Below are positions 1-64,000 of a stretch of DNA of 64,000 nucleotides, piece by piece. The notes below the pieces were generated by a model, which saw nothing but the letters and a program-made list of their open reading frames with translations, had not been told where the DNA came from and ran no database searches. The position numbers and the translations under genes are program-made. Origin of the DNA: Spartobacteria bacterium. Its GTDB lineage: Bacteria > Verrucomicrobiota > Kiritimatiellia > RZYC01. Numbering within the stretch: position 1 is the first letter of the stretch; every line of letters starts with the position of its first letter. The stretch is taken from NCBI GenBank assembly GCA_009930475.1, contig RZYC01000007.1:6188-70187 (forward strand), read 5' to 3'.

Positions 1-723
1 GCCCGCGATGCGGCCGAAAAAGGCGGCCTCCAGATGCAGGACATGGTTTCTGCAATGAACGATATTAATGCATCCAGTACACAGATCTCCAAGATCATTA
101 AAGTGATCGATGACATTGCGTTCCAAACCAATCTGCTGGCACTGAATGCGGCGGTGGAAGCGGCCCGCGCCGGAGTGCATGGTAAAGGGTTTGCTGTCGT
201 GGCCGATGAAGTGCGCAACCTTGCAGGGCGCAGCGCAAAAGCGGCAAAAGAAACCGCTGACCTGATTGATCAATCCGGTGGTAAAGTGTCCAGGGGTTTG
301 CAGGTCGCAGTAAATACGTCCAGTGCGATTCAGGAAATTATTACGCAAATCATCAAAGCGGCAGATCTGGTCAATGAAATCGCTGCCGCATCAAATGAAC
401 AAGCGGCCGGAGTCGCACAAATTAACATCGGCCTTGTTCAGGTAGACCAAATTACCCAGCAGAATACGGCCAATGCAGAGGAAACGGCAGCCGCGTCGCA
501 GGAACTGCTGGGACAGGCCCGCGAGCTGAAAAAACAAATTGAACAATTTACTTTAACGGAGTCCAAGATCGCTGATGCATCGGAACGACCCGGAAAACAG
601 CGAAACAACGTTCATTCCTCATCGCCTAAATATGCTTCATCCAACGACGGATGGAAGTCATTCACGCCATCACAAGGTATTTCCGACGAAGACCATGTCA
701 TTGATCTCGATGAGCACGTTTAA
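1..723 (+). CDS. Methyl-accepting chemotaxis protein, C-terminal signalling domain (5' end lies outside the window)
   Basis: Hallmark MCP hairpin [37 protein letters not shown]; frame is open from base 1 ([12 protein letters not shown]...). Confidence 0.95.
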
Positions 724-744
724 CGCGCTCTGAATGCTTATTGC

Positions 745-831
745 ATCTTTTCCAGTCATTGGAACTTTTGAAAATAAAAGTTCCAATGACTGGAACGTTC
801 CCCAAAAATACTTCCAATGGCTGGAACGTTC
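745..831. repeat. Array of three 25-bp REP-like palindromes, 31-bp period (units start 745, 776, 807)
   Basis: Cores TTCCAGTCATTGGAA (750-764), TTCCAATGACTGGAA (781-795), TTCCAATGGCTGGAA (812-826); 750-769 and 776-795 are a perfect 20-bp inverted repeat; lies between convergent genes. Confidence 0.9.
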
Positions 832-841
832 CAGAACAGGG

Positions 842-2401
842 TTAATGGCGCGGGGCGGACGCATCAAATTCGATGCGTAGCATAGCACCGTCGGCATAGA
901 CTCCTACAACCAGCTGTTGCAGGACGGCCAGGGCATCAATCCAGGCTTTTATCTCGTTGATCTGCTGGCGCAACGCAAGAGTTCCACCCGCGTTATCCAT
1001 CAGCAATGCAAGACTGTATCCAGTAAGTGCAAGCCGCAGTGCTGTACCGCCATGCTCCAGATCAAACCACAGGGCGCCAAGACTTGCACCATTGATCTTT
1101 GTATGCATTTCTCGCGGCATGGACATAGCGAATTCCACTGGCTCAGATTGCTTTAAGATCTTTCTGAGTGATTCCAGATTCGTGCTTAAATACAGTGCGT
1201 TTTCTGACAGTGCAAAACCGACCTGTTCCGCTTTGGGACGTGAACCGTACTGATTTTCCGTGGTTCCGGCAATGGCATACAGATCCATTCCTGCTTCCTT
1301 TCCACTGGGGGCTACGATAATACCCCAGCGATACCTCGCATTGAGTGCATCAATATAGCTGCGAATCGCCTGCAGAACCGCGTCCCTGCTTTGTATGGCC
1401 GATCCGGCCACAAGTACGGGTAGTTTTAAACGAAAGTAGCGGCCGCTCTGTTCATCGCCATACAATGCTAACGCGGTCCAGCCCCGGAGCTGCTCACGCA
1501 ACGGATTGATGCCGTCAAGTGCATCTGGCGGAAGATAATAGTTTAGCAGGCCAAACAGGATCTCGTCAGTCATTTCTGTATAGGCGTGCGGGCCTCCGTC
1601 GAACAGACGCGTTTTCCAGTCGGTCTCTCCTGCATTCGCTGCCGGCGGCGGCAGCTGCATGGGCGTGAGTGCGACCCCGCACAATTGATCACCTGTCACG
1701 TCGGTCAAGCCAAATAAGGTGGACGTTGACGGAAAACACCAACCTTTCTGCAGCCATATCCTGTCCGGAGCATCCACTCTATCACGCCCCGCAATCTGCG
1801 TAATGAATGATGACTCGTCTGATCCTTGTCCGTTGAGTCCGAGATAATCGTTCAGGGCATAGCGCAGGGCATTGGCGTCAGGGGATATACAGGCGATCAC
1901 GCCGTTTTCTACAATGCAGAACTGTGCAATGCGCTGCTGCTCTGCGTTGCTGAGGCTGTACAGAATATACCCTTCGTAGACTCCATCAATGGTCATTCCC
2001 GGAATATCGACGTAGTTCAACAGGTGCCTGGCCCATATCGCTTTGGAGCCCAAACTGTCGATAATAATCCATGTCCCGACGCCATAGGTTCCGTAATCCG
2101 GTATATATCCACAGTACAACGTGTCCGAAAGGGCAAAACGAAGCAGACGCGCCGACAGCGGGTCGTTCAGAAGTGCCTCGACGTCATCAGATTGGATATC
2201 CATGCCTGACAATATACTTTCAACCAGTGGATTCGACAGTGCTTCCGGGATGCGGTCAACCAATGCGTCATGCGCTGAAACCATCTTGGCAAACGACGGG
2301 ATGGCTTTCAGCAGCTTTTCCGGCTGCTTCGGTTCCCAGCCTGTCCAGCAGATTAGTCCCGCAATAAAAAAGAGCGCCACACCCCATTTATACCGCCTCA
2401 T
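842..2401 (-). CDS. Hypothetical exported/membrane-anchored protein (519 aa)
   Basis: Long ORF with N-terminal basic + hydrophobic segment (MRRYKWGVALFFIAGLICWTG); ATGA overlap with pyrD stop; no recognisable family motif. Confidence 0.75.
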   Translation of the reverse strand: MRRYKWGVALFFIAGLICWTGWEPKQPEKLLKAIPSFAKMVSAHDALVDRIPEALSNPLVESILSGMDIQSDDVEALLNDPLSARLLRFALSDTLYCGYIPDYGTYGVGTWIIIDSLGSKAIWARHLLNYVDIPGMTIDGVYEGYILYSLSNAEQQRIAQFCIVENGVIACISPDANALRYALNDYLGLNGQGSDESSFITQIAGRDRVDAPDRIWLQKGWCFPSTSTLFGLTDVTGDQLCGVALTPMQLPPPAANAGETDWKTRLFDGGPHAYTEMTDEILFGLLNYYLPPDALDGINPLREQLRGWTALALYGDEQSGRYFRLKLPVLVAGSAIQSRDAVLQAIRSYIDALNARYRWGIIVAPSGKEAGMDLYAIAGTTENQYGSRPKAEQVGFALSENALYLSTNLESLRKILKQSEPVEFAMSMPREMHTKINGASLGALWFDLEHGGTALRLALTGYSLALLMDNAGGTLALRQQINEIKAWIDALAVLQQLVVGVYADGAMLRIEFDASAPRH

Positions 2402-3321
2402 CGATTCATATCCACTGTTCCGATCACTTCTGAAAGCGATGCGTATTCATGCCGCTGCATATAGGCCTCAATGCCGTCAATAATACGAAGCACCGTTCTC
2501 GGATCACGAAAAGTCGCCGTGCCGACGGCGACGGCCGACGCCCCGACAATCAAAAATTCCAGCGCATCATTCACTTCGTCGATACCCCCCATCCCCATCA
2601 CCGGAATCGACACCGACTTCGCTGCCTCCCAAACAAGCTTTACCGCCACCGGGTGAATAGCTGGCCCCGATAAACCGCCTGTTCCGTTGCCAAGAATCGG
2701 ACGACCTGTTTCCACATCAATGGCCAATGCCGGAAGTGTGTTTATCAGCGATAAACCATCAGCTCCACAAGATTCCGCCGCCTTTGCAAAAGCCGTGATA
2801 TCTGCCACATTCGGCGACAATTTGACAATCAGCGGAAGCTGGGTCTGCTTCCTTGCCGCATCTACCACTTCGCGAAATAAATCGAGATTGGTACCAAACA
2901 GATTCCCGCCCTGCTTGATATTGGGACAGGACACATTAAGCTCCAGACCAGCCACCCCGTCCAGCACATCAAAAGCACGAACCACCGCTTCATACTGCTC
3001 AATCGTGCGACCCCACACATTCACAATCAGGGGCACATCCAAGGTACGAAGAAACGGCATGTAGTCACTTACAAATTCCGCATAGCCGGGATTTTGCAAA
3101 CCAATGGCATTCATCATCCCGCTGCGCGTTTCATGAGTGCGTGGCAAAGGATTCCCCATCACAGGATCCATCGATATGCCTTTGACAACAATAGCACCGA
3201 GCCGATTTAAATCTAGATACGCAGCATATTCCGATCCATATCCAAAGGTTCCCGAAGCCACCGTCACCGGATTTTTCATCGCAATGCCGGCGAAGTTTAC
3301 AGTTAAATCTGGTTTTATCAT
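2398..3321 (-). CDS. pyrD: Dihydroorotate dehydrogenase (NAD+), catalytic subunit, family 1B
   Basis: KNPVTVASGTFGYG, GNPLPR, MMNAIGLQNPG, ELNVSCPN, VKLSPNV, GGLSGPAIHP, GMGGI; start reassigned to ATG 3321 (MIKPDLTV), 5 nt after the pyrK stop. Confidence 0.95.
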   Translation of the reverse strand: MIKPDLTVNFAGIAMKNPVTVASGTFGYGSEYAAYLDLNRLGAIVVKGISMDPVMGNPLPRTHETRSGMMNAIGLQNPGYAEFVSDYMPFLRTLDVPLIVNVWGRTIEQYEAVVRAFDVLDGVAGLELNVSCPNIKQGGNLFGTNLDLFREVVDAARKQTQLPLIVKLSPNVADITAFAKAAESCGADGLSLINTLPALAIDVETGRPILGNGTGGLSGPAIHPVAVKLVWEAAKSVSIPVMGMGGIDEVNDALEFLIVGASAVAVGTATFRDPRTVLRIIDGIEAYMQRHEYASLSEVIGTVDMNR

Positions 3322-3325
3322 ATTC

Positions 3326-4102
3326 TTACTCCCACACAATGGTCCGACATTCAAAGACCGGGCCATCCTTGCAAACCCTCGCCAGCTTTTCCTGCCCATC
3401 ATAGTTAATTTTCTGTACACAGGCCAGACAAGCCCCAACCCCACACGCCATATGATGATCCAGCGATATCCATGCCGTCGCGCCCCATTGCATTCCGCGT
3501 TCCGATACGGCCTTCAACATGCCCTCCGGTCCGCAGGCAAACAGCTCTGCCTTATCACCATATTCCTGCAAGACCCCATCCAATACCTGCGTGACAAATC
3601 CCTTTGTTCCCATCGACCCATCGTCCGTCGTCACACGCACATCCCATCCCAACGACGCAAATTCATCCAAGCACAACATATCGTCTGCCGTGCGGCCCCC
3701 CGCAATCAATATTCCCTTTTTTGGACTGCGCTTCGCTACCAGATACAATGCCGCCACACCATAACCGCCCGCCACCAGCACAGGTGTTTTGTGCACAGCA
3801 ACATCAGGGTATCCATTCCCCAGCGGCCCCATCACATCCATTGTCGTTCCCGCCTTCAGTGTCGCCATACCGCGCGTCCCCTCACCCACCTTTTTATATA
3901 AAACACTCAACACCCCGTTCTCGTCAGCCCGATAAATACTAAACGGACGACGCAACACCAAATCAGGCCGATTCGGAATACGTAAATGAACAAACTGCCC
4001 GGGCCGCACGACGCCCGTCATGTCCGGTACGTACAAAGCCATCAGTACATACCCACTCTGTACCGGATCGTTGTATTGAATTGTAACCTTTTCCAGCAGC
4101 AT
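3326..4102 (-). CDS. pyrK: Dihydroorotate dehydrogenase electron transfer subunit
   Basis: PGQFV, LRRPFSI, GPLGNG, VAGGYG, ACGPEGML, [2Fe-2S] motif MACGVGACLAC...RVCKDGPVF; directly upstream of pyrD. Confidence 0.95.
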   Translation of the reverse strand: MLLEKVTIQYNDPVQSGYVLMALYVPDMTGVVRPGQFVHLRIPNRPDLVLRRPFSIYRADENGVLSVLYKKVGEGTRGMATLKAGTTMDVMGPLGNGYPDVAVHKTPVLVAGGYGVAALYLVAKRSPKKGILIAGGRTADDMLCLDEFASLGWDVRVTTDDGSMGTKGFVTQVLDGVLQEYGDKAELFACGPEGMLKAVSERGMQWGATAWISLDHHMACGVGACLACVQKINYDGQEKLARVCKDGPVFECRTIVWE

Positions 4103-4180
4103 AAACCCAGCCTTCCATCGTTTTCATTCCCAAAATACGTGACATCAAATACCTAATTCGGTCGTAAATACAAATAAAAT

Positions 4181-4246
4181 ATTACTATTCTGCCTTTTTA
4201 TTATTTTTATCTTGATCTAATCACCCCCATCTGCCACCCTGGCACC
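4181..4246 (+). promoter_or_regulatory. Putative leaderless promoter of RAYT copy 1 with upstream 21-bp box
   Basis: ATTACTATTCTGCCTTTTTAT (4181-4201), N9, C, TTGATC (4212-17), N17, CACCCT (4235-40), N6, ATG 4247; same geometry at the other three copies; no Shine-Dalgarno. Confidence 0.6.
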
Positions 4247-5209
4247 ATGAAACATCGAATTAAACAATCCCCCCTCGCCTACTACCATTGCATGAGCCGA
4301 ATTGTCGGTCGTCAAATGCTGCTGGGCGAAATAGAAAAAGAACACATGCACTCTCTGATCCGACGCATTGAAGGCTTCACAGGGGTGCGTGTTCTGACCT
4401 ATGCAATCATGACAAATCATGTGCATCTACTCCTTGAAGAGCCTGATAGAGATACGGTTATTTCGGACGAAGAATTCAACCGACGGATGACATTCCTTTA
4501 TTCGGAGGCGGAGTTGGTTGACTTGAAAGAGCGCTGGGCGATGTGGGATGCGGCCAGTGTCGAAGCCGACAAGAGACGCTATCTGGTGCGAATGCACGAT
4601 ATCAGTGAATTCATGAAGCAATTAAAGCAGCGATTTTCTCGCTGGTACAATCAAAGGAATCAGCGATCAGGTGCATTGTGGGATACACGGTTTAAAAGCG
4701 TATTAGTCCAACCGGGATTACCATTACGAACGGTTGCGGCGTACATTGAAATGAATCCTGTTCGGGCAGGCATGGAAAAAAGTCCCCACTTCTACCGCTA
4801 TTGCGGCTTTGGGGAAGCCATTGGCGGAAATTCAAAAGCACGCGAGGGCATTCGCCTGATCACTAAATCGATGGATACCACATTGCATACCTGGCATGAA
4901 GTGTCAGCCCATTATTTGGAACGGATTCTAATGTATGATGACGTACGAAAACACCCGGAACAGGCATGCACTGATCACGATTATCTGCGCAGCAAGCTTG
5001 GTAATAAACTGAAACTGACCGATTTCGAACGACTTCTGTGTCGATGCCGTTACTTTACAGATGGACGGATTATTGGCAGCCGCGCCTTTGTTGACGCATA
5101 TTTTGAGGAACACAGACATGATTTTGGAACCAGGCGAATTTGCGGTGCGCGAAAAATCAAAGGTGGCTGGGATGCTCTTTTTGCGATAAGGGAACTTGTC
5201 GACTGGTAA
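4247..5209 (+). CDS. RAYT-like Y1 (HUH) tyrosine transposase, copy 1 (320 aa)
   Basis: YYHCMSRIVGR, HUH motif YAIMTNHVHLLL, GALWDTRFKSVLV, catalytic-Tyr motif AAYIEMNPVRAG. Confidence 0.9.
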   Translation: MKHRIKQSPLAYYHCMSRIVGRQMLLGEIEKEHMHSLIRRIEGFTGVRVLTYAIMTNHVHLLLEEPDRDTVISDEEFNRRMTFLYSEAELVDLKERWAMWDAASVEADKRRYLVRMHDISEFMKQLKQRFSRWYNQRNQRSGALWDTRFKSVLVQPGLPLRTVAAYIEMNPVRAGMEKSPHFYRYCGFGEAIGGNSKAREGIRLITKSMDTTLHTWHEVSAHYLERILMYDDVRKHPEQACTDHDYLRSKLGNKLKLTDFERLLCRCRYFTDGRIIGSRAFVDAYFEEHRHDFGTRRICGARKIKGGWDALFAIRELVDW

Positions 5210-5317
5210 CATCTATCATTTGACTTTTCCCTGTGATGCCTTAATAGTTCACTTTTACTTTGAGTTTATTTTTATGGAGCATCTTTTCTCAAACATACGA
5301 AATACGCAAGGATTCAC

Positions 5318-6067
5318 ATGACGTTCATACCCATTTTTCCAGCACCTGCCGCCTTGGTTTTCTCGCTGATGGAAAGTAGTGGACCAGGAAAGATCATCAT
5401 TTTAGTATTGGTCATTGCGTCCATTTTTGCATGGACTGTAATGATTTCGAAAGGACTAGATCTCTATAGTGTCAAACAGAAGAATCAACAGTTTAAAGAA
5501 GCATTTAAAGCCTACAACAATCCCACAACACTTCATGATCGCCGCACACAACTCAGCGTATGTCCACTTAGTGTCGTTTATTTTACGGGCTGCGAGAACC
5601 TGTATAAACTCATCGAAGAAATTGACGCGGCCAGAACGACGGACTCCGTACTAACGCAACCGCTTGGTTCATGGGATGACGACAAAACACATATCACGCC
5701 AAGCCAAATGGAGCTGGTTCGCAACCAAATTGATACGGAAACAGCGAATCAATATATAAAACTTGAGCAACACATGGGGATTCTCGCCAGTGCCGTAAGC
5801 ACCAGCCCCTTTTTAGGACTGCTCGGCACCGTATGGGGTGTTATGGAAGCATTTAGCGGCATGGCGGTTACGGGATCGGCGACATTGTCATCGGTCGCTC
5901 CGGGAATATCCAGTGCTCTGCTGACGACCATCGTTGGTCTGATTATCGCTATTCCATCTGCCATTGGATATAATTACCTATCCAACTGTATTCACAATCT
6001 TGGCATTGATATGGAAAATTTTGCAGATGAATTAACCACACGCATACACATTCAATTTGTCAAATAA
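5318..6067 (+). CDS. MotA/TolQ/ExbB proton channel protein
   Basis: LASAVSTSPFLGLLGTVWGVMEAF...VAPGISSALLTTIVGLIIAIPSAIGYN; AAGGA RBS before ATG. Confidence 0.92.
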   Translation: MTFIPIFPAPAALVFSLMESSGPGKIIILVLVIASIFAWTVMISKGLDLYSVKQKNQQFKEAFKAYNNPTTLHDRRTQLSVCPLSVVYFTGCENLYKLIEEIDAARTTDSVLTQPLGSWDDDKTHITPSQMELVRNQIDTETANQYIKLEQHMGILASAVSTSPFLGLLGTVWGVMEAFSGMAVTGSATLSSVAPGISSALLTTIVGLIIAIPSAIGYNYLSNCIHNLGIDMENFADELTTRIHIQFVK

Positions 6068-6091
6068 ACCATCCCGGCAGAGGCGCTACAC

Positions 6092-6502
6092 ATGAAACGG
6101 AAGCACAAACTGACCCGGGCAAGGCCAATCAGCGAGATTAATCTGACCCCGTTGATGGATTTGACGTTCATCCTCCTCATCACCTTCATTATCACTTTTC
6201 CTCTCATTGAACAGGGCATTCCCGTCAACCTGCCTCAAGGACAGGCCGAAGAACTCGACCCAGAAAAAACGCGCACCATTACATTGGATATCAGCGGGCA
6301 GGTGTATCTGGATGACCAGCCCATTGGAAAAGAGGCTTTAACCACGGAAATGAACACGCTGGCTCAGGCAAACCCCGAAATGATCATACTGGTACGAGCC
6401 GATGAAACCCTTAAATACGGCACAGTCGTAGACATCATGCGCATACTGAATCAAGCCGGCATGTCGAAGGTTGCACTGGTTACCCGTGCAGACAACGGTT
6501 AG
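6092..6502 (+). CDS. ExbD/TolR biopolymer transport protein
   Basis: EINLTPLMDLTFILLITFII, IPVNLP, VRADETLKYGTVVDIM. Confidence 0.92.
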   Translation: MKRKHKLTRARPISEINLTPLMDLTFILLITFIITFPLIEQGIPVNLPQGQAEELDPEKTRTITLDISGQVYLDDQPIGKEALTTEMNTLAQANPEMIILVRADETLKYGTVVDIMRILNQAGMSKVALVTRADNG

Positions 6503-6510
6503 TACGTAAA

Positions 6511-7374
6511 ATGGATAAGACGTTTAAAACATCTTTCAAAGTCAGTGCAATAGTGCATTCCTGCATTATTTTACTTTTGATTTTTATCCCCTTAATTCGC
6601 GGATGCATTGAAAAACTGCATCGTAAACCCCGTGAAATAGTCACTTTTGTAAGCTTGCAACAGGCACCTCCAGCGCCGGTCATCACAGAACCTGAACCCA
6701 AACCGGAATCACCCAATCCAAAAGAATCTATACCCGACAACATCAAAAAGATGCCTGAGCCCAAACCGTCTCCCACGCCCGTCCCCACAAAAAAAGCAAC
6801 GGCGACAGCGCAACCGACTATAACACCCACACCAACAGCGACGGCAGTAGCAACGGCGACAGCGACAGCAAAGCCATCCAGCACACCTAGACCACAACCA
6901 ACGGCCACACGAAAACCAAAGCCAAAGCCGACAAAAAAACCGATTCCTCGTCCAAAACCACGCATCATTTCGCGAAAGACACCCATGCCCCGCATTACGC
7001 AAAATGATATTCGGGATCTGCTTTCATCAGAACTATCATCCAGTCCGTCTCAAAACACGAGTAGCAGAAGCAGTGCAGGAAGCACCTCGACCACTCCACA
7101 GTGGTATTATCAGAACATCCAGCAAACCATGTACAACAACTGGAACCAGCCAACCAGTCTCACCGCCGGGATAGGACGCGTCGTGGACGTCAGACTGCGA
7201 ATAAACCGCGACGGATCAATCGCTTCTAAACGCATTACAGCCCCATCCGGCATCGGCGCACTAGATCGTTCTGTACAGGATGCACTTGATAAAACAGCGC
7301 GACTAAGCCCGCTTCCTTCTTCCATTAATGAACCCTACTTAGATATCACCGTTGAATTCATTTTAGAAAGATGA
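6511..7374 (+). CDS. TonB/TolA-like energy transducer
   Basis: N-terminal TM with SxxxH (SAIVHSC), long Pro/Thr/Lys-rich linker, C-terminal TonB_C-like domain (W..P...V.LRINRDGSI...SG..ALD.SV..A). Confidence 0.85.
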   Translation: MDKTFKTSFKVSAIVHSCIILLLIFIPLIRGCIEKLHRKPREIVTFVSLQQAPPAPVITEPEPKPESPNPKESIPDNIKKMPEPKPSPTPVPTKKATATAQPTITPTPTATAVATATATAKPSSTPRPQPTATRKPKPKPTKKPIPRPKPRIISRKTPMPRITQNDIRDLLSSELSSSPSQNTSSRSSAGSTSTTPQWYYQNIQQTMYNNWNQPTSLTAGIGRVVDVRLRINRDGSIASKRITAPSGIGALDRSVQDALDKTARLSPLPSSINEPYLDITVEFILER

Positions 7375-8393
7375 CCCAAATAACAAAAAAGCATTTCTCG
7401 CGAGGCATATTAGACCACATTAACCAGGTGCTAGGCCATGCATCCAGATCTCCCAGGGTAGGATTGGCTCTCGGGTCAGGAGCCGCACGTGGCTGTGCTC
7501 ATTTCGGAGTCATCGCCGCATTAAAAGAAGCGGGCATCCCCATTCACTGCATTGCCGGAACAAGCGCGGGCGCACTGGCAGGCGCATCGCTGGCATGCGG
7601 AACACTGGACGCCTTTGAAAAACGTGTACGATCACTTACGCTGAAAGACGTACTCTTTTTCTTCTCAGAACTACCGCTCAATCGTCAGGGATTAATCGAA
7701 GGGCGCCGCGTCATGGAATTCGTCCGTGAATTTATTCCGGTCGAACGCATCGAAGACCTGAGCATCCCGTTTCGATGCATTGCAACTGGGTTACAAACCG
7801 GCGAACCCATGGTATTTGATTCGGGCAACGTATTAGATGCTGTTCGCGCAAGTATCTCCATTCCCGGACTGTTTGTCCCTGTTCAGCGCAACGATAAATG
7901 GCTTATCGACGGTGCCATGTGTAATCCTGTACCCGTCGATCAGGTAAGGGAAATGGGTGCGGACTTCGTCATCGCAGTCGACGTAAACCAGCCCCACTCC
8001 AATCCTGATCCTCCCTCCCCCGCAGCATCGTTGGCGGAAAAATCCGACGAAGAGAAAACGACACCGGTTCCGTTCACCCCCATAAAAACAAAGCTCCAGG
8101 CATTGTTCTCACAAATTGAGTTCCCCCCGTGGAACCACAATACAGAGCAAAACAGTTCCAACCACCAGCCATTGAACATGATCGAAGTATCGCTGGTTGC
8201 TCTTCACCTTATGGAGGCTAGGCTGTCCCGTCTACAACTAACATTGCATCCACCAGATTTACTGATCGAACCTCACGCGTTTGACATCAACGTATTTGAA
8301 TTTTACCGAGCCAGCGAAATCATTGAACGCGGGCATGCCATCGCGCAACAGAGCTTGTCGTCTTTTCCTGCATTGCATCCCGATCACGACTAG
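7371..8393 (+). CDS. Patatin-like phospholipase (RssA/NTE family)
   Basis: GLALGSGAARG, GTSAG nucleophile motif, RASISIPGLF, LIDGA; ATGA overlap with the tonB-like gene. Confidence 0.92.
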   Translation: MTQITKKHFSRGILDHINQVLGHASRSPRVGLALGSGAARGCAHFGVIAALKEAGIPIHCIAGTSAGALAGASLACGTLDAFEKRVRSLTLKDVLFFFSELPLNRQGLIEGRRVMEFVREFIPVERIEDLSIPFRCIATGLQTGEPMVFDSGNVLDAVRASISIPGLFVPVQRNDKWLIDGAMCNPVPVDQVREMGADFVIAVDVNQPHSNPDPPSPAASLAEKSDEEKTTPVPFTPIKTKLQALFSQIEFPPWNHNTEQNSSNHQPLNMIEVSLVALHLMEARLSRLQLTLHPPDLLIEPHAFDINVFEFYRASEIIERGHAIAQQSLSSFPALHPDHD

Positions 8394-8451
8394 CTCCCAC
8401 CCCATGCACCATTAATCGACGGAATGAGATTTCCAATATTAATTTCGCTGA

Positions 8452-8488
8452 TGTCAATTTAAAATTTATAGTTAGTCTGATTTATTAG
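8452..8488 (-). repeat. Orphan copy of the RAYT-upstream unit (21-bp box, N9, ATTGACA) with no downstream gene
   Basis: Minus strand reads CTAATAAATCAGACTAACTAT-AAATTTTAA-ATTGACA; near-identical to the triplet at 50111-50229; lies between convergent genes. Confidence 0.7.
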
Positions 8489-8531
8489 GCGTGGGCGGGG
8501 CGGGCGAATCATTCTACCCGAAGCCTACGTT

Positions 8532-9086
8532 TTAGAATGAAACATTTGGAGCCTGTTCGGCACCTTCGACAGCTTCGAATGGCTTACGCGGGTTGAAGCC
8601 CATCATTCCGGCAAAAAAGACGGTGGGAATCTTGCGGATTCTGACGTTATAACCGCGAACGGCCTCATTATAACGACGACGTTCAACGGATATCCGATTT
8701 TCTGTCCCAGCAAGTTCGTCTTGGAGCGCCATGAAATTCTGGTTCGCTTTTAAGTCGGGATAATTTTCGGATACAACAATTAATCGGCCAAGAGCACTTT
8801 CAAGCATAGAACCGGCACGGGATTTATCTTCCTGCGTTTTGGCTGAGCCCCATTGACTGCGCAAACGGGTAATCTCTTCCAACAGTTCTTTTTCATGAGA
8901 GGCATAACCCTTTACCGTATTGACTAGATTGGGAATTAGGTCAAAGCGCCGTTGTAAAACGGTTTCTACATTGGCCCATGCGGTATTACAGGATTCGTCT
9001 TGTGCGACCAGTCCATTATACTGGCCAAAAAGCATCATGCCCATGACCACCGCCACTGCCAAAATAATCAATAATACTTTATTCAT
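8532..9086 (-). CDS. lemA: LemA family protein
   Basis: YNGLV...AWANVETVLQRRFDLIPNLVNTVKGYASHE...ENYPDLKANQNF..LQDELAGTENRISVERRRYN. Confidence 0.95.
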   Translation of the reverse strand: MNKVLLIILAVAVVMGMMLFGQYNGLVAQDESCNTAWANVETVLQRRFDLIPNLVNTVKGYASHEKELLEEITRLRSQWGSAKTQEDKSRAGSMLESALGRLIVVSENYPDLKANQNFMALQDELAGTENRISVERRRYNEAVRGYNVRIRKIPTVFFAGMMGFNPRKPFEAVEGAEQAPNVSF

Positions 9087-9822
9087 AACGTACTCCTATG
9101 CTGGTTTCCTTAAATTTGAGTGCGTCGACCGCGTTGATAACACACTCAATCGTCCGCATGAATGCGGAAAATACATTTTCGGCCTCTTTCGCTGTGATGG
9201 CACGGATTCCGTCCCGATGTTCCTGAATTTTGCGAATCGCTCCTAAATCAAAGGGGACATAGCGCGATAATTGCTCGATGGCTTCAAATTTTTTGGGCGG
9301 GACATCTTCGCGCTGATATAATCGCAAAACGGCTTTAAAAAGAGAAAAAAAGGACGATGATGACTCATCCAGTAACGCGATGATCTGTTTGGGTTTGGCT
9401 CCAGTAAGCAAAAACCGTTCTCTGAGCAGGATCAATTTCCCCCTCAGCTCTCGCTCCAGCTGCAAGCGCAAATGGGAATCCTCCAGAACCAGTTCCGCAA
9501 ACAGATCCTCTCCATAAAGGAGACGATGGCATTGCATAATATCAGAAAACTCTACGGGAAACGCGTCGGCCGAGGAAATCAGCTGGGCTTTTGTAAATAG
9601 TAAAGGGGAGGGATTCCCCTGTTTCGTCCAGCGCATCGCCATGGGGGAGAGCCTTTTCAGAATATCCAAATTCATCTCTGAAAGAATAATGAGTATATTG
9701 TAATCCGATTTTTTCTCATTGTAATCGCCGGCCGCCTGCGATCCGTACAGAATGACCGACACCAAATTACGTCCGAGCAATCGCTCCAGCTCGTGTGAAA
9801 AGTATCCACTGTCCATATTCAT
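9079..9822 (-). CDS. Nucleotidyltransferase-fold protein (LemA/TPM-associated)
   Basis: SVILYGSQAAGDY...SDYNILII pol-beta-type motif; sits between the TPM and lemA genes. Confidence 0.75.
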   Translation of the reverse strand: MNMDSGYFSHELERLLGRNLVSVILYGSQAAGDYNEKKSDYNILIILSEMNLDILKRLSPMAMRWTKQGNPSPLLFTKAQLISSADAFPVEFSDIMQCHRLLYGEDLFAELVLEDSHLRLQLERELRGKLILLRERFLLTGAKPKQIIALLDESSSSFFSLFKAVLRLYQREDVPPKKFEAIEQLSRYVPFDLGAIRKIQEHRDGIRAITAKEAENVFSAFMRTIECVINAVDALKFKETSIGVRYE

Positions 9823-9840
9823 ATAAGCATTATCCCTTCC

Positions 9841-10659
9841 TTACCAATCCCTGGAAGCACCGCCGCCACCCGACTGACCACCGCCAAAACCACCGAAACC
9901 GCTGCCGCCAAAACCGCCGCCAAAACCGCCATTCCCGCGTCCGCCGCCACCTTGCAGGGAAGACAGCAAAAATAAAGCCAGCCATGGATGACGAATCAGT
10001 TGGTAAATTATAAAAATGGAAAAAAGAAACATAAATATTTTTTTGTACCAGGGCAATGAGGCCCGCTGCTGCGTATCGATAAAACCCGGGGCAACGAGCC
10101 GACAGACATCTGACGCACCTTTATTGACCACCAAAGCGGGAGCCATACCGTCCCGCAATGCCTGCACCATCTTCTGTTCCAATGTGTCAAAGGCTGACAT
10201 ATCGGACAGCCCCAGAGCTGCGTTATAAATAATGCGCGCCTGCAGCTCACGTTTATTAACGTACAGAAGGATACCTGACCGTTTATTCAGCTGCCATTTC
10301 TCATACAGGAACTGCAGCTGCTCATCGGGATCATGAATAGAATCCCTTGAGGTGAAAATAACAACGCGTATGCGCGTTTTCAGCTCCAGCTGATGTAAAA
10401 GCTGTTCCCAGCGACGGGCGTCCTCTCGCTTGAGAAGGTGACCATCATCATTAACCAGACCGTGGTATCTCGCCTGTTCCAGCTGTGCCTGAGACTGGAC
10501 AGGAGCGAGCAAAAAAAAGACAAGCAGGAGAAAGCCGATGCGGCGGAAGAGTATACTCATCGTTTTAAATATATATGGCGTAATGCGAATCATAATGAAG
10601 GAATTTTGGCGTATGATTTCATTTATGCAAGATAATTCCCTATATCCCGGTGTGCCCAA
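9841..10659 (-). CDS. TPM domain protein with Gly-rich C-terminus (start uncertain, possibly ~10593)
   Basis: VNDDGHLL, GILLYV, C-terminal TM followed by GGGFGGSGFGGFGGGQSGGGGASRDW typical of TPM/YgcG family. Confidence 0.85.
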   Translation of the reverse strand: MGTPGYRELSCINEIIRQNSFIMIRITPYIFKTMSILFRRIGFLLLVFFLLAPVQSQAQLEQARYHGLVNDDGHLLKREDARRWEQLLHQLELKTRIRVVIFTSRDSIHDPDEQLQFLYEKWQLNKRSGILLYVNKRELQARIIYNAALGLSDMSAFDTLEQKMVQALRDGMAPALVVNKGASDVCRLVAPGFIDTQQRASLPWYKKIFMFLFSIFIIYQLIRHPWLALFLLSSLQGGGGRGNGGFGGGFGGSGFGGFGGGQSGGGGASRDW

Positions 10660-10668
10660 AAACGTGAT

Positions 10669-11940
10669 TCATCTCTTATGAAAGAAGATTTCGTATAGCA
10701 GAGACCAATGGGTAAAACGGTGTTCCTCGGCATCGCTTAAAATATCACCCTTGTGCGCCGTGATTTCCTGATTCACCATGCGCTCCAAGAGCTGTTTAAC
10801 AACATAAATGTTGCCATCCATGGCCTGCAATGCACACTCCGCCATTAGATACACTTCATCCGCCGAACACGAATCCTTCACCGGTTCCAGCATTTTTGCC
10901 GCAGCTTTGCGTTTGCCCTGCCGCATGAAGCTTAAGCTCATCAACCAGTGGGCCCGTACATGATCTATGATCTCATTTGGCATTTTCCGCTCATAATCAA
11001 TGGGGGTATGCAGAACCTCATCCAGCATTTTTGGTATAAGCACATCAAAAGTATAGTGCTCTCGAACTTTTTTCATGCCGGCAGCCGCTATTTGCTCCCG
11101 TTCCGCTTCATGTGTGAGGTAATAATTGATTTTATCCAGTAATTCCACCTCGTCGTGATACACCGCCAACTCGTGATCCGGCTCAAATATCTGATCCACA
11201 TCCTCCCGATAATCCGTCAGGATAAATCCCCCGCAGGCCATGGTATCAAAGAGCCGAACGGGTAGCGAGGTGACCAACTGTTCATTTGTGATGTTGATAT
11301 TTATCTTCGACTGACTGTAAATCCGCGGGCAATCCTTACGATTATCCGCATGTCCATGAAATAGCACATTCGGATGCGCGAGAGATCTCCACAGGTCATT
11401 GCCGAACAAATGAATACACTGTCCCTGATCAGCAAGGCGACGAAGCATGTCCTCGCGACGGGGCGTATGTGATGCGACAAAAGTAACATCATATTGATAG
11501 GATCCAGGCTGACGGGTATAGACCAGCGGATTCGTTCCAAAGTGCTGATATTTAACATTCAGAAAGCCCATTTCACAAAGCGGCTCAATATAATGCCGAT
11601 CCCACAAATATATGGAAGAGCAATGACGAATAAGCAGGTGGGATTCAGCCAGCAGTCTTAGCGGATCATCATAAAACCAATAGATAACCTTCACCGGGTT
11701 GGGGTAAACGGCCAAAATATGCGGCAGGATACCGCAGTGATCCACAGTAAAAATAATATCCGGTTCGGTCTTAACCATCGCATCGGCAAACACAACCAGT
11801 GCATGATACCATTCAGCGGGCAGATCGAGAACAGAAACCGTATGTCCAGCGCGTACCAACGTCTGCTGGACATCAACCAGTGTATGCGGCAGTACACGAC
11901 CTGCCCCCTTAAAGGATAGAATTTTCAGTGGCACAGTCAT
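10669..11940 (-). CDS. CgeB-like glycosyltransferase (GT-B, Glyco_trans_1_2)
   Basis: YSQSKININ, RLFDTMACGGFILTD, HEAEREQIAAAG..KV..HYTF. Confidence 0.8.
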   Translation of the reverse strand: MTVPLKILSFKGAGRVLPHTLVDVQQTLVRAGHTVSVLDLPAEWYHALVVFADAMVKTEPDIIFTVDHCGILPHILAVYPNPVKVIYWFYDDPLRLLAESHLLIRHCSSIYLWDRHYIEPLCEMGFLNVKYQHFGTNPLVYTRQPGSYQYDVTFVASHTPRREDMLRRLADQGQCIHLFGNDLWRSLAHPNVLFHGHADNRKDCPRIYSQSKININITNEQLVTSLPVRLFDTMACGGFILTDYREDVDQIFEPDHELAVYHDEVELLDKINYYLTHEAEREQIAAAGMKKVREHYTFDVLIPKMLDEVLHTPIDYERKMPNEIIDHVRAHWLMSLSFMRQGKRKAAAKMLEPVKDSCSADEVYLMAECALQAMDGNIYVVKQLLERMVNQEITAHKGDILSDAEEHRFTHWSLLYEIFFHKR

Positions 11941-12833
11941 GCGCTCTGCTCCCCCCTCAGGCGCGGATCAAAGACATCTCGCAAGGCATCGCCAATCACA
12001 TTAAACGCCAGCACAAGCAGGAAAATGGACAAGGTCACAAACGTCATTTCCCACCAGATGCCCTGCCATAAACGCAACCGGGCATTGTTAATCATGATGC
12101 CCCAGGAGGGTTCATTCTGCACACCGATACCCAGGAAACTGATAAAAATCTCCGTCGCCACCGCCGCAGGAAAGCGCAGCGAAAAAACAATAATGACAAT
12201 ATGCGATACGTTCGGAAGAATATGAAAAAACAGGATACGGACATGGGAATAACCCAGTGCCCGGGCCGCTCGTACATAGGCTCTGTTTTTGTGCTTAATA
12301 ACCTCTGCCCGAATCAGTCGACAGATCCCCACCCATGTCGTAAGGCCTATGCCGCAGTATATACCGGGTAAACCCTTTCCCACCGCAATAGATATAGCCA
12401 AAATAAACAACAGCCCCGGCATGGAAGCAACACTTGAATACAGCCAGACAATCAGCGCATCCGTACGTCCACCAAAGTAACCGCCGATGCACCCCAGGAC
12501 AACACCGATGGGGATAGCAATACAAGAAGTAATAATACCGACCTGAAAGGCAATACGGCTACCCTGCACCACACGTGAAAAGACATCGCGTCCCAGATTA
12601 TCCGTTCCGAAAATATGCGAGGGCGAGGGTGTTTCATAACGTTGCTCCATATTAATTTTCTGATAAGCCGGCGTCTGATCCTGCATCCGATAAAACCAGT
12701 AAACTCCTTCGCCATACAGCGCTGTCAACGTAAACAGCGCAATGAGCAGCAAACAGAAGCGATTCAACTTGCGCCGCCATAGCATTCCACCCGCCGACCG
12801 CCAAATAGACGAACTGTGACTCAATGCATTCAT
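11937..12833 (-). CDS. Oligopeptide/dipeptide ABC transporter permease (OppC/DppC-like)
   Basis: HIFGTDNLGRDVFSRVVQGSR, EAA-like YVRAARALG, HILPNV, SFLGIG, GDALRDVFDPR. Confidence 0.92.
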   Translation of the reverse strand: MNALSHSSSIWRSAGGMLWRRKLNRFCLLLIALFTLTALYGEGVYWFYRMQDQTPAYQKINMEQRYETPSPSHIFGTDNLGRDVFSRVVQGSRIAFQVGIITSCIAIPIGVVLGCIGGYFGGRTDALIVWLYSSVASMPGLLFILAISIAVGKGLPGIYCGIGLTTWVGICRLIRAEVIKHKNRAYVRAARALGYSHVRILFFHILPNVSHIVIIVFSLRFPAAVATEIFISFLGIGVQNEPSWGIMINNARLRLWQGIWWEMTFVTLSIFLLVLAFNVIGDALRDVFDPRLRGEQSA

Positions 12834-14140
12834 GACAACCGAACCCTCGGGTCAACCCACGCATAGCACAAGTCCGTCAGCAGGTTGACGCCCACATAAA
12901 AAAATGCCCCAAACACCACCACCGCCTGAATCACCGCAAAATCCGACGAATTTATTGCGTTGATACTAGCACTGCCCAACCCCGGAACACCGAAAAAACT
13001 CTCCAGCAGCAGGCTGCTCGTAAAAATAAAAGGCAAAGCCATACTGATCTGCGTCACTACCGGAATCATAGCATTACGAAGTACGTGACGTGTCAGAACC
13101 CTTGCGGTGCCTGCCCCTTTGGCATACGCCGTGCGTACATAATCATGATGCATTTCATCCAGCATCACCGTCCGATAAAACCGCACATCCCGTCCCAATC
13201 CAGTGACAATTCCAATAAGAACCGGCAGCACTAAATAAACCACCGATTCAAACCCCCAAATGGGAAACCAGCCCAGTTTAAAAGCAAACAGATATTGACC
13301 ACCAACAATCCATATAATGTAATTCACACTCATCAAGGCTGTTGCAAGAACAACACTCACTCGGTCAAACCATTTGCCCCGCTGCCAGGCACTGACCAAT
13401 GCCAACGCCAGTGCCATAATCGTTGTCCCGAATAATATAGGAATATTCAGCGCAAGCGACGGACCCGCACCCCGACGCAAAATCGCCAGCACATCCTCCC
13501 CCGTTTCCGACGAAACCCCAAAATCCCCCTGCAGCAGACGACGGACATAAAACCAGAGCTGACTGTCAAATGCATGCCCAACACCGCGTTCAAGATAAAT
13601 CATTCGTAAATGGATCGGCGCGGCACTGGTTAAGCTCGGTGCGGCCAATTCTTTGGCCGCTCCCGTCTTAAACACAATCGACATCTTACGCACCTTCACA
13701 CTCGCCGGCAGCGCCTCTTGACTTTCCGATTCAACCCCCGTCAACAACACCGGAGCCATGGATGAATATTCCATGGTCAACCGATACCGGTTGTCCTGAT
13801 ACAAAGGAAACACCAACGGCAATGGCGTCGTCATATCCGACGGAAGGACAACCATATCCCCTTTCTGCATCACATGAGGTAAACGATCCCAGTCACCAGC
13901 ACCAGTCAAAAAATCACCACCGCGAAAAGCCAATGTTTCCACCCACTTCCCGCAAATTAGCGGCAGATTATAGCCATGTGTCTCATTATACTCCTCAATC
14001 GCCTGTGGTTTGGCATTCTGTCCCAGGACCAGAGAGGCAGGGCTGCCCGCAACCACATGAAACAGCAGAAACGTCAACAGCAACACTCCGAACAAAATAG
14101 GAATCATGCGCAGCACACGCAGCAGAACATAACGAATCAT
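12830..14140 (-). CDS. Oligopeptide/dipeptide ABC transporter permease (OppB/DppB-like) with a large extracytoplasmic insertion
   Basis: GDFGVS, DYVRTAYAKG, HVLRNAMIPV, LESFFGVPGLG, DLCYAWVDPRVRL. Confidence 0.92.
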   Translation of the reverse strand: MIRYVLLRVLRMIPILFGVLLLTFLLFHVVAGSPASLVLGQNAKPQAIEEYNETHGYNLPLICGKWVETLAFRGGDFLTGAGDWDRLPHVMQKGDMVVLPSDMTTPLPLVFPLYQDNRYRLTMEYSSMAPVLLTGVESESQEALPASVKVRKMSIVFKTGAAKELAAPSLTSAAPIHLRMIYLERGVGHAFDSQLWFYVRRLLQGDFGVSSETGEDVLAILRRGAGPSLALNIPILFGTTIMALALALVSAWQRGKWFDRVSVVLATALMSVNYIIWIVGGQYLFAFKLGWFPIWGFESVVYLVLPVLIGIVTGLGRDVRFYRTVMLDEMHHDYVRTAYAKGAGTARVLTRHVLRNAMIPVVTQISMALPFIFTSSLLLESFFGVPGLGSASINAINSSDFAVIQAVVVFGAFFYVGVNLLTDLCYAWVDPRVRLS

Positions 14141-14200
14141 TCGCAGTTCCTCTCATCACTCAAATTGGCCGGCCACTTTTTCACGATTACACCCAGTTAA

Positions 14201-14287
14201 AAAAGTTCCAATCATTGGAACTTTTATTTTAAAAACGTCCAATCATTGGAACTTTTGTTTCAGAAAGTTCCAATCATCGGAACTTTT
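14201..14287. repeat. Tandem array of three 25-bp REP-like palindromes, 31-bp period (14201, 14232, 14263)
   Basis: AAAAGTTCCAATCATTGGAACTTTT / AAAACGTCCAATCATTGGAACTTTT / GAAAGTTCCAATCATCGGAACTTTT with 6-nt linkers ATTTTA and GTTTCA; 60 bp downstream of the RAYT copy 2 stop. Confidence 0.92.
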
Positions 14288-14347
14288 ATAAATAGCCCTT
14301 TTTCCACCAATTGGCAATATCCGTCGACAACGAATGAATCAAGCGGA

Positions 14348-15361
14348 TCAACACCAGTGCCCCAGATCACGAATCGTGTATAGATTCAGCCATCCCCCTC
14401 GCATTTTCCGTGCTCCCGTTTTTCGCGACGCGCTGAAATAATCCTGATTCTCGACAAAAAACGCCTCAACAAAGGCCTGCGACCCAAAAACCTGCCCATC
14501 TGAAAAATATCGATTTTTACATTGCAGCCGCTCAAAGTCCGAGATCTTCGTCCGGTGCCTAAGCTTATCCGGAATCATATCCCTATCCAACATCGCAAAA
14601 TGCGGATTTTTACGAACCTCATCATACATCAGAACACGTTCCCAATAAATGGATGACGCAGCACTCCACTCATGAATCTGCTCTTTCACCCGAACCGCAT
14701 CGTCCAGTGGTTCCACCCCTGACACCAACGTCATAATTCCTTTCCGCGCAGCATCTACGCCCCCCATGGCTTCACCCAAACCGCAAAACCGATACGTTTT
14801 TGGATCAGCCACGATACCCGCACGTACCGGATTCATTTCAATATACGAAGCCATCGTGCGCAAGGCCGCACCATCTTCCACCAGCACACTTTTAAAACGA
14901 TGTTCCCACAAGGTTCCGCACCGCCCCGTACGCCGATTATACCAGCAGGAAAACCGTTGCTTCACCTGCTTCATAAACTCGCTAATATCATGCATGCGTA
15001 TCAGATACCGATGCTTATCCTCTTCAACCAGCTCCGTCAACCCCGTCCATTCCCATTCCGCCCAGTGCTCCCGAATTTCATCTACCTCCGCTTCTGTATA
15101 TAAACAACGCAGCCGACGTAGCAGCTCGTCATCATCTATCGCATGCACCGCATCGCGATCCGGCTCCTCCAACAATAAGTGAACATGATTTGTCATCACC
15201 GCATAAGTTAGCACACGTACACCGGTAAAACCCTCCACTTTCCGGATTAATCGCCGCATGTGCTCTTTTTCGACATGGCCCATCAACATCGCTCGGCCCA
15301 CAATACGCGACATACAATGATAATAAGCCAGATGATCTCTTTTAATTCGTTTACGTCTCAT
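14348..15361 (-). CDS. RAYT-like Y1 (HUH) tyrosine transposase, copy 2 (337 aa, most divergent)
   Basis: YYHCMSRIVGR, YAVMTNHVHLLL, GTLWEHRFKSVLV, ASYIEMNPVRAG; start reassigned to ATG 15361 by homology and promoter geometry. Confidence 0.9.
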   Translation of the reverse strand: MRRKRIKRDHLAYYHCMSRIVGRAMLMGHVEKEHMRRLIRKVEGFTGVRVLTYAVMTNHVHLLLEEPDRDAVHAIDDDELLRRLRCLYTEAEVDEIREHWAEWEWTGLTELVEEDKHRYLIRMHDISEFMKQVKQRFSCWYNRRTGRCGTLWEHRFKSVLVEDGAALRTMASYIEMNPVRAGIVADPKTYRFCGLGEAMGGVDAARKGIMTLVSGVEPLDDAVRVKEQIHEWSAASSIYWERVLMYDEVRKNPHFAMLDRDMIPDKLRHRTKISDFERLQCKNRYFSDGQVFGSQAFVEAFFVENQDYFSASRKTGARKMRGGWLNLYTIRDLGHWC

Positions 15362-15428
15362 ACCGTCAAGATAAACACATGATTCGAGGTGTTGCAAGCA
15401 ATATAATATAGTAATAGTCTGGAGATAT
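15362..15428 (-). promoter_or_regulatory. Putative leaderless promoter of RAYT copy 2 with upstream 21-bp box
   Basis: Minus strand: ATATCTCCAGACTATTACTAT (15428-15408), N9, C, TTGCAA (15397-92), N18, TATCTT (15373-68), N6, ATG. Confidence 0.6.
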
Positions 15429-15446
15429 TATTATTTATTTTTGACA

Positions 15447-16508
15447 TCAGTCGTGATAATGACAGGCTACACTCCGGTCGGAAGAGACAGTAACCAGTTC
15501 GGGGGAAAGTAAATCGCACGCATCTTTTCGGTGTTTACAACGTGAGGCGAAAGCGCATCCATCAATCTTTTTTGTGGGATCAGGGACAGAACCGGGGATG
15601 CTTTCAATCCACTGTTGGTGTCCATGCAGTCGGGGTACGGCATGGAGCAATGCCTGCGTGTAGGGATGCATAGGGCTGTTCAGGACTGAAAGGACGGATC
15701 CGCTTTCAACAATTTTACCTGCATACATGACGTAGATATAATCGGCCACATCGGCGATCAGTCCCAGATTGTGGGAAATGAAGAGAATCGTGGTTCCGCG
15801 CTCGCGATTGATCGTGCGAAGCAACTGCATAATTTCTGCCTGAATCGTCACATCCAGTGCCGTGGTGGGCTCGTCGGCAATCAGCACTTCCGGGTCACAG
15901 GCCAATGCCATGGCTATCATCACCCGCTGCTGCTGGCCGCCGCTCAATTCACAGGGATAGCGGCGCCCTATTTTTTGCGGGTCGGGCAACTGAACTAATT
16001 CAAACAGATGCGCCAGCTCACTCTGATCGGCTCTGGTTTTCCGGTGCAAATAAATCGCTTCAGCGACCTGTGCACCAATACGAATCACTGGATTCAGCGA
16101 TCGACCCGGCTCCTGAAATACATACGCGACACGATGACCACGCAATCGCTGAAGTTCGCGTGACGACATATCCATCAGATTTTGGCCGGCGATTTCAATG
16201 CCGCCATGAACCTGACACGCCGGTCTGTCCGGCAATAATCGGGTCAGCGCAAATGCCGTAACACTTTTCCCGCAGCCACTCTCCCCGGCCATGGCACAAA
16301 AAGACCCTTTTTTAATCGAAAAGCTGACATCTCTAACGGCCGCAACGACTCCCTGCCCACTGTTAAATGTCACCGATAAATGATTCACATCGACAACGAA
16401 CTGTTCATTTTTTCCCATAGAGACATCCTGATTTTTCATGCGATGATATTCATGGTTATCTTGCTGACCCGCAAGCACTATATTTATTTGATTTCCATTA
16501 TTGGACAA
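15447..16508 (-). CDS. Oligopeptide ABC transporter ATP-binding protein (OppD/DppD-like; true start probably downstream)
   Basis: Walker [17 protein letters not shown], Walker [21 protein letters not shown]-terminal Cys cluster GCAFASRC...VACH. Confidence 0.93.
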
Positions 16509-16562
16509 CTCGGAATTTCTATATGATTGACAGCTACAGCGAGCCTATGAAAAGATTTCCGC

Positions 16563-17303
16563 ATGAATGAGATACAAACGCCATCCGGTTTATACATTGT
16601 CGCCACGCCCATCGGGAATCTGGCCGACATCACTTTGCGTGCGTTACAAATCCTGAGGGATGTCGACTTTATTGTGGCAGAAGATACGCGTCACAGCCTG
16701 AAACTGCTCAATCATTATGAAATAAAAAAGAAATGTTACAGTTGCCATCAGTTCAATGAAGCCTCGCGCATTGACCGTATCAAAGACGAATTAGGGCAGA
16801 ACAGACGCATCGCTCTGCTAACCGACGCAGGGACGCCATGCATTTCCGATCCCGGCAGTCGACTGGTACACGCTGTACGCGAAGCCGAGCTGCCTGTTTT
16901 CGCCATTCCTGGTGCCTGTGCCGCCGTAGCGGCCTATTCTGTCAGCGGAATCCTATCGGGACAGTTTCATTTTGAAGGCTTTCTCCCCCACAAAAAAGGG
17001 CGAAAAACACGACTGGAACAGATTGCCTCCCTGCCGCTCCCCGTTGTTTTATATGAATCACCCCACCGACTGGCCCGTCTATTAAAAGAACTGGTTCAAT
17101 ATATGGGGTCAGACAGACCCATTCACGTCCTGAAAGAACTGACAAAAATGCACGAACAGTATTTTTACGGGAAGACAGAGGTATTACTCAACCAGCTTGC
17201 CACGGAAAAACATAAGGGAGAATTTGTTATTATAACGGAACCGGGGCATACCATTGACAAAGCAGACAAATCCGTGCTAGTTTCTCCAGACAGTATGAGT
17301 TAG
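16563..17303 (+). CDS. rsmI: 16S rRNA (cytidine1402-2'-O)-methyltransferase
   Basis: LYIVATPIGNLADITLRA, AEDTR, TDAGTPCISDPG, YESPHR, KELTKMHE, KGEFV. Confidence 0.95.
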   Translation: MNEIQTPSGLYIVATPIGNLADITLRALQILRDVDFIVAEDTRHSLKLLNHYEIKKKCYSCHQFNEASRIDRIKDELGQNRRIALLTDAGTPCISDPGSRLVHAVREAELPVFAIPGACAAVAAYSVSGILSGQFHFEGFLPHKKGRKTRLEQIASLPLPVVLYESPHRLARLLKELVQYMGSDRPIHVLKELTKMHEQYFYGKTEVLLNQLATEKHKGEFVIITEPGHTIDKADKSVLVSPDSMS

Positions 17304-17340
17304 AGTACTAAAATGATCCGTGTTAACAGGCAAAAATAAT

Positions 17341-17883
17341 ATGACGAGTTCACAGGCAAAGCAGGAACAACTTTTCGCATCCATTTGCGGAAGTGCTGCT
17401 TATATCACAGTTAAGCAAAGGGGATCCTTCCGTGTCGGCCATATCCTCAAACAGTTCGCTGTTGCAGCCATTGATGCCAACGTAACGACGTTAATATTTG
17501 ACATGCAGGAATGTAAAGGACTGGACAGTACATTCATGGGAGTTTTAGCGGGTCTGTCAGGTCGGGCGGGAAAAAGCGGCGGGCGGGTGATCCTTATTCA
17601 TGTATCCCCGCATATTAATGCTCTGCTCAGCACACTGGGTCTGGACACATTGGTGCAGATACATTTACAGAATGAAGTTCCAAATGAAATTCGGCGAATT
17701 ATTCCTGCCTGTGACCAGCAGCTGAATGAAATCAAGGGAGAAACCAGTCAGCTGGATTCCTCTCGCACCATGCTGGATGCACATCAGACACTGGTGGAAA
17801 TGATCCCTGAAAACCTCGCGAAATTCAAAGATGTTCTCGAACTGATGAAGGCCGACATGGCGCGGCACAGTTCAGGGAAATGA
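17341..17883 (+). CDS. STAS-domain anti-sigma factor antagonist with C-terminal extension (alternative GTG start 17320)
   Basis: IFDMQECKGLDSTFMGVLAG STAS phospho-Ser motif; LLSTLGLD. Confidence 0.8.
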   Translation: MTSSQAKQEQLFASICGSAAYITVKQRGSFRVGHILKQFAVAAIDANVTTLIFDMQECKGLDSTFMGVLAGLSGRAGKSGGRVILIHVSPHINALLSTLGLDTLVQIHLQNEVPNEIRRIIPACDQQLNEIKGETSQLDSSRTMLDAHQTLVEMIPENLAKFKDVLELMKADMARHSSGK

Positions 17884-17899
17884 AAGGACGTTCATTCTC

Positions 17900-19342
17900 A
17901 TGAATGCCTTCTCACTGGCCATGCCGCTCGCTATGCTTATCGGGATGATCATTATCATCATGCGGTCTCACGTACTGCTGCAGCGTATGCGTGATAAGTC
18001 CGACGGCATTCAGCACGAAAAAGAAATGGTCTTCGGGTTTGTTCACGATATATCGGATATTTTTGCCGACATGGATACCATTGAGACGCCGGCCCTGCTC
18101 AAGCGCATCCTTTTTTACACCACGCGAACCTCACAGGCCAGTGCCGGAGCGGTATATATGTTAAACCATGAAACGCGTGAGCTAACCGCCAAAGCCATTG
18201 CCGGATTATTTCCTCCAGTTGTACCGCTGGTAGGCATAGACCTAGACAACTTGATATGCAAAGCGGATCACATTAATGACTTAGTAAAAAACACACCCAT
18301 CCTTCTCGGCCAGGGTTTAATTGGGCAGGTGGCAGACATCGGCACGACCATTCTCATTGAAGATGCGGAACTGGATGCCCGCATTCCAAAATACAGGCAT
18401 GATTTTCTCAAAATAAAATCAATCATCCTGGTTCCCCTCCGTTTCCATCAGCAGGTACTTGGACTGGTCGTCCTTGTAAACCGCATTGACGAACAGCCAT
18501 TCACAGAATCAGATGCCGGCCTGCTTCAGGCACTGGCGGATCAAGCCTCGGTCACCATCCATTTTTCATCCATCCGCGAGCAGCTGCTGGAAAAGAAGCG
18601 CATTGACCACGATCTTGATGTCGCACGGAGCATTCAGTTTTCCCTGCTACCCAAACAGATCCCGGAATTCCCCGGCATAGAAATCGCGGCATATAACTAT
18701 CCGGCACTTGAGGTGGGCGGTGACTATTACGATTTCATCCAGGTCGACGAAGATCATCTCGGCATCGCCATTGCCGATGTATCGGGCAAAGGAATCAGCG
18801 GAGCAATAATTATGGCCATGTGCCGCAGCGTGTTACGAGCACAGGCACGCGGAAACCGGAGCCCTGCGGACGTCCTTCGCACAGTGAATCAGGTCATGCT
18901 GTCGGATATTTCGGAAGACATGTTTGTCTGCATGCTCTACATGGTGCTAAATATTCACACCCATGAAATTACTGTCGCACGAGCGGGTCTTGAACGACCA
19001 ATATTATATACGAACGATGCCGAACAGAGTGTAACCCCCATCAACACACGCGGTTGTGCACTGGGACTTACCGACGAAGACACCTTTGATATGATATTGG
19101 AAGAAGTGACCATGACCATGCAGCCGGGCTCGGTCATTGTCGCCTATTCCGACGGGATAACAGAAGCGCGTGATGTGAATCAGGAAGAATGGGGGTTTGC
19201 AAACCTGACCGAAACGGTGCGGCAGACCGCTCCGGAAGATGCCTATTGCGTCATCGGATCGGTAAGGGAACGCATCATGCGTTTTGTAGGAAAAATGAAA
19301 CAATATGATGATATGACCTTGCTCGCGTTGCGGATCATATGA
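17900..19342 (+). CDS. GAF + PP2C (SpoIIE/RsbU-type) phosphoserine phosphatase
   Basis: GAF (LGQGLIGQVA...SIILVPL...VLGLVVLVN), VGGDYYDF, IADVSGKG, YSDGITEA, YDDMTLLA. Confidence 0.92.
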   Translation: MNAFSLAMPLAMLIGMIIIIMRSHVLLQRMRDKSDGIQHEKEMVFGFVHDISDIFADMDTIETPALLKRILFYTTRTSQASAGAVYMLNHETRELTAKAIAGLFPPVVPLVGIDLDNLICKADHINDLVKNTPILLGQGLIGQVADIGTTILIEDAELDARIPKYRHDFLKIKSIILVPLRFHQQVLGLVVLVNRIDEQPFTESDAGLLQALADQASVTIHFSSIREQLLEKKRIDHDLDVARSIQFSLLPKQIPEFPGIEIAAYNYPALEVGGDYYDFIQVDEDHLGIAIADVSGKGISGAIIMAMCRSVLRAQARGNRSPADVLRTVNQVMLSDISEDMFVCMLYMVLNIHTHEITVARAGLERPILYTNDAEQSVTPINTRGCALGLTDEDTFDMILEEVTMTMQPGSVIVAYSDGITEARDVNQEEWGFANLTETVRQTAPEDAYCVIGSVRERIMRFVGKMKQYDDMTLLALRII

Positions 19343-19377
19343 TAATTTTGCCGTTTATTGGGAGGTAAAAAACAATT

Positions 19378-19719
19378 ATGAAAGAATGTGCAATCGATAA
19401 AGAAGTTAAAGGTGACATAGTCATTTTGACATTGAACGGCTCACTTGATGCCTATTCCTTTCCCAATCTGGAAAGAGAACTGAAACAGCTGCGAGAGAAC
19501 AATGACACAAAGGTCGTGCTCGACTGCACCCATCTGGATTACGTCCACAGTGCGGCATTGGGCGCATTTATCGGATTTGCACGTACGTCGCGATCCCATG
19601 GCGGTGACCTCAAACTGGTCAATCTTTCTCCCAAAATTTACAACATCGTAGAACTGCTGGGATTTCACAAAATACTTGATATTCACAAAGATTTAGCTAA
19701 AGCAGTGAGCGGTTTCTAA
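19378..19719 (+). CDS. STAS-domain anti-sigma factor antagonist (RsbV/SpoIIAA-like)
   Basis: LNGSLDA, VVLDCTHLDYVHSAALG, GGDLKLVNL, LLGF. Confidence 0.9.
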   Translation: MKECAIDKEVKGDIVILTLNGSLDAYSFPNLERELKQLRENNDTKVVLDCTHLDYVHSAALGAFIGFARTSRSHGGDLKLVNLSPKIYNIVELLGFHKILDIHKDLAKAVSGF

Positions 19720-19765
19720 AACACCGGCAGCCGTTGGGCTGTATATCGCAATAGACCGATCAACG

Positions 19766-19795
19766 AACGACAGTCATTTTTGACTGTTGTTTTTT
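19766..19795 (+). terminator. Probable intrinsic terminator
   Basis: AACGACAGTCA-TTTT-TGACTGTTGTT stem followed by a T-run, 47 nt after the STAS stop. Confidence 0.5.
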
Positions 19796-19834
19796 GTGAT
19801 TGATAACGGGACATTTAAAAGGATATCTGAATAA

Positions 19835-20419
19835 ATGAGCACAGCAAAAAAGAACAAAAACAGCAGCCACAAACAAGATGTGACAGACGAAACCATGGAT
19901 ATACCAAAGGGTGAAGACGCAGCAGGCGCGACCTCGGAACAGCCGAGTGAAGGAACCCCTGAAACACATGCTCAGGAGCAGCTGGAAACAAGACTGCTTC
20001 GACTACAGGCTGATTTTGATAACTACCGCAAGCGGATCGTCAAAGAAAAGGCAGAATGGAATCTGCGGGCCGTGGAAGATGTACTCGTAGAATTGCTCCC
20101 TGTCATTGATCATTTCGAAATGGGGTTAAATGCTGCATCGGCCGATGAAAACACAGAGGCACTGCTCACAGGATTCCGCCTGGTATATGACCAGCTATGC
20201 ACTGCAACCAAACGGTTTGGACTGACTCCAATGGATGCAGTGGGTAAAGAATTTGATCCCCACAGTATGGATGCGGTCACATATATCCCATCGGATTCTG
20301 TTCCAGCCGAGCAGGTGATAGAGCAATTACGACGCGGCTATTTACTGGGTGAGCGGCTCATTCGTCCGGCACAGGTGGTGGTGTCCAGCGGAATGACTGC
20401 TACGGATATAGAGGCTTAA
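19835..20419 (+). CDS. grpE: Nucleotide exchange factor GrpE
   Basis: [50 protein letters not shown]. Confidence 0.95.
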
Positions 20420-20421
20420 TC

Positions 20422-21621
20422 ATGGCAAATACACAGGACTACTATGAAGTACTGGGCGCAAGCCGCACAGCCACTGCCGAAGAACTGAAAAAGGCTTATC
20501 GCAAACTGGCTGTGAAGTATCACCCGGATAAAAATCCCGGCGATAAAGCTTCGGAAGAAAAATTTAAGGAAATCACAGAGGCCTATGAGATCCTGAGTGA
20601 TCCAGCAAAACGCCAGCAGTACGATCAGTACGGACATGCCGCCTTCAGTGGCGGGCGCGGCGGTTTTTCGTCTTCATCCATGCACAACATTGATCTGGAA
20701 GAAGCCTTGCGCACCTTCATGGGTGCCTTTGGAGGCGGCGGAGGCGGCGGCAGTATTTTTGACGACTTCTTTGGCGGCCGGGGTCAGCGGGGCGGCGGAC
20801 AGGGAGGCGCAACTCGCGGGGCGGATATGCGGCTTGATCTGGAACTGGATTTTGAAGAAGCCGTACTCGGAACGCAGAAAGAAGTGACGTATACCGCTAT
20901 GCGCGACTGCACGGACTGCCATGGTGAAGGAACAGCACCAGGAACAAAAAAGGAGTCATGCCGTCATTGTGGTGGTTCCGGCATGGTTACCTCGTCCAAC
21001 GGTTTTCTCCGTTTTCAGCAGTCCTGTCCGGTGTGTCATGGCAAAGGCGAAATGATTACCCAGCCCTGTCAAACATGCAGAGGAACGGGACGAATCAAAG
21101 AACGGCGTAAATTATCTCTGGCCATTCCGGCCGGAGTAGAAACGGGTTCACGGCTGCGTGTCGCAGGCAAAGGCGAGGGCGGAACACAAGGCGGTTCGGC
21201 GGGTGATTTGTATGTAGCCATCCATGTACACGCGCATCCTTTCTTTAAACGGCTTGATGACGATGTTTTCTGTGAGCTGCCCATTCCTTTTGATGTAGCT
21301 ATACAGGGCGGCAGTGTTCGCGTTCCTACGATTCATGGCTATGCCAGCCTGAAGATTAGTTCCGGAACAGAGAACGGCGCGGTCATGCGATTGAAAGGAA
21401 AAGGCATTAACAATGTGAGTACACGGCATAAAGGCGATCATCATGTGCGCCTGATTATTGCGGTTCCCTCGCATTTAGGCATGGGTCAACGGAAAAAACT
21501 GCGCGAGTTTGTCGATGCGATTGATGAATCCAACTATAGTGGAATCACAAAATTCTATAAGGATGCCGATGAATTTTACGCACGCAAAGAAGTACTCGAA
21601 TCAACACCCGCGGAGGGATAG
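20422..21621 (+). CDS. dnaJ: Chaperone DnaJ
   Basis: J domain with HPD, G/F region, four CxxCxGxG repeats ([32 protein letters not shown]). Confidence 0.97.
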
Positions 21622-21636
21622 CTCTCGGAGCATCGC

Positions 21637-22398
21637 ATGAGTCAGTGCTGTTATGCGCCGCCCGAACTATGGGTAGATGACACGGTAACCCTGCCCGCAG
21701 ATGAGGCGCATCACATCAGCAGAGTCCTGCGGGCGGCGGCAGGCGATTCGCTGCTTATAACAGATGGGTGCGGAATTCAGGCCGTGGGACACATCACGCA
21801 ATGCCGAAAAGGCCATGTTGTGCTGTCGGTTTCCGAGTGCCGTTCCGTCCCTGCATTCATGCCGGAGCTTCATTTGATTCAACCGCTGATTCGCACACAG
21901 CGAATGGATTGGATTATTCAAAAGGCAGTGGAACTGGGTATCCAGCATATCCATCCGGTACGATCTGATCATGCCGTTGTACACCTTAACAACGTTCAGG
22001 CAGAAAAAAAAGCGGAGCATTGGGCCGGCATCGCCATTGCGGCCATGAAACAGAGCAATCAGGTCTGGTTACCCCAGATTCATGCGGTTGATTCGGTCTG
22101 CAATACAATTGACGCCTTTGATGGCACGCTATTATATGGTGACCTGTCTTCTTCTGCGCAACCGCTATCAACGGTTCTTCCATCATTGCACAACAACATC
22201 TCGCAGCGGGCAGGATTGCTACTGGGACCGGAAGGCGACTTTTCCCCCCGCGAACGAGCCTGTTTTGCATCAAAAAACACAATGATTCCGGTATCGCTGG
22301 GAGAGCAGGTCTTCAGAGCGGAAACCGCCTCGATTTACCTCATGTGTCTCACACATTATGCGTTGCGGGCACATTCAGAACGGGACAACGTATTATGA
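21637..22398 (+). CDS. rsmE: 16S rRNA (uracil1498-N3)-methyltransferase
   Basis: EAHHISRVLR, IIQKAVELG, AMKQS, LLGPEGDFS, SLGEQVFRAETA. Confidence 0.92.
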   Translation: MSQCCYAPPELWVDDTVTLPADEAHHISRVLRAAAGDSLLITDGCGIQAVGHITQCRKGHVVLSVSECRSVPAFMPELHLIQPLIRTQRMDWIIQKAVELGIQHIHPVRSDHAVVHLNNVQAEKKAEHWAGIAIAAMKQSNQVWLPQIHAVDSVCNTIDAFDGTLLYGDLSSSAQPLSTVLPSLHNNISQRAGLLLGPEGDFSPRERACFASKNTMIPVSLGEQVFRAETASIYLMCLTHYALRAHSERDNVL

Positions 22399-23429
22399 CG
22401 CTTCAAACGGCCGACTTTGATTATCATCTGCCCGAAGAACTTATCGCTCAACATCCCTGCGCTGAACGCGATGCCTCACGGCTTCTGGTATTGCACGGAA
22501 AACAAAAACAGATGGAGCACACCCATTTTCATCACATCGCGGATTATTTGCAGCCAGGTGACTGTCTTGTACTCAACGACACCCGAGTCATTCCTGCGCG
22601 TCTGTACGGACACAAACAAACGGGCGGTCATGTAGAATTTCTTCTTACCGAACAAATAGCGCCCAACGAGTGGCACGGAATAATGAAAACGTCGCGACGC
22701 CCCCCACCGGGCACGTTGATCGACCTGGAGCAGGATGCCAAAGCAGAAATTATTCAGTACCTAGACTCCGGCAATGTTCATATTTGTATTCATTCGCACA
22801 TGGACATGGAAACCCTGCTAAACCGCATTGGTATTATGCCGCTGCCCCCCTATATCCGCCGTCCGCAACAGGAAGAAGCGGATAAAGAACGTTATCAGAC
22901 CGTCTACAGCAAAACACCGGGTGCCGTGGCGGCACCCACTGCCGGACTGCACTTCACCCCGGCCATTTTCGATGCACTGGAAGCCAAAGGCGTGAAGAAA
23001 ACCTTTGTGACGCTGCATGTAGGCATCGGAACCTTTCGTCCCGTCAAAGCCGCATCACTGCAAGATCACACCATGCACGAAGAACGCTTTGAAATCAACG
23101 AAGAGGCGGCGCAGGCCATTCGGGAAACACAACAGAACGGCGGTCGCATTGTCGCCGTCGGCAGTACCTCGGTCAGAACTCTTGAAACCGTCATGCAGCA
23201 GCATGGCCGCATCACAGCCTGTCGCGGCCGATCATCCATTTTTATTTATCCCCCTCATACCTTTCAATGCGTCGACGCGCTAATTACAAACTTTCATTTA
23301 CCCTGCTCCACCCTGTTAATGATGATCGCCGCCTTTGCCGGCCATGATTTCGTCATGCAGGCCTATGCGGAAGCCGTCAGGGAGCGCTATCGTTTCTTCA
23401 GTTACGGGGACTGCATGTTCATCGACTGA
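22395..23429 (+). CDS. queA: S-adenosylmethionine:tRNA ribosyltransferase-isomerase
   Basis: DFDYHLPEELIAQHP, VLNDTRVIPARL, PLPPYI, YQTVY, GAVAAPTAGLHF, LHVGIGTF, TNFHLP, FFSYGDCM; start ATG 22395 overlaps the rsmE stop. Confidence 0.96.
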   Translation: MTLQTADFDYHLPEELIAQHPCAERDASRLLVLHGKQKQMEHTHFHHIADYLQPGDCLVLNDTRVIPARLYGHKQTGGHVEFLLTEQIAPNEWHGIMKTSRRPPPGTLIDLEQDAKAEIIQYLDSGNVHICIHSHMDMETLLNRIGIMPLPPYIRRPQQEEADKERYQTVYSKTPGAVAAPTAGLHFTPAIFDALEAKGVKKTFVTLHVGIGTFRPVKAASLQDHTMHEERFEINEEAAQAIRETQQNGGRIVAVGSTSVRTLETVMQQHGRITACRGRSSIFIYPPHTFQCVDALITNFHLPCSTLLMMIAAFAGHDFVMQAYAEAVRERYRFFSYGDCMFID

Positions 23430-23481
23430 GCGCGCTCCGACCGGGTGAAATGATTACACGAACGGCATTACAATCTTTTCA

Positions 23482-25359
23482 ATGGCATGCATCCTGTTTA
23501 ATATGCATCCTATGAATGACGAGTGCAGAAATAAAAATATTATCATTGCAGGAGCAACCAGTGCCATTGCCATGGCGCTCGCCAATGAACTGTTTAAGCG
23601 GGGAGCCTGCCTATTCCTCGCCGGGCGCAATCCTGAAAAAATGGAGCAGCTGCGACAAATGCTCGTTCAGGCGGACGAAAAGGAGTCATCAACGACAGTT
23701 CCTTCCTTTGTAGAAATCGACCTGACCGACGACGACAGCGGATGCGGCACCTTTTTTTCGTCTCTAGAACCGTCCCACGCCCCCATCGATGCCCTCTTTT
23801 ATATGGCGGCCGCACCGGTCTCGGGAGACAATGCCGCAACCATCTCGCATGCAGAGAGCTCTGAAAACTTCTCCGTCGATGCCGTCGCCTTGCAGGACTG
23901 GATTCGCGAAACGATCCCTCATATGAAACGGGGTAGCCGAATCATCGTCGCATCATCCGGGGCTGGACATAACGGCTTTGCCGGCATGCCGGCCTATTGC
24001 GGAGCTAAATTTGCTGTTGAAGGCATCATTCAGGCAGCAGCAGCTGATATGTGGCGGGAAAATATATGGATCAGCAGCATCGCCCTTCCCTCTGTGAAAA
24101 CCGAGTTTAGCCGCCCCCATTTTCCCGCTGAGGTATATGAACAGTTTCCCGAGCCCGACGAAGTCATCAGTCCCTTTATTGCGTTGCTGAAAGAGGAGCA
24201 TAATGCATTCAGCGGAAGATCTGTATTCACCCATGAACACTGGTTGAAAAACGATTTTGCGACCCTTCCGCCACTGAGCAAATATCGAACGATGCAGCCG
24301 GCATTGTATCCCCCTGTTCGTCGCGATCTGCTCGCACAGGGATACACAGATAATGTATCCAAAGTGGATCTAGGTGAAGCACCATTCCCGCCCTCTCCAA
24401 AAGTCACCGATGCGGTAACCCGATGGATGCAGTCACCACATGCACAGGAATATCCCGACCCGCAGTGCCGTGATCTAAAAGAGGAACTGGCTAAACGCCA
24501 CAATCTGACACCCGAACATGTACTGGTCGGGCCGAGCTCATCGGCGGTGCTTGACTGGTTGCTGGATCAATGCGTCGGTTCCGGTGGCGAAGCCATTGCC
24601 GGATCTTTCTGTTTCCGAGTCTGGAGCTGGATGGCTCAAACACGCGGTATTAAACTGGTTCGGTATGAGAATGCTGCCGCTCAACATGATTTAATGCAGA
24701 TTGCTGCAAGATTATCCCCTCAAACGCGAATGATCTATATCGATTCGCCAAGCAATCCCATGGGCGATGTCATCATCGAAGCGCAATGGCGCTGGTTCCT
24801 GCAGCGGGTGCCGAAACACATATGGATCGTCATAGATCATGCCTATCAGGATTTTGTGGTCGACACACAAGGAGTGAACACCACGACTCCCGAATGGCTT
24901 CAGGATCCACGCATCCTCAGTGTGCGCACCCTGTCAAAAAGCCACGGACTGGCCGCATGGCGCATGGGTTACCTGGCGGCGCATCCCAAAACAATCCAAT
25001 TAATATCTGGCGGAATCATCCCGTTTTCATTACCCACACCCGTACAGATTGCCGCGCTGGCCGCATTGCAGGATACCGATTACAGCAGCCACATGCTTCA
25101 GCACTATATCTCTGAACGTCAAAGAATGCGTGAGCAGATGGATCGGCTGGGTATTCGCTACTGGACCGGCGAAACCAGTTTCAATGCCATCTACTGGCCT
25201 GGTATTTCAGCTTTTTACGACAAAGCAAAACAGGCCGATATTGCCATACCGCACCCTGATAACGACGCGTTCTTTATCACGGCTATCCGTGATACGAATA
25301 CCAATGATTGTATCATGGATTTTCTTACCCAACATTATCCGAAGGAACTGCGAGTATAA
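23482..25359 (+). CDS. Fusion of a short-chain dehydrogenase/reductase and a HisC-like PLP aminotransferase (class I/II)
   Basis: N-half: IIIAGATSAIAMALA, SSGAG, YCGAK (YxxxK); C-half: YPDP, YIDSPSNPMG, IDHAY, RTLSKSHGLAAWRMGY (PLP Lys). Confidence 0.85.
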   Translation: MACILFNMHPMNDECRNKNIIIAGATSAIAMALANELFKRGACLFLAGRNPEKMEQLRQMLVQADEKESSTTVPSFVEIDLTDDDSGCGTFFSSLEPSHAPIDALFYMAAAPVSGDNAATISHAESSENFSVDAVALQDWIRETIPHMKRGSRIIVASSGAGHNGFAGMPAYCGAKFAVEGIIQAAAADMWRENIWISSIALPSVKTEFSRPHFPAEVYEQFPEPDEVISPFIALLKEEHNAFSGRSVFTHEHWLKNDFATLPPLSKYRTMQPALYPPVRRDLLAQGYTDNVSKVDLGEAPFPPSPKVTDAVTRWMQSPHAQEYPDPQCRDLKEELAKRHNLTPEHVLVGPSSSAVLDWLLDQCVGSGGEAIAGSFCFRVWSWMAQTRGIKLVRYENAAAQHDLMQIAARLSPQTRMIYIDSPSNPMGDVIIEAQWRWFLQRVPKHIWIVIDHAYQDFVVDTQGVNTTTPEWLQDPRILSVRTLSKSHGLAAWRMGYLAAHPKTIQLISGGIIPFSLPTPVQIAALAALQDTDYSSHMLQHYISERQRMREQMDRLGIRYWTGETSFNAIYWPGISAFYDKAKQADIAIPHPDNDAFFITAIRDTNTNDCIMDFLTQHYPKELRV

Positions 25360-25397
25360 AAATCGGGGTTACGGCAACCGCAACCCCGAACAAAAAA
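25357..25397 (-). terminator. Intrinsic terminator (probably bidirectional) between convergent operons
   Basis: TCGGGGTT-A-CGG-CAA-CCG-C-AACCCCGA hairpin (25363-25389) flanked by A-runs; gives a U-tract on the minus strand. Confidence 0.65.
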
Positions 25398-25411
25398 GAC
25401 GGTCCGCTCTT

Positions 25412-26842
25412 TCAGAGCTGTTTCATATTTTCTTTGCCCCAGGCATAGCCAGCATCAAAAACCGCGCGGTTCATGGGAATAAGCTTTGGCTTTTTGGCGA
25501 ACCCTTCATCCAACGCCGACTGGAAAACCTCTTTAGCGATACCCGTTTTTTCACTGGCTGCAATCACACCCAGTAAATACGTATTGGCGGCTTTGACCGT
25601 ACCCATTTCCTGTGCCTTTTTACTGGCAGGAACGAAATAACAGTTAATCCCTTCGGGTGTATCAAATGCGCCGACAACGTCGTCTGCAATCACCAGTCCA
25701 CCTTTGGGCACTTCACCGAGGAAACGCTCTAAAGAAGGCCGGTTCATCGCCACCAAAATGTCAGGATGATATACCACTGGCGATCCCACTTCCGTGCCGG
25801 ACATCACCACGCCGCAGTTCGCTGTTCCGCCACGCTGCTCCGGTCCGTAAGAAGGATACCACGAAACAAAACGACGATCTTTACATGCGGCCTGCGCCAC
25901 AGTCGTCCCGAGACTCAAGACACCCTGTCCCCCAAAACCGGCAACTTTAATCTGAACGGATTTGAATTCGGTATCGATCATCGGCGCTTTCGTCGTATTT
26001 GTTTTCAACGAAAAGAGTTCTTCGATTTTTTCCAGATCAAAGATGCTGTCTTCACGTGTGATGGATACGGCCTCGGCCGTGGAATCACGGAAATTCCCCA
26101 GCGGAAATTCTTTTTCCATCTGCTCATTGATGAAAACAGTACTGGCCGCCGTATCCTGACGGAGATTGGTCGGACAGTTGGACAGCACTTCCACAAACGC
26201 ATACCCTTTACCGTCACGCTGAATTTCCAGTGCCTTTCGTATCGCCTTGCGAGCCTGCCGAATATGCTTGATGTCAGAAACGGATACCCGCTCAATAAAT
26301 ACAGGCGATTTCAGCTGATTCAGCATTTCGCACATATGCATCGGATATCCGGCAGTCGACGGATCTCGCCCTGACGGACACGTCGCGGTCACTTCGCCAA
26401 CAAGCGTTGTCGGTGCCATCTGGCCGCCCGTCATGCCGTACACGGTGTTGTTAACGAAAAATACCGCCAGTTTTTCTCCGCGATTCGCCGCTTGAATCGT
26501 TTCATTCAATCCGATCGACGCCAAGTCCCCGTCGCCCTGATAAAGACAGACCACAGCGTCCTTTCGGGCCCGTGACACGCCGGTACCCACCGCAGGCGCA
26601 CGTCCATGCGCTACCTGAATGTTCCCGCAATCAAAGTAGTAGTAGGAAAATACCGCACATCCCACGGGACTGATCATCACCGCTCGCTCCTGAATACCCA
26701 GATCAGATAACGCCTCGCCTATCAGTTTATGCAATACACCGTGTCCACATCCCGGACAGTAATGCGTTGCGGTCACGGCGGCACCGCCTTTGCGGGGAAA
26801 TGATTCGTACAGGCCTTTTGTTTCGATAATTTTTTCGCTCAT
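25412..26842 (-). CDS. vorA: 2-oxoacid:ferredoxin oxidoreductase, fused beta (TPP) + gamma subunit (VorA-like)
   Basis: [17 protein letters not shown]...NN (TPP), CPT; gamma part [20 protein letters not shown]. Confidence 0.85.
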
Positions 26843-26844
26843 GT

Positions 26845-27888
26845 TCAACCTCTGATTCCTTCCATTATCTGATCCAGCGTTATGAGGTTGCCCCCGATTC
26901 GGCTGACCAGATCCACCGGTTTACGACATTCGATGGCTAATTTCACGTCATCACGCATCTGCCCGTTGCTCATCTCAACGCTGATAAAGCGCTGGGCATG
27001 GCAGTCGCATAACGCAGCCAGTTCCTTTTTCGGGAAAGGAAACAATGTCCTGGGGCGGAATAATCCAACTTTCAAGCCTTCGGCACGTGCTTCATCCACG
27101 GCAGATCGCGCAATACGACTGCTGATACCATAGGCGACCAGTACCGTTTCAGCGTCGTCGGTATAATACGTCTCATACGCGACTTCATTGGCTTCAATCA
27201 GCGCATATTTCTCCTGCAAACGATTATTGAAGGCTTCCTGCATATCAAAATCAAGAAAGATGGACGTCACCAGATTTTTCTGTGTTTCGGCTTCGCCGCT
27301 CACAGCCCAGGATTTATCCAGTTCCGGCGTAACGGCTTTTTCAGGAAAGCTCAGCGGCTCAATCATCTGCCCCAGCACTCCATCGGCCAATACAAACACC
27401 GGATTCCGGTATTTGAAGGCTAAATCAAACGCCTGCATCGTCATATCACACATTTCCTGAATGGAATTCGGTGCCAGTACAATCAGCTTATAGTTGCCAT
27501 GACCACCGCCTTTGACCACTTGATTGTAGTCGCCCTGCTCCGGACCAATATTACCAAGCCCTGGACCAGCACGCATAATATCAGCGATCACACAAGGCAG
27601 CTCGGCCCCTGCCAAATAGGAAATACCTTCCTGCTTGAGACTGATCCCCGGACCCGATGACGCCGTCATGACACGATGACCAGCCGATGCAGCTCCAAAG
27701 ACCATATTAATGGCGGCTTCCTCTGATTCCGCCTGAACAAATTTACGACCTAGCGGCGGAAATAATTTGGATGCCTCCTGTAAAATTTCACTGGCCGGTG
27801 TGATAGGATAGCCAAAGTAGCAATCACATCCCGCAAAAATCGCTCCCACGACCACCGCAGAATTCCCCTTGATAAGTTGCGTTGCCAT
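26845..27888 (-). CDS. vorB: 2-oxoacid:ferredoxin oxidoreductase alpha subunit (VorB-like)
   Basis: [45 protein letters not shown]. Confidence 0.88.
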
Positions 27889-27890
27889 AC

Positions 27891-28139
27891 TCAGTTCTCT
27901 CCCGTTTTTTCTTTTCTAACAATATGCACACGAATCGCATGAGGTTCCGGGCAGGAATAGAAACAATTGGCGCAGCCGGTGCAGCCTTCGCCCTTATAAA
28001 TTACATAGGGGTAACCACGCTCGTTCAGCGTCGTTCCCATTTCCAATACATTGACCGGACATGCCGCCACGCAACGCCCGCAGGCCTTGCATTCTAAGGC
28101 GATGATTTCCGGCCTTGTTTTCTTATCTGATTCAGACAT
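27891..28139 (-). CDS. 2x[4Fe-4S] ferredoxin subunit (VorC/delta-like)
   Basis: [12 protein letters not shown] and [12 protein letters not shown]. Confidence 0.9.
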
Positions 28140-28154
28140 ATGTGTCTCCCTTGT

Positions 28155-29828
28155 TTAATCTTCTGCCTTATCCTTATCCCGGATTTCGACGCGGCGAATT
28201 TTCCCGCTGATCGTCTTGGGCAGTTCCTCTACAAATTCAATAATTCGGGGATATTTATAGGGCGCTGTAACCGATTTGACATGCTGTTGCAACGTTACTT
28301 TTAACTCTTCACCCGCTTCATACCCCGCACTGAGGACAATCGTCGCCTTCACCGCCGTACCGCGTACAGGGTCAGGCACACCGGTTATAGCACATTCCGT
28401 GACAGCCGGATGCTCCATCAGGGCACTTTCTACTTCAAAAGGTCCGATTTTATATCCAGCACTTTTGATAATGTCGTCATCGCGACCGACAAACCATAAA
28501 TAGCCGTCTTCATCGCCCCAGGCCATATCGCCTGTATGGTAATAGCCATCCGTCCAGACCTGGCTGGTTTTTTCCTCATCCAGATAATAACCAACAAACA
28601 TGCCCGGCTGGGTACCCAGATCCGTGTGCAGAACAAGCTCACCCTCTTCCCCTGCTTCACATGCGCCACCATCCATATTCATCAGTTCCAAAAACAGACC
28701 CGGTGTCGGTTTGCCCATGGAACCTGGCTTGGGCTCCAGCCATGGCCATGTGGCCGCCGTTACCATCAGCTCTGTCTGCCCATACCCTTCCATCAACCGT
28801 AACCCCGTCTGATCATAGAACCGATTATACACCTCAGGATTCAACGGTTCGCCGGCAGTCACCGCATATTTCAATGACGACAAATCGTATTCATTCAAAT
28901 CCTTTTTGATCAGCAGACGGTAAACCGTAGGTGGCGCACAAAAAGTCGTAATACGAAACTCTTCACACTTCCGCAACGTGACGCCCGCATCAAACTTTTC
29001 ATAGTCATGCACAAAAACAGCACTGCCACAAATCCACTGACCATAAATCTTGCCCCAGACAGCTTTGGCCCAGCCCGAATCAGCGACCGTATAATGCAAC
29101 CCGTTATCCTGCACGCACTGCCAATACCCTGCCGTCAAGATGTGTCCCAGAGGATAAGTATAGGTATGCACCACCATTTTGGGAAACCCCGTCGTTCCAG
29201 AAGAAAAATACAACAGCAGCATATCATCATTGCTAATCGCTTCGTTTCCGAACGGACGTTCATATACATCGTGGGCATCGTCCGCCAGCTGATCGATATC
29301 AGCCCATCCATCGGGCGCATTCCCGTCCACTACCGCCTTGATCTGCAAACAATCGCCTGTCTCCCGCTGTGCTTCATCGATATACTGCAACAAATGTGGC
29401 TCATTGACAGAAATGACCGCTCGGATATTAGCTTTTTCAAAGCGATACGTCATATCCGGAACCGTCAGCATATGCGTGGCAGGCACCGCCACAGCGCCAA
29501 TACGATGCAGTGCCAGTAAAATTGGCCAAAACTGAAAACGTCCCTTCAATGTCAACATCACAAAATCGCCCTTGCGAATACCCAGCGACCGCAATGCATT
29601 CGCCATTTTCATGCTGCTTCGTGACAATTCCGCAAACGTAGCATTTTTGACATCGCCGTAATCATTACACCAAACCAGGGCACGTTTATCCGGATCATGC
29701 CTAGCATACACGTCCACGACGTCGTAAGAAAAGTTAAAATGATCAGGTACCTTAATATGAAAGCGTTCTACAAATTCTTCATAGGAAGAAAACTGACTCT
29801 GCGTTACAAATCGGTCTAATAAATTCAT
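28155..29828 (-). CDS. AMP-forming short/branched-chain acyl-CoA synthetase
   Basis: YFSSGTTGFPKMV, AGEPLNPE, EGYGQTE, YHTGD, GRDDDIIKSAGYKIGPFEVES, LPKTISGKI. Confidence 0.92.
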   Translation of the reverse strand: MNLLDRFVTQSQFSSYEEFVERFHIKVPDHFNFSYDVVDVYARHDPDKRALVWCNDYGDVKNATFAELSRSSMKMANALRSLGIRKGDFVMLTLKGRFQFWPILLALHRIGAVAVPATHMLTVPDMTYRFEKANIRAVISVNEPHLLQYIDEAQRETGDCLQIKAVVDGNAPDGWADIDQLADDAHDVYERPFGNEAISNDDMLLLYFSSGTTGFPKMVVHTYTYPLGHILTAGYWQCVQDNGLHYTVADSGWAKAVWGKIYGQWICGSAVFVHDYEKFDAGVTLRKCEEFRITTFCAPPTVYRLLIKKDLNEYDLSSLKYAVTAGEPLNPEVYNRFYDQTGLRLMEGYGQTELMVTAATWPWLEPKPGSMGKPTPGLFLELMNMDGGACEAGEEGELVLHTDLGTQPGMFVGYYLDEEKTSQVWTDGYYHTGDMAWGDEDGYLWFVGRDDDIIKSAGYKIGPFEVESALMEHPAVTECAITGVPDPVRGTAVKATIVLSAGYEAGEELKVTLQQHVKSVTAPYKYPRIIEFVEELPKTISGKIRRVEIRDKDKAED

Positions 29829-29859
29829 CGTACTGGAGTTCCTTTCACGCGCGCGTTAA

Positions 29860-30408
29860 CTATAAAATGATTGCCAAAAAGGTAGCCGAACAACCATCCA
29901 TAGCGGCCATGGAATGGTCATTGCCTGAATCAAAATAGATCGAATCACCGGCTTCAAGAATGATTTCATGCCCGCCGATTACCACCTGCACCCGACCGCT
30001 CAAGACGTAATTAAATTCCTGCCCCTGATGCGTATTCGTTTTCGGCCGTTCATCCTTGGGTTCAACCGTAACGATAAATGGCTCCATCCGAGCATGTGCA
30101 AAATTCGCAGCCAGACTTTCATATTTATAGGCAGCCCGCCGTTGAACACTGGTTCCCTTGCCCTTGCGCGTCACGGAGTACATCTTCATGCGAGGTTCTT
30201 CCCCCGTTAAAAAAATACTCATATCCACCTTCAAGACAGAGGCAATGGCATACAATACACTGGCAGGAATATCCTTTACGCCATCTTCATACGCCTGATA
30301 TTCATCCACTGAAACGCCAATGCTCCCAGCCAAATAATCAATAGATATGTCAGATACATCACGCATTTCACGCACGCGCGACGCAATCTCCCGTATAACC
30401 TGCTGCAT
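29860..30408 (-). CDS. XRE-family HTH + cupin transcriptional regulator
   Basis: N-terminal HTH (VREMR...YEDGVKDIP), C-terminal cupin HQGQEFNYVLSG...GDSIYFDS..H. Confidence 0.92.
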   Translation of the reverse strand: MQQVIREIASRVREMRDVSDISIDYLAGSIGVSVDEYQAYEDGVKDIPASVLYAIASVLKVDMSIFLTGEEPRMKMYSVTRKGKGTSVQRRAAYKYESLAANFAHARMEPFIVTVEPKDERPKTNTHQGQEFNYVLSGRVQVVIGGHEIILEAGDSIYFDSGNDHSMAAMDGCSATFLAIIL

Positions 30409-30506
30409 AATTCACCATCCTGTTCATGTGTGCCCATACTCAACTTACATAAGGATATATAGTGCCGAAACACGGCAACCAAAGCAACCCATTTCTCGCT
30501 CAATAC

Positions 30507-30572
30507 ATAATAGAACAGTCTTACTATATGTTTTTTCTTGACCTTTATCACTGGATTGCGCATCGTGCAGAC
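30507..30572 (+). promoter_or_regulatory. Putative leaderless promoter of RAYT copy 3 with upstream 21-bp box
   Basis: ATAATAGAACAGTCTTACTAT (30507-27), N9, C, TTGACC (30538-43), N17, CATCGT (30561-66), N6, ATG 30573. Confidence 0.65.
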
Positions 30573-31535
30573 ATGAAAAACCGCATTAAACGTACGTCTT
30601 TAGCTTATTATCACTGCATGAGCCGAATTGTTGGCCGCCAGATGTTGCTGGGCACAAGTGAAAAAGAATATATGACGGCTCTGCTTCGCCGCATCGAAGG
30701 GTTTACCGGCGTGCGCATTCTGACCTATGCCCTTATGACCAACCACTTTCATCTGTTGCTGGAAGAACCTGATCGCGGTACGGTTATTTCCGATAGGGAA
30801 TTTCAGCGTCGAATGGCCTGCATTTATTCAATGGACGAACTAAATGAGCTGTATGAGCGATGGGCCTCGCTGGACGACGAAAGCACTGCCTTGGAAAAAC
30901 AGCGTTATCTGTCACGGATGCATGACATCAGCGAGTTTATGAAGCAAGTGAAACAACGGTTTTCCAGATGGTACAATCGGATGAATCATCGTTCGGGCAC
31001 GCTGTGGGATGCACGATTCAAGAGTGTACTGGTGGAGCCGGGCACACCGTTGCGAGTTGTTGCGGCCTATATTGAGATGAATCCCGTGCGGGCGGGAATG
31101 GAAACGGAGCCACACTTCTATCGCTACTGCGGTTTTGCCGAGGCGATGGGAGGCGGGTCAAAGGCGAGGGACGGCATCCGGACGATTGCCTCGTTCATGG
31201 ACACGGCCGCACCTGACTGGACGACCGTATCCGCGCACTACCTAGAACGCATTCTCATGTACGACGACGTGCGGAATCATCCGGAATGTGCCTGCACTGA
31301 TCATGATTATTTGCGAGAGAAACTGGGTCAAAAGTTGAAACTGACTGATTTCGAACGATTACTATGCCGCAGTCGCTATTTTATTGATGGACGTATCATC
31401 GGCAGCAAACAATTTGTTGAGCAGTTTTTTGTCGAACACAGGGATTATTTCGGGCAAAAACGAATTTCTGGAGCGCGAAAGATCAAGGGTGGCTGGACTG
31501 GGTTGTTTGCCATCAGAGACCTGGTGGACTGGTGA
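30573..31535 (+). CDS. RAYT-like Y1 (HUH) tyrosine transposase, copy 3 (320 aa)
   Basis: YYHCMSRIVGR, YALMTNHFHLLL, GTLWDARFKSVLV, AAYIEMNPVRAG; start ATG 30573 aligns with the other copies. Confidence 0.9.
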   Translation: MKNRIKRTSLAYYHCMSRIVGRQMLLGTSEKEYMTALLRRIEGFTGVRILTYALMTNHFHLLLEEPDRGTVISDREFQRRMACIYSMDELNELYERWASLDDESTALEKQRYLSRMHDISEFMKQVKQRFSRWYNRMNHRSGTLWDARFKSVLVEPGTPLRVVAAYIEMNPVRAGMETEPHFYRYCGFAEAMGGGSKARDGIRTIASFMDTAAPDWTTVSAHYLERILMYDDVRNHPECACTDHDYLREKLGQKLKLTDFERLLCRSRYFIDGRIIGSKQFVEQFFVEHRDYFGQKRISGARKIKGGWTGLFAIRDLVDW

Positions 31536-31591
31536 TATTCACTTGCATACCCGTTTGACATATCCTGCGGAACAGTGCTAATGATGGCCGC

Positions 31592-32527
31592 ATGTTAACT
31601 ATATTTTCTCGATTTATCCCTGTTTTTTTTCTACTTGGCATCGGCGCATTACTTCGAACCAGAGGCGTTTTGAATGAGACGGTGGTGGACGGGCTCAAGC
31701 GAATCATCATCAACACGGCCTTACCCGCGATCCTCTTTCTGTCCTTTTTAACCATGCATCTTGAATGGTCTATGCTGGGACTTTTTGCGGCCGTTTTCAT
31801 TTTTTGCATACTACTTTACGGTGCCGGATTTCTGATTGAGAAATCACGATGGAATCCCTATCCGCTATCCGCTTTCTTTTTTACCGGATTTGAATTCGGC
31901 ATGGTGGGAGTGGCCTTATACACCAGTATTTTTGGAGCAGAAAATCTTCATTACATGCTACTTTTAGGACTGGGTCACGAGTTTTTTATTTGGTTCGTCT
32001 ATGCGCCGCTATTGGAAGCACGAAACCACGCATCCATCCAATACAGCCGAGTTCTCCGCTCCTTTTTTTCTTCTCCCATTATTTTAGCCATTATTGCGGC
32101 GTTGCTGCTCAATCTCAGCGGCATCGGGGAGTGGCTAACGTGTTTTCAGCTGATCGGCGGGGTACTGCATGGTGTGGAAATGCTTTCCATGCTCACCACA
32201 CCGCTGATTCTTCTGGCGATTGGTTATCAACTGGAGTTTCGCGACATGAACTGGACGGCGGCTATGCGACTCATCGGCTTACGCCTGTTATTGGTTGGAG
32301 TGCTGGGCACCGTATTATTTATGGTTACACTTCACTGGATTATGCCGGTATCTCGACTGCTTGGTTATGCTTTTCTTACTTTCCTGTTACTGCCTCCTCC
32401 CTTTATCATCCCCGTATTTCTGGGTGGGAAACTGGAAAAAGAGGCCTATTTCTACAACAATGTACTGGTTCTTTTCACGCCCGTCACCCTACTGCTTTAT
32501 ATCATTGCGATGCTGATACTAGCATAA
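31592..32527 (+). CDS. AEC (auxin efflux carrier/Mem_trans) family transporter
   Basis: Multi-TM hydrophobic protein; IINTALPAILF, F...GMVG, SPIILAII, TPLILLAIG, PPPFIIP. Confidence 0.8.
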   Translation: MLTIFSRFIPVFFLLGIGALLRTRGVLNETVVDGLKRIIINTALPAILFLSFLTMHLEWSMLGLFAAVFIFCILLYGAGFLIEKSRWNPYPLSAFFFTGFEFGMVGVALYTSIFGAENLHYMLLLGLGHEFFIWFVYAPLLEARNHASIQYSRVLRSFFSSPIILAIIAALLLNLSGIGEWLTCFQLIGGVLHGVEMLSMLTTPLILLAIGYQLEFRDMNWTAAMRLIGLRLLLVGVLGTVLFMVTLHWIMPVSRLLGYAFLTFLLLPPPFIIPVFLGGKLEKEAYFYNNVLVLFTPVTLLLYIIAMLILA

Positions 32528-32662
32528 CACCTGAAAACAGACGTTTTCTCTCTGTAAAAGCAATCTTGCTTTCCTTTTCGCGTTTCTCTACATTACCTCC
32601 CATCTGGAGTGCTTATTCTTATCCGGCATGAAAAGAAACAATCAGGAAGAAAGTGGTCTTTT

Positions 32663-34093
32663 ATGAAAAAAACGAAAATTGTCTGCACCATCGGTCCGGC
32701 ATCGGAATCCGACGAAGTACTGGAACAACTCATTCTCGCCGGCATGAATGTGGCACGGCTCAATTTTTCTCATGGCGATCATGAGGAACACGGCATCCGC
32801 ATCACACGCATCCGTGCCATTGCCGACCGCCTAGGAAAACCCGTAGCCATCCTGCAAGACATTGCCGGCCCGAAAATACGCATTGGAACCATATCTAACG
32901 GACCGGTGATTCTCGAAAACGGAAAAGCATTTATTATTACATCGGATGACATCGACGGCAGTGCCGAGCGTGTCAGTGTAAACTACAAGAAGCTCCCCCA
33001 GCTCGTTCGTCCCGGGGATGTCCTGCTACTCAGTGACGGGATGCTGGAAATGGAAGTATCCCACACAACCGACACCGAAATTCACTGTCGCGTAACCAAC
33101 GGCGGACCACTCAGCTCACACAAAGGAGTCAATCTCCCTTCGCGCTCGACAGGTATCCCCATTTTGACTGCCAAAGACAAAAAAGACGTCATGTTCGGCA
33201 TCGAACAGGGTGTCGATTTTATGGCACTGTCCTTTGTACGAAATGCCAACGATATCCGGCAGGTACGCGCTCTTATCGAGATTCATGACAGCAGTATTCC
33301 ATTGATTGCAAAAATCGAGAAACCCGAAGCCTATGCGCACATAGACGAAATTGTGGAAGCGGCCGACGGCATCATGGTGGCTCGTGGTGATCTGGGCGTA
33401 GAACTCCCCTTTGAACAAGTCCCGCTGATTCAAAAAACAATCATCCGCAAAGCCAACAAAGCGTGCAAACCAGTTATTACGGCAACGCAGATGCTGGAAT
33501 CCATGGTATCCAGTCCCCGCCCCACCCGTGCAGAAGTTACGGATGTGGCCAACGCCATTCTGGACGGAACGGATGCTGTAATGTTGTCGGAAGAAAGTGC
33601 CATGGGGCAGTTCCCTGTACGCGCAGTACAAGCCATGGCCCGCATTGCTCAGGATGTGGAAAAACAATTTCCGGCGGATCACTGGCTCAACCGTTTTGAT
33701 AACGAAAATCGATACACCATCGAGCAGTCGGTCTCTCATGCCGCATGCGATATCGCCGAGCATATGGATGTCGCGGCCATCATCGCGGGCACAGAAACCG
33801 GATTCACCGCCCGTCAGGTATCCCGTCATCGCCCACATGCTCCCATTTTTGCAGTAACAACTGATAAACGAACCTACAACCAGCTGTCACTGGCATGGGG
33901 CGTCACACCGCTTATACTGCCTGATTACGAACAGACCGATGTCATGATCAGGTTATCCTTCGAGGCAGGCATCAAAAATAATATTTTGAAACATGGCGAT
34001 CAAGTCGTCGTGGTTGGCGGTATCCCGGCGAAAATGGCTGGCTGCACCAACTTCCTCGCTGTTGTAGAGGTGGGAAAAACCATTAAATATTAA
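32663..34093 (+). CDS. pyk: Pyruvate kinase
   Basis: KTKIVCTIGPAS, ARLNFSHG, DIAGPKIR, IAKIEK, DGIMVARGDLG, ATQMLESM, PTRAEVTDVANA, MLSEESA; start ATG 32663. Confidence 0.97.
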   Translation: MKKTKIVCTIGPASESDEVLEQLILAGMNVARLNFSHGDHEEHGIRITRIRAIADRLGKPVAILQDIAGPKIRIGTISNGPVILENGKAFIITSDDIDGSAERVSVNYKKLPQLVRPGDVLLLSDGMLEMEVSHTTDTEIHCRVTNGGPLSSHKGVNLPSRSTGIPILTAKDKKDVMFGIEQGVDFMALSFVRNANDIRQVRALIEIHDSSIPLIAKIEKPEAYAHIDEIVEAADGIMVARGDLGVELPFEQVPLIQKTIIRKANKACKPVITATQMLESMVSSPRPTRAEVTDVANAILDGTDAVMLSEESAMGQFPVRAVQAMARIAQDVEKQFPADHWLNRFDNENRYTIEQSVSHAACDIAEHMDVAAIIAGTETGFTARQVSRHRPHAPIFAVTTDKRTYNQLSLAWGVTPLILPDYEQTDVMIRLSFEAGIKNNILKHGDQVVVVGGIPAKMAGCTNFLAVVEVGKTIKY

Positions 34094-34107
34094 GCGCAGC
34101 GACAAAA

Positions 34108-34165
34108 CGGAAAGTTCCAGACATTGGAACTTTCCGCCTGAAAAGTTCCAATGTCTGGAACTTTT
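34108..34165. repeat. Inverted doublet of 25-bp REP-like palindromes, 31-bp spacing (34110, 34141)
   Basis: CGGAAAGTTCCAGACATTGGAACTTTCCG then AAAAGTTCCAATGTCTGGAACTTTT; the two cores are exact reverse complements; between convergent genes. Confidence 0.9.
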
Positions 34166-34187
34166 TTATTTTGGACAAAAAGGCGGT

Positions 34188-35021
34188 TTACCAGCCTTCA
34201 TTTTTACGGCGGTCGTTCTGGTACTTCGTCATAGCTTCACGCACGTACTGCCGGAAGCGAATAGGATTAATCGGCTTGGTAATGACTCGAGCGGCACCGG
34301 CGTTCAGCATGTCCTGCGACATGTCATCATCGTGAAAGGCGGTGGTCACAAGAATCTGTACGGATGCATGCTGCTGCGCGTATTTTCTGATAAATTCACA
34401 GGGATCGTCAGTATTCAATCCCATGACTTCTACAATCAGGACACTGACATTTTCCACGGAATTTAAATCAATTTCATCGTTACAGGTAACGATTTCGACT
34501 TCTTCGGACGTCAGCAGTTTGGCAAAATAATCTAACGCGCGTTTTTCCGGATCCATAATAGCAATGGTCATATCCGTTTCTTCTTCAATGCTTAGCTTTC
34601 CAGTCAGCACGTCATGAACGCAACTACCCAGCATATTGAGATTTACCGGCTTATCCATACGGGCCAAAATGCCGTATTTTTTGTATTTCCGTTCATCCAG
34701 TCCGACTTCACTGCCGCTGGAAAGAAGAATCACCGGAACATTAGTCACCTGCATCACGTCCTTCATCAAATTTCGTGACCCCAGCAACTCGATCAGCAAC
34801 TGTTCCAGCGGCATATCCGCTAGCGGCGTGTCAATGATCAGCAGCTGACTCAAAAAATCCCGATCGGTTTCGATGGCCTCTTCGCCCTCCTCCGCAGTGT
34901 GCACATAGTACCCGCTGGATGAGAGAAACCGTTGAACTGTTAAACGAATCGAAGTTCGGCGGCTGACGATAAGAATGGGAAATAAATGTTTATCCTCGGC
35001 ACTTAAAGTATCACGGTCCAT
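34188..35021 (-). CDS. Tandem atypical receiver-domain protein (REC-REC, no output domain)
   Basis: Two CheY-like folds: ILIVSRR...LLIIDTPLAD...LLSS...MDKPV and IAIMDPE...VLIVEV...VTTA...ITKPI. Confidence 0.75.
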   Translation of the reverse strand: MDRDTLSAEDKHLFPILIVSRRTSIRLTVQRFLSSSGYYVHTAEEGEEAIETDRDFLSQLLIIDTPLADMPLEQLLIELLGSRNLMKDVMQVTNVPVILLSSGSEVGLDERKYKKYGILARMDKPVNLNMLGSCVHDVLTGKLSIEEETDMTIAIMDPEKRALDYFAKLLTSEEVEIVTCNDEIDLNSVENVSVLIVEVMGLNTDDPCEFIRKYAQQHASVQILVTTAFHDDDMSQDMLNAGAARVITKPINPIRFRQYVREAMTKYQNDRRKNEGW

Positions 35022-35193
35022 ATTGTTCCTTAGTCGTATCCCTGATTATTTACTTCTCTTAAAAGAACACAGACGAGGTGCTCTTTGCACGAATAAAATA
35101 CAATTAATATTTAAGTTTTGCCGTTTATCATTATATTTCCAATCCATTGATTTTATTAGATTATTCAACACTTAGGAAAAGAAGTATACGACC

Positions 35194-35889
35194 GTGAAAA
35201 CGACTTACACCATTCACTGCCCGTCCTGCCATGTCGACCAGTCGGCCGAGCTGGTGGACACCATCAATGCCGCCGATGACCTCGAGGAGCGCAACGCACT
35301 TTTCACCAACCACCTGAACCTTTTCAGCTGTCCGAACTGTCACTATTCCTTTCTCGTCACGAAACCTGTTCTTTACTGCGACATTCTAAAGAACATTTTC
35401 GTCTATAATCTTCCTGTAAAAGAACAAGAAAGTGTAGAATCCGCGACGCGTTATTTCCAAAGCATTTTATCGACTATTCTATCGGGATTTCCAGCGGCAG
35501 CAACCACACCTGATGTACAGCTGACTTTTGAGCGCATAGAAATGATCGAGCGGATTCTGCTCTGCGAAGCCGAATACATCCCTCGCATCATTGAATACAT
35601 CAAAATGGAAATCATGGCTAAAAACAAGAAAGCCGTTCCGGCAGAGGATAAACGGCTGCTTCTAAATACCCAGCTATGCACTGACGATGCATTGCTGTTT
35701 GTCATTCAGGATATTGATTCCGGCGATCTGGAACGCGAAATCCTCTATCCCCGGAAAAATTATACGAAACTTAAACAGCGATTTGACAAAGACACAGAAA
35801 CGCCAGGACTGTTAGAATTATTCCCCGGCCCCTACATCAGTGCCCGCTATACTCTGCTGAACAACGCGGAAGACCAGCCGGGGAGCTAG
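35194..35889 (+). CDS. CpXC domain-containing protein
   Basis: N-terminal IHCPSC ... LNLFSCPNC Cys pairs followed by a LYCD motif. Confidence 0.75.
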   Translation: MKTTYTIHCPSCHVDQSAELVDTINAADDLEERNALFTNHLNLFSCPNCHYSFLVTKPVLYCDILKNIFVYNLPVKEQESVESATRYFQSILSTILSGFPAAATTPDVQLTFERIEMIERILLCEAEYIPRIIEYIKMEIMAKNKKAVPAEDKRLLLNTQLCTDDALLFVIQDIDSGDLEREILYPRKNYTKLKQRFDKDTETPGLLELFPGPYISARYTLLNNAEDQPGS

Positions 35890-35929
35890 AGGGGAACATC
35901 GCGATCCAAAGGCGCGATGTCCCGAATCG

Positions 35930-36979
35930 CTAGGCCTGTTTGCTGAGCTTTTTGCCTGATCCCATGAGAATGCCAATGGGATATAGAGGTTCGATATTTT
36001 CGCAAGTGATGCGCACCGCCGAAGCGATGATCACCGACAGAAGAGCCCCGGTCGGCCCCCATAACCAGCCGAAAAACAGTAGCGACATTAAAATCACCAC
36101 GGGGCTCAAGTTCAGTTTATCACCCATGATCTTCGGCGTGATCACATTGCCGATGATCATCTGAATGGTTAACAGCACCAGTGCGCACCCTGCCGCCATC
36201 CAATAATTGGGATAATATTGAATCAAGGCCAGCAAGATGGGCGGCACAGACGCAGCAATAGAACCGACCGTGGGAACAAAATTGAGCACAAAGGCCAATG
36301 TTCCCCAGGTAATCGCAAAATCGATAGACAGAAAACGCAGTGCCAGCCAGACACAAATACCCGTCACCGCGCTGATCACAAACTGTATCACCAAGTACCG
36401 TCCAATCTGCACAGAAATCGAGCTGCCGATCGTTAGAATTTTATCCGCCTGCTCGCCGTTGAACGCCGCACGGATTTTGTATTGGGAAAAAGGCCGGCCG
36501 AGCAGAATAAAGACAAGAAAAACAAAGACCAGCACCAGTTTGGATGAAAACCGGACAAAATAGCCCGAACTGGCCAGCAGAAACGAACGAACCTGATCAC
36601 CCCAGTTGATGGAGCTCAGCGGGTTATAAGTCAAATCATAGTGCTGGGTAATGCTATTAAATATGTATTCGAACTGCGCCTGATATTTGGGATATACCGC
36701 TGCAAAAGCCATCAGCCGCGCATTAATAAATGTGATGCCTAGAATACACAATCCCATCAAAAGGATGAGAACCACCAGAATGGAAAATCCAAGCGGAATC
36801 TTCAGGCGTGTCAAAAAAGTCATCACCGGTGCCAGAATATGCGACAACAACCACGCGATCAGTAAAGGAAGAAAAACGCCCTGTGCAACCTGCAATACCA
36901 TTCCCACTGCAACCAGTGAAATAATACTTAGTAATCCGACAATCCATTTTGTTGAAAGCTGCATAATCACCTGTGACAA
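35930..36979 (-). CDS. AI-2E family transporter (UPF0118/PerM)
   Basis: PLLIAWLLSHILAP, F..NFVPTVGSI, GNVITPKIMGDKLNLSPV, WLWGPTGALL. Confidence 0.92.
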   Translation of the reverse strand: MSQVIMQLSTKWIVGLLSIISLVAVGMVLQVAQGVFLPLLIAWLLSHILAPVMTFLTRLKIPLGFSILVVLILLMGLCILGITFINARLMAFAAVYPKYQAQFEYIFNSITQHYDLTYNPLSSINWGDQVRSFLLASSGYFVRFSSKLVLVFVFLVFILLGRPFSQYKIRAAFNGEQADKILTIGSSISVQIGRYLVIQFVISAVTGICVWLALRFLSIDFAITWGTLAFVLNFVPTVGSIAASVPPILLALIQYYPNYWMAAGCALVLLTIQMIIGNVITPKIMGDKLNLSPVVILMSLLFFGWLWGPTGALLSVIIASAVRITCENIEPLYPIGILMGSGKKLSKQA

Positions 36980-37046
36980 AATTGTAGAAGTATGTCGGTC
37001 AGCATACGAACAGAACCGTCACGGAGCAATGCAAAAGCATGAATTG

Positions 37047-37250
37047 TTACGCCCAGATATTTATGTGCTGTCCCAGACGCCGAGCAATAGGCTGGGGCTG
37101 ATGAACGGATACTGAATCGACTTGATCCTGCGAGGAATCAACGGAGGACTGCACCCCGGGCCGGGAGGGGATCCCTGATGCCTGCCGATATTCCGACATC
37201 ATTTTCATCATAGATGCGACGGACACCTGTTCTGCGGAGATTGTATTCAT
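37047..37250 (-). CDS. Small protein resembling the YjfB putative motility family
   Basis: 67 aa; EQVSVASMMK near the N-terminus and C-terminal LGQHINIWA resemble YjfB-type QVSVAVLKK ... LG.NID..A; AAGGG upstream. Confidence 0.45.
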   Translation of the reverse strand: MNTISAEQVSVASMMKMMSEYRQASGIPSRPGVQSSVDSSQDQVDSVSVHQPQPIARRLGQHINIWA

Positions 37251-37292
37251 ACGTGTTCATCCCTTAATTGACGCGTGGTTGATCTGCTGCGA

Positions 37293-39215
37293 TCAACTGA
37301 AGCAACCCTCATGCCACATGCAGAGATTTACGAGCGGCCAGAGCTTGAGGGGATGAACCGGCATATCGCCTGAAAGCCATGCCTGAACGGCCATCGGATT
37401 GAACAGGTCCCTGCTAAGTGATGACGATGCAATCTGTTCCTGAACAAAGGATTTCATCCATCCGTCCATCCAGTCAAAGACGGGAACAGGGAAACTCATT
37501 TTGGGGCGTTGTACGATGGATGATGGAATGCGGGATGCAAACGTCTGCCGCAGCAGCACTTTAGAATCGATCAGATTTTTTTGCACAATATCCTGCACAT
37601 TCAAAGCGGCGGAAACCGTTTTGGCATCGGCACTCCGCCAATCCAGCCGCAGCCGGTCGGGCAATGAAAAAGCCAGCTCAACCAGTCGATGATCCGTAAA
37701 AGGAACACGCACCTCTACCGATGCGGCCATGGAACTGGAATCCACCCGCATAAGCAACCCTTCCAGATTAACCCGCAGATGAACCTGCATGATGCGGTCC
37801 AGCGTGGAGGCATCGGGATATTGCGCATAAAGCGCATCATAATAGCTTCTCACAGCCCGGTCTTCACCCAAAGCGGCATAGATATCGTTATGCAGCCACA
37901 GCCGTTTTTCACCCGGCAGCAGCCATGAATTCAGCAAAAGGTGCTGTGTGGTGAGATCCGGAAGATATTCCTGACCGTAACATCGGCTGATGGCCTGATC
38001 CAGCATACTCCATTTTATCCGGGGCTTGGAACGGCGTGACGCACGGTCGTAATCATAGGCTGCAAAATAGGGCAGTGTATATCCACCAAAAATTTCGTCG
38101 GCACCCTCGCCACTCAGAGCGACGGTGTAATCCTGACGCAATGCTTTAGACAACATATAGATGGGCACTTCATTCGGCGTTGAAAGGGGCTGTCCGCCGT
38201 TTTGTATCAAATAGGACCATACGTCGGGATACTCTTGCGGATCCAAATCGATCTCCCGACAATTCATGCCGAACCGTTGTGCCGCGCTGCGCACATAAGG
38301 CCATTCATTAAATCCGTCCTGTGCATATCCCACACTGTAGGCATCGTAGTGATGATCCGAATGGTCTGCCGCCAAACCGGATACAATCGACGAATCCAGT
38401 CCGCCGCTTAAAAAGCCACCCAACGGAACATCACTGATGAGCCGACACTTAACCGCATCGCACATGATCTCCATCAGGGATTCCTGTGCACGCCGATCGG
38501 TTAAAGGCGGCTTACTGCGGCTCGCATAACAGGGCGGTTTCCAATACTGTTTTTCCATGCGCTCGCCCTTCGCCGTCAAACGCATCCAATATCCCGGCTC
38601 CAACAGAAAAATGCCATCCAGCAGGGTCTGCCGCCCCATATTAATCCGAATCGTAGAGAGATAATGGGATACCGCCGCCAGATTCAGCGAAGGACGGCCG
38701 GGCATCCATTGCAGCATGGCCCGCATGGTGGAGGCAAAGCAAAAGACACCATCGACGTCTCCATAAAAAAGCGGCTTGACACCTAGTCGGTCTCTGGCCA
38801 CGAACAATGATTCGTCCGATGGCGTATATATGGCCATCGCAAACATGCCGTTGAAACGTTCCAGACAATCCGCTCCCCAGAACAGGTACGAACGCAGCAC
38901 CACCTCGGAATCACTGGACGTATGGCAAGTGATTCCGGCGGCATGCAGCTCTGATCTCAATTCCCGAAAATTATATAGCTCCCCATTATAAACAAGCACC
39001 GTCCCCGTAACCGCATCAATCAGTGGCTGGTGGCCCCCTTGAACATCGATGATCGACAAACGACGATGCCCCAGCCCGACATGCGGTGCGTGATAAAACC
39101 CTTCATCATCCGGCCCCCGCAATGCCATCGTGCGTACGGATCGCTGTAGTCGTCCATTCCATTCCTGACCGTCCTGACTGCTGCTTAAATGATAGTATCC
39201 GCTCAATCCGCACAT
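37293..39215 (-). CDS. asnB: Asparagine synthase (glutamine-hydrolysing) family amidotransferase
   Basis: MCG N-terminal nucleophile, HRRLSIID, YNGELYN, ARDRLGVKPL, FLSGGLDSS, LSGEGADEIFGGY, EVRVPFTD. Confidence 0.93.
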   Translation of the reverse strand: MCGLSGYYHLSSSQDGQEWNGRLQRSVRTMALRGPDDEGFYHAPHVGLGHRRLSIIDVQGGHQPLIDAVTGTVLVYNGELYNFRELRSELHAAGITCHTSSDSEVVLRSYLFWGADCLERFNGMFAMAIYTPSDESLFVARDRLGVKPLFYGDVDGVFCFASTMRAMLQWMPGRPSLNLAAVSHYLSTIRINMGRQTLLDGIFLLEPGYWMRLTAKGERMEKQYWKPPCYASRSKPPLTDRRAQESLMEIMCDAVKCRLISDVPLGGFLSGGLDSSIVSGLAADHSDHHYDAYSVGYAQDGFNEWPYVRSAAQRFGMNCREIDLDPQEYPDVWSYLIQNGGQPLSTPNEVPIYMLSKALRQDYTVALSGEGADEIFGGYTLPYFAAYDYDRASRRSKPRIKWSMLDQAISRCYGQEYLPDLTTQHLLLNSWLLPGEKRLWLHNDIYAALGEDRAVRSYYDALYAQYPDASTLDRIMQVHLRVNLEGLLMRVDSSSMAASVEVRVPFTDHRLVELAFSLPDRLRLDWRSADAKTVSAALNVQDIVQKNLIDSKVLLRQTFASRIPSSIVQRPKMSFPVPVFDWMDGWMKSFVQEQIASSSLSRDLFNPMAVQAWLSGDMPVHPLKLWPLVNLCMWHEGCFS

Positions 39216-39239
39216 AAAATATCCATCTGTTTACCGGTC

Positions 39240-39899
39240 TTAACGACCATCCTCCACCCAACGGACGGCTGCCTGAACAAACTGCGTCGCATTATCAATG
39301 GCCAGTTTTTTCTTTATGCGGGCACGATGGGCTTCTACGGTCTTGACGCTCAACCCCAGCTTCTCGGCCACCTGCTGGGATGAAAATCCGTTGCCGATCC
39401 ACTCAAAGACTTCCAGTTCCCGATCACTGAGACTCTCAACCCCTTTTACGTTGCGGCCGCCGTCGATAAACTGGCGCAACATCTTGTCCTTCACGGCTTC
39501 GCTAGCGTACAGATCTCCGGCTAAAACGGTTTCAATCGCATCAATGACCGATTCATCGGCATCTTCTTTCATAAGATAACCATTCGCTCCGGCACGCATA
39601 GACCGCTCGGCATACATGGATTCGTCGTGCATCGACAACACCAGCATGGGAAAGTTCAATCCCTGACTTCGGATTTTCTTGATCAGTTCCAGCCCGTTTT
39701 TGTCTTTCAACGACAAATCGACCAGCATCACATCCGGCACCGTTCCTGCCTCTACCAGTGCCAAGGCTTCTTCCACACTGCCTGCTTCGGCAACGACTTC
39801 CAAATGATCCACCTGATTAATAACAGCACTCAGGCCGTGCCTTACAATCGGATGGTCATCAACAAGAAACACACCCTTAACCGCGTGCGGATCTACCAT
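39240..39899 (-). CDS. NarL/FixJ-family response regulator (REC + LuxR HTH)
   Basis: VDDHPIVRHG, LVDLSL, VLSMH, GYLMK, LSDRELEV...LSVKTVEAHR. Confidence 0.95.
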   Translation of the reverse strand: MVDPHAVKGVFLVDDHPIVRHGLSAVINQVDHLEVVAEAGSVEEALALVEAGTVPDVMLVDLSLKDKNGLELIKKIRSQGLNFPMLVLSMHDESMYAERSMRAGANGYLMKEDADESVIDAIETVLAGDLYASEAVKDKMLRQFIDGGRNVKGVESLSDRELEVFEWIGNGFSSQQVAEKLGLSVKTVEAHRARIKKKLAIDNATQFVQAAVRWVEDGR

Positions 39900-39901
39900 G
39901 T

Positions 39902-40735
39902 TTATCTCCCCTTGTTTCGACTGGCCAGGTCAAGCTGCTGCCTTTCGCGTGGCGTTAAGCTGCCTATGCCAAATTTTGCGATTTTGTCCAAAATCCTGTT
40001 TAAATCCTGCTCTGTGGGAACAATCACTTCTTTGGTTGCGTGATAATCGTCATCGTAAACCATTTTCATACGCGCGCGGCGATACCATTTCCACGGCCAA
40101 GGAAACGGCTTTTTTAAAATACAGCACCAAGTAAACAAACCGCCAAAAAAAGCGCCTGCCAAGTGCACCACATGTGCTACGCCACCTGAAAAACTGGATA
40201 TGGATGTTAACAGTTCAATACCAGCAAATCCCACAACCATCATCCATGCCTTCAGCTGGATCGGAATGACAAAGAAAAGCAGCAGGGTCAGTTCTCTCTG
40301 CGGCCATAAAACACCGAATGATGCCAGCAGCCCGTAAATAGCTCCGGATGCACCAATACACATGGCCCTGTACCCTAAAGCAATCCATAACACGCCGCCA
40401 AATAACCCGCTGAGCAAATACATTATGATGAAGTTTTTGGTTCCGGTGGTTCGTTCGGTTTCCGGCCCCATAAAAAACAGCATCAGCATATTAAATATCA
40501 GGTGAAACGGATTGGATGGTGAATGCAGGAACATGTAAGTGAAAAACTGCCAGACCTGTCCATGCGTAATGCCGTAATAGGACAAACCAAACACATTGGT
40601 AAACCAGTCACCAAAAACAATCTGTAGAATATAAACAGCAATATTGGCCACTAACAGGTACTTCACACCCGGCGAAATGCCGCCGCCCCGAAGCACAAAC
40701 CGGTTCATGGATGAATTATAATCGTACAAGCTCAT
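39902..40735 (-). CDS. Rhomboid family intramembrane serine protease
   Basis: WQFFTYMFLH, HLIFNM, GASG catalytic Ser, HLAG catalytic His; C-terminal LNRILDKIAKFGIGSLT. Confidence 0.92.
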   Translation of the reverse strand: MSLYDYNSSMNRFVLRGGGISPGVKYLLVANIAVYILQIVFGDWFTNVFGLSYYGITHGQVWQFFTYMFLHSPSNPFHLIFNMLMLFFMGPETERTTGTKNFIIMYLLSGLFGGVLWIALGYRAMCIGASGAIYGLLASFGVLWPQRELTLLLFFVIPIQLKAWMMVVGFAGIELLTSISSFSGGVAHVVHLAGAFFGGLFTWCCILKKPFPWPWKWYRRARMKMVYDDDYHATKEVIVPTEQDLNRILDKIAKFGIGSLTPRERQQLDLASRNKGR

Positions 40736-40770
40736 ACCAGCAAAAATCCTTTCATTGTCGCCGAAAAGTA

Positions 40771-43131
40771 CTAGGGGCTTTTGCTATGAACATCAAGTAC
40801 ATCCCGCAATTTTGCAATCAGCACAGCGTGCTTAAATGGTTTATGTATGACGTGCAGTTCGGTTTGATCCATTTCGTGGGCCGCAAGTAAATCATCTCCG
40901 AATCCCGTGCAAAATATCACCGGAATCCCGGGATGGATGAGTTGCATGGCCTTATATACATCGGGCCCCGTCATATCTGTCATTCGCACATCGATAATCA
41001 TGGCTGAAATTACTTCCTGATGCTGCTCAAAAAGGGCGAGGGCATCACGACCTGATTGTGCTGATAAGACCCGGTAGCCGGAATGAGTCAATGAACTGGA
41101 AATCATATTAAGGACATACACATCATCATCCACTGCAAGAATAAGTTCATTACTTGATATTGTTTGAATTTTTGGCAATGGAGATATGACCGGCTCAAGG
41201 GAGCACAACGAAACGGGAGCGGTCAGCTCGGGAGAGTCCGTGTTTAACGGAGCCTTCTCAAGTTCTGTTTTTGTAGACGACTTATCACTCGTACAACCAT
41301 GCGGCTCCTCGCAGGCTTCTTCCGAAGGATCTTTTTGATCTCCGAACGAATCAAGCAGTGACCCGACAACACAGGCAAATGTAGGTAGCAATTTCTTGCC
41401 GTTTTCGGCATCAAATCGATGTCGAATTACTGTATAGATGAGAAATCCCCGCATCAGCTTATGTTCATCAAACCAGGCTGCAGCAACAACGGATAATCCA
41501 TTAACTCCAGTGGGCGCAACCGCCCCATCCGGTATTTCTTGATATGTAAAAGCGCCGCGCTCCAAATCGACCATGACATCGCGCTTCTGCTCCGGCGATA
41601 AAAGATCCATGGGGGAGTCATCCCCGAATAAACAGGTTTCCAAATCCGGTTCATGACCTCCGACGCGCACATACAGTGCTGCGGAATCCGTGCCCAGCGC
41701 ATGGGATACTTCATGCAGAACAGCGTGCGGCTCCCGTGTGCATGATTCAACCAGGTTGTGTATACACTGGAACAGATGCCGGCCCCTACATAACAATGAT
41801 TCCTGCCGACGCATATCGGTGACGTTTCGCAGCACGAGAAGGCCTCGTCCGGGGTGCGCCTCCTTCACCAGGGCACCAGAATAAAATGACCAGCGCCACA
41901 CCTGTTCTGACCCGTCAGCACAAAGCAGCCGGCCTTCATAACTGGCCGTACCATCAATGAGTGCCTTTGATAATACGTGTTCTACCGCATGCTTTGTAGT
42001 CTGCGGCAGATCGGCATAGACCGACCGGCCAGCCTCCAGCTCCACAGGGAAATCCATACAGCCCATAATCGAAACAATATACCCGTCCAGCGAAACCTCT
42101 ATGCAGCACAGTCCGGCGTCCTCTGCAACGGTCTGTAAGAGGGGTAAAAAAAAGTGACTGGGCATTACACCGTTTTCTTCCGTTTTTTTTGTATCCCGCC
42201 ATCGGCAGCTCAGTAAAATCCAGCTACCCGCCCACAACATTCCCGCCAGACTCCAGATCATCATAGGACGATCAGGTGCATACACCTCCCAAAAGGGCAT
42301 GACCAAAGCGATATACGCAACACGTTCGCCACGAACATAAATGGGCATACCAAACTTACAACTGTAATCCCCTCGTGCCGAAGGACTACCGTACGATGCA
42401 ATCTGCGACCCCGTGGAGAATGCATGCAGGACATCATTTAATTGCTCGCGATCTTTTTCAAATATCAGCCCCCTGTACTGAGGGTCGGGATGCGAAAGAA
42501 TGAAAAGATTGCGGTCAAGCAAAACTCCATATCCTTCTCTGACAGGGATCTCTGCCGACAACATGTCCACCATACGCTGTTGCGATACCACGCCGGCCAA
42601 TGCCGCAATGCGCCAATCGTACACGATAGGCAATGCGAAAATTATTTTACTCCCCTCATCAGCACCGATGCGAACACCTCCCACATAAAACGATTGCCTT
42701 TCTTTGGCGAAAGCATAATCAAGACAGGATAAAACAGCCGGTGGCACCTGACCGCATAGAATCGGTTTATCCCCCGTTATATCAGCATAAACCCCATCAT
42801 CATAACGCCCTGACATATTTCCCGCTAACGAAACAGCATCAAAGAAATGACTAAAATACCCCTGCCGCACACTGCTACAAAAGGCGTCTACCGGCAGTGC
42901 ATTCGTCTTCTGCAAGTCCGCTTGCATCACGACAGACAAATCCTTCATCTGCGTATACATGCTATCTATCTGATGTTCAACATATCCCGCGTATTCGATC
43001 ATCTTGTCTTCTGCCAAACGATGCATTCGCTGTACACCCCCACACACAAACACCACCAGTAAAGCAAATATAAATAAAAGCCGAAACCCCGCCCTTTTTG
43101 TCATACAGCGTTTTAAACGACAGATTCGCAT
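40771..43131 (-). CDS. Membrane sensor with Cache-like, PAS-like and GAF-like regions and a C-terminal receiver, apparently without a kinase core
   Basis: Two TMs flanking a Cache-like region (LDRNLFILSHPDP), C-terminal REC (LAVDDD...IIDVRM...FCTG...HKP); no H-box, N-box or G-boxes visible; start chosen by AGGAG RBS. Confidence 0.75.
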   Translation of the reverse strand: MRICRLKRCMTKRAGFRLLFIFALLVVFVCGGVQRMHRLAEDKMIEYAGYVEHQIDSMYTQMKDLSVVMQADLQKTNALPVDAFCSSVRQGYFSHFFDAVSLAGNMSGRYDDGVYADITGDKPILCGQVPPAVLSCLDYAFAKERQSFYVGGVRIGADEGSKIIFALPIVYDWRIAALAGVVSQQRMVDMLSAEIPVREGYGVLLDRNLFILSHPDPQYRGLIFEKDREQLNDVLHAFSTGSQIASYGSPSARGDYSCKFGMPIYVRGERVAYIALVMPFWEVYAPDRPMMIWSLAGMLWAGSWILLSCRWRDTKKTEENGVMPSHFFLPLLQTVAEDAGLCCIEVSLDGYIVSIMGCMDFPVELEAGRSVYADLPQTTKHAVEHVLSKALIDGTASYEGRLLCADGSEQVWRWSFYSGALVKEAHPGRGLLVLRNVTDMRRQESLLCRGRHLFQCIHNLVESCTREPHAVLHEVSHALGTDSAALYVRVGGHEPDLETCLFGDDSPMDLLSPEQKRDVMVDLERGAFTYQEIPDGAVAPTGVNGLSVVAAAWFDEHKLMRGFLIYTVIRHRFDAENGKKLLPTFACVVGSLLDSFGDQKDPSEEACEEPHGCTSDKSSTKTELEKAPLNTDSPELTAPVSLCSLEPVISPLPKIQTISSNELILAVDDDVYVLNMISSSLTHSGYRVLSAQSGRDALALFEQHQEVISAMIIDVRMTDMTGPDVYKAMQLIHPGIPVIFCTGFGDDLLAAHEMDQTELHVIHKPFKHAVLIAKLRDVLDVHSKSP

Positions 43132-43238
43132 TGCATTCCCTACTCCTTCTAAAACAAACAGACAATCAGGCCGAAGAAGCCGGCCAATCAACAAGCATGT
43201 CCCCGCCACCTTCTTCGACCCGATTCACACCAAGCAAA

Positions 43239-43736
43239 TTACAAAGATGCTAATGCCGACGCATAATCAGGTTCCTGCGTGATTTCCGGAACCAGTTCCG
43301 TGTATTTGACGACACCCTTTTCATCAATAATAATGACCGCCCTTGCCAACAGTCCCTTGACAGGCGAATCAACAATACCCAGTCCATAGGACTCTGCAAA
43401 TGCCGGATTTCTGAAAGCAGAAAGCGACTCAACATTCTCAAGCCCTTCGGCTCCGCAAAAACGAGCATGCGCAAACGGCAAATCCATGGAGACACAGAGC
43501 ACAACCACATCAGATCGCCCGGCCGCCTCCGCATTGAAACGACGCACCGAAGCGGCGCAGACAGGAGTATCTACACTAGGAAAAACATTTAATACGATGA
43601 TTTTCCCCTTCCAGTCGGCCAATGCCACATCACTCAGATCCGTTTTTGTCAATGCAAACGCAGGAGCAATACTTCCCGTCGCCGGTAATTCCCCGCAGGT
43701 CTGAACACTGTTTCCTTCTAACGCAGTCGTTGCCAT
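43239..43736 (-). CDS. tpx: Thiol peroxidase (atypical 2-Cys peroxiredoxin)
   Basis: [32 protein letters not shown]. Confidence 0.96.
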
Positions 43737-43812
43737 ATTTCATCCTCCTTATGTGATTAATTAGAACGGAGCACAGTTTATAATAAAAAACTCGAATTAT
43801 ACAACCAGCAAA

Positions 43813-43878
43813 TATATTATTCTGACTTACTATCATTTTCCTCTTGACCCGCCCCTGCAAATACCCCATCGTACCTGC
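43813..43878 (+). promoter_or_regulatory. Putative leaderless promoter of RAYT copy 4 with upstream 21-bp box
   Basis: TATATTATTCTGACTTACTAT (43813-33), N9, C, TTGACC (43844-49), N17, CATCGT (43867-72), N6, ATG 43879. Confidence 0.65.
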
Positions 43879-44841
43879 ATGAACCAACGAATAAAACACA
43901 GTCACTTAGCCTACTACCACTGCATGAGCCGCATCGTCGGCCGCGAAATGTTGCTTGGTAAAGCAGAAAAACAACACATGCATGCATTGATACGCCGTAT
44001 TGAAGGATTTACCGGCGTACGCGTATTAACCTATGCAATCATGACAAACCATGTACATCTGCTACTTGAGGAGCCTGATCGCAACACGGTGATCTCCGAT
44101 GAAGAATTTCGGCGGCGCATGAAGTACCTGTATACAGAAACTGAACTTTCGGAACTGTATGAAAGATGGGACATGTGGACACCGGAAAGCGTAGCCATGG
44201 ACATGCATCGCTACCTCATTCGCATGCACGATATCAGTGAATTCATGAAGCAATTAAAACAGCGGTTTTCTCGCTGGTACAACAAGCGTAATCAGCGGTC
44301 GGGAGCATTGTGGGATACGCGGTTTAAGAGCGTGCTGGTAGAGCCGGGGACTCCGCTTCGAACGGTGGCCGCATACATCGAGATGAATCCTGTACGGGCC
44401 GGCATGGAAAAAGAACCTCATTTCTATCCATTTTGCGGCTTTGCAGAAGCTATGGCGGGAGGTAGAAATGCGCAAACAGGGATACGCATTATTGCAGCAT
44501 CTATGGAGTCTGAATCACAGCATTGGGATGTTGTTTCTTCCCATTATTTCGAACGCATTCTGATGTACGACGAGGTACGTAATCACCCAAAACGAGCCCG
44601 CACAGACCACGATTATCTGCGGGAACAACTAGGCAAACGACTGGAACTAACCGATCATGAACGATTGCGATGCCGTAGTCGTTATTTCACGGACGGACGC
44701 ATCATCGGCAGCAAAGAATTTGTGGAGGAATACTTTCAAGAACACAAGCAGCACTTTGGATCAAAACGAACGTCCGGCGCACGAAAAGTCAAAGGCGGCT
44801 GGAATAATTTGTTTGCTCTGCGCGAGCTGATGGACTGGTAA
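43879..44841 (+). CDS. RAYT-like Y1 (HUH) tyrosine transposase, copy 4 (320 aa)
   Basis: YYHCMSRIVGR, YAIMTNHVHLLL, GALWDTRFKSVLV, AAYIEMNPVRAG. Confidence 0.9.
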   Translation: MNQRIKHSHLAYYHCMSRIVGREMLLGKAEKQHMHALIRRIEGFTGVRVLTYAIMTNHVHLLLEEPDRNTVISDEEFRRRMKYLYTETELSELYERWDMWTPESVAMDMHRYLIRMHDISEFMKQLKQRFSRWYNKRNQRSGALWDTRFKSVLVEPGTPLRTVAAYIEMNPVRAGMEKEPHFYPFCGFAEAMAGGRNAQTGIRIIAASMESESQHWDVVSSHYFERILMYDEVRNHPKRARTDHDYLREQLGKRLELTDHERLRCRSRYFTDGRIIGSKEFVEEYFQEHKQHFGSKRTSGARKVKGGWNNLFALRELMDW

Positions 44842-45012
44842 GCCGGGCGCATGATTTGTCCGTTGGCAGGACGTGAAATACTTTTGTTTGACTAATACGC
44901 TATAAGTATTCGCATAATCTGTGTTATTTATATAGTTCAAGTCAATGATTGATCCTTCGTGAATGAATGGTATGCAGGATTCAAGATATTTAACTCGAAC
45001 CACTGTGGTTTC

Positions 45013-48000
45013 ATGAAAACAAAAATTCTATACACTTTGTACATCTGCGTTTCGCTTTCGTTTCTTCCATTTTACGGCTTGGCTCAGACACCCCGAGTGA
45101 ATGAACTTTGCGCTCAGGCATCCGATCGCCTGCTTCGTTGGGATACCAACGGAATTCCAAAATTAGGGACAGGAGCATCCTGGTATGACGTAAACTTTTC
45201 CGATAGTGACTGGTCGCGTGGAGACGGTGATTTCGGCTATGGCGGCACAAATACAGTTGGAACAGATCTCGGCGAAGAAATGTACGGGCAATCCTTCTCG
45301 CTATATATTCGAACATCTTTCACTCCTGACAGCGCATTACTGACCGCGACATCTGCTTTACAACTGGTTATGAGTTACGATGACGGGTTCATTGCCTATC
45401 TCAACGGAAAAGAAATTGCCCGACGCAATATGGGCGCAACCAACAGCTTTGCCTATCACGATCAGCCCACTTTTAATGAGTGTATCAGCAACGAAACCAT
45501 CACCATCGGCATCGCCTCCAATCTGCTAATCTCCGGCACCAATGTACTGGCGATTCAAGGGCACAACCTCCTCATTGATCAATCTACTTTTCAGCTGTCA
45601 GCAGGTCTTAACGTGGAATCTCCTTCATCGGTACTTGTGCGATACAGCGACGAATGGGCTTACAAAGTAGGCACAACGGAACCTTCGGGAGGAGCCGTTG
45701 ATCCTGCATTTGACCCTGACTATTCCTCCATAAACACTGACTGGACTCAAACGGACTACGACGCATCCAACTGGTCCATCGGAGCTGGGCCCATTGGGTA
45801 CGGGGACGACGATGATGCGACCGACGTAAAGGATGAAGTGTACGGCATTGCCTATTCCGTATATATGCGGCAGACCTTTCAAGCAACGACAACGGACATC
45901 GAATCCACCAATTCATTGATTTTCACCGTCGACTTTGATGATGGGTACGTGGCCTATGTCAATGGAAAGGAAATCAGTCGCAGCAACTTGGGGACACTGG
46001 GAGAAATCATTCCGCATAATCAGGCAGCCGATCCTTCTCATGAGGCGGGAATTCCTGTGACAACGAATATTGGCACCGCCTCAAACTGGCTGACCGTTGG
46101 TGAAAACGTTTTTAGTGTGCAGGTGCATAATCAGGATAAATGGAGTTCAGACATGACGATGTCAGCCGATCTGGACATCGTAGGAACGACGACACAAGCC
46201 CTCGTACGTCACGAAAACAACTGGCAGTTTTTCATTGGCACCACCGAACCCCGAGACGCGGAACAAGCCCTGCGCGAACCAGATTTCTACGACTGGGTTG
46301 AACTCATCAACACCAATACCTCTCCCATCAATCTGAAAAACTGGGCGTTGAGCGATGACGCGACAAAACCCACCAAGTGGGTATTCCCTGATGTATCCAT
46401 CGGGGCCGGAAAAACCCTGCTTGTATTTTGTTCCGGATACGATATTCGCGAGACCAATGCCCCCTATCTGCACACCAGTTTCAAACTTTCCGCCTCGGGG
46501 GAATATCTGGGTCTATTCAATGCACAGAGCGTCCCCGTTTCGCAAATTACGCCCGAATTTCCTAAGCAACCCATGTTTCATTCTTATGGCTGGGACACTG
46601 TATCCCAAAGCTACCGCTACTTCGACACCCCCACGCCCGAAGAACCCAACAGCGGTTTAACCTACTCGGGCGTCGTAGCAAATCCTATATTCAACACACC
46701 GCAGGGATTTCATACAGGCTCCGTCAACGTAGAAATCAGACAGACAGACAATGCAGACATTCGTTATACGCTGGACGGAAGTGAACCTACACTAAACCAT
46801 GGAAGCGAATATAGTACGGCACTAACACTTACGTCCAACACGATAATAAGAGCCAAAGCCTTTCACACAAATGAGCTACCCTCGGAATGCATCACGGCAA
46901 CCTACCTCATTGACCAACCCGCTGTCATCCAGCAGTTGCCGGTCCTGTCCATGGTCGGAGATGCCGGTCGCACATTCTATGATCCAACGGGCATTACGTC
47001 CATCAACGGAGGCAAATACACAGGGGACGATCCCGACGAATCAAAATGGTCATCCACCAATGCCGTCAACGACTACAATATCCCCATGGAACACGGCCGC
47101 CCCTTTGAACGTTTTTCAGACATGGCCTACATTCCGTCCGGCACCAATACCGCACTGCAAACGGGATGCGGCATTCGTTTCGGCGGCGGTGACTACGTAC
47201 GTTCAATTACCAAGTCGGGCATATGGACCAACGGCCCCGCCTACAAGCCCTCTTTCAACCTCTATTTCCGCGACGAATACGGCGACAGCCGACTGGAAAA
47301 TCTAATTATCACCAATTCTCCTATAAAAGATTACGACAACCTTCGCCTGCGAGCCGGCAACAATGACTGGTATAACCCTTTCATACGCGACGAACTCAGT
47401 CGACGTTTAGCCATGGACTGCGGCTATGCGAGCAGCATCGGATCATTCCTAAACCTATATATCAACGGGGAATACAAGGGCTATTACAATATTGTTGAAA
47501 AATACGAGACGTCCTTCTTTCAGTCGTCCTACGACAGCACCAATCTTTGGGATGTGATAAAATCATACGAGGAAATCGCCGACGGTGACGCCATTGCATG
47601 GAGATACATGCTGAACTTCTTTACCAATCAAAACCTATCCGTCAGCAGCAATTATACCACAGCCTGCTCCCTTCTGGACGTGACAAACTTCGTCGACTAC
47701 CTGCTCATTGAAACCTACAGCGTCAATCCCGACTGGCCCGACAACAACTGGGCTGCGGCCAAAGAGCGCACCACCAACGGAATCTTCCGATTCTACGTAT
47801 GGGACTCTGAACAATGCTTCGTCGATCATTATATATCAGGCAACTGTTTCACCCAATATCCCGCATGGTGGGATGGCGGCGGAAAAGGGTTAAACGGGCA
47901 GGATACGCCCATTGCCAACATCTATCGCGCCCTGACCAACAACTCAGACTTCAAAATGCTCTTTGCCGACCGCATCCAAAAACAATTTTTCGATAGCGGC

Positions 48001-50001
48001 GCACTGACCGATAAAGAGATCGCAAAGCGTTTTGTCGAACTAGAAACAACCATGCGCGATACCGTCGAAGCCACCTTCGGGACATTCCGAACGACGATAA
48101 CCAATAACTGGATACCCAATCGACGCGCCATTGCCTTCCAGCAGTATACCGATGAAGGACTTTGGCCAGCACTAAGCGCACCGTCGTTTAGCACTACAAG
48201 CGGTACAGTGATGGCCGGTACATCCTTTTCCATGACCAACAACAACGGCTCCGGCACCATCTATTACACCCTCGACGGCAGCGATCCGCGTCTGTCCGGC
48301 GGCGGCATTGGCGGAACATCCTATACCACTGCGTTATCCATCGACTACAATACCATCATTCGCGCCCGCTGTTACGACAGCGGACAATGGAGCGCAGAAC
48401 GCACCGTACAGCTCATTACCGACGCACAGCCAACGCTGAAAATCACTGAGATCATGTACAATCCACCAGAACCGTCTGGGGCCGAAACCAACAGCGCCTT
48501 TACCGCGCAGGATTTTGAATATGTCGAATTCAAAAATACCGGCACGAACACCATAAGCCTCATCGACATGAAGCTCACCAATGCCATAAACTTCACTTTC
48601 CCCGCCTTCACTCTGGCTCCGGGTGCATTGGTGGTCATCGCGCACAACACCAACGCTTTTACCCTGCGCTACACGAATACCAGTTTTGTTGCGGGAGCCT
48701 ACGAAGGCAACCTTAACAACGCCGGGGAAACCATTAACCTGCTGGGCATCACAGGCACACAGGTTCTCACCTGCACATTCAACAACAGCTGGTATCCCCC
48801 CACCGATGGACTGGGTTATTCGCTCGTCCCCACCAACCCCGTACCCGAGGGCTCCCCCTCCGACATGGCCTACTGGCGCGTCTCCAGCGAAGTCAATGGC
48901 TCGCCTGGACACGACGATCCGACCTCAACATATATCCCGCCCCTGCTTGTCAACGAGGCACTGACCCATACCGATCTTCCTCAATCCGATGCCATTGAAC
49001 TCTATAACCCCACAGCTACCAATGTATCGCTGGACGGCTGGTATCTCACCGACAACCGCGATCTGCCCACCAAATATCAGATCACTGCCGGACAAAGCGT
49101 CGATGCCCACGGCTATTGGACCATCTATGAAAACACCGGGGATACCAACAACATCCCCATCACCTGTTTCGGCAATGCCTTTGCCTTGAACTCCCACGGT
49201 GACAGCGTGTTCCTGTTCTCGCCAAACCTGCAATACAGCCACGGATTCACCTTCGAAGGGGCCGAAAACGGCATCAGCCTCGGGCGATACGAAAACAGTA
49301 TTGGCACCGAGGATTTCCCCGCACAATGGAGCACAACCCTTGGAACAACCAACGACGGTCCGCGCGTGGGTCCCGTTGCCATCACCGAATTCATGTACAA
49401 TCCACCCGACGGACAGCATGAATTCATCGAACTGGTCAACATCACCACCACCGATGTCATGCTCTATAACACCACCAACTCGTGGCAGCTCACCGGCATC
49501 GGATATACCTTCCCCACCAACATCATCATGCACACCAACGGCGTGGTACTGCTTGTACGAGACACCATCACCCCGGAACAATTCCGTACATCCAACAACG
49601 TCCCCGCCAATGTCCCCATCTTCACCTATAGCGGAAAACTGGATAACGGAGGCGAAACTCTTCGCCTGAAAATGCCCGACACACCCGACGAAAAAGGCGT
49701 CCCCTATATTGTCACCGATAAAATCACCTATGATGATCAGTCGCCCTGGCCCACTAATGCCGACGGATACGGCTCATCATTGGCCCGTCGCACCGTGATA
49801 TCCTACGGGAATGAACCAACCAACTGGTTCGCCCAGTATCCGCCCACCATCGGCATTGCCCCACCCTTTACCCCCATCGTGATGCCAACACCCGTTCCTC
49901 CCGTTCCAACACCGACACCCTCGCCGACACCGACACCGTTCCCCACACCCGTCACAACCAACAGCACGCTGTCATGGCTCATGATTTTGTTGCTGGATTG
50001 A
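45013..50001 (+). CDS. Large secreted lamin-tail-domain / CotH kinase family protein (~1660 aa)
   Basis: Signal peptide MKTKILY...GLAQ; CotH motifs LRLRAGNND, DWPDNNW, YVWDSE; two YTLDGSxP (CHB_HEX_C-like) modules; four lamin-tail motifs (NE/TE...Y...E.IEL.N); PT-rich tail. Confidence 0.88.
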   Translation: MKTKILYTLYICVSLSFLPFYGLAQTPRVNELCAQASDRLLRWDTNGIPKLGTGASWYDVNFSDSDWSRGDGDFGYGGTNTVGTDLGEEMYGQSFSLYIRTSFTPDSALLTATSALQLVMSYDDGFIAYLNGKEIARRNMGATNSFAYHDQPTFNECISNETITIGIASNLLISGTNVLAIQGHNLLIDQSTFQLSAGLNVESPSSVLVRYSDEWAYKVGTTEPSGGAVDPAFDPDYSSINTDWTQTDYDASNWSIGAGPIGYGDDDDATDVKDEVYGIAYSVYMRQTFQATTTDIESTNSLIFTVDFDDGYVAYVNGKEISRSNLGTLGEIIPHNQAADPSHEAGIPVTTNIGTASNWLTVGENVFSVQVHNQDKWSSDMTMSADLDIVGTTTQALVRHENNWQFFIGTTEPRDAEQALREPDFYDWVELINTNTSPINLKNWALSDDATKPTKWVFPDVSIGAGKTLLVFCSGYDIRETNAPYLHTSFKLSASGEYLGLFNAQSVPVSQITPEFPKQPMFHSYGWDTVSQSYRYFDTPTPEEPNSGLTYSGVVANPIFNTPQGFHTGSVNVEIRQTDNADIRYTLDGSEPTLNHGSEYSTALTLTSNTIIRAKAFHTNELPSECITATYLIDQPAVIQQLPVLSMVGDAGRTFYDPTGITSINGGKYTGDDPDESKWSSTNAVNDYNIPMEHGRPFERFSDMAYIPSGTNTALQTGCGIRFGGGDYVRSITKSGIWTNGPAYKPSFNLYFRDEYGDSRLENLIITNSPIKDYDNLRLRAGNNDWYNPFIRDELSRRLAMDCGYASSIGSFLNLYINGEYKGYYNIVEKYETSFFQSSYDSTNLWDVIKSYEEIADGDAIAWRYMLNFFTNQNLSVSSNYTTACSLLDVTNFVDYLLIETYSVNPDWPDNNWAAAKERTTNGIFRFYVWDSEQCFVDHYISGNCFTQYPAWWDGGGKGLNGQDTPIANIYRALTNNSDFKMLFADRIQKQFFDSGALTDKEIAKRFVELETTMRDTVEATFGTFRTTITNNWIPNRRAIAFQQYTDEGLWPALSAPSFSTTSGTVMAGTSFSMTNNNGSGTIYYTLDGSDPRLSGGGIGGTSYTTALSIDYNTIIRARCYDSGQWSAERTVQLITDAQPTLKITEIMYNPPEPSGAETNSAFTAQDFEYVEFKNTGTNTISLIDMKLTNAINFTFPAFTLAPGALVVIAHNTNAFTLRYTNTSFVAGAYEGNLNNAGETINLLGITGTQVLTCTFNNSWYPPTDGLGYSLVPTNPVPEGSPSDMAYWRVSSEVNGSPGHDDPTSTYIPPLLVNEALTHTDLPQSDAIELYNPTATNVSLDGWYLTDNRDLPTKYQITAGQSVDAHGYWTIYENTGDTNNIPITCFGNAFALNSHGDSVFLFSPNLQYSHGFTFEGAENGISLGRYENSIGTEDFPAQWSTTLGTTNDGPRVGPVAITEFMYNPPDGQHEFIELVNITTTDVMLYNTTNSWQLTGIGYTFPTNIIMHTNGVVLLVRDTITPEQFRTSNNVPANVPIFTYSGKLDNGGETLRLKMPDTPDEKGVPYIVTDKITYDDQSPWPTNADGYGSSLARRTVISYGNEPTNWFAQYPPTIGIAPPFTPIVMPTPVPPVPTPTPSPTPTPFPTPVTTNSTLSWLMILLLD

Positions 50002-50110
50002 CCTGGAAGTCATTAGGCAGGGCCAATGCTGTAAGCATAAAGAGCAATCCTGTCGGCTGTATTCCTGTATAACAAAACAATGCAAAAACAAGGCCATGTC
50101 GTGCTCTTTA

Positions 50111-50229
50111 TGCAAGACAAAAATAATGGTTAGTCTGCTTTATTATCTTCCTATATGCAAGACGGAAATTATAGTTAGTCTGCTTTATTATCATCAAGAC
50201 AAAAATTATAGTTAGCCTGCTTTTCTATC
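50111..50229 (-). repeat. Three tandem ~36-bp orphan copies of the RAYT-upstream unit
   Basis: Minus strand: ATAGAAAAGCAGGCTAACTAT-N9-CTTGAT, ATAATAAAGCAGACTAACTAT-N9-CTTGCA, ATAATAAAGCAGACTAACCAT-N9-CTTGCA; 21-mers at 50208-28, 50171-91, 50126-46; between convergent genes. Confidence 0.88.
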
Positions 50230-50261
50230 AACATGACGTGGCGAACACGGGACGGGGAGCT

Positions 50262-51365
50262 CTACAGTAATTGGTGGAAATAGCGGGCGTATTGATCGGT
50301 GATGACGGACCAGTCGTAGCGGGTGGCAACATAATCGTAAAGTCGCTGGCGATCGGATTCCGAAGGGGTAACGGTCAAGGCTTGTTGCAGGGCATCGATA
50401 AGTAGATCCGCATCTGCGGTATTCACCAAAAACCCTTCATTGCCTAGAATCCAGCGGGTCGTTCCATAATCGTGAACGACTGCAGGCAGACCTGAAGCCA
50501 GTGCTTCGATATAAACATTACCAAATGCTTCTTCCTGGCTCAGGTGTAAGAAAACATCGGCTGAACGATACAGCTGCGGCATGCGATCCTGTGTGACAGT
50601 AAACTGATGATAGCGACCCGGCATCAGCTGATCGGAACAGGCCTTGCATTCCGCATGCAGCGGACCGGCACCGGCGACAGCCAGATGAACATCAGGAAGG
50701 CGGGCCGTGCTGCGAATACCTTCCAGTACGTGCTTACTGGGAATGAGGGCACTTACCATGAGTATTAGCGGGACGTTCTCAGGCAGTCCAAAAGATGTGC
50801 GGTCGGGTTTAATGGATTCCGGAAAGAATCGAGAGGCCTCAATCCCATTGGGAATGACTTCACAGCACCATTGGTCTTTATTGCGCTCCTCATATTCAGG
50901 GTTGGTGCAAACCAGTGCATCGCAGTTAAACCAACGAAATTCGCTATTGGCAGCGACAGCTGGATAATCACTGTTTTCCGTTATGAACACGTGTTTTGGA
51001 CAACCATTTTTGCGACCACTGCGCAACATCCAGCTGGTGAAGGGGTAACTGCACGTACAGGTGATATCGTAGTCGGCGGGTTTGTATATTTTCCGCACTC
51101 CATACATCCATGTAAACTCTTCATAGCGCACATCTGAACGAAGCACCGGTATTTTAGGCCAGCGTTCAAAGCGTTCGCGCGGAATACATTTCGCCGACAG
51201 ATAGCGATACGGTCGTCCGGCCATTTCTGGACCGGAACCCATGACCGTCACATCAAAATCATCACGCTGTGCCAGTCCGGCAGCGATGGCTTCAAATGCC
51301 ACTTCTGCACCGCGATGAACACGATGCAATCCGGGCAAGGCAAAGAGGACACGTATTTTGCTCAT
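50262..51365 (-). CDS. Glycosyltransferase family 4 (GT-B)
   Basis: RGAE, VIPNGIE, VSALIPSKH, EAFGNVYIEALASGLP; start ATG 51365 overlaps the upstream stop. Confidence 0.92.
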   Translation of the reverse strand: MSKIRVLFALPGLHRVHRGAEVAFEAIAAGLAQRDDFDVTVMGSGPEMAGRPYRYLSAKCIPRERFERWPKIPVLRSDVRYEEFTWMYGVRKIYKPADYDITCTCSYPFTSWMLRSGRKNGCPKHVFITENSDYPAVAANSEFRWFNCDALVCTNPEYEERNKDQWCCEVIPNGIEASRFFPESIKPDRTSFGLPENVPLILMVSALIPSKHVLEGIRSTARLPDVHLAVAGAGPLHAECKACSDQLMPGRYHQFTVTQDRMPQLYRSADVFLHLSQEEAFGNVYIEALASGLPAVVHDYGTTRWILGNEGFLVNTADADLLIDALQQALTVTPSESDRQRLYDYVATRYDWSVITDQYARYFHQLL

Positions 51366-52333
51366 GATTTTCTCCCAAGCAACACAGAAAGTCCTCCGGC
51401 AATCTTGCCGTATTCCACCGAATCCCTGCGTCCAGTCAAACGCATCCACAATAAACGCAGAGCAAAAGCAAACAGATAGACCCCATGCACCCACCATTCT
51501 GCCAGCACACCATAGCATTTTCGCTGGACGAGAAAGCGCCCTTTCCATCGCAGCTCATCACGGCGGCGGTCATGCAGGCGCGAGGTATCCGAAGATCCTC
51601 CGCCAAAATGTGTGATGGCTACAGCTGGATCAAAATAAACCCGCCAACCCGCTTTATGGACACGATAACAAAATTCAATATCCTCGCCATAAAAGAAAAA
51701 AGTGGGATCCAGGCAACCCATTGCATCCAGCACCTCCCGACGAATCATCATAAAAGCCCCGCCAATCCACTCCACATCGCGGGGGCCCGCCTTACGATCC
51801 CATTTCCCATCTTCGATATCTGCCCAGTCAAACAGCTTTGGCCAAGCGTAGGCCCACCCCAGTGCCCTCACTGTTTCACGATCAGGACGCGGAAAGAGCC
51901 GAGCAATATTCTGTACCGAACCATCACGGTTATGCAGCATACAGCTCATAAGGCCCACGCCCGGCTGATCCTTCATGACCTTCACGCAGTATTTAAAACA
52001 ACCATCATCCACCAGCGTATCACTGTTCAACAGAAGTACAAACTCAGGCAGACGGTTCTGTTCACGCAACCAGTCCACACCATAGGCATTGCCTCCGGCA
52101 AATCCCAAATTAGTTTCCATGACTAAAAAGCTCAGCCACGCATTCCATTCAGAATGTTTCTCCATAGCCTCACGAATGCGCGGCACCGAATCGTCGCCCG
52201 ACGCATTGTCTATGAGCACGACATCAAAATGCGGATACTCCTCATACTGTCGAGCCAGCGAGACCAGACAGTCGATCGTCATATCCGGCGTGCGATAATT
52301 TAAAACAATTGTCGATACGTGATTTATAGTCAT
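51362..52333 (-). CDS. Glycosyltransferase family 2 (WbbL/rhamnosyltransferase-like)
   Basis: IVLNY, IDNASGD, NLGFAGGN, LLNSDT, WIGGAFMMIR, FFFYGEDIEFC. Confidence 0.92.
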   Translation of the reverse strand: MTINHVSTIVLNYRTPDMTIDCLVSLARQYEEYPHFDVVLIDNASGDDSVPRIREAMEKHSEWNAWLSFLVMETNLGFAGGNAYGVDWLREQNRLPEFVLLLNSDTLVDDGCFKYCVKVMKDQPGVGLMSCMLHNRDGSVQNIARLFPRPDRETVRALGWAYAWPKLFDWADIEDGKWDRKAGPRDVEWIGGAFMMIRREVLDAMGCLDPTFFFYGEDIEFCYRVHKAGWRVYFDPAVAITHFGGGSSDTSRLHDRRRDELRWKGRFLVQRKCYGVLAEWWVHGVYLFAFALRLLWMRLTGRRDSVEYGKIAGGLSVLLGRKS

Positions 52334-52343
52334 TGCGTCTCCA

Positions 52344-53726
52344 TCATTTAAGGAACAGCGCACCGAAAAATATTTTCAGCATTTCAAGGACACTGCGATA
52401 GCGTGTGAAATAGAGATTACTGACACGACGCGACGCCACATCCACAAAGGGCTTTCGGTCATCATAACTAATGGCGGCGGGGAAATAAGGCTTGAGCAGC
52501 AGGAATTCGCTATTTTCTTCCGGGTTGCGACAGGGACGATGTCCACACAACCACAGGGAACCACGAAGCACCAGCCAGAGGCGCGGAACAAGATTGAGCG
52601 AAAGAGCTAGAAACAGACTGTTCATCCAGCATTTCTGCACCGAGCACCAAACCGAAACCATCAGCGGACGCCCCCCTCTGCCATAGCAAGTATGCTGCGA
52701 CATATAACCGCGATCAGACCGCGTCAGCAGGGGATACAACACCGCAAAGGGAATGATCATCACCGTCAGTGTGATCAGAGCCATGATCCAGCCGAGCAGC
52801 ATGCGAACCACATCGCCGAAACGCAATCCGCCCTCCATTTCAGAAATGACCCACGGATCATGAATATCCAGTGCGGCCCCTGTTTCAGGCACAATAATGC
52901 GTCGACTGGTTACAATTTTCCCCGAAACCTCCAGATTGCGACCCACATACGTTCCATCCATGACCATACAGTCGCGCAACTCCGTTTGTGTATCGACCAC
53001 GACATGACTGCCAATAATAGCATGCGGCCCGATGCGCGTCAGAGGAGTCATTCGGCAGTCATCCCCAATAATCAGCGGGGCATTCAGTTCGGTCGAAGGC
53101 GGAATCACGACATTGGTGCCGATATATGCCTCATCCCGGTTCAGATAGCCGGGCTCCACATAATGGCGAATAGCCCCCCGAACCAGCTGCATATTAATCT
53201 GGAAATAATCATTAATACAGTCGATATGCACAGGCTGGAAACCCAACGCATCGGCAGCCGTTCCGCCGATCGGCCGGCCATGCATAAACGCGTCGATATC
53301 AGAGGCGTTACGACTGATAAACAAAACATGTTCATGATCCGTAGGCAGCCGAAATGTTTGATTCTCCGGCCAGGAACCAGGTTTCACGGCGGCATCGCGC
53401 ATAGGGAAAAAGCTGCCACCGACAAAAAGCAGACCATCCTGCCAGCGGGCTGGATTTCTCCGCAGTATCGCTAGCGGATTCGCATCGGGCTTCATGAAAA
53501 CATAATGAATATCCACTCCCCAGCGAGTTCCCGTGCCCATACGCTGTTCCACGCGATAGGCCCCTTCGCCCAGCACCAGCGTGACATCCGATATTCCAAG
53601 CTGCACACAATATTCCAGCCAGTATTCCAGCAGCGGACGATTTCCCGCCGGATGCAGCATGGACGGCGGATCACCCAGCAGATCGGCCCATGGTTCCACC
53701 AGGCCTGTATGAATCAATGCCTTCAT
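52344..53726 (-). CDS. Degenerate NDP-sugar pyrophosphorylase-like + left-handed beta-helix + partial sugar-transferase fusion
   Basis: P.GNRPLLEY...LGISDV (NTP_transferase-like, lacking GxGTR), hexapeptide repeats (IGTNVVI, IIGDDC, IGPHAIIGSHVVV), C-terminal PRLWLVLRGSLWLCGHRP (Bac_transf-like). Confidence 0.7.
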   Translation of the reverse strand: MKALIHTGLVEPWADLLGDPPSMLHPAGNRPLLEYWLEYCVQLGISDVTLVLGEGAYRVEQRMGTGTRWGVDIHYVFMKPDANPLAILRRNPARWQDGLLFVGGSFFPMRDAAVKPGSWPENQTFRLPTDHEHVLFISRNASDIDAFMHGRPIGGTAADALGFQPVHIDCINDYFQINMQLVRGAIRHYVEPGYLNRDEAYIGTNVVIPPSTELNAPLIIGDDCRMTPLTRIGPHAIIGSHVVVDTQTELRDCMVMDGTYVGRNLEVSGKIVTSRRIIVPETGAALDIHDPWVISEMEGGLRFGDVVRMLLGWIMALITLTVMIIPFAVLYPLLTRSDRGYMSQHTCYGRGGRPLMVSVWCSVQKCWMNSLFLALSLNLVPRLWLVLRGSLWLCGHRPCRNPEENSEFLLLKPYFPAAISYDDRKPFVDVASRRVSNLYFTRYRSVLEMLKIFFGALFLK

Positions 53727-54067
53727 GATTCAGCACTCATGGCCTCATCGACGGTATCAAATATTTCGAACATTTTGTATGCCTGAGTCACTTCAAAGAG
53801 GATACGCAAATTACTGGATAATCCAGCGATACGCACGTCACCATCACGCTCGGTAAACTGCTTCAGCATACCAATCAGTGCACCCAGACCGGAGCTGTCC
53901 ATAAAGTCCGTTTTCGCCACGTCCACCACCATGCGTGTTACCTGTTTATTCTGGTTGAACCAGCGAATAAACGCATCGCGAAAAGCATCTACATTCAGCG
54001 CGGTCAGCGATCCTTCAATCGTCGTCACACCGGCTCCGCCGTCCGCAGAAAAATCATATGTACTCAT
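53723..54067 (-). CDS. STAS-domain anti-sigma factor antagonist (SypA-like)
   Basis: VVDVAKTDFMDSSGLGALI, GDVRIA, FEIFDTVDEA. Confidence 0.92.
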   Translation of the reverse strand: MSTYDFSADGGAGVTTIEGSLTALNVDAFRDAFIRWFNQNKQVTRMVVDVAKTDFMDSSGLGALIGMLKQFTERDGDVRIAGLSSNLRILFEVTQAYKMFEIFDTVDEAMSAES

Positions 54068-54093
54068 CGTTTTATCTCCTTGATTATCATGAA

Positions 54094-54828
54094 TTAGTAT
54101 GCCCCTTTACCCAGCAGAACAGCCGGAACCGTCTGCAAAATAATCTTTATATCCGTCCAGACACTCTGACTATGAATGTATTTTAAATCCAGACGTACCT
54201 GATCTTTAAAAGGAATATCAGAACGCCCCTGCACCTGCCATAAACAGGTCAGGCCCGGTTTGACATGCAGTCGTTTGCGTTCATCCAGTGTATAAAGCGC
54301 CACTTCTTTAGGCAGCGGCGGACGCGGCCCCACCAATGCCAGATCCCCACTGAGCACATTGAGAAACTGCGGCATCTCATCAATGCTGTATCGCCTGATA
54401 AAGCGGCCCATTCTGGTCACACGCGGGTCTTTTTTCATCTTAAAAATGACCCCGTCACCGGATTCATTCTGCTCGCTCAGTTCCGCCTTCATTTTATCGG
54501 CATTTCGATACATGGATCGAAATTTATAAAAGCGAAACAAAACGCCGTTCAATCCGACGCGGTCCTGTGTATAAAATACCGGTCGGCCGTCCTCCAGCAT
54601 AATCAGCAATCCTACAACCAGAAATACCGGCGACAGCAACAATAATCCCACCAGGCTAGCCGCCACATCCATCATCCGCTTGATCGCGTACAAACTTTTC
54701 AGATTCACTTCCCACAACAGCAAGCGCCGGCGCTGACGACGCGCAAGCAGCCGGGCATCGGCTTTAGAAACCGGCATGTCCAATTCTTTAAACAGTTCCA
54801 TACGAACTTTATAAATCATTTCATTCAT
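54094..54828 (-). CDS. Priming polyprenyl-phosphate sugar transferase (Bac_transf)
   Basis: KRMMDV, FYKFRSM, DPRVTRMGRFIRRYSIDEMPQFLNVL.G..ALVGPRP, KPGLTCLWQV.GR, DLKYI. Confidence 0.95.
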   Translation of the reverse strand: MNEMIYKVRMELFKELDMPVSKADARLLARRQRRRLLLWEVNLKSLYAIKRMMDVAASLVGLLLLSPVFLVVGLLIMLEDGRPVFYTQDRVGLNGVLFRFYKFRSMYRNADKMKAELSEQNESGDGVIFKMKKDPRVTRMGRFIRRYSIDEMPQFLNVLSGDLALVGPRPPLPKEVALYTLDERKRLHVKPGLTCLWQVQGRSDIPFKDQVRLDLKYIHSQSVWTDIKIILQTVPAVLLGKGAY

Positions 54829-56452
54829 GCGACACGCACCCTTTCTCCAACCAGTCCAGATCCATCAGAAATACTGCGATATTCGTACGAGAACGGCGGA
54901 AAACAGACCGGGCACAGGTCAAATTGTGAATAATCGGCAATCCCCTGCCCGTTTCCGAGGATGCGGGAATTTGTGCAGCGTACTCCATTTTACTCAGGAA
55001 ATTCCATTCTCTTCCGCCATCAAAAAAACGTATCTTTAAGACAGACTGCCCCATCGTTGCTTCAAAGTCAAAAAAATCGGATGCCGTAAGCCCTGAATAT
55101 TTCACAATATTGACTGCATATTCCATCACAACCAACCGTACCATTGGCGCAGCCATCTGTACTCCATGCCATTGCATAACGGTATCAGCCATACGTGTAG
55201 CCAAGTTGTCCGCGCCCTCCAGCGTCACCGGAACATGCAGTTTCAGCTGATGGTTCGACTCTGGTTTATAACAGATCACCAGCGCACTGCTGTCGTCGTC
55301 CTTCAAATCATAACCAGCATCCTCCATGCGACGCAGTCCATCTTGCGCTTTCTGCAGCACCCGTTCATCCGCCAGAGCGGCGCCAAAAAACGGTGCCAGA
55401 AATTCCGGCGGACGCAACCGCTCGGGATCCGGTCCACGGCATTCAATCAATCCATCGGTATAAAACACCACACGATCCCCATCCCGCAGCATAACCCGTT
55501 CCACCGACGACTCCGTCAGAGCCATTTTATTGGCCGGAGCCCAGCCAACGGGGATACATCCGCGCGACAAATTCATCGTGCGAGGCACACCCTGAGCATC
55601 CATAATGAGCGGTTTCGGGTGGCCGCAATTCATCATATCCAGCGCACCGGTTTCAGGATCGAGAACAGCCATCAGCATGGTGGCATAGATCTCACTGTGC
55701 TTAATCAGGTGTAAAAATCGGTGTACGATCTCTTTACATACCACATGCAACCCTTGATCAGAGAAATTCCCGCCAACATCCTCCATGGCCACCTTCAGCA
55801 GCGAAGCGACCAGTGCCGGTCCCAAACCATGCCCCGCCACATCGCCAATATACAGAAACAAACGACCGTCCGGCAGCGAAAAGGCATCAAATACATCGCC
55901 ACCTACATGCTGATAGGAATGGTAATCAAAATAAATCTCAACATCATCCACAAAAAAGGGATCAGTGCACAGGATACTCTTCTGTACGGTTTCTGCCAGC
56001 AGCAGCTCCTTGGACAAACGCTGCTTCCAGCGCTCCAGCTGCTGTGTCAGTTCATCGCGTTCGGCACGAATACAATAAAACTCAATGGACTGCCGCAACG
56101 CGGCCTTTAATTCATCCGGCTTGTCCAGCGGCTTGGAAATATAACGAAAGACTTCATTGCGGTTAATCAGTTCCACCACCGCCGACATATCTGCATTACC
56201 GCTGAGCACCAGCCGGACGATATCCGGATAAATCTCACGCACCTGCGCCAGAAATTCCAGTCCGCTCATCCCGGGCATTTTCAAGTCCGATACCACCACA
56301 TGCACCGGCCTTTCCTTCAGCAGTTCCAGTGCCGCCGCACCGGAAGACGCAAAACATTTTGTAAATGGCTCGCGAATCAGACAGCGCTCGATGGATTTCA
56401 GCAGATGCGCTTCGTCATCGACAAACAGGACTGTAATATCTTCCCTTTTCAT
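54821..56452 (-). CDS. REC + PP2C phosphatase + RsbW-like serine kinase (SypE-like, permuted domain order)
   Basis: REC (FVDDE, SDLKMP, KP); PP2C (VGGDVFD, GDVAGHG, YTDGLIE, DDSS); HATPase_c_2 (EYAVNIVKY, DGG, ETGRGLPII). Confidence 0.9.
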   Translation of the reverse strand: MKREDITVLFVDDEAHLLKSIERCLIREPFTKCFASSGAAALELLKERPVHVVVSDLKMPGMSGLEFLAQVREIYPDIVRLVLSGNADMSAVVELINRNEVFRYISKPLDKPDELKAALRQSIEFYCIRAERDELTQQLERWKQRLSKELLLAETVQKSILCTDPFFVDDVEIYFDYHSYQHVGGDVFDAFSLPDGRLFLYIGDVAGHGLGPALVASLLKVAMEDVGGNFSDQGLHVVCKEIVHRFLHLIKHSEIYATMLMAVLDPETGALDMMNCGHPKPLIMDAQGVPRTMNLSRGCIPVGWAPANKMALTESSVERVMLRDGDRVVFYTDGLIECRGPDPERLRPPEFLAPFFGAALADERVLQKAQDGLRRMEDAGYDLKDDDSSALVICYKPESNHQLKLHVPVTLEGADNLATRMADTVMQWHGVQMAAPMVRLVVMEYAVNIVKYSGLTASDFFDFEATMGQSVLKIRFFDGGREWNFLSKMEYAAQIPASSETGRGLPIIHNLTCARSVFRRSRTNIAVFLMDLDWLEKGCVSHE

Positions 56453-58710
56453 GACATTCCATTCTCATCTAAAGCACGGGGCAGCGCGATGGTAAAGACG
56501 GCGCCTCCTCCCTCTGCATTTTTACATGTTAATTCCCCATGATGTTTATTCACAATAATATCATAGGAAATACTCAATCCCAGCCCCGTCCCTTTCCCTG
56601 GCTCCTTGGTGGTATAAAAAGGTTCAAACAGGCGTGATATATGCGCTGCATCAACACCACCGCCATTATCGGCTACCTGACAATAAACCCGCTCGGCATC
56701 ACACCACGTCCGAATCATAATGCGGCCTTCATCGGCGGTCATGCCCTTTCCTTCGATGGACTGGGCGGCATTGACAATGATATTCAGCAGCACCTGATTA
56801 ATCTGGCTGGGCATGCAGTACAGTTCAGGAAGCGTCCCTAGATTCTGTTCAATCTGTGCGAAATATTTATACGCGTTACGAGAAATCACCAACGTATCGA
56901 CAATGCCTTTATTGAGGTCATAAATCATCGTTTTCTGCGACGATTTATCACTGCGGGAAAAGTCACGCATGCTGTTGATAATATTAATGATGCGATCAAA
57001 TCCATCGCGGGTTTCAGTAAACAGCGTATCCAAATCATCAAGAATATATTCCAGAGCAATCCGTTTTTCTTCATCCCTGACAGCGATAATCAGCGGCGCA
57101 ATATCATCGCGGTTTTCCGCAGCGGTCACCAGTTCCCGGTATTTACTGATGAGATCACGAAATAAGGCCACGTCCTCTTTGAGCATGGCAAAATTGGTGG
57201 ATACAAAACTGACCGGATTGTTAATTTCATGGGCGAGACCTGCCGCCAGCTGCCCGATGGATGCCAATTTTTCCTGCAAATACAACTGAGCCTGCGTGCG
57301 CTTCAAGGCTTCCGTCCGTTCTTCCACGCGTTTTTCCAGCGTCGCATTCATCTCAATCAGTGCCTGCGCCCCTTCCTGATGTTTGACGGCATTGGTAATG
57401 ATGCTTGCCAGCAACTCCAAAGAGTTAATGTCATCTTCCTGCCAGTCTTTTTTATGGCGGACCGAATCGAAACCCATAAATCCGTCGAGACGCCCCGCCC
57501 ACATCATGGGCACCACCAGCAGCGACTGAATATCCTGTGACTGCAACAGCTCCCGCTCGGCTGCGGCTTCAGGCGGCAGCGCATTGATATCAGGCAGAAT
57601 AATGCGGCGGAAATCCTGCATCTGCCCGGCCCACCATGGCAACACCGACGAAGGCACGTTCTGAAGTTTTTCGATTTGGGGGACCACGCCCTCTGCACAC
57701 CATTCATAGGTGTTGGAACAGGCCGACAGGTCATCTGTATAATGAAAAATATACACACGATCGACATCCAGCAGTTCCCCCACATCGGCCAGCGAATAAT
57801 TGATGATCTGCTGGGCCGTATCGGCTTTTAAGTTAATGAACGCGGTGGCAATCATGGCAATGGTGGAGTCAATCTGCGCGTGATAATGCAGTTCGGCTTC
57901 GTAGCGTTTGCGATCGGTGACATCGCGCCCCACACCAACAAGACCGATCATACTGTCTTTGGTAGAGAAAAGCGGTGCTTTTATGGTATCAAGCAGAACG
58001 CTGCGGCCGTCGGGATAATTCACCCATTCTTCGCTATGCTTGAGCGTCAGCGAATCGAGCAGACGAAACGTGCGCGGCCCATTCCCGTTAAAAACCTCCC
58101 GATCACTGTGTCCGACGACCTCGTCTTCGGTCTTTCCGGCCAGCTCCTCAAAGGGGGCATTGCATCCCAGATAATTTCCCTGCATATCTTTAAAGAAGAC
58201 AATATCTGGAATCGAACGCAGCAATCCCTGTAAGAGCGACGATTTTCCAGCGAAAGCCTCTTCCTCGTCTTTCAGCGAAGTAATATCCATATGCGTGCCC
58301 ACCATGCGTAACGGATTTCCGTCGGCATCCCGCTGCACCACCTTGCCGCGATCTAAAATCCAGCACCATGTTCCTGACTGCGTACGACAGCGATGGGTGG
58401 ACTCATACACCTCGATTTCTCCGGCAAGATGCGCATGCACCTGTTCACGAGCCTGCTGCAAATCATCGGGATGAACCAGCTGCTCCCAGGAAGACAGGAC
58501 GGACGGTAACGACCCCGGCTCATAGCCCAGCATGGTAAACCATAAATCACTGAAGGCAACCCGGCCTGTGGGAATATCCCAGTCCCATACCCCGCATCCC
58601 GTGGCATCCATCGCCATGGTGAGCAATTCCATTTCCGCCATTTTTTTGAAAGGCAGATGCTTACAGGTCAGGCATGGATTGGCACCTTCCGGCAGGGATT
58701 TCTCAGCCAT
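56449..58710 (-). CDS. Cytoplasmic PAS-PAS-GAF sensor histidine kinase
   Basis: GVWDWD..., VHPDD, PAC; GAF GFMGFD; H-box LAHEINNP; N-box NIIVNAAQ; DNGGG; PFYTTK..GKGTGLGL. Confidence 0.95.
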   Translation of the reverse strand: MAEKSLPEGANPCLTCKHLPFKKMAEMELLTMAMDATGCGVWDWDIPTGRVAFSDLWFTMLGYEPGSLPSVLSSWEQLVHPDDLQQAREQVHAHLAGEIEVYESTHRCRTQSGTWCWILDRGKVVQRDADGNPLRMVGTHMDITSLKDEEEAFAGKSSLLQGLLRSIPDIVFFKDMQGNYLGCNAPFEELAGKTEDEVVGHSDREVFNGNGPRTFRLLDSLTLKHSEEWVNYPDGRSVLLDTIKAPLFSTKDSMIGLVGVGRDVTDRKRYEAELHYHAQIDSTIAMIATAFINLKADTAQQIINYSLADVGELLDVDRVYIFHYTDDLSACSNTYEWCAEGVVPQIEKLQNVPSSVLPWWAGQMQDFRRIILPDINALPPEAAAERELLQSQDIQSLLVVPMMWAGRLDGFMGFDSVRHKKDWQEDDINSLELLASIITNAVKHQEGAQALIEMNATLEKRVEERTEALKRTQAQLYLQEKLASIGQLAAGLAHEINNPVSFVSTNFAMLKEDVALFRDLISKYRELVTAAENRDDIAPLIIAVRDEEKRIALEYILDDLDTLFTETRDGFDRIINIINSMRDFSRSDKSSQKTMIYDLNKGIVDTLVISRNAYKYFAQIEQNLGTLPELYCMPSQINQVLLNIIVNAAQSIEGKGMTADEGRIMIRTWCDAERVYCQVADNGGGVDAAHISRLFEPFYTTKEPGKGTGLGLSISYDIIVNKHHGELTCKNAEGGGAVFTIALPRALDENGMS

Positions 58711-60880
58711 CGCGGGCCTCTTTCTTTGCGGGCGGCATGCGCCAGCCTGACCATATTCTTTTTAAACGATGGGTAATGCCCATATGAACACGGGAGAAGA
58801 TCGATAACATGCGGTGGAATCGCTGGAAATACCAGTCGCTGGAATGGTTTTGAGACATGTTTAAAATGGCGGTTAATGCGGATATTTTATTCGAAACCAG
58901 CTGATTGCAGGCGTCAACCAAATCGCGATACAGTGCCACATCTTCCCTCGCCACCAATAGCGCGGCATCGGCATGCTGCGCCAGAAAGCGTGTAAGATCG
59001 CTTTCCAGCAGCGGTGGCGCATCAAGAATGATGATGTCGTACTGTTCATCCAGCTGATTGAGTGCATCCGACAGTTTTTGGCGATGCGCCTTTTCCAGCG
59101 GCACCGCAAAATGAATCACATCAATCCGGCGTTCGGTATCCATCACGGCCGAGGTTAACAGGTTGTTCGGGGTCAGTGCCGCGTTCTCCTCCGAATGATC
59201 TGCCTTTAACAGAGCAATGCGATGAACATAGCGTGATAACAGCTGAGAAAGATTCAGTGCCACCGCAGAGGTGCCGCTCTTCGGATTCAATCCGGTCAGC
59301 AGAAAACGATGCGAATGGAATTGCTCGTAATCATAATTCAATCGCACGGCGATATCTTTGAACACGTTGTAAATCAAGGGATCGGATTCAGCTGTAATCT
59401 GTTCCAGCGGACCGTTGCTGATCGTAACGGGCAAGGGAATCCCGCCTCCCAGCGCCATCCGCATATCCCGTATGGAACGGAGCCGGTTGTCCATGAAATC
59501 GAAAAAGACAAACAAGCTCATCATTGCTCCGAAACTGAATACCAGCGCCATCAGTACAAATTGGGGACGTTTGGAGGAGGAGGGCATGGAAGGTGTATCT
59601 GCCAGATGCTGAATGCTCACCCGAACCGGAGCTTTGGATGCCATTTCACAATCATCGATCCGTACATTGAGTGCGGTCAATCGCTCACGCAGCTGATTGA
59701 TATCATACGTACTGTCAGCAGCACGAAAGATGGTGTATGACACTTCCGAAGCATCCTTCACCGCATTTTCAAGCTGTTCCCGCAGCTCATCCGTACCACT
59801 GACGGCCGCCTCATAGGCATGTTGCGCGAGAACCACCTTTTCATCCAGTTCATAGCGTCGTTTCTGAATCAGATTGGCAATGGTGGAGTCATTGACTTTC
59901 TGTTTGTATCCGATCAGATATTCCGTCATCGCTTTCATGCGCTGTTCGACATATACACGATCCGCATTATTGGTGGTTAAACCATCAATGGTCGTACGCA
60001 GCTGCTGAAGCTGTTCATAGGTCCACTGCTCGATGCGATTGATACCAAAGTTATCGGCAACCCTTTCGTCGGCAAATGGCTGAAGACTCATTTCTTCAAT
60101 AGCTTTGCGATCTTTCTTCATCTGGCTCAATTCAGATTCCTTGCGCACTTCATCTCTGTAAGCCTCCAGATAGAGCCGCTGAATCTGTTCCAGACGGGAA
60201 AGATGCGCCGTGTATCCTTCGTGCAGAAACGCCTTATTATCTACTTGTTCAGCCAGCTCCAGCAGCTGCTGCTGGGCGCGGTCGATGCGGGCGGCGATTT
60301 TGGTCCGCTCCGCTTTCAGATAGGTCATGCGGCGCTCATTCTGCCGCCCCTGTTCATTGTGCAGCTCGTCCAGTAATGACTGCATAATATTGTTGAGCAG
60401 TTCGGCAATGCCTTTGGGCGACGTGGATTTCAAAAAGACATCAATAAGATAGGTTCGCTGAATTTCAACCGTTCTTAAATGTTTCTGGATACGTATGACG
60501 TTGCCGAGTTCGTCGCTGTTCTTACGAAGGAAGTCCGGCCAGTTATCTTTATCCATGCGGCGCAGTGCATCTGTAATAACGGTTCGTCCACCGACACGCT
60601 GAACCAGCGTTCGTGTAAAATCTCCCAGATTCCCTGGTATGGTTTCCTTTTCCCGCCCTGTGAGAGTGGTTTCTTTTCCCGGATCAATCAGCAACTGGCC
60701 CGAAGCCATGTAGGACGGAATACTCTTCGGAATCACCACCGGCAGGATGGGAAGAATCAACGCAAATACCAGCATGCTCAATACAAAGATCAGCGGGCTC
60801 CGACGAAATACAAAACCCAGCAGATCAAAGGGTTTCTTTGCTTTCAATGGACCGGTAAAATGCGGGCGTTCCGAGGTCAT
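58703..60880 (-). CDS. Wzc/GumC-like polysaccharide co-polymerase with a degenerate tyrosine-kinase domain
   Basis: Two TMs flanking coiled-coil periplasmic domain; cytoplasmic P-loop remnant TGLNPKSGTSAVALNL, Walker B IILDAPP; no Tyr cluster. Confidence 0.85.
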   Translation of the reverse strand: MTSERPHFTGPLKAKKPFDLLGFVFRRSPLIFVLSMLVFALILPILPVVIPKSIPSYMASGQLLIDPGKETTLTGREKETIPGNLGDFTRTLVQRVGGRTVITDALRRMDKDNWPDFLRKNSDELGNVIRIQKHLRTVEIQRTYLIDVFLKSTSPKGIAELLNNIMQSLLDELHNEQGRQNERRMTYLKAERTKIAARIDRAQQQLLELAEQVDNKAFLHEGYTAHLSRLEQIQRLYLEAYRDEVRKESELSQMKKDRKAIEEMSLQPFADERVADNFGINRIEQWTYEQLQQLRTTIDGLTTNNADRVYVEQRMKAMTEYLIGYKQKVNDSTIANLIQKRRYELDEKVVLAQHAYEAAVSGTDELREQLENAVKDASEVSYTIFRAADSTYDINQLRERLTALNVRIDDCEMASKAPVRVSIQHLADTPSMPSSSKRPQFVLMALVFSFGAMMSLFVFFDFMDNRLRSIRDMRMALGGGIPLPVTISNGPLEQITAESDPLIYNVFKDIAVRLNYDYEQFHSHRFLLTGLNPKSGTSAVALNLSQLLSRYVHRIALLKADHSEENAALTPNNLLTSAVMDTERRIDVIHFAVPLEKAHRQKLSDALNQLDEQYDIIILDAPPLLESDLTRFLAQHADAALLVAREDVALYRDLVDACNQLVSNKISALTAILNMSQNHSSDWYFQRFHRMLSIFSRVHMGITHRLKRIWSGWRMPPAKKEARDG

Positions 60881-60921
60881 GCCGCCCTCTTCCTGATTCG
60901 TTTATCTCTGACACACGCAAC

Positions 60922-60946
60922 AAAAGTTCCAATGATTGGAACTTTT
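60922..60946. repeat. Single 25-bp REP-like palindrome
   Basis: AAAAGTTCCAATGATTGGAACTTTT (12-bp perfect arms) between the wza-like and wzc-like genes. Confidence 0.88.
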
Positions 60947-60982
60947 TTTTCGACGTATTTTGGCGATAAATCAGACATCATG

Positions 60983-62116
60983 TTAATCGTTCACGTAGCC
61001 TTCCTGGTTCCAGAGCAGCCCGCGTAATTCTGCCATGATGCCGAAGCTCTCTGCGGAGGAGATGGAAAAGTCGATGACATCCATACTGGGAATCAGCTGT
61101 TTGACATAATAGTTGTACTTGCTGATGCCCCGCTCGCTGACGTACACAATATCGCCGTCCTTCAAACGGTAATTCTTTCGCATGTCACCCTGAGAAACCA
61201 TGACCGAAAGATCGATTTCTTCCACGTGACCTTCCTTGGCCCCCGCCCGAATAAGGTATACTTTACTCAATTCTGCGCTGTCTTTCGGGCCGCCGGAGGT
61301 CATCACCGCATCGAGAATGGTCATACGGGAACGCAGCGCAATAACGCCCGGCGACATAACCTGACCCATCACGTAAGCCAGCTGATCATCACTCTGGGGA
61401 ATGAACACGATGTCATTGTTTTGCAGGCGGGCGTTCAACGCCATGTTGCCGTTTTCCAGCAGTTCTTTCAGATCAATCCAGATGACCACATCCTGACCGC
61501 GTACGATCATGCAGCGGGTAAGGAAAGATTTCGATGTGTCCGTGGGCAATCCGCCGGCCAATGCCAACGCCTCCAGCAACGTACCACGATCCGCAAAATG
61601 AACCACGCCGGGATTGGCGACGCGTCCGAGCACATAGACCTTGTTGTTGTTGAATACCGACATAACCAAGGTGACATCAGGATCGTCATAATATTGTTTC
61701 AGGCGCGTGGTTATCATTTCTGTCACCTGCACCAACGTTTTATCTTTGACGTTGATGATTCCTACGCGGGGCAGCGCCACATCGCCGTCAGGTGCGACCA
61801 GCAGATCTTCTCGGGATATTTCCGGCCTCCCTCTTACTAAAAAGGAAAAACGGTCACCGGGACCTAGCCGGTAAGACGCATCATAGGCAGTCGAAGAAAA
61901 ACTTTTGACCTGGCCCGCCGGAGCCGGCTCCGGCGGCACGGTCTGCTCCGACAAGGCAAAAGGCGTGGTCGCTGCCGACGCGTTGGTCTGGAGTTGAAAT
62001 GTTCCGTCAGAACCCGCCTTGTAGGTGCCGGGAGTGATAGTTTCGCATCCCGTCAGCAGGAACATTCCCAGCACTATGACCCAGAGGCCAACATGTTGGA
62101 TGATACGCTGTTTCAT
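60983..62116 (-). CDS. Wza-like polysaccharide export lipoprotein with SLBB domains
   Basis: Lipobox LLTGC; YRLGPGD, VAPDGDVALPRVG, VYVLGRVANPG, VMGQVMSPG, LKDGDIVYV; start ATG 62116. Confidence 0.92.
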   Translation of the reverse strand: MKQRIIQHVGLWVIVLGMFLLTGCETITPGTYKAGSDGTFQLQTNASAATTPFALSEQTVPPEPAPAGQVKSFSSTAYDASYRLGPGDRFSFLVRGRPEISREDLLVAPDGDVALPRVGIINVKDKTLVQVTEMITTRLKQYYDDPDVTLVMSVFNNNKVYVLGRVANPGVVHFADRGTLLEALALAGGLPTDTSKSFLTRCMIVRGQDVVIWIDLKELLENGNMALNARLQNNDIVFIPQSDDQLAYVMGQVMSPGVIALRSRMTILDAVMTSGGPKDSAELSKVYLIRAGAKEGHVEEIDLSVMVSQGDMRKNYRLKDGDIVYVSERGISKYNYYVKQLIPSMDVIDFSISSAESFGIMAELRGLLWNQEGYVND

Positions 62117-63009
62117 ACCTGCTGCGCCAGTTCCTCTGTGGCGCGGTGCTTGCCTTTCAGCAAACAATTTCGCTGATATTGACGCAGAAACCGCCGGAAC
62201 TCCAAATCGTTATACCGCGGCTTGCGTGCCAGCATGCTTTCTACATAACCCCACCACATGGCTAATCCACCGATAATCAACGGGGGGCGTGACATGCGGA
62301 ATAGTGCACTTGCAGTCATGTACAGGAGACCGGTTCCCATAAAATACTGACCGTAACCATGCCGCTTGCGGCCCGTCCAGATGCTGACCTGACTGGATCC
62401 CATAGGGCGCAGATGCTCAAAACGAATTTCCGGTTCGTCCCAACTGCACGCCATCCATCCGAGCATGCGGCAGCGATGACAGTCAATGCCGTCCCACATC
62501 ACTTCGCGCACAAATCCACCGATTTCCTGAAAGCAGGTGGTACGATAAAACTTGGTCATGCCCACAGACATTTCGTCTCCACATTTTTCGCTCACCATTT
62601 TCCCCGTATCCGGATCAGGGTAATAGGGTTTTCCGCTGCACGTGCCCAGCCGTGGATTGCGTTCCATACGCTCTATCAAAATCTCAAAATAGGATGCAGG
62701 AATATCCAAATCTAAATCGAATTTACACACATAATCGAAGTCCGCCAACCTGACCCTGTCTAATCCGGCATAAAAAGCGTCAATCACCCCGGGACCCACC
62801 GCCCGATGACCACGGTCTTCACGACGCAGGATTTTTATCCAGTCATATCGCGATGCAAATTCTTCCAATATTCGCGGTGTGTCATCCTGCGAACCATCGT
62901 CAACGATCACCCATAAATCGGGAATAACCGTCTGCCGGACAACGCTGTTTAATGTGCGACGTGCATACTTCGCTTCATCACGGCAGGGTGTAATTAGTAC
63001 ATAACTCAT
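62113..63009 (-). CDS. Glycosyltransferase family 2
   Basis: LITPCRDE, VDDGSQD, KFDLD, FQEIGGF, GWDG-like MWDGID; start ATG 63009. Confidence 0.92.
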   Translation of the reverse strand: MSYVLITPCRDEAKYARRTLNSVVRQTVIPDLWVIVDDGSQDDTPRILEEFASRYDWIKILRREDRGHRAVGPGVIDAFYAGLDRVRLADFDYVCKFDLDLDIPASYFEILIERMERNPRLGTCSGKPYYPDPDTGKMVSEKCGDEMSVGMTKFYRTTCFQEIGGFVREVMWDGIDCHRCRMLGWMACSWDEPEIRFEHLRPMGSSQVSIWTGRKRHGYGQYFMGTGLLYMTASALFRMSRPPLIIGGLAMWWGYVESMLARKPRYNDLEFRRFLRQYQRNCLLKGKHRATEELAQQV

Positions 63010-63034
63010 ACGCTCAACCTCATGGATCAGAAAA

Positions 63035-64000
63035 TTATCCCATGGCGGCTGAAAACGCAAGGTTGAGTTTACGCGCATTCCCTTCGCTTGAATACTGCTC
63101 CACCACCATCGCCCGCCCCCGTCTGGCCAAGGCCTGCCGCCGAATCGTATCCTGAATCAGCCATGTCAGCTTATCGCAGAGCTCTTCCACTTGTTCCGGC
63201 TCCACCATTATTCCTGTTTCCTCGTTGATCACCAGCTCGCGAATGGTCGGTAAATCACCGCTGACCACACACAGCTCCGCCGCCATCGCCTCCATCAATA
63301 CCACCGGAATCCCGTCACGATCTCCCGATGAGGCAATGCGGCAGGGCAGTACAAATAAATCCGACCGCTTCATGGCGGCGCAAATCACCGCATTGGATTG
63401 CGATCCCATAAATTCCACCTGATCCTCCAGATGGAGCGAACCGCATAAGGACTGAAGAGCCGCCCGTTCTTCGCCGTCCCCAATCAATGTACAGTGGAAT
63501 GGTACCGCTCGCTCTTTTAATTGCGCCAGCGACTGCAACAGAATATCAAAGCCCTTCTTTCGTACAAGTCGCCCCGCCGCCAGTATTTTTGTTACAGAAT
63601 AAGATGCGTGCGCTTCAGGCACAAATATCGCCGGATCAATCCCGCAACGAATCACCGGCAAAACCTCGTCACTTCTGCGGTAAACCGACTTATAATATTC
63701 ACGATGCCAATAGCTGATACACGAAATAAATCGCGCACGCTCAAGCTTTTCTCGCAGCAGTTGTCCATCACGAAATAAATCCGCCGCATGACCCGTAAAA
63801 CTGAATCCAATGCCCAGCTGCCGCGCCGTATACATCGCTATCGTCGTCGGGGCATGTGCCATATGTCCGTGAATATGCGCAATCCGCATCCCTCGCAGTC
63901 GACCGGCTAATGCCAGCGACACCACCGCCTGACCCAGAATCTTTAGTCGCGAAAACAAGGAAAAACCCGACACACCCCGCACCGCATCGTTCCATGCCAT
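63035..64000 (-). CDS. Glycosyltransferase family 4 (WcaL-like); 5' end lies outside the window
   Basis: HIHGHMAH, FSFTGHAAD, AGRLVRKKGF, RDGIPVVLMEAMA. Confidence 0.92.
   Translation of the reverse strand: MAWNDAVRGVSGFSLFSRLKILGQAVVSLALAGRLRGMRIAHIHGHMAHAPTTIAMYTARQLGIGFSFTGHAADLFRDGQLLREKLERARFISCISYWHREYYKSVYRRSDEVLPVIRCGIDPAIFVPEAHASYSVTKILAAGRLVRKKGFDILLQSLAQLKERAVPFHCTLIGDGEERAALQSLCGSLHLEDQVEFMGSQSNAVICAAMKRSDLFVLPCRIASSGDRDGIPVVLMEAMAAELCVVSGDLPTIRELVINEETGIMVEPEQVEELCDKLTWLIQDTIRRQALARRGRAMVVEQYSSEGNARKLNLAFSAAMG

Follow-up and report, generated by a model that had tools for sequence, protein, structure and literature searches.

Genes and repeats of the window

The analysed stretch of Spartobacteria bacterium DNA, 64,000 nucleotides long and referred to below as the window, holds four intact RAYT-like genes of the Y1/HUH type (R1-R4), eight copies of a box of about 22 bp joined to a TTG hexamer, and nine 25-bp palindromes at four loci. 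Four of the boxes precede the genes and four are gene-less. The preliminary description had reported the same genes, boxes and palindromes, and all three sets were recovered. Along the window, the features are the following:

745..831, palindrome array of three units with 31-bp spacing; unit 2 is the exact reverse complement of unit 1; between convergent genes
4190..4217, plus strand, R1 box (4190-4211) and TTGATC (4212-4217), 29 nt before the R1 ATG
4247..5209, plus strand, R1, RAYT-like Y1/HUH paralogue of 320 aa; PF01797 E 5.6e-14; HUH and Y motifs intact
8452..8479, minus strand, single gene-less box with TTGACA in a convergent intergenic gap
14201..14291, palindrome array of three direct units with 31-bp spacing, in the gap between the R2 stop (57 nt away) and the start of the next gene (61 nt away)
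14348..15361, minus strand, R2, RAYT-like paralogue of 337 aa (337-aa subfamily); PF01797 E 3.3e-11; start from alignment
15392..15421, minus strand, R2 box (15421-15398, spacer 2 nt longer) and TTGCAA (15397-15392), 30 nt before the R2 ATG
30516..30543, plus strand, R3 box and TTGACC, 29 nt before the R3 ATG
30573..31535, plus strand, R3, RAYT-like paralogue of 320 aa; naive ORF start 30462; recognised by alignment and HMM
34110..34169, palindrome doublet with 31-bp spacing, each unit the exact reverse complement of the other; between convergent genes
43822..43849, plus strand, R4 box and TTGACC, 29 nt before the R4 ATG
43879..44841, plus strand, R4, RAYT-like paralogue of 320 aa; PF01797 E 1.4e-14; the copy used for modelling
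50110..50219, minus strand, tandem triplet of box and TTG units without a gene, at offsets of 37 and 45 nt, in a convergent intergenic gap
60922..60950, one palindrome unit, flanked by two co-oriented genes

RAYT-like proteins and their family

Translation of the genes probably starts at 4247, 15361 (minus strand), 30573 and 43879; in the naive ORF list, two of the four are too long. Pfam Y1_Tnp (PF01797) matches R1, R2 and R4 at E values of 1e-11 to 1e-14, R3 is reached via alignment and HMM, and Y1_Tnp is the only Pfam match of the whole protein. In the alignment, the proteins (320-337 aa) share the motifs NHVH/NHFH, LW[DE] and YIEMNP. Residues H58 and H60 (HUH), Y166 and N170 are invariant in 38 of 38 family members, and catalysis is therefore probably retained. 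The AlphaFold model of R4 (pLDDT 89.7, pTM 0.90) has the E. coli RAYT 4er8 as its top PDB match (TM 0.67 on the target), followed by the TnpA of ISDra2 and IS608. A three-helix insertion of about 55 aa follows the HUH strand in this model, with the helices at residues 74-113. For the C-terminal domain of about 130 aa, the last 127 residues gave no Pfam match at E<=10 except noise. The NCBIfam equivalog REP_Tyr_transpos (NF047646) scored 58.3 and 63.7 bits, below its 80-bit cut-off, and the IS200 model NF033573 scored 25.3 and 18.8 bits, below its 55-bit cut-off. Neither an inverted box copy 3' of the gene nor flanking repeats were present at any of the four genes.

R1-R4 are old, intact paralogues of a greatly expanded class-2 Y1/HUH branch of the PVC group. 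Their proteins are 58-75% identical (72-75% for the closest), pS is saturated at 0.73-0.86, pN is 0.17-0.29, and dN/dS was 0.07 in the sole paralogue pair for which it could be computed. About 73 of the best 120 homologues belong to one related MAG labelled 'Spartobacteria bacterium' (EOL87_ locus tags). Sequencing run X2 contains all sampled words of the window and is probably the sample behind its assembly. In this run the conserved gene core reaches a summed depth of ~680x versus ~21x for single-copy DNA, which implies at least about 30 family copies at >=80% nucleotide identity. Window and EOL87 copies are interleaved in the family tree, which also has star-like bursts, including lineage-specific ones in the EOL87 genome that number about 20 copies. 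In a strain diverged by 1-3%, R2 and R4 are present at matching positions, and no empty site was observed. In its behaviour the family is unlike an insertion sequence; it has probably grown slowly, through early subfamily splits and then lineage-specific bursts.

Box and hexamer upstream of the genes

The degenerate box pattern CWGNCTWWYYATNWWNTNNNNNTTG has seven matches in the window against 0.07 expected, a circular statistic, since the pattern was built from the copies, which shows only that the motif is no common low-complexity word. The eighth copy, before R2, has the longer spacer and falls outside the pattern. Box identity between paralogues is 67-80% despite the saturated synonymous sites. 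In the flanks of R1, R3 and R4, 10-12 identities of 15 are found only at -60 to -31, the level elsewhere being random. Within the unit, conserved DNA runs from the box on the left to the stop codon on the right, and the downstream flanks are unrelated.

In 17 of about 22 family loci, among them homologues from Opitutia and Puniceicoccales with 33-42% identity, the ATG is preceded by a TTG[AC]NN hexamer whose end is 28-32 nt away. Further upstream stands a (G)ACAG/CAGNC motif, likewise kept in homologues of that identity; this core was not seen before the neighbouring genes examined within the window. In several family members the box core is a compact palindrome (TTAGACAGTCTAA, GTGACTGTCAC, AGCCAGGCT), and such a core is typical of the site of a dimeric regulator. 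The segment from the core to the TTG is A/T-rich, as in UP elements. Neighbouring window genes have ordinary TTGACA-N17-TAnnnT promoters, which makes TTGAC a plausible -35 in this organism. The consensus promoter scan called no promoter before R4 because of its weak -10 (CATCGT matches 3/6). Known Y1 enzymes require a hairpin. No hairpin was indicated in seven of the eight boxes (folding z ~0 versus shuffles), which counts against classical Y1 cleavage and does not thereby prove an operator role.

In each copy, the box, predicted promoter and ORF form a self-contained unit. Its order is an A/T-rich TATAAT-like stretch, the core CWGNCT, and (W)ACTAT with a T-rich run that abuts a putative TTGAC-type -35 hexamer. 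With the hexamer ending 29-30 nt before the ATG and, 6-7 nt before it, nAnnnT as a weak -10 element, the layout predicts a leaderless mRNA. The one RNA run located did not contain this organism.

Where a box has no gene, it is a solo copy of the promoter module; three of these four form a local triplication and the other stands singly. In the triplet, the repeat unit spans the entire module to just past the TTG hexamer, and TTGATG of unit 1 with TATAAT of unit 2 gives a 10/12 match to sigma-70. Elsewhere in the genome, TTGACA and a stretch like the -10 region of R3 follow one more box of the orphan type. No trace of a decayed gene was found after the orphan boxes by tblastn or HMM, and 90 kb of RAYT-rich relative DNA contained no orphan box.

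Possible role of the box

As judged from sequence comparison, the box has been kept by selection and moves with its gene across Verrucomicrobiota classes. Its tie to the genes, already put forward in the preliminary description, is thus both physical and evolutionary and extends to the homologues of 33-42% identity. We infer that the box serves as operator or recognition site and that the protein recognising it is most likely that of the family itself, which would then be autoregulated; possibly the box is also the site on which the enzyme acts during copying of the unit.

It is rather unlikely that the box is a promoter only, an UP-like A/T tract with a -35 that serves RNA polymerase or some host factor and is not touched by the RAYT-like protein. 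The box would then have been inherited at each duplication, and the gene-less copies would be remnants of gene loss or chance duplications. The TTG is indeed the best-kept part, its distance to the ATG is fixed, the segment before it is UP-like, other window genes have TTGACA-type promoters and the orphan triplet forms a 10/12 sigma-70 match. Nevertheless, the CAGNC/GACAG core is kept in distant homologues and was not seen before the neighbouring genes examined, its palindromic form in several members is typical of a dimeric regulator site, and no decayed gene follows the orphans. The notion of box and gene as a one-ended Y1 element that is active or was so until recently, with the box as an origin- or left-end-like nick or recognition site, is quite improbable. 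Copying from the box would produce new genes, and abortive events would leave solo boxes and tandem ladders. The ~20-copy bursts of EOL87, conservation running from box to stop codon, solo and tandem boxes repeating the full module past the TTG, probable retention of catalysis and the possible resemblance by eye of the box core to the TIRYT motif GGGGWSAS (PMC3733652) are in line with such an element. Set against this are the lack of near-identical copies in the window (72-75% protein identity in the closest pair, dS saturated), the unchanged places of R2 and R4 in the related strain with no empty site, a box that has no hairpin, right end or inverted repeat, and the absence of orphan boxes from the 90 kb of relative DNA. 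More doubtful still is the specific form in which the box is the action site of the HUH enzyme and the whole a slow 'box + gene' Y1 element not previously described. If this form held, the element would copy itself from a promoter-embedded site, needing neither hairpins nor a right end, with solo and tandem boxes as by-products, and dozens of intact copies per PVC genome would be kept for some host-level reason.

Comparison with known Y1 families

Class-2 subclasses 2.1 and 2.3 (TIRYT-like, REP-less) are the best fit to the family, as judged on the features in Table 1 of Quentin et al. 2018 (PMC6006769). According to that table, both subclasses are without REPs and 2.3 is multi-copy and diverged, with a median length of 325 aa; the mean copy number is 1.9-3.9 per genome (PMC6006769). 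Shared with the present family are the Y---NP class-2 signature, the NHVH and WE motifs, long proteins that have a conserved C-terminal domain and, between beta3 and alphaC, an insertion of ~55 aa, the absence of a REP or hairpin near the gene and, for 2.3, several diverged copies per genome. Unlike subclass 2.1 (subgroup 2.1.2), the C-terminal domain here has no Bac_DnaA_C or HTH match. TIRYT terminal repeats carry the motif GGGGWSAS (Di Nocera et al. 2013, PMC3733652), which the GACAG core of the upstream repeat may resemble, as compared by eye. By the same comparison with the published consensus, distant members carry GGGACAGGC or GGTGACAGG and window copies only CAGNC/CTGAC. In contrast to the TIRYT/TIRtron arrangement, the repeat here is upstream only, with no terminal inverted repeat. 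The family further differs from both 2.1/2.3 and TIRYT in its dozens of copies per genome, its occurrence in the PVC group and not in Proteobacteria, a box fused to a -35 hexamer whose distance from the ATG is fixed and of the leaderless type, and the solo and tandem boxes.

With REPtrons (E. coli TnpA_REP/YafM, 4er8; Pseudomonas REPINs, PMC3116915), the family has in common the Y1/HUH fold, as its top structural match, a chromosomal gene that is not IS-like and an abundant short palindrome family in the same genome. However, its genes are not flanked by palindromes, the GTAG foot is lacking, scores are below the NCBIfam equivalog cut-off, there are many paralogues and not one per repeat family, and genes and palindromes do not co-occur across the sampled loci of relatives. 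The IS200/IS605 TnpA (IS608, ISDra2) shares the HUH and single-Tyr core and the multi-copy state, whereas here the copies are 58-75% and not ~99% identical, subterminal hairpins are missing, the protein has double the length and Y---NP in place of Y--NQ as its Y motif, and the match is 19-25 bits against a cut-off of 55.

Palindromes in the window and in other genomes

TTCCA-N5-TGGAA has seven exact matches in the window versus 0.09 expected, and two further units with one mismatch (14237 and 14268) complete the nine; spacing within the window arrays is always 31 bp. The palindromes are flanked by A-runs and T-runs and none in the window has a GTAG/GGAG foot, in agreement with their earlier description as non-canonical. 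Their single strands form stable hairpins (-9.5 kcal/mol, z -5.7), the stem of 9-11 bp being preceded by an A-run and followed by a T-run, and a terminator scan called one unit terminator-like. All four loci follow at least one gene 3' end, in two convergent and two co-oriented gaps. Run X2 contains the palindrome in ~124 contigs, or ~195 unit-equivalents.

The core TTCCAA-N3-TTGGAA occurs at no fewer than 70 loci in at least 24 assemblies of the Kiritimatiellota type (PVC). Unit spacings in these relatives are 31 bp (69 cases), 32 (26), 21/22 (3), 42 (2), 53 (1) and 63 (1), that is, multiples of ~10.5 bp, which points to a feature of duplex DNA. The palindromes are thus a phylum-wide family with arrays at whole helical turns. 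Among pairs of neighbouring units, 29% have centres that are identical or reverse complements of each other, compared with 11% of random pairs, and the arrays grow partly via local direct or inverted copying.

Relation of the palindromes to the genes and their possible nature

Palindrome-bearing loci sampled from the 24 assemblies, ~494 kb in all, gave no RAYT-like homologue (tblastn E<=1e-3; HMM E<=10), and neither did a further 152 kb of Kiritimatiellia loci at the same thresholds. Conversely, no palindrome was found in 16 RAYT-like loci of other Verrucomicrobiota (Opitutia, Puniceicoccales) or beside the R2-subfamily relatives in loci L216 and L218. In the window only R2 adjoins an array, on one side, and no palindrome lies close to R1, R3 or R4; with ~55 intergenic gaps, a single such case is close to chance expectation. 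Two palindromes, both at contig ends, were found in 90 kb of the EOL87-type genome, which also carries the gene family, so genes and palindromes do co-occur in this sub-lineage. Since the sampled loci of palindrome-rich relatives lack the genes and the RAYT-like loci of Opitutia and Puniceicoccales lack palindromes, the two do not form one system, and the RAYT-like genes do not appear to move the palindromes. We consider it reasonably probable that the window holds two independent features, the gene units (A) and the palindromes (B), with the natures proposed here for each.

A REP/RAYT-type system in which the Y1 enzymes spread or process the 25-bp palindromes is accordingly very improbable. 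It would account for the E. coli RAYT as nearest fold, the three-unit array 57 nt past the R2 stop, the stable single-stranded hairpins, the growth of arrays partly by local copying as in REP clusters (BIMEs) and the abundance of both genes and palindromes in this genome. It is contradicted by the three genes without a nearby palindrome, the near-chance adjacency of R2 and its absence in R2-subfamily relatives, the two null results of 494 kb and 16 loci, the 58-64 bits versus a cut-off of 80, the missing GTAG-type foot, the dozens of diverged copies where true RAYTs are single-copy per REP family, and a 10.5-bp-multiple spacing that suits duplex DNA. Hence, of the non-canonical multi-paralogue RAYT system proposed in the preliminary description, the RAYT-closest fold and the many paralogues stand; mobilisation or processing of the palindromes by the enzymes is not supported, and the palindromes in sampled loci of relatives without RAYTs come close to the refuting outcome named in that description. 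It also seems improbable that the palindromes are merely bidirectional intrinsic terminators with incidental stem conservation. Their position after gene 3' ends, the A-run, stem and T-run structure and the terminator-like unit agree with termination, but the stem is poor in GC, one sequence is conserved throughout the phylum, and arrays of 2-4 units at 31/32 bp or multiples of ~10.5 bp are needless for RNA hairpins. A rough count put 6 of 42 arrays between divergent genes, which also speaks against terminators but is too noisy to separate terminator-like from promoter-side placement.

Within the two-feature reading, the arrays are candidate docking sites for a putative dimeric DNA protein that would bind cooperatively. 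Arrays of Lrp/AsnC-type sites lie about three helical turns apart. The palindromes resemble them in their 15-bp dyad cores placed 31-32 bp centre to centre, as for cooperative binding on one face, and resemble REP clusters (BIMEs) as short intergenic palindromes in mixed-orientation clusters. They differ from both in that no dedicated transposase was found and the sequence is kept across the phylum and not the species. As RNA, the palindromes could also act as weak, bidirectional terminator-like hairpins.

RAYT-like genes and their products

Four open reading frames of the window (G+C content about 50%) match the Pfam family Y1_Tnp. The gene starts were set after two over-long naive ORFs had been shortened.

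4247-5209, plus strand: R1, Y1_Tnp ORF
14348-15361, minus strand: R2, Y1_Tnp ORF
30573-31535, plus strand: R3, Y1_Tnp ORF
43879-44841, plus strand: R4, Y1_Tnp ORF

The encoded proteins are 58-75% identical and alignable end to end. The HUH motif (TNH[VF]HLL) and the tyrosine motif (YIEMNP) are intact in all of them, as expected from the preliminary description, which had claimed four intact Y1/HUH genes. Structure prediction with 38 family sequences gave a confident model (pLDDT 89.7, pTM 0.90). Among PDB entries, the REP-associated transposase of E. coli (4er8) matches it best, followed by TnpA of ISDra2, IS608 and IS200. The PDB search of the model gave no match for the C-terminal half, and the last 127 residues have no Pfam match. 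By NCBIfam, the proteins are nearer to RAYT (58-64 bits, cut-off 80) than to IS200 (19-25 bits, cut-off 55), while staying under both curated cut-offs. No Rfam family was found in the window, and PADLOC returned no match for it. Synonymous differences between the paralogues are saturated (pS 0.73-0.86) at a pN of 0.17-0.29, so the copies are old and under purifying selection.

A conserved box upstream of each gene

Each of the four genes is preceded by a box of the pattern CWGNCT-WAC-TAT...T-rich, then TTG. The hexamers abutting it are TTGATC, TTGCAA, TTGACC and TTGACC, and in all four genes the hexamer ends 29-30 nt 5' of the ATG. When the flanks of R1, R3 and R4 are placed in ATG register, identities of 10-12/15 are retained only at -60 to -31; farther upstream and past the stop codon similarity is at the random level. 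Retention of this segment despite saturated synonymous sites means that the box is held by selection. Box and gene form one unit.

The same layout, a (G)ACAG/CAGNC core followed by an A/T-rich stretch and then by TTG[AC]NN located 28-32 nt 5' of the ATG, was found in 17 of about 22 readable family loci, including the following loci of relatives.

L137, L212, L214, L215, L216, L218: layout present; Logan contigs, organism of the type of the related MAG with EOL87 locus tags
L124, L125, L126, L130, L133: layout present; homologues from Opitutia and Puniceicoccales, just 33-42% identical
L142: layout present; metagenome contig

The core lies either 14-16 nt or 22-24 nt from TTG, and several members of the class with the shorter distance have a compactly palindromic core (TTAGACAGTCTAA, GTGACTGTCAC or AGCCAGGCT). 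A more distant family clade of about 35% identity (metagenome contigs L143 and L145-L149) differs upstream of the gene, where it has a TATAAT-like box together with a GC hairpin and a clear Shine-Dalgarno sequence, AGGAG. The leaderless-type box layout is therefore clade-specific.

With TTGAC as the -35 element, a 17-nt spacer, a weak -10 element and a further 6-7 nt, transcription would be predicted to start at the A of the ATG. Candidate -10 elements of the weak nAnnnT type are CATCGT, CATCGT, CACCCT and TATCTT. Judged from this spacing, the promoters of the RAYT-like genes would yield leaderless mRNA. TTGAC is credible as a -35 element here, since TTGACA-N17-TAnnnT promoters of the ordinary kind precede the window genes that lie 3' of the RAYT-like genes. 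A consensus sigma-70 scan did not call the putative RAYT promoter, owing to its weak -10. The only metatranscriptome with words in common with the window proved not to contain its organism, and a search for RNA runs from a Pontiellaceae isolate with a palindrome-bearing locus found none.

In seven of the eight box copies, single-strand folding was no better than in shuffled sequence, and no inverted box copy lies 3' of any of the four genes.

Boxes without a gene

The box had also been claimed to occur alone, and four gene-less copies were indeed found beside the four gene-linked ones.

50110-50219, minus strand: tandem triplet of gene-less boxes (box pattern)
8452-8479, minus strand: single gene-less box (box pattern)

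All four are situated in convergent intergenic gaps, where they point into the facing gene at its 3' end, and are more alike among themselves than to the gene-linked boxes. Each triplet unit comprises the A/T-rich ATAATAAAG and the core and ends just past the TTG hexamer, the offsets being 37 and 45 nt; it corresponds to the entire upstream module, but includes neither the -10 region nor the ATG. Within the triplet (50168-50197, minus strand), TTGATG of unit 1 and TATAAT of unit 2, 18 nt apart, make a 10/12 sigma-70 match directed antisense into the 3' end of a gene for a 1,680-aa protein. In a strain diverged by 1-3% (sequencing run X3), a 4-nt TATG insertion is present at position 50194 within the triplet.

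Every sampled word is shared between the window and sequencing runs X1 and X2, and X2 is probably the sample behind the window's assembly. The two runs contain exactly one more close copy of the orphan-type box. After it come TTGACA and a stretch similar to the -10 region of R3, so it probably heads another paralogue. No remnants of RAYT-like ORFs were found 3' of the orphan boxes, and 90 kb of EOL87-type DNA contained no orphan box. The gene-less copies may have arisen by local duplication of the promoter module, as relics of gene loss or as by-products of enzyme action.

Size, age and growth of the family

A protein search at E<=1e-10 returned 3,974 homologues. Of the best 120, about 73 belong to a single MAG, which is labelled 'Spartobacteria bacterium' (EOL87_ locus tags). 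Identity between its copies and those of the window is 77-79% at most, and the MAG is therefore a related genome distinct from that of the window. A scan of genome contigs, among which neither of these two genomes is included, recovered only homologues of <=48% identity, and a metagenome scan added 15 distant family loci.

In X2, where the organism has a depth of about 21x, the conserved core of the gene reaches a summed depth of about 680x over 33 contigs, each at the organism's depth. This indicates at least about 30 gene copies with at least 80% DNA identity over the conserved core. A tree of 119 sequences does not show the four window copies as mutual nearest relatives; they are interleaved with EOL87 copies across four or five subfamilies. 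The EOL87 copies also radiate in star-like bursts (about 20 copies, branch lengths of 0.1-0.2 substitutions per site). Family growth has thus been repeated but slow. The strain diverged by 1-3% has R2 and R4 at matching positions, and its contigs showed no empty sites or precise deletions.

Palindromes and their relation to the genes

The palindrome TTCCA-N5-TGGAA occurs seven times exactly in the window, where 0.09 occurrences are expected. With two one-mismatch units there are nine palindromes at four loci, spaced 31 bp apart in every within-array case. The full unit is AAAAGTTCCAAnnnTTGGAACTTTT, and a GTAG-like foot is absent. The preliminary description of these repeats (nine units, four loci, 31-bp phasing, no GTAG-type foot) is thereby confirmed for the window. 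Two of the loci contain doublets whose units are exact reverse complements, asymmetric base and free centre included.

750-795: palindrome doublet, units at 750 and 781
34115-34160: palindrome doublet, units at 34115 and 34146

Owing to this exact complementarity, each doublet is also a single REPIN-like palindrome of about 50 bp.

A scan with one genome per species found AAGTTCCA-N5-TGGAACTT at 120 or more loci. Among the matches listed, 70 loci were from 24 assemblies labelled Kiritimatiellia, Kiritimatiellales, Pontiellaceae, Verrucomicrobiota or a related Verrucomicrobia-type name, several assemblies having 8-15 loci each. Unit spacings in these 70 loci were 31 bp (69 cases), 32 (26), 21/22 (3), 42 (2), 53 (1) and 63 (1); spacing alone was used for the relatives' arrays, because stop-to-stop ORF calling over-calls in GC-rich genomes and put many genuine arrays within ORFs. 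The spacings are whole multiples of about 10.5 bp and thus reflect duplex DNA, not RNA hairpins. Identical or exactly reverse-complementary 5-nt centres were shared by 29% of 99 neighbouring pairs in relatives versus 11% of units from different loci. From this and the reverse-complement doublets it follows that local copying, direct or inverted, accounts for at least part of array growth. Run X2 contains about 124 palindrome contigs with about 195 unit-equivalents. Two Logan contigs of the related organism start or stop exactly at a palindrome unit (L214:6-30 and L216:8-32). Since these repeats break short-read assemblies, palindromes are under-counted inside contigs. No paper treating Kiritimatiellota together with palindromes was found in the literature searched.

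All four palindrome loci of the window follow the 3' end of at least one gene. The unit forms a hairpin with a 9-11 bp stem (-9.5 kcal/mol as DNA), having an A-run on one side and a T-run on the other, and the palindromes may accordingly be weak bidirectional terminators. Docking of a protein is the better reading, given the phylum-wide conservation, the GC-poor stem and the arrangement of two to four units in helical phase. On this docking reading, the arrays would bind a dimeric, cooperatively binding protein, and the three-turn spacing is reminiscent, by analogy, of Lrp/AsnC-type arrays.

It had been proposed that the enzymes, the box and the palindromes constitute one system. The part joining box and genes holds; the palindromes are not part of it. 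Neither tblastn (E<=1e-3) nor the family HMM (E<=10, all six frames) revealed RAYT-like homologues in the 494 kb of palindrome loci from the 24 assemblies or in 152 kb of further Kiritimatiellia-type loci, whereas the window has four family copies in 64 kb. Conversely, no palindromes were present in 16 family loci from other Verrucomicrobiota, nor past the stop codon of the R2-subfamily relatives in L216 and L218. The adjacency of R2 and palindromes is therefore incidental. The EOL87-type organism has some palindromes: two were seen in 90 kb, both at contig ends. Genes and palindromes co-occur in the EOL87/window sub-lineage, and elsewhere each is found alone. The palindromes are thus a family separate from the RAYT-like genes.

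Place among the Y1 enzymes

Two kinds of Y1/HUH enzyme are known: jumping genes (IS200/IS605) and domesticated, single-copy partners of REP repeats. The class-2 subclasses that lack REPs, which were described in 2013 and 2018, are not known to have an assigned function. By motif and architecture, as compared with the published classification of the superfamily, the window proteins resemble subclass 2.1 in their motifs NHVH, WE and YIE(L/M)NP and subclass 2.3 in their length of about 325 aa, the roughly 55-aa insertion that follows the HUH strand, the C-terminal domain and the several diverged copies per genome (PMC6006769). REP association is absent from both subclasses, and 2.3 sits nested within 2.1 in the published tree (PMC6006769). 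Of the 26 'TIRYT' genes reported by Di Nocera et al., 20 belong to subclass 2.1 (PMC6006769, PMC3733652). The gene family therefore belongs to the REP-less class-2 Y1 enzymes, a kind already known.

The box element lacks hairpins of the type recognised by IS200/IS605 TnpA and RAYT. Unlike TIRtrons, which are defined by terminal inverted repeats, the gene units of the window have none, and the near-identical copies typical of IS200 were not seen in the RAYT-like family. Compared by eye, the box core resembles the GGGGWSAS motif of TIRYT upstream repeats (PMC3733652); in distant family members the core is GGGACAGGC or GGTGACAGG. Given this resemblance, the box may descend from a TIRYT-type repeat that is now one-sided.

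What distinguishes the family is its copy number, a conserved box that is present on one side only and fused to a promoter of leaderless type, and the solo boxes. A branch kept intact in dozens of diverged copies per genome, each under a conserved control box of its own and without a hairpin substrate, fits neither the jumping-gene nor the REP-partner picture. The box is a concrete candidate DNA partner for the REP-less class-2 enzymes, the gene units offer a predicted leaderless promoter layout, and the solo boxes are available as natural controls. The tempting but mistaken link between palindromes and RAYT is removed, leaving the abundant palindromes of Kiritimatiellota as a separate, helix-phased phenomenon.

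Other genes in the window

An oppD-like ATPase gene lies upstream of R2, the palindromes and oppB-oppC (11937-16508). Insertion of R2 and the palindromes into an opp operon was considered and rejected: oppB-oppC has no oppD within 4 kb upstream in 17 Kiritimatiellia-type relatives, and in Pontiella and Chthoniobacterales oppD is located after oppC. Judging by this gene order, the window does not contain an interrupted conserved operon; the comparison does not bear on which element was inserted. The 1,680-aa protein encoded directly after R4 (44959-50001) looks secreted and has repeated domains and a Pro/Thr-rich C-terminal tail. A 272-aa membrane protein with a long Gly-rich terminal tail (GGGGRGNGGFGGGFGGSGFGGFGGG...) is encoded at 9841-10659.

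Follow-up and report, generated by a model that had tools for sequence, protein, structure and literature searches.

A candidate promoter-operator module with leaderless-type geometry upstream of RAYT-like HUH/Y1 genes in Verrucomicrobiota

The window is the whole stretch of DNA that was analysed (64,000 nucleotides of a Spartobacteria bacterium contig). It includes four RAYT/TIRYT-like genes (c1 to c4), each preceded by a stretch of 66 bp that is interpreted, with a probability of about 0.6, as a promoter-operator module of an expanded RAYT-like HUH/Y1 family (TIRYT, TnpA_Y1 subclass 2.1 type). The module would comprise a sigma-70-type promoter, with a good -35 (CTTGAC/TTGCA at -35..-30), a spacer of 17-18 nt and a weak -10 (CAYNNT). 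RNA polymerase would start at the A of the ATG or within 1-2 nt; the mRNA, devoid of leader and ribosome-binding site, would be translated as a leaderless message. The upstream box (about -66..-46), a degenerate copy of a GACAG box common to the family, would be bound by the product of the gene, which would thus set its own transcription. The same box may double as the DNA action site of the HUH domain.

Layout of the module and its recurrence among paralogs and relatives

The features are sorted according to their position in the window. +, forward strand; -, reverse strand.

4181..4201, +: c1 upstream box, degenerate TTCTGCCTTTTTAT, about -66..-46 (PWM match)
4212..4217, +: c1 -35-like TTGATC, -35..-30 from the A of the ATG
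4235..4240, +: c1 -10-like CACCCT, TGC directly before, 6 nt to the ATG
4247..5209, +: c1 RAYT/TIRYT-like gene, 320 aa, ATG at 4247
8452..8490, -: gene-less box and -35, TAATAAATCAGACTAACTATAAATTTTAAATTGACA, between two convergent genes; also kept in the sister strain (L037:14171)
14348..15361, -: c2 RAYT/TIRYT-like gene, 337 aa
15368..15397, -: c2 promoter-like core; TTGCAA 15397-15392, 18-nt spacer, TATCTT 15373-15368, 6 nt, ATG 15361
15408..15428, -: c2 upstream box CCAGACTATTACTAT, register of the 337-aa subfamily, 2 nt longer (PWM match)
30507..30527, +: c3 upstream box TAGAACAGTCTTACTAT, best remnant of the TAGAC-A-GTCTA palindrome (PWM match)
30538..30566, +: c3 promoter-like core; TTGACC 30538-30543, 17-nt spacer, CATCGT 30561-30566, 6 nt, ATG 30573
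30573..31535, +: c3 RAYT/TIRYT-like gene, 320 aa
43813..43833, +: c4 upstream box TTCTGACTTACTAT (PWM match)
43844..43872, +: c4 promoter-like core; TTGACC 43844-43849, 17-nt spacer, CATCGT 43867-43872, 6 nt, ATG 43879
43879..44841, +: c4 RAYT/TIRYT-like gene, 320 aa
50110..50229, -: tandem triplet of gene-less box and -35 units, offsets 37 and 45 bp

In c1 to c4, the TTG element (TTGATC, TTGCAA, TTGACC and TTGACC, respectively) starts 35-36 nt 5' of the A of the ATG. It is followed by a spacer of 17-18 nt (18 nt in c2) and a weak -10-like hexamer (CACCCT, TATCTT, CATCGT and CATCGT) lying 6 nt from the ATG; a Shine-Dalgarno (SD) is absent 5' of all four genes. The coordinates and strings that an earlier note gave for the four copies are correct, including the TTGACC and CATCGT common to c3 and c4. 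That note also called the architecture identical, which is true of the module layout, not of the sequence. The pairwise identity of c1, c3 and c4 is 59-73% at -66..-30 and 34-41% at -29..-1, with a background of 29-34% farther upstream and 20-28% 3' of the stop; to bring c2 into line with the other copies, the spacer has to be shifted by 1 nt and the box by 2 nt.

The paralog set (n=13) includes c1 to c4 and nine further genes from the same or a sister organism, taken from Logan contigs of the same and sister samples. The T of TTG(AC/CA/AT) is found at -35 or -36 in 13/13 independent paralogs versus 4/139 other genes of the same organisms: the module is common to all copies and non-random, and the spacing, which the earlier note expected to recur in further paralogs, is conserved. 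All 13 paralogs start with ATG. None carries GGAG, GAGG or AGGA at -18..-4 (0/13), versus about 42% of the other window genes. The -35 hexamer has 4-5/6 consensus matches and an invariant position. The -10-like hexamers have only 2-4/6 matches to TATAAT, with A-11 and T-7 mostly retained, and a plain consensus promoter scan did not call promoters of the c1 to c4 type. The -10-like hexamer lies 6-7 nt from the ATG in the eight copies of the 320-aa type and in c2, where T-7 is kept in 9/9 and A-11 in 7/9. In the four other copies of the 337-aa type, it is indistinct or without A-11 (ill-defined in L035 and L043b). The other genes of the organism show no TANNNT peak at 6-8 nt; within the organism, the leaderless-type geometry is specific to the RAYT-like gene family. 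Sister-strain substitutions in the c4 and c1 modules affect degenerate consensus positions: the box of the c4 ortholog (L033) differs only at three such positions. By contrast, the -10 of this ortholog is CATCGC and has lost T-7, which speaks against the promoter reading.

Eighty loci from other Verrucomicrobiota, encoding proteins 35-42% identical, were compared, 72 of them being usable for -10 geometry. In 25/72 loci, a distance of 6-8 nt separates the end of the best -10 from the first in-frame start (200 shuffles: mean 1.3, maximum 5); family members with this geometry are carried by, for example, cultured Haloferula or Luteolibacter strains. This distance between -10 and start is the one shown by leaderless genes according to GeneMarkS-2 (PMC6028130). 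The sigma-70-like geometry, with a -10 ending 6 nt 5' of the ATG and no SD, is what one would expect of leaderless mRNA; it recurs in 13/13 paralogs and about 1/3 of the distant relatives; judged from these upstream regions, the layout appears to recur phylum-wide. Some relatives have leaders with GGAGG (L045, L047, L061, L067 and L071); in leadered relatives (e.g. L003, L045 and L061), the box still adjoins the -35.

The upstream box and its gene-less copies

The 21-mer was previously written as a pseudo-palindrome. This form is not significant, with 2-5/8 arm pairs (shuffle p = 0.08-0.8), and conservation is limited to the right half, CTTACTAT. In the window, the 21-mer (NCWGNCTWA-YTAT) is a degenerate variant of a GACAG box that occurs throughout the family and is found in relatives as TAGAC-A-GTCTA or GGGACAG. 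The box sequence varies by protein lineage: GGGACAG or GTGACAG in relatives, TAGACAGTCTA in L044 and Puniceicoccales loci, only NCWGNCTWA in the four window copies, and TCTTAAGG repeats in distant members. The conserved block spans -66 to -30; the box contains TATAAT, TATATG, TATCAT or TATTAT, and an A/T-rich tract separates it from the -35.

In the 80 relatives, GACAG-type boxes occur at 3.7/kb upstream (forward) versus 0.2/kb in coding and 0.4/kb in downstream sequences. They are upstream-forward in 38 loci and downstream-inverted in 9, which is near background. The distance from box to -35 is fixed and subfamily-specific, with clusters at 16-18 nt and 24-26 nt, and the box is found on the 5' side only; 3' of the stop, nothing is conserved and no inverted box is found in 11 paralogs. 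In roughly 200 kb of the organism examined, the box occurs only with the RAYT-like family or as orphans, never before other genes. The upstream enrichment, the conservation of the block and the adjacency to the -35 in relatives identify the box as a real family element, as had been supposed. The suggestion that it is a subterminal hairpin recognised by the HUH protein is not supported: the window copies have no hairpin-forming potential and no matching right end is found. The box as -35 of a second promoter and the box-internal TATAAT as -10 were both rejected, neither having a conserved partner element.

The gene-less triplet at 50110-50229 is found with small indels in other samples. Assemblies of other strains break at this repeat. 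One gene-less copy has a -35 and a perfect TATAAT (L017:2410), and gene-less copies or tandem box duplications also occur in the relatives L048, L068, L080, L096, L120 and L124. Box-to-box cargo units closed by inverted orphans (8452-8490 past c1; 50110-50229 past c4) were considered and rejected, as they misfit c2, c3 and the orphans in L017, L034 and L041.

Encoded proteins and comparison with known systems

The proteins (320-337 aa, longer than classical RAYTs) match PF01797 (E = 1e-11 to 1e-14), with an invariant HUH motif (H58/H60) and catalytic Tyr166. The c1 protein includes an N-terminal Y1_Tnp domain and a C-terminal extension of about 130 aa. The AlphaFold model of the c4 protein (pLDDT 89.5) has TnpA_REP (4ER8) as best fold match and also resembles the TnpA proteins of ISDra2 and IS608. 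The C-terminal extension has no Pfam match even at E = 10, its isolated AlphaFold model (pLDDT 70) gives no Foldseek match, and the profile search against PDB yields matches for the N-terminal part only. Since no DNA-binding fold can be assigned to this extension, the probable recognition of the box by the encoded protein is purely inferred. Transposases are known to set their own transcription by binding an element end where it overlaps the promoter of their gene. Shared descent alone would make the box sequence vary together with the protein subfamily. The sole RNA match is a 238-nt metatranscriptome contig inside c4 (run X14).

About 90 diverged paralogs are found in one genome. The paralogs show no apparent sign of recent movement, because they are 55-77% identical and syntenic between strains. 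The assigned ATG is the correct start codon, because M-x2-3-R-I-K...YYH is conserved across the whole family and residues 11-19 form strand beta-1 of the predicted fold. Gene callers yield versions of 297-390 aa, since they have no ribosome-binding site to anchor on.

The closest known genes are the TIRYT genes of TIRtrons (Di Nocera, De Gregorio and Rocco 2013, PMC3733652), equated with TnpA_Y1 subclass 2.1 (Quentin et al. 2018, PMC6006769). Likenesses: the RAYT-like Y1/HUH protein is long and extended at its C terminus, REP hairpins are lacking, box copies are also single and clustered, and relatives have GGGACAG-type boxes that appear to fit the GGGGWSAS motif published for the inverted repeats of TIRYT genes and whose distance to the gene varies little. 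Differences: the box is 5' only, hence there is no terminal inverted repeat (neither the 11 paralogs nor the 80 relatives have one on both sides), the box of the window copies is strongly degenerate, and the paralogs are numerous whereas class 2 genes are described as low-copy. Promoter phase and leaderless geometry are not described in either paper, and the word promoter is absent from PMC6006769. Leaderless genes in Actinobacteria and Deinococcus, for instance those of M. tuberculosis and D. deserti (GeneMarkS-2 group C, PMC6028130), likewise have a Pribnow-type box 6-8 nt before the AUG and no SD; here, however, the geometry is confined to one gene family, and a strong -35 and an upstream box accompany the weak -10. 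That paper does not name the phylum (Verrucomicrobiota/Kiritimatiellota-type) as leaderless-rich.

The N-terminal fold and catalytic motifs are those of IS200/IS605 TnpA (IS608, ISDra2) and TnpA_REP, but subterminal or REP hairpins, GTAG foot and TnpB are lacking. The genes do not belong to REPtrons: their flanks are without REP hairpins having a 5' GTAG foot, and scores against NF047646 (NCBIfam REP_Tyr_transpos) are 56-64 for a cut-off of 80. They are not ISDra2-type IS200/IS605 elements either, having neither hairpins nor a right end, TTGAT only in c1, and paralogs far from near-identical. In elements of the IS1, IS2 and IS30 type, the transposase promoter is part of the left inverted repeat, and the transposase regulates its own expression by binding there. 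The modules described here resemble them in that a putative recognition sequence of the own protein adjoins or overlaps the -35 of the gene, and differ by the lack of a right end, target duplication and recent copies. The RAYT-like genes look resident or domesticated.

Alternative explanations and significance

The HUH enzyme could use the box above all to process DNA (as a one-sided end, or as a nick- or origin-like site), the promoter merely lying inside it as in many insertion sequences, and the gene-less copies and tandem ladders being by-products of cutting and rejoining at the box. The retained HUH motif and tyrosine, the TnpA-like fold, the match of the relatives' box to the motif of repeats flanking TIRYT genes (PMC3733652) and the gene-less or tandem units in the window and six relatives agree with this; it is nevertheless unlikely, given the lack of a second end, the diverged and syntenic paralogs, the inability of the window copies to form a hairpin, and the fixed phase to the -35, which argues for a link with transcription. 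This explanation is compatible with a promoter-operator module. The proposal that TTGAY is an ISDra2-like target or cleavage pentamer of the Y1 enzyme is very improbable: c1 does read TTGAT and the protein is structurally related to ISDra2 TnpA, but 12/13 paralogs have TTGAC or TTGCA, and the canonical -35 spacing to -10 and start codon is retained. In ISDra2, the pentamer is found at the element boundary, with a subterminal hairpin on its 3' side; the module shows neither hairpin nor boundary.

Class I activator sites are typically located around -50 to -60. The position of the box, the A/T-rich tract next to it and the gene-less copies with a -35, one of them with a perfect TATAAT, would thus fit a site for a host factor that has nothing to do with the encoded protein, either a global regulator or an alpha-CTD contact of the UP-element kind. 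This seems distinctly unlikely: in the roughly 200 kb examined, the box never precedes other genes, its sequence shifts with the protein lineage, which is unexpected for one host factor, and its conserved core has G and C and is not simply A/T-rich. It is more doubtful still that the mRNA is leadered, i.e. that transcription starts upstream (from the YTATAAT of the box or by read-through) and that the TTGAC..CAYNNT spacing is coincidental, a product of shared descent. The TATAAT-like strings inside the box, the weakness of the proposed -10s and the GGAGG leaders of some relatives speak for it. However, the box-internal TATAAT has no conserved -35 partner, relatives with a GGGACAG box lack TATAAT there and retain the 6-8 nt geometry, a leader of 35-40 nt would still be without SD in an SD-using organism, and the spacings are kept while the remaining upstream DNA has decayed to background identity.

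If the promoter-operator module functions as proposed, the poorly understood TIRYT or subclass 2.1 HUH proteins gain a defined control region, predicted to include, over about 66 bp, a box, a -35, a weak -10 and the AUG at +1. The GGGGWSAS 'inverted repeat' motif would be tied to a promoter instead of a transposon end, and true start codons are fixed where gene callers now miscall. If the leaderless start is true, this would be a clear case of leaderless expression of a single family in a phylum not noted for it, and would suggest a route for the joint regulation of about 90 paralogs. Leaderless messages use a different translation route, in other bacteria preferentially under stress. For this reason, the resident RAYT-like HUH genes, with tens of paralogs per genome across Verrucomicrobiota, leaderless mRNA and a promoter fused to a box for their own product, might form a condition-gated DNA-processing system; this extension is tentative and rather unlikely. 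If it is true, the box-promoter units that lack a gene would serve the system as dispersed cis sites or as decoys, and the family would be a so far undescribed domesticated HUH system with its own dedicated expression mode.

The RAYT-like genes and their 5′ module

A conserved 5′ module, in which a box precedes a promoter-like core (−35-like hexamer, spacer, −10-like hexamer) at canonical distances to ATG, recurs family-wide. In the window, it precedes four RAYT-like genes.

4247-5209, + strand: c1, 320-aa type
15361-14348, − strand: c2, 337-aa type, other subfamily
30573-31535, + strand: c3, 320-aa type
43879-44841, + strand: c4, 320-aa type

The four proteins (320-337 aa; pairwise identity 58-74%) carry an N-terminal IS200-like Y1 domain (PF01797) and score under the cut-off of the REP_Tyr_transpos model. 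Neither the HUH histidines nor the YIEMNP tyrosine vary. The full-length AlphaFold model (pLDDT 89.5) matches TnpA_REP 4ER8 best, then the TnpA of ISDra2 and IS608; the C-terminal ~130 aa match nothing searched. A protein search found ~90 paralogs under one 'Spartobacteria bacterium' MAG label.

Upstream regions were aligned right on ATG, with its A as +1; so aligned, the strings and layout described in the earlier note match exactly. The −35-like hexamer lies at −35..−30 in c1 (TTGATC), c3 and c4 (both TTGACC) and at −36..−31 in c2 (TTGCAA), with spacers of 17 nt and, in c2, 18 nt. The second hexamer (−12..−7: CACCCT in c1, TATCTT in c2, CATCGT in c3 and c4) is followed by 6 bases, then ATG. 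Over −66..−30, c1, c3 and c4 are 59-73% identical to one another; identity drops to background beyond −66 (29-34%) and to 20-28% past the stop. The c2 upstream region aligns with these only after small shifts.

Nine additional independent paralogs were taken from Logan contigs (same sample and sister strain), giving 13 with c1-c4. TTG(AC/CA/AT), with T at −35 or −36, is found in 13/13, versus 4/139 other genes of the same contigs. Common to the eight copies of the 320-aa type is the block AT.ATTC.G.CTTA.TAT.ATTTTT..CTTGACC, followed by CA...T at −12..−7.

Box sequence and position

Relatives were collected by a one-genome-per-species scan: 80 loci (35-42% identity) from Opitutales, Puniceicoccales, Akkermansiaceae, Luteolibacter, Prosthecobacter, Kiritimatiellia and others. 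Directly upstream of −35, relatives carry GGGACAG(G/A)C..., GTGACAG... or the perfect palindrome TAGAC-A-GTCTA (Puniceicoccales loci L008-L012 and sister-strain paralog L044). In L012, a second box copy ~30 nt upstream differs in its central base (TTAGACTGTCTAA vs TTAGACAGTCTAA). These sequences agree with GGGG[AT][CG]A[CG], the motif of inverted repeats flanking TIRYT genes (Di Nocera et al., PMC3733652), which Quentin et al. (PMC6006769) equate with TnpA_Y1 subclass 2.1. The box of c1-c4 is a decayed form, NCWGNCTWA-YTAT. The 21-mer palindrome proposed earlier did not hold up (only 2-5/8 pairs, not significant); a remnant of the old palindrome is seen in c3 only. Substitutions between strains (three in the c4 box, one in the c1 box) all fall at consensus-degenerate positions.

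The box is one-sided. Among the 80 relatives, forward matches upstream reach 3.7 per kb (38 loci, many with more than one copy), against 0.2 per kb within coding sequence and 0.4 per kb downstream in either orientation; the arrangement thus differs from the two-sided repeats that define TIRtrons. In relatives, GACAG tends to lie either 16-18 or 24-26 nt from −35; the window subfamilies have 22-24 and 24-26 nt. In long-leader relatives the box still adjoins −35, so its link is with the promoter rather than the coding sequence. Five metagenome relatives (L023, L025, L026, L028, L029; 32-36% identity), with a normal AAGGAG ribosome-binding site, carry three direct repeats of TCTTAAGG or TCTCAAGG (~11-nt spacing, ~75-105 nt upstream): box type and expression mode differ from c1-c4, but position is the same. 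Unrelated to the box is a 25-bp palindrome (AAAAGTTCCAATGATTGGAACTTTT and variants), which forms arrays at two places in the window.

14190-14345, − strand: 25-bp palindrome array, past the c2 stop
34110-34165: 25-bp palindrome array

Start codons and leaderless geometry

For each relative, the best sigma-70-like hexamer pair within 200 nt upstream was taken, and the distance from the −10 end to the first in-frame start codon measured. It peaks sharply at 6-8 nt (25/72 usable loci); when the upstream regions were shuffled (200 trials), 1.3 loci did so on average and at most 5. Each of the 25 loci begins with ATG, the first codon of the conserved N-terminus MR.AR(I/W)(K/L). GeneMarkS-2 takes a Pribnow box 6-8 nt ahead of the start as its signature of leaderless genes (PMC6028130). 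Given this peak and signature, leaderless transcription is a well-supported inference from the sequences; transcription would begin at AUG. Two caveats apply: the −10 hexamers are weak, a plain consensus scan making no call on them, and the sister-strain c4 ortholog has CATCGC in place of CATCGT. RNA is represented only by a 238-nt metatranscriptome contig of sister-strain type inside c4. Leaders of 40-60 nt with GGAGG occur in L045, L047, L061, L067 and L071; such members are mostly Kiritimatiellia-type.

A Shine-Dalgarno motif is found in 0/13 paralogs versus ~42% of the window's other genes (e.g. TAAGGAGGATGAAAT-ATG ahead of an ahpC-like gene). The organism's other genes are not enriched for TANNNT 6-8 nt ahead of their start codons; the geometry is therefore a property of the RAYT-like family, not of the organism. 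TTGNNN, a 17-18 nt spacer, NANNNT, 6-8 nt and ATG are also found at three unrelated genes, so a few other leaderless-type starts may exist.

16563, + strand: unrelated gene
15447-16439, − strand: unrelated gene
9841-10593, − strand: unrelated gene

The conserved ATG is the consistent start of the family genes. The N-terminus M-x2-3-R-I-K...(A)YYH is kept from c1-c4-type copies to relatives of 33% identity, and the AlphaFold model has its first beta strand at residues 11-19. Public gene calls vary, as is expected where no ribosome-binding site anchors them: 297-305 aa from internal Met16 (P0001, P0010, P0012, P0013, P0018) or 347-390 aa from far upstream (P0007, P0014, P0024, P0033).

Gene-less copies and possible role of the box

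Box + −35 units lacking a gene were located by position weight matrix, and no coding remnant was found behind them. Those of the window lie in convergent intergenic gaps, each directed at the 3′ end of the + strand gene next to it.

8452-8490, − strand: single unit, kept in the sister strain (L037:14171)
50110-50229, − strand: tandem triplet
L017:2410 (TTGACC-N16-TATAAT), L034:11260, L041:126: units beyond the window

A single 1680-aa ORF (44959-50001, + strand) occupies the gap from c4 to the inverted triplet. Tandem duplications of the box or of box + −35 are found upstream of L048, L068, L080, L096, L120 and L124.

Across the ~200 kb of the organism covered, the box occurs only with the RAYT-like family or as gene-less copies, and its sequence shifts with protein lineage, the TCTTAAGG triple repeats of 33%-identical members L023-L029 included, which makes it a candidate binding site of the gene's own product. 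Shared descent could also yield this pattern, and a search for a DNA-binding fold in the C-terminal domain found none. The box may also be a DNA-processing site (nicking, local duplication), a live alternative that is compatible with binding by the gene product. Cleavage of TTGAY in ISDra2 style, suggested earlier, finds no support in the hexamers: 12/13 are TTGAC or TTGCA and behave as −35 elements.

Both the protein class and GGGGWSAS were already published; literature searches found no description of a box-promoter module abutting the start codon. What is new is that the GGGGWSAS-type motif belongs to a promoter module of fixed layout, and that this module, judged by its geometry, abuts the start codon in apparently leaderless fashion in ~1/3 of the family across the phylum, including all window copies.

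Follow-up and report, generated by a model that had tools for sequence, protein, structure and literature searches.

The window analysed here, a stretch of 64,000 nt of the Spartobacteria bacterium assembly GCA_009930475.1 (contig RZYC01000007.1, positions 6,188-70,187, forward strand), contains four intact, diverged Y1 genes within 41 kb. Copies 1, 3 and 4 (c1, 4247..5209; c3, 30573..31535; c4, 43879..44841; all on the plus strand) are colinear and exactly 320 aa long, while copy 2 (c2, 14348..15361, minus strand) encodes 337 aa and belongs to a "337-aa" subfamily; the translations agree with the lengths given in the preliminary description. These lengths are counted from ATG, and would become 357 aa for c3 if the frame opened at an upstream GTG and 349 aa for c2 if it opened at an upstream TTG. 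In the alignment, c2 differs from the 320-aa copies by insertions of 1, 2, 4 and 9 residues and by one extra C-terminal residue. Pairwise identity is 56-75% (to c1: c2 59%, c3 75%, c4 74%), with 138 invariant columns, and 51 of the first 60 residues are identical between c1 and c4, a count that we repeated on the translations. Using c1 as the reference, the HUH histidines are H58/H60, the catalytic tyrosine is Y166, an insertion spans approximately residues 68-117 and a C-terminal extension residues 187-320. The HUH motif reads NHVH, or NHFH in c3, with both H58 and H60 kept in all four copies, as is YIEMNPVRAG with Y166.

Searching the window with the four proteins (tblastn) returned only these four loci and no Y1 fragments. 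Their neighbours are ordinary genes (PyrK-like, ExbB, Opp permease and ATPase, acyl-CoA synthetase, Tpx/AhpC, CotH/LTD); c2, for instance, sits between an oppD-like ATPase gene and Opp permease genes, all on the same strand. There is no tnpB among the genes neighbouring the four copies, as had been noticed before, and both GC and GC3 of the Y1 copies fall inside the host range.

All four proteins match Pfam Y1_Tnp (PF01797) above the gathering score, at 44-55 bits for a cut-off of 23, and the match is split by the insertion into residues 9-70 and 117-186. An AF2 model of c4 was predicted with a pLDDT of 90 and a pTM of 0.90, and its best Foldseek match is E. coli TnpA_REP (4er8; E = 2e-6, TM 0.67 on the target), followed by IS608 TnpA and ISDra2 TnpA; the PDB entries 2xm3 and 2a6o are matched as well. 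The catalytic residues are intact, as is the fold in the predicted model, and the four genes are most reasonably assigned to class-2 HUH/Y1 single-strand-DNA nuclease/transposase homologues, a class that includes TnpA_REP (RAYT). The additions to this core consist of the helical insertion of approximately 50 aa and the 134-aa C-terminal extension. The latter was described from the outset as conserved, and it is; it has no relative among PDB folds or Pfam families, the extension modelled alone giving a best E-value of 0.7 against PDB and the Pfam search no match even at E up to 10. In a library clustered at 50% identity, the extension turns up in 921 clusters.

None of the known systems accommodates the family in full. 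IS200/IS605 TnpA proteins (IS608, ISDra2, IS200) share the HUH/Y1 fold; however, they have Y---Q, about 130-150 aa, subterminal hairpins at both ends, near-identical copies and often tnpB, none of which is seen here. We rejected class 1 membership since the NCBIfam model NF033573 scores 19-25 bits, below its cut-off of 55, the motif is YIEMNP rather than Y---Q, and no conserved 3′ flank, inverted repeats or near-identical copies are present. The E. coli TnpA_REP (Messing et al. 2012, PMC3479197) has both HUH and Y---NP in common with the family, but RAYTs measure about 165 aa, are single-copy and have REPs or BIMEs on their flanks, whereas the window family is multi-copy, 320-337 aa long and without flanking REPs. 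Membership among typical RAYTs/REPtrons was likewise set aside: Y---NP and the fold fit, but the RAYT/TnpA_REP model NF047646 yields 55.7-63.7 bits against an equivalog cut-off of 80, palindromes lie beside one copy in four and on one side, and the genes are multi-copy. The term "RAYT-like", used initially, holds for the catalytic core (Y---NP, 4er8 as best structural match) but not for the surroundings, as no REPs flank the genes in RAYT style.

The closest relatives are TnpA_Y1 subclasses 2.1 and 2.3 (PMC6006769), themselves without defined ends, so that no described IS200/IS605 subgroup with defined ends fits. Subclass 2.1 corresponds to TIRYT/TIRtron (De Nocera et al. 2013, PMC3733652) and to RAYT Group 1 (Bertels et al. 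2017, PMC5581495). It resembles our family in NHVH and YIE[LM]NP, in a conserved C-terminal extension, in the class-2 Y---NP and in the lack of REPs; on the other hand, its members have a median of 238 aa and no β3:αC insertion, their C-terminus is HTH-like (Bac_DnaA_C, HTH_23/28) whereas ours has neither HTH nor Pfam match, and they are flanked by inverted repeats, often GGGGWSAS, which the window copies lack. Full TIRYT/TIRtron membership was rejected on the last two grounds, despite the fit of YIEMNP and NHVH. Subclass 2.3 (Quentin et al. 2018, PMC6006769), with proteins of ~325 aa, is found in Chromatiales and Alteromonadales at an average of 3.9 copies and 75% identity. Its members, such as the 357-aa "transposase" of Catenovulum adriaticum (WP_268076993.1), are alike in length (about 320-357 aa), carry a homologous helical insertion of approximately 50-55 aa between β3 and αC (hhalign 99.3%, residues 1-210), and are likewise multi-copy (several per genome), with low identity among the copies of one genome and without REPs. 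They differ in motifs (NHYH, WE and YVDLNP against NHVH, WD/WE and YIEMNP), in copy number (a mean of 3.9 against at least 73 in a Verrucomicrobiota genome) and in a 10-aa β1:αA insertion that our family does not have, as indicated by three 3-residue gaps at that place in the hhalign comparison with the Catenovulum protein. The profile alignment ends at approximately residue 210-224 and leaves the distal C-terminal domains unaligned, with one short resemblance there (LTDFERLL against LIDYVELV) visible by eye only.

One alternative is that we are dealing with a REP/RAYT-type system, in which the 25-bp palindromes AAAGTTCCAATSATTGGAACTTT would be REP substrates processed or mobilised by the Y1 enzymes. 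The window has four clusters of such palindromes, of which one lies 57 nt downstream from c2, and the identical 17-mer occurs in the MAG contig L017 and in L023, which implies that both genomes hold both families. However, the palindromes are near only one of the four copies, on a single side, with the other clusters 2.6-16 kb from the nearest copy; they have neither a GTAG nor a CGTC foot; and their location at gene 3′ ends, flanked by A- and T-runs, gives them the look of bidirectional terminators. RAYTs are also typically single-copy. We therefore consider this explanation highly improbable.

Regarding the limits of the repeated unit, similarity among the copies ends at the stop codon and the 3′ flank shows no conservation, as previously noticed. 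Terminal inverted repeats are also absent as claimed: no inverted repeats are common to the flanks of the copies, and only short, unrelated pairs at chance level were found. The left side is different, in that conservation continues past the ATG into a box approximately 30 nt upstream that had been overlooked. This box, present in every window copy, consists of an A/T-rich stretch, C[A/T]GNCT[T/A]A (CWGNCTWA), a T-rich spacer and a -35-like hexamer (TTGAC/TTGCA), followed by 17 nt, a weak -10-like hexamer (nAnnnT), 6-7 nt and the ATG. The c2 box is CAGACTATTACTATATTATATTGCTTGCA (15393..15421, minus strand). In c3 (CAGTCTTACTATATGTTTTTTCTTGACC; 30516..30543, plus strand) and c4 (CTGACTTACTATCATTTTCCTCTTGACC; 43822..43849, plus strand), 17 nt, CATCGT and another 6 nt separate the box from the ATG. 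The c1 version is degenerate (CTGCCTTTTTATTATTTTTATCTTGATC; 4190..4216, plus strand), with TTGATC 30 nt upstream of ATG. The box type tracks the protein subfamily, the 320-aa clade having a 16-nt spacer and TTGACC and the 337-aa clade an 18-nt spacer and TTGCA, and the box core is also found upstream of Y1 relatives in Opitutia and Puniceicoccales.

The strict box pattern has seven matches in the window, three upstream of Y1 genes and four gene-less, against approximately 0.4 expected by our own estimate. One gene-less box (CAGACTAACTATAAATTTTAAATTGAC; 8453..8479, minus strand) is inside the convergent gap between a patatin-like gene and lemA, pointing into the 3′ end of the former, and is conserved in strain contig L020; the other three form a tandem array (50106..50232, minus strand), repeated every 37-45 nt, in the space separating the CotH/LTD gene from a convergent glycosyltransferase gene. 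A perfect TATAAT (consensus -10) follows one gene-less box in L018. At each of the four gene-less box sites the orientation is towards the 3′ end of a convergent gene, which a model of dispersed "box + ORF" units leaves unexplained.

Alternatively, the box could be an ordinary promoter next to a site where an activating host regulator binds. Extended to the whole family, this becomes a view of the copies as immobile paralogs, fully domesticated and united in one regulon, which arose by ordinary duplication and serve a host ssDNA-processing task; the box would be their promoter and would be bound by an activator or an alternative sigma factor of the host. The promoter geometry, at a fixed distance in front of eight of eight close copies (-35-like hexamer, 17 nt, nAnnnT, 6-7 nt, ATG), is what such a regulon would display, as are gene-less boxes at a distance from the Y1 genes (a consensus -10 accompanies one of them) and selection and composition resembling those of housekeeping genes. 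In the window, however, the strict box occurs only at Y1 genes and at the two gene-less sites, upstream of no other gene, and ordinary duplication would hardly yield dozens of dispersed single-gene duplicates that end precisely with the stop codon. A star-like burst and tandem 5′ stubs, both presented below, also speak against it, and we regard an immobile regulon as unlikely. Conservation of the box between strains is no higher than that of its flanks, with four of the seven upstream differences before c4 located inside it.

The family is high-copy, as had been proposed. Among the best 120 matches, a related verrucomicrobial MAG contributes at least 73 Y1 paralogs, 71 of them of 290 aa or more, whose nearest-neighbour identity is 58-89%, with no pair at or above 90% among those listed; density in the window is four in 41 kb. 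HUH and Y---NP are invariant in the 82 sequences aligned. The tree resolves several subfamilies plus a star-like clade of approximately 20 copies limited to the MAG. No recent duplicate was found, window copies being at most 75% and listed MAG copies at most 89% identical, and the plasmid collection held no close relative (best match 30% identical). Three Puniceicoccales loci show a tandem arrangement, [box + 5′ stub][box + full gene], and one of these stubs is as near to other paralogs as to its own gene. We read these stubs as signs of past 5′-end rearrangement.

Paralogs are separated by a dN of 0.19-0.36 and their dS is saturated (>2 or undefined); the copies are therefore old. Selection was measured on orthologues from strains 2-3% diverged, comparing c1 with the strain in L020 and c4 with that in L029. 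The resulting dN/dS values, 0.105 (c1) and 0.145 (c4), are far from 1, and a partial c2 orthologue in L020 gives 0.14, resting on just three substitutions; neighbour genes range from 0.03 to 0.33 in strain comparisons. Between c1 and c4 and their orthologues, 17 of 53 substitutions change the amino acid, against 74% under neutrality (binomial p = 2e-10). On the measurable copies (c1 and c4, and c2 from three substitutions), purifying selection matches in strength that on their housekeeping neighbours. Together with saturated dS and the at least 73 listed MAG copies, none of them 90% or more identical to another, this bears out the earlier proposal of purifying selection on an old multi-copy family rather than a recent IS burst or decay. 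A single 238-nt metatranscriptome contig, the sole one in 40 kb, maps inside c4 (44060-44297), a hint of transcription, although with one low-depth contig it may reflect DNA carry-over.

All four copies are at identical sites in the variant strains. No empty-site joint was seen in these strains, and no right end was found.

It is also conceivable that we are looking at IS200-like elements with unrecognised ends that remain selfish and transpose slowly; the box would be the left end, the right end would be hidden within the 3′ coding sequence, and a strong cis-preference would keep every productive lineage intact. The star-like MAG-only clade and the tandem 5′ stubs are in line with such elements, and among RAYTs it is Group 1 (= subclass 2.1) that resembles IS elements most (PMC5581495). 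At sampled loci, Y1 identity between the window species and the MAG is 72-77%, against 51% for the only other well-aligned shared protein, which hints at intergenome exchange; this argument is weak because the latter protein, given its different context, is probably not an orthologue. Against continued selfishness stand the lack of any pair of 90% or more among the at least 73 listed MAG copies, the window without fragments, fixation in every strain sampled, host-like composition and the lack of close plasmid relatives. The dN/dS of 0.10-0.15 was obtained on purely terminal, strain-level branches, where dead-end selfish copies would be expected to drift. We find this alternative doubtful.

The reading that we favour, and consider somewhat probable, is that of a lineage-specific, massively expanded class-2 Y1 family, which old bursts dispersed in the form of "box + ORF" units and which selection now retains. 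The unit would be self-contained and approximately 1.05 kb long, starting with the 5′ box and ending at the stop codon; no right end beyond this was found. Its repeated dispersal in past bursts would most simply have been catalysed by the encoded enzyme, with the box as the single recognisable (left) end. At present, each copy would be held by selection, as a domesticated or mutualistic gene and not as a decaying insertion sequence. The box would double as promoter and, probably, as binding or cleavage site of the protein encoded behind it, which would allow autoregulation, and gene-less boxes would have derived from the family or would be additional targets for it.

More speculatively, and in our judgement quite unlikely, these could be single-ended Y1 elements of an undescribed kind in long-term symbiosis with their host, each nicked at its box by its own enzyme and copied to new sites in rare bursts; between bursts, host-level selection would keep every copy because nicking or binding at the boxes is of use. 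If true, the gene-less boxes and arrays, all directed into 3′ ends of convergent genes, would suggest roles in promoter control, in handling replication-transcription conflicts or in boundary marking, and instead of being redundant transposases the dozens of paralogs would be specialised, self-recognising nickases.

RAYTs, which are domesticated Y1 transposases, serve as the textbook example of a transposase that became a single-copy host gene, and IS200-type elements as that of a selfish one. Neither picture fits at least 70 intact, deeply diverged Y1 genes in one genome, with a common 5′ box and with the measured window copies selected in a housekeeping-like manner. Should each copy act on its own box, the family would offer a tractable system for the bulk co-option of a transposase family, and would help to explain the role of subclasses 2.1 and 2.3, the large class-2 TnpA_Y1 groups that carry C-terminal domains.

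The four Y1 (HUH) transposase-like genes of the window are homologous and intact, as had been claimed in the preliminary description: ORF listing, translation and alignment give the same sizes and the same HUH and YIEMNPVRAG motifs. Copies c1 (4247–5209), c3 (30573–31535) and c4 (43879–44841), all on the forward strand, encode 320 aa each, and c2 (15361–14348, reverse strand) encodes 337 aa, the lengths of c2 and c3 being counted from their ATGs. Identity to c1 is 59% for c2, 75% for c3 and 74% for c4, and the alignment of the four proteins has 138 invariant columns, including NH(V/F)H at residues 57–60 and YIEMNPVRAG at 166–175. A tblastn search with the four proteins matched just these four loci in the window, with no Y1 fragments. 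In GC and GC3 the four genes fall inside the range of 33 other window genes, and Rfam and tRNA scans of the window for RNA elements were negative.

No TnpB occurs among the neighbours, and we looked for shared inverted repeats bracketing the four genes and found none, which agrees with what had been read from the sequence at first sight. Ordinary genes surround the four copies (PyrK-like, ExbB, Opp ATPase and permease, acyl-CoA synthetase, Tpx/AhpC, a CotH/LTD giant, LemA, glycosyltransferase). Directly downstream of c4, 44959–50001 encodes a 1,680-aa secreted-looking protein with LTD, Fn3-associated/CHB_HEX_C and CotH domains and a Pro/Thr-rich C-terminal tail. The c2 gene, together with the conserved motif before it and a three-unit palindrome array, occupies 14141–15446 inside an Opp transporter operon, flanked on the same strand by an oppD-like ATPase gene (15447–16508) and Opp permease genes (11937–14140); this unit looks like it splits an apparent single transporter operon. 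The arrangement is kept in L020, a contig from a strain 2% diverged.

Similarity among the flanks of the four genes ends at the stop codon in DNA alignments, as was noted early on, but a conserved box about 30 nt before the ATG had been overlooked. We read its layout from eight close copies anchored on the ATG: c1–c4, two copies (L017, L018) from the EOL87 MAG, a related verrucomicrobial genome, and two copies of the 337-aa type, L023, which shares its sequencing run with L020, and L025, whose run also yielded the MAG's contigs. From its 5′ side, the box consists of an A/T-rich stretch, C[A/T]GNCT[T/A]A, a T-rich spacer of 16–18 nt and TTGACC or TTGCA, followed after 17 nt by a weak nAnnnT hexamer (CATCGT in c3 and c4) and, 6–7 nt further, by the ATG. 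No Shine–Dalgarno sequence is visible before the eight copies. The geometry suggests that the box may be a sigma-70-type promoter whose mRNA would be leaderless or nearly so. It is improbable, in our judgement, that the copies constitute a purely host-regulated regulon. For six of the eight close copies the upstream neighbour is divergent; the other two, c2 and L025, have co-oriented genes on both sides. We rejected the idea that Y1 genes always head a co-directional operon, the next gene being convergent in L023, and co-directionality carries little weight because it is automatic in divergent gaps.

The box is not confined to the close copies. A core of CAGTCT or CAGGCT, a T-rich run and TTGAC/TTGCG also precedes the genes of Opitutia (L003–L005) and Puniceicoccales (L007–L009, L012) relatives, with a shorter spacer of 8–10 nt. 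Spacer length and −35 type co-vary with the protein subfamily, as they should where box and ORF are duplicated together. It is reasonable to hypothesize that the box is the putative binding site of the Y1 protein itself, and that the unit of box and ORF would have spread through its own enzyme acting on the box.

The strict box pattern has seven matches in the window, where by our own estimate about 0.4 would be expected by chance: three precede c2, c3 and c4, and four are gene-less. The latter are a single box at 8453–8479 (reverse strand) and a three-unit tandem array at 50106–50232 (reverse strand) with a period of 37–45 nt; further gene-less boxes were found on the MAG contig L018 (2412–2438) and on L023 (11262–11288). 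At each of these four sites, the boxes follow closely on the 3′ end of a gene and are directed back into that gene; tblastn found no Y1 remnants beside the two window sites. In L018, the box is followed by a perfect TTGACC-N16-TATAAT promoter. Gene-less boxes could be antisense or small-RNA promoters, or relics of lost units. The box at 8453–8479 was unchanged between strains; the convergent gap around it (8394–8531) varies more than any other part of the 12 kb compared between the strains: 7% of positions are mismatched and 26 alignment columns are gaps, a 19-nt indel among them. We also considered a cargo unit bounded by terminal inverted repeats, running from box through Y1 and cargo genes to an inverted box. 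The layouts of c1 (4190 and 8453–8479) and c4 (43822 and 50106–50232) do fit it, but we rejected it because the extra box in L018 and L023 is not inverted with respect to the Y1 box and because c2, c3, L017 and L025 have no extra box.

The sole direct trace of unit-level dynamics that we found comes from the Puniceicoccales MAG Pq454_bin37. At three of its four loci, a stub made of box, leader and the first 28–40 codons stands directly upstream of a box with a full-length Y1 gene (L007:2710–2990, L008:2746–3010 and L009:239–520). Identity between stub and gene is 79, 82 and 91%; the L007 stub is as close to other paralogs as to its own gene, and the L009 stub (141 nt) is in frame with the gene. 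The stubs indicate past rearrangement or insertion at the 5′ end.

The four window genes belong to a much larger set. A homologue search returned 5,066 proteins, and 73 of the best 120 came from one MAG, ‘Spartobacteria bacterium’, assembly GCA_009929845.1 with locus tags EOL87_. Among these best 120, 71 of the 73 EOL87 paralogs are at least 290 aa long, and their nearest-neighbour identity is 58–89% (median 80%), none reaching 90%. Across 75 sequences, 93 columns are at least 95% conserved. The maximum-likelihood tree resolves several subfamilies: a ‘320-aa’ clade contains c1, c3 and c4, and a ‘337-aa’ clade contains c2. Within the ‘337-aa’ clade, about 20 copies, all from the MAG, form a star-like group whose terminal branches measure about 0.1–0.2, the signature of a past burst with every product retained. 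Several copies also occur in another verrucomicrobial genome, with six loci in one Puniceicoccales MAG. A search of genome contigs with overly specific patterns gave 16 related loci; neither the window's genome nor the EOL87 MAG was among their sources.

Y1 genes of the window species and the EOL87 MAG are 72–77% identical (L017, L018, L025). No housekeeping orthologues common to both were present in the sampled loci; the sole other well-aligned protein was an Opp permease, which we rejected as a synteny orthologue at 51% identity and in a different context. An exchange of Y1 units between the two genomes is conceivable. PyrK synteny was too distant to define element ends (nearest relatives just 57% identical), and pyrK–pyrD occurs without a Y1 neighbour in a Kiritimatiellae MAG.

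The duplications are ancient, since dS between the four paralogs is above 2 or not computable (dN 0.19–0.36). Strain comparison gives a view of the present. L020, a Logan contig from a wastewater metagenome, is colinear with window 2855–14843 at 97.9% identity and has c1 and a portion of c2 where the window has them; L029 covers c4 at 97.7%, and c3 is present at the same site in four further metagenomes. No empty sites or empty-site joints were seen in these strains, apparent joints being cross-mapping of paralogs in the YIEMNPVRAG region. Orthologue comparisons gave dN/dS of 0.105 for c1 (18 substitutions), 0.14 for the partial c2 (3 substitutions) and 0.145 for c4 (35 substitutions), against 0.03–0.33 for 12 neighbouring genes. 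The proposal of an old family under purifying selection is thus borne out.

In c1 and c4 together, 17 of 53 substitutions change an amino acid, where about 74% would be expected under neutrality (p = 2e-10), and this selection acts on terminal branches. On such branches, a selfish element's dead-end copies would be left to drift, which speaks against a slow transposon that is still selfish; we regard that reading as unlikely. In wastewater metagenomes, contig word depth over the 40 nt coding for YIEMNPVRAG in c3 (31059–31101) is about 13–14 times the flanking depth at ≥88% identity, and the same holds for this motif in the other copies; this DNA is nearly unchanged across many paralogs, or community relatives.

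Palindromes of 25 bp, AAAGTTCCAATSATTGGAACTTT, occur at 745–831, 14201–14291, 34110–34169 and 60922–60950, in arrays of 31-bp spacing at gene 3′ ends. The same palindrome 17-mer is found in the MAG contig L017 (8–55) and in L023 (7–23), often at contig ends. Because A- and T-runs flank them, the palindromes look like bidirectional terminators. Palindromes near Y1 genes might bring to mind a REP-type system, which we consider very improbable, as just one cluster (14201–14291) abuts a Y1 gene and the palindromes are terminator-like. As to expression, a 238-nt contig from one wastewater metatranscriptome matches c4 (44060–44297) at 97.5% identity, and no other RNA contig on the 40 kb covered exceeds about 35 nt; three shorter pieces in 1–20000 match in part, and one of these is the c4 contig cross-mapping to c1. 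We take this as a hint, and no more, that c4 is transcribed.

The Pfam Y1_Tnp model matches the proteins in two pieces (residues about 9–70 and 117–186) with 44–55 bits against a cut-off of 23. The NCBIfam equivalogs REP_Tyr_transpos (56–64 bits, threshold 80) and transpos_IS200 (19–25 bits, threshold 55) remain below threshold. An AlphaFold2 model from 82 sequences (pLDDT 90.1, pTM 0.90) has E. coli TnpA_REP (4er8) as its best PDB match, followed by the ISDra2, IS608 and IS200 transposases. Two additions to the core are predicted: a three-helix insertion (residues about 68–117) and a mostly helical C-terminal extension (about 187–320). The latter, already pointed out in the preliminary description, is present and matched no known fold: it has no Pfam match even at E up to 10, and modelled alone (pLDDT 81) it matched no PDB fold (best E-value 0.7). 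A separate free domain was rejected on these grounds and on the pTM of 0.50; since pTM falls from 0.90 to this value outside its context, the extension probably packs on the core. A phmmer search with it against 1.84 billion representatives gave 921 clusters, in which the match is the C-terminus of proteins of about 320–385 aa wherever the protein is full-length. From this constant place, the extension is a family-specific appendage and not a shuffled domain.

Class 2 (RAYT-like) of the TnpA_Y1 proteins is defined by the Y---NP motif (Table 1, Quentin et al. 2018, PMC6006769). Its subclass 2.1 (TIRYT, Bertels' Group 1) has a median of 238 aa and no insertion, and subclass 2.3 has 325 aa, NHYH, YVDLNP, a mean of 3.9 copies at 75% identity and no REP, with hosts in Chromatiales and Alteromonadales; according to the authors, neither subclass has defined ends or a known function (PMC6006769). 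The window family shares NHVH and YIEMNP with 2.1 but, at 320 aa, differs from it in length and in having the insertion; it shares its length and the ~50-aa β3:αC insertion with 2.3 but lacks the β1:αA insertion specific to that subclass. Alteromonadales homologues were obtained by tblastn of a plasmid collection, and a Catenovulum protein with NHYH, WE and YVDLNP served as the 2.3-type test protein. hhalign placed it against the family profile with 99.3% probability over residues 1–210, insertion included; the alignment does not extend to the distal C-terminal domains. By this mixture of features, the family is a lineage sister to, or intermediate between, subclasses 2.1 and 2.3 and belongs to neither as defined.

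The data show an old, hugely expanded class-2 Y1 family whose catalytic motifs are intact and whose copies are now maintained gene by gene. In the literature searched, we found no description of such an expansion in Verrucomicrobiota or Kiritimatiellota.

Follow-up and report, generated by a model that had tools for sequence, protein, structure and literature searches.

The 64-kb stretch of DNA that was analyzed (here, the window) contains nine copies of a palindromic unit, AAAAGTTCCA-N5-TGGAACTTTT, which were identified by direct reading and by a pattern scan and which lie at four loci, all of them intergenic (Table 1). When GTTCCA-N5-TGGAAC was searched for with up to two mismatches, 10 matches were obtained in the window against 2.6 expected, a number reached in none of 100 shuffles. 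Two of the four loci are situated between convergent stop codons and two in co-directional gaps, and the genes adjoining the arrays are unrelated housekeeping genes. The ninth copy, a singleton, was absent from the list in the first-pass annotation of this DNA. The consensus of the unit is symmetric (AAAAG...CTTTT) and, apart from its central bases, a perfect palindrome, and all six of its frames are free of stop codons. In the window's organism, read depth suggests a genome-wide copy number of about 80 for the unit (summed contig depth, ~8400 versus ~100). The window also encodes four RAYT-like Y1 genes, one of which is a neighbor of array 2.

Table 1. Palindromic units, arrays, and RAYT-like genes in the window, with arrays of the same core motif from rumen MAGs
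Feature	Position	Units or core	Linkers	Setting or remarks
Array 1	745-831	745-769, 776-800, 807-831	GAAAAT, CCCAAA	Convergent gene ends: plus-strand ORF stop at 723, minus-strand ORF stop at 842
Array 2	14201-14287	14201-14225, 14232-14256, 14263-14287	ATTTTA, GTTTCA	60 bp 3' of RAYT-like ORF, 61 bp 5' of Opp-type permease ORF; both ORFs on the minus strand
Decayed fourth unit by array 2	14297-14321	Core TTCCACCAATTGGCA at 14302-14316		34 bp from unit 3, not 31
Array 3	34110-34165	34110-34134, 34141-34165	CGCCTG	Convergent gene ends: pyruvate-kinase-like stop at 34093, response-regulator-like stop at 34188
Single unit	60922-60946	AAAAGTTCCAATGATTGGAACTTTT		Between two co-directional minus-strand genes of a polysaccharide-export locus
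RAYT-like Y1 (HUH) paralog 1	4247-5209 (+)			Paralogs ~56-59% identical; HUH and Tyr motifs intact
RAYT-like Y1 (HUH) paralog 2	14348-15397 (-)			As for paralog 1
RAYT-like Y1 (HUH) paralog 3	30573-31535 (+)			As for paralog 1
RAYT-like Y1 (HUH) paralog 4	43879-44841 (+)			As for paralog 1
Prevotella/Bacteroidales arrays	L129:3292-3373, L143:2311-2392, L146:2999-3124, L151:1762-1840, L177:2900-2981, and others			

Within the three arrays of the window, all five start-to-start distances between neighboring units are exactly 31 bp, made up of the 25-bp unit and a 6-nt linker. Array 1 is partly degenerate, in the left arm of its unit 1 and the whole of its unit 3, and all three units of array 2 have the central sequence ATCAT. 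The decayed fourth unit beside array 2 is out of phase, having lost its sequence and its phase too. Adjacent units with exact reverse-complement, nonconsensus centers occur in array 3 (GACAT/ATGTC, 34110-34165) and in array 1 (GTCAT/ATGAC, 745-800). These mirror-image centers are exceptions and not family-wide, and they probably arose by local inverted copying or conversion via the palindromic arms. A strain ~98% identical to the window keeps both of the arrays that were inspected together with their spacing, the sole indel being located in an outer T-run at 34162. A CRISPR array was rejected as a candidate, the linkers being just 6 nt long.

Public collections were scanned with a gapped pattern in which the period could take any value between 17 and 47 bp. 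Matches to it were found mainly in Kiritimatiellia, Pontiellaceae, Tichowtungia, and "Verrucomicrobiota" MAGs, with fewer in rumen Prevotella/Bacteroidales MAGs; the broad pattern AGTTCCA-N5-TGGAACT gave mostly chance matches in unrelated phyla. Among cultured relatives, Pontiella sulfatireligans F21 (loci L144 and L234) and the Pontiellaceae isolates B1224 and B12219 have arrays of the same core motif, and a nearly identical unit is found both at 50% and at 58 to 60% genomic GC. No match to the unit was found in the viral contigs and plasmids scanned. The arrays are chromosomal and vertically inherited. In the rumen Prevotella/Bacteroidales MAGs, intergenic arrays consist of three to five GTTCCA-N5-TGGAAC units with an exact period of 21 or 22 bp (a distance of 44 bp being 2 x 22). 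Through these arrays, the core motif is represented beyond the PVC group as well; they lie between unrelated housekeeping genes, and clustering of the neighbor genes around them yielded no recurrent family.

Pooled across 48 genomes, 281 neighbor spacings comprise 29 at 21 to 22 bp, 212 at 30 to 33 bp, and 14 at 40 to 43 bp, with almost none between, and the best-fitting step is ~10 bp. Judged from these lengths, the three classes would correspond to about two, three, and four helical turns; this argument has just three spacing classes as its basis, and the 22-bp class may consist of abutting units that share a flank. The period is lineage-specific, being 31 bp in 40 of the 42 spacings of JBFXGK and in 34 of the 36 of JAKQHR and 32 bp in CAYYAR and CAIVKH, and the difference between 31 and 32 shows that the constraint is something other than one exact length. 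The window's exact unit is present at spacings of 41, 41, and 41 bp in one other genome, and the 22- and 31-bp classes can coexist within one array. The exact 31-bp period that the first-pass annotation had ascribed to all arrays holds for the window and for the subfamily of its unit; it does not extend to the whole family, in which periods of 32, 21 to 22, and 41 to 43 bp are also found, as is the 34 bp of the decayed core.

A single-unit anchor scan, in which one exact unit served as the query and which is unbiased for neighbors, was run over species-representative genomes and metagenome contigs. For 57 anchors in the former, the nearest neighbor was located at 31 bp in 32 cases, at 32 bp in 16, and at 41 to 42 bp in 5, with 4 anchors isolated; for 72 anchors in the latter, it was located at 31 bp in 55, at 32 bp in 3, at 30 bp in 1, and at 42 bp in 1, with 12 isolated. 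Combined, the nearest neighbor lies at 31 bp for 87 and at 32 bp for 19 of the 129 anchored units (106 of 129 at either distance), at 30 bp for 1, and at 41 to 42 bp for 6, and 16 units are isolated. The first pass had named a broad spacing distribution as the refutation of its claim; the distribution over these collection genomes and metagenomes is narrow. In the two 31-bp genomes that were sampled, arrays most often have three units, and one relative carries up to three arrays per 8 kb. At L285:2569-2610 (JAKQHR), an indolepyruvate-oxidoreductase-like ORF contains two look-alikes of the core, 24 bp apart, whose translation is VPVIGK...VPVIGE; here a coding sequence imitates the motif, there is no array, and the single off-class JAKQHR spacing is thereby explained. 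In the Kiritimatiellia lineage BF2_42, two loci (L192:587-770 and L163:3765-3950) consist of higher-order tandem repeats with spacings of 31-22-30-31-22-30 bp, and the half-sites of this lineage, TTTTCCACA and TGTGGATAA, resemble what we take to be DnaA boxes (TTWTNCACA).

A linker of fixed length and free sequence, as had been described for the window, proved to be general for the 31-bp subfamily. In JBFXGK, 39 of 40 linker hexamers are distinct, and linker positions carry 0.1 to 0.4 bit, against 1 to 2 bit within the unit (40 pairs in JBFXGK and 33 in JAKQHR). JBFXGK and JAKQHR are related species whose orthologous flanks are 75 to 85% identical, and the orthologous comparison comprised five arrays among the loci fetched from them, a small sample of 60 linker positions. 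The window's own flanking genes have only distant homologs among the fetched loci (38 to 47% amino acid identity), so that the ortholog test rests on these two species. Three units are present in both species at all five arrays. The units are identical at 332 of 375 positions (88.5%) and the linkers at 24 of 60 (40%), and no indels were found within the 5 x 87 bp of the orthologous arrays, with indels of up to 16 nt in the adjoining noncoding flanks. These comparisons indicate that the arrays are old and inherited, with constraint on unit sequence and linker length and with free linker sequence. The central C/G flips between orthologous units; the "orientation" of a unit is therefore a point difference only. 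The period had been said to hold regardless of unit orientation, and the spacing indeed holds, but orientation rests on 1 to 5 central bases and so says little. The first pass had also proposed a fixed-geometry insertion mechanism that adds units. The stability of the orthologous arrays, which keep the same three units in all five cases with conserved sequence and linker length, argues against such ongoing insertion, and it is not obvious what a length step of 10 bp would mean for a transposition mechanism that works on single strands.

By crude ORF calls, the median distance from an array to the flanking stop is 14 bp and that to the flanking start is 78 bp; convergent gaps are modestly enriched (28% versus 20% background). 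The crude ORF calling placed many arrays "inside ORFs." Of five such cases inspected, two proved to be junk frames; the others were an upstream extension of a real gene, a coding look-alike, and an array that was apparently intragenic. In this last case (L140:4469-4620, JBFXGK010000002.1), a five-unit 31-bp array is located inside one open 1700-codon frame that is protein-like on both sides, with RCC1-type repeats downstream, and may be genuinely intragenic. At L255:2227-2260, compared with L244 and L256, synteny between the two related genomes switches partner exactly at a three-unit array, which may be a rearrangement breakpoint.

The location of the arrays shortly after stop codons and in convergent gaps is consistent with an RNA-level element, in which tandem 3'-end hairpins would act as bidirectional terminators or mRNA stabilizers, an RNA-binding protein possibly setting the spacing. 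When folded, the consensus unit gives a hairpin of A4-stem-loop-T4 form (-8.9 kcal/mol), whose 11-bp stem is free of mismatches and whose loop is 3 nt long. The post-stop position and this A-tract/hairpin/T-tract shape count against a reading of the units as protein-binding sites, in that they may reflect an RNA or terminator role. However, in 291 units, Watson-Crick combinations occur as often as expected under independence at all seven variable symmetric pairs (observed versus expected counts include 176 versus 178, 126 versus 127 at pair 5/21, and 206 versus 213), and nonpairing combinations at pair 5/21 number 61 for G..G and 52 for C..C. G-T and A-C combinations are equally frequent, and therefore neither strand is favored; each central variant is also as frequent as its own reverse complement. 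By this measure the two halves of the unit vary independently, without compensatory changes, which argues against a selected hairpin. The stem and loop are conserved across species far beyond the needs of a terminator, and a 10-bp length quantum has no RNA rationale. The stem, which is AT-rich with three G-C pairs, also lacks the high G+C content of an intrinsic terminator, from which the unit differs further in its conserved sequence and its pairing without compensatory change. A terminator scan left the units unflagged, and no Rfam family was detected in the whole window at the gathering threshold. The metatranscriptome match was to a relative's fragment of a kinase gene alone, and Pontiella-linked RNA runs gave zero coverage of L144. 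The units can fold, but there is no sign that folding is selected, and we consider an RNA-level element unlikely. The array-derived small RNA that the first pass had offered as a further possibility is without support, given the Rfam result and the missing compensatory changes in the stem.

A second alternative is raised by the neighbor of array 2. The ORF at 14348-15397 matches Pfam Y1_Tnp (3e-11) and scores 63.5 bits against NCBIfam REP_Tyr_transpos, under the model cutoff of 80. Its proximity to the array and its intact HUH and Tyr motifs would fit REP/REPIN-type nonautonomous mobile elements spread by a Y1 (RAYT-like) transposase, with the period set by cutting geometry or by a multiunit replicative element. 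The repeats are, moreover, high-copy, intergenic, and hairpin-capable, their sharp next-neighbor peak is the classic REPIN signature (PMC3116915), and the mirror-image centers in two window arrays point in the same direction. Against this, palindromes are absent from the flanks of three of the four window paralogs, and the remaining one, paralog 2, has one on its 3' side only. Co-occurrence was looked at in sampled loci, which may miss classical RAYTs, these being single-copy, and RAYT relatives were scanned for with two peptide patterns. Leaving aside the RAYT loci themselves, neither tblastn nor a profile HMM built from the four paralogs found a Y1 ORF in any palindrome-bearing locus among 301 loci, no Y1 gene was found in ~2.8 Mb of palindrome-bearing loci, and tblastn of the RAYT paralogs against 71 metagenome palindrome loci gave no match. 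The palindrome motif was likewise absent from 16 loci encoding RAYT relatives (in Opitutales, Puniceicoccales, one Kiritimatiellia, and a few other MAGs), and a search for related loci with a single RAYT-like paralog found none. Because these tests of association are negative, the adjacency of array 2 and the RAYT-like ORF (14287/14348) is read as a coincidence, most simply of two things that both prefer intergenic DNA.

Upstream of each of the four paralogs lies an AT-rich region that is similar among them and has a CTTGA(C/T)-type hexamer at its end. A conserved segment of the RAYT-like gene (14551-14661) has a contig depth ~18x the genome depth, and the family therefore has many copies in this genome. 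In being multicopy and without flanking REPs, the window's RAYT-like genes resemble TIRYT/TIRtron Y1 genes (PMC3733652), and the four likely belong to this type of class; the likeness concerns the neighboring gene and not the palindromes.

The units themselves also differ from the substrates of such transposases. A conserved GTAG (or CGTC) tetranucleotide at one end is required in REP sequences with a RAYT (PMC3733652, PMC3333891), and E. coli TnpA-REP needs GTAG and a stem mismatch, perfection of the palindrome abolishing binding (PMC3333891). In contrast, the consensus of 291 units contains no GTAG or CGTC tag, and its stem is perfect and AT-rich. The palindromes share with the REP/BIME sequences of Enterobacteria and Pseudomonas (PMC3333891, PMC2817692, PMC3733652) that they are short, high-copy, extragenic, and regularly spaced in arrays, often just after genes or between convergent genes, and that they are chromosomal and lineage-wide. 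Unlike REP/BIME, they show no meaningful alternation of orientation, their 6-nt linkers are motif-free, no RAYT is flanked by them, no covariation is seen in the stem, and their spacing is quantised in helical turns. With REPINs (Bertels and Rainey 2011, PMC3116915), they have in common the sharp next-neighbor peak and an overrepresentation of doublets and clusters. REPIN peaks lie at 71 and 110 bp and stem from the copying of an inverted doublet with pairing arms (PMC3116915), whereas here the complementarity of neighboring units does not exceed chance (centers of adjacent units matched directly in 15 and in inverted form in 11 of 144 pairs, versus ~20 expected from shuffles), with arrays 1 and 3 of the window as exceptions. 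Linkers are not inherited between loci, and orthologous arrays are static. The family is therefore REP/BIME-like in distribution, and possibly in role, and is outside REP/RAYT and REPIN as these are defined; dispersal by a Y1 transposase seems to us rather improbable.

The arrays could also consist of protein-independent structural DNA. In the 31-bp subfamily, A/T tracts recur at multiples of ~10.5 bp (0, 21, 31, 52...), and such phased A4/T4 tracts would be curved or anisotropically flexible and could favor wrapping, for example by gyrase or a nucleoid protein. In E. coli, gyrase and IHF are known to act at BIMEs. That the flanks could act via intrinsic curvature without a specific protein counts against the protein-site reading. 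The invariant part of the unit, however, is TTCCA/TGGAA and not the A/T flanks, and in CAIVKH, a 32-bp genome, the flanks are low in information and the spacing is still fixed, so that we assign a low probability to this explanation. A neutral minisatellite, in which local tandem duplication of the 31-bp unit trivially preserves the period, draws on the perfect 31-bp or higher-order (63- and 83- to 84-bp) duplications of some genomes (L193, L152, L192) and on the 4 of 6 bases shared by the two linkers of array 2, but it is very improbable and as a general explanation is refuted by the orthologous-array comparison, in which units are conserved while linkers saturate, and by linkers essentially all different within and between arrays, with the same period at hundreds of unrelated loci in different genomes.

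The best-supported explanation, to which we give somewhat better than even chances on the strength of the comparative sequence data, is that the palindromes are arrays of protein-binding sites with dyad symmetry, which purifying selection keeps in helical register. Each 25-bp unit would be a dyad-symmetric double-stranded site for a dimeric DNA-binding protein, its half-sites one helical turn apart; the centers of the half-sites, TTCCA and TGGAA, are separated by 10 bp. Units would be kept at whole-turn center-to-center distances of ~2, 3, or 4 turns, and of 3 turns (31 bp) in this genome. Whole-turn spacing between units, together with the 10-bp distance within them, would bring every half-site of an array to roughly the same side of the helix, and bound dimers could contact one another or wrap 60 to 130 bp of DNA. 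Helically phased protein binding, which the first pass had listed among its possibilities, is favored by the ~10-bp quantised spacing, by the pattern of the linkers, and by the independence of the half-sites, while the binding protein itself is one that we infer. The mirror-image centers in two window arrays show that local inverted copying or conversion happens sometimes, and they are counted against this binding-site reading.

Several known systems are built in a similar way. As in operator- and iteron-like arrays, the site is a dyad whose half-sites, one turn apart, vary independently, the spacing is in whole turns, and the spacer sequence is free. SeqA on GATC pairs binds on the same face at several allowed spacings (PMC2691817), and the palindromes resemble these pairs, plasmid iterons, and phage operators in having several discrete spacings with irrelevant intervening sequence. 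Those sites, however, are confined to one or a few loci (origins and operators) or are 4-bp methylation sites, whereas the 25-bp palindrome described here is scattered over many gene ends. The occurrence of the arrays in short intergenic gaps, typically ~14 bp past a stop codon, suggests a REP/BIME-like host role at gene ends, where bound arrays could serve as a transcription boundary or roadblock, in supercoil management, or in nucleoid structuring.

Dispersed intergenic palindromes of the REP/BIME kind have been known for ~40 years, and it is still debated whether they are selfish or serve the host. With conserved units and conserved spacer length, free spacer sequence, no covariation, and no transposase, the family described here constitutes clean comparative evidence for host-level selection, and its spacing rule suggests that the DNA is recognized as a duplex, from one side of the helix. 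We tentatively propose, as a possibility more conjectural than binding-site arrays as such, that Kiritimatiellia-type bacteria, and perhaps rumen Prevotella/Bacteroidales, possess a hitherto undescribed genome-wide system in which a dedicated, sequence-specific protein would oligomerize on phased arrays at gene ends. Such arrays, a functional parallel to REP/BIME, would serve as boundary, roadblock, or topology elements that need no transposase and that host selection alone maintains. If the binding protein were found, it would define a new chromosome-organizing or transcription-boundary system in a poorly studied phylum.
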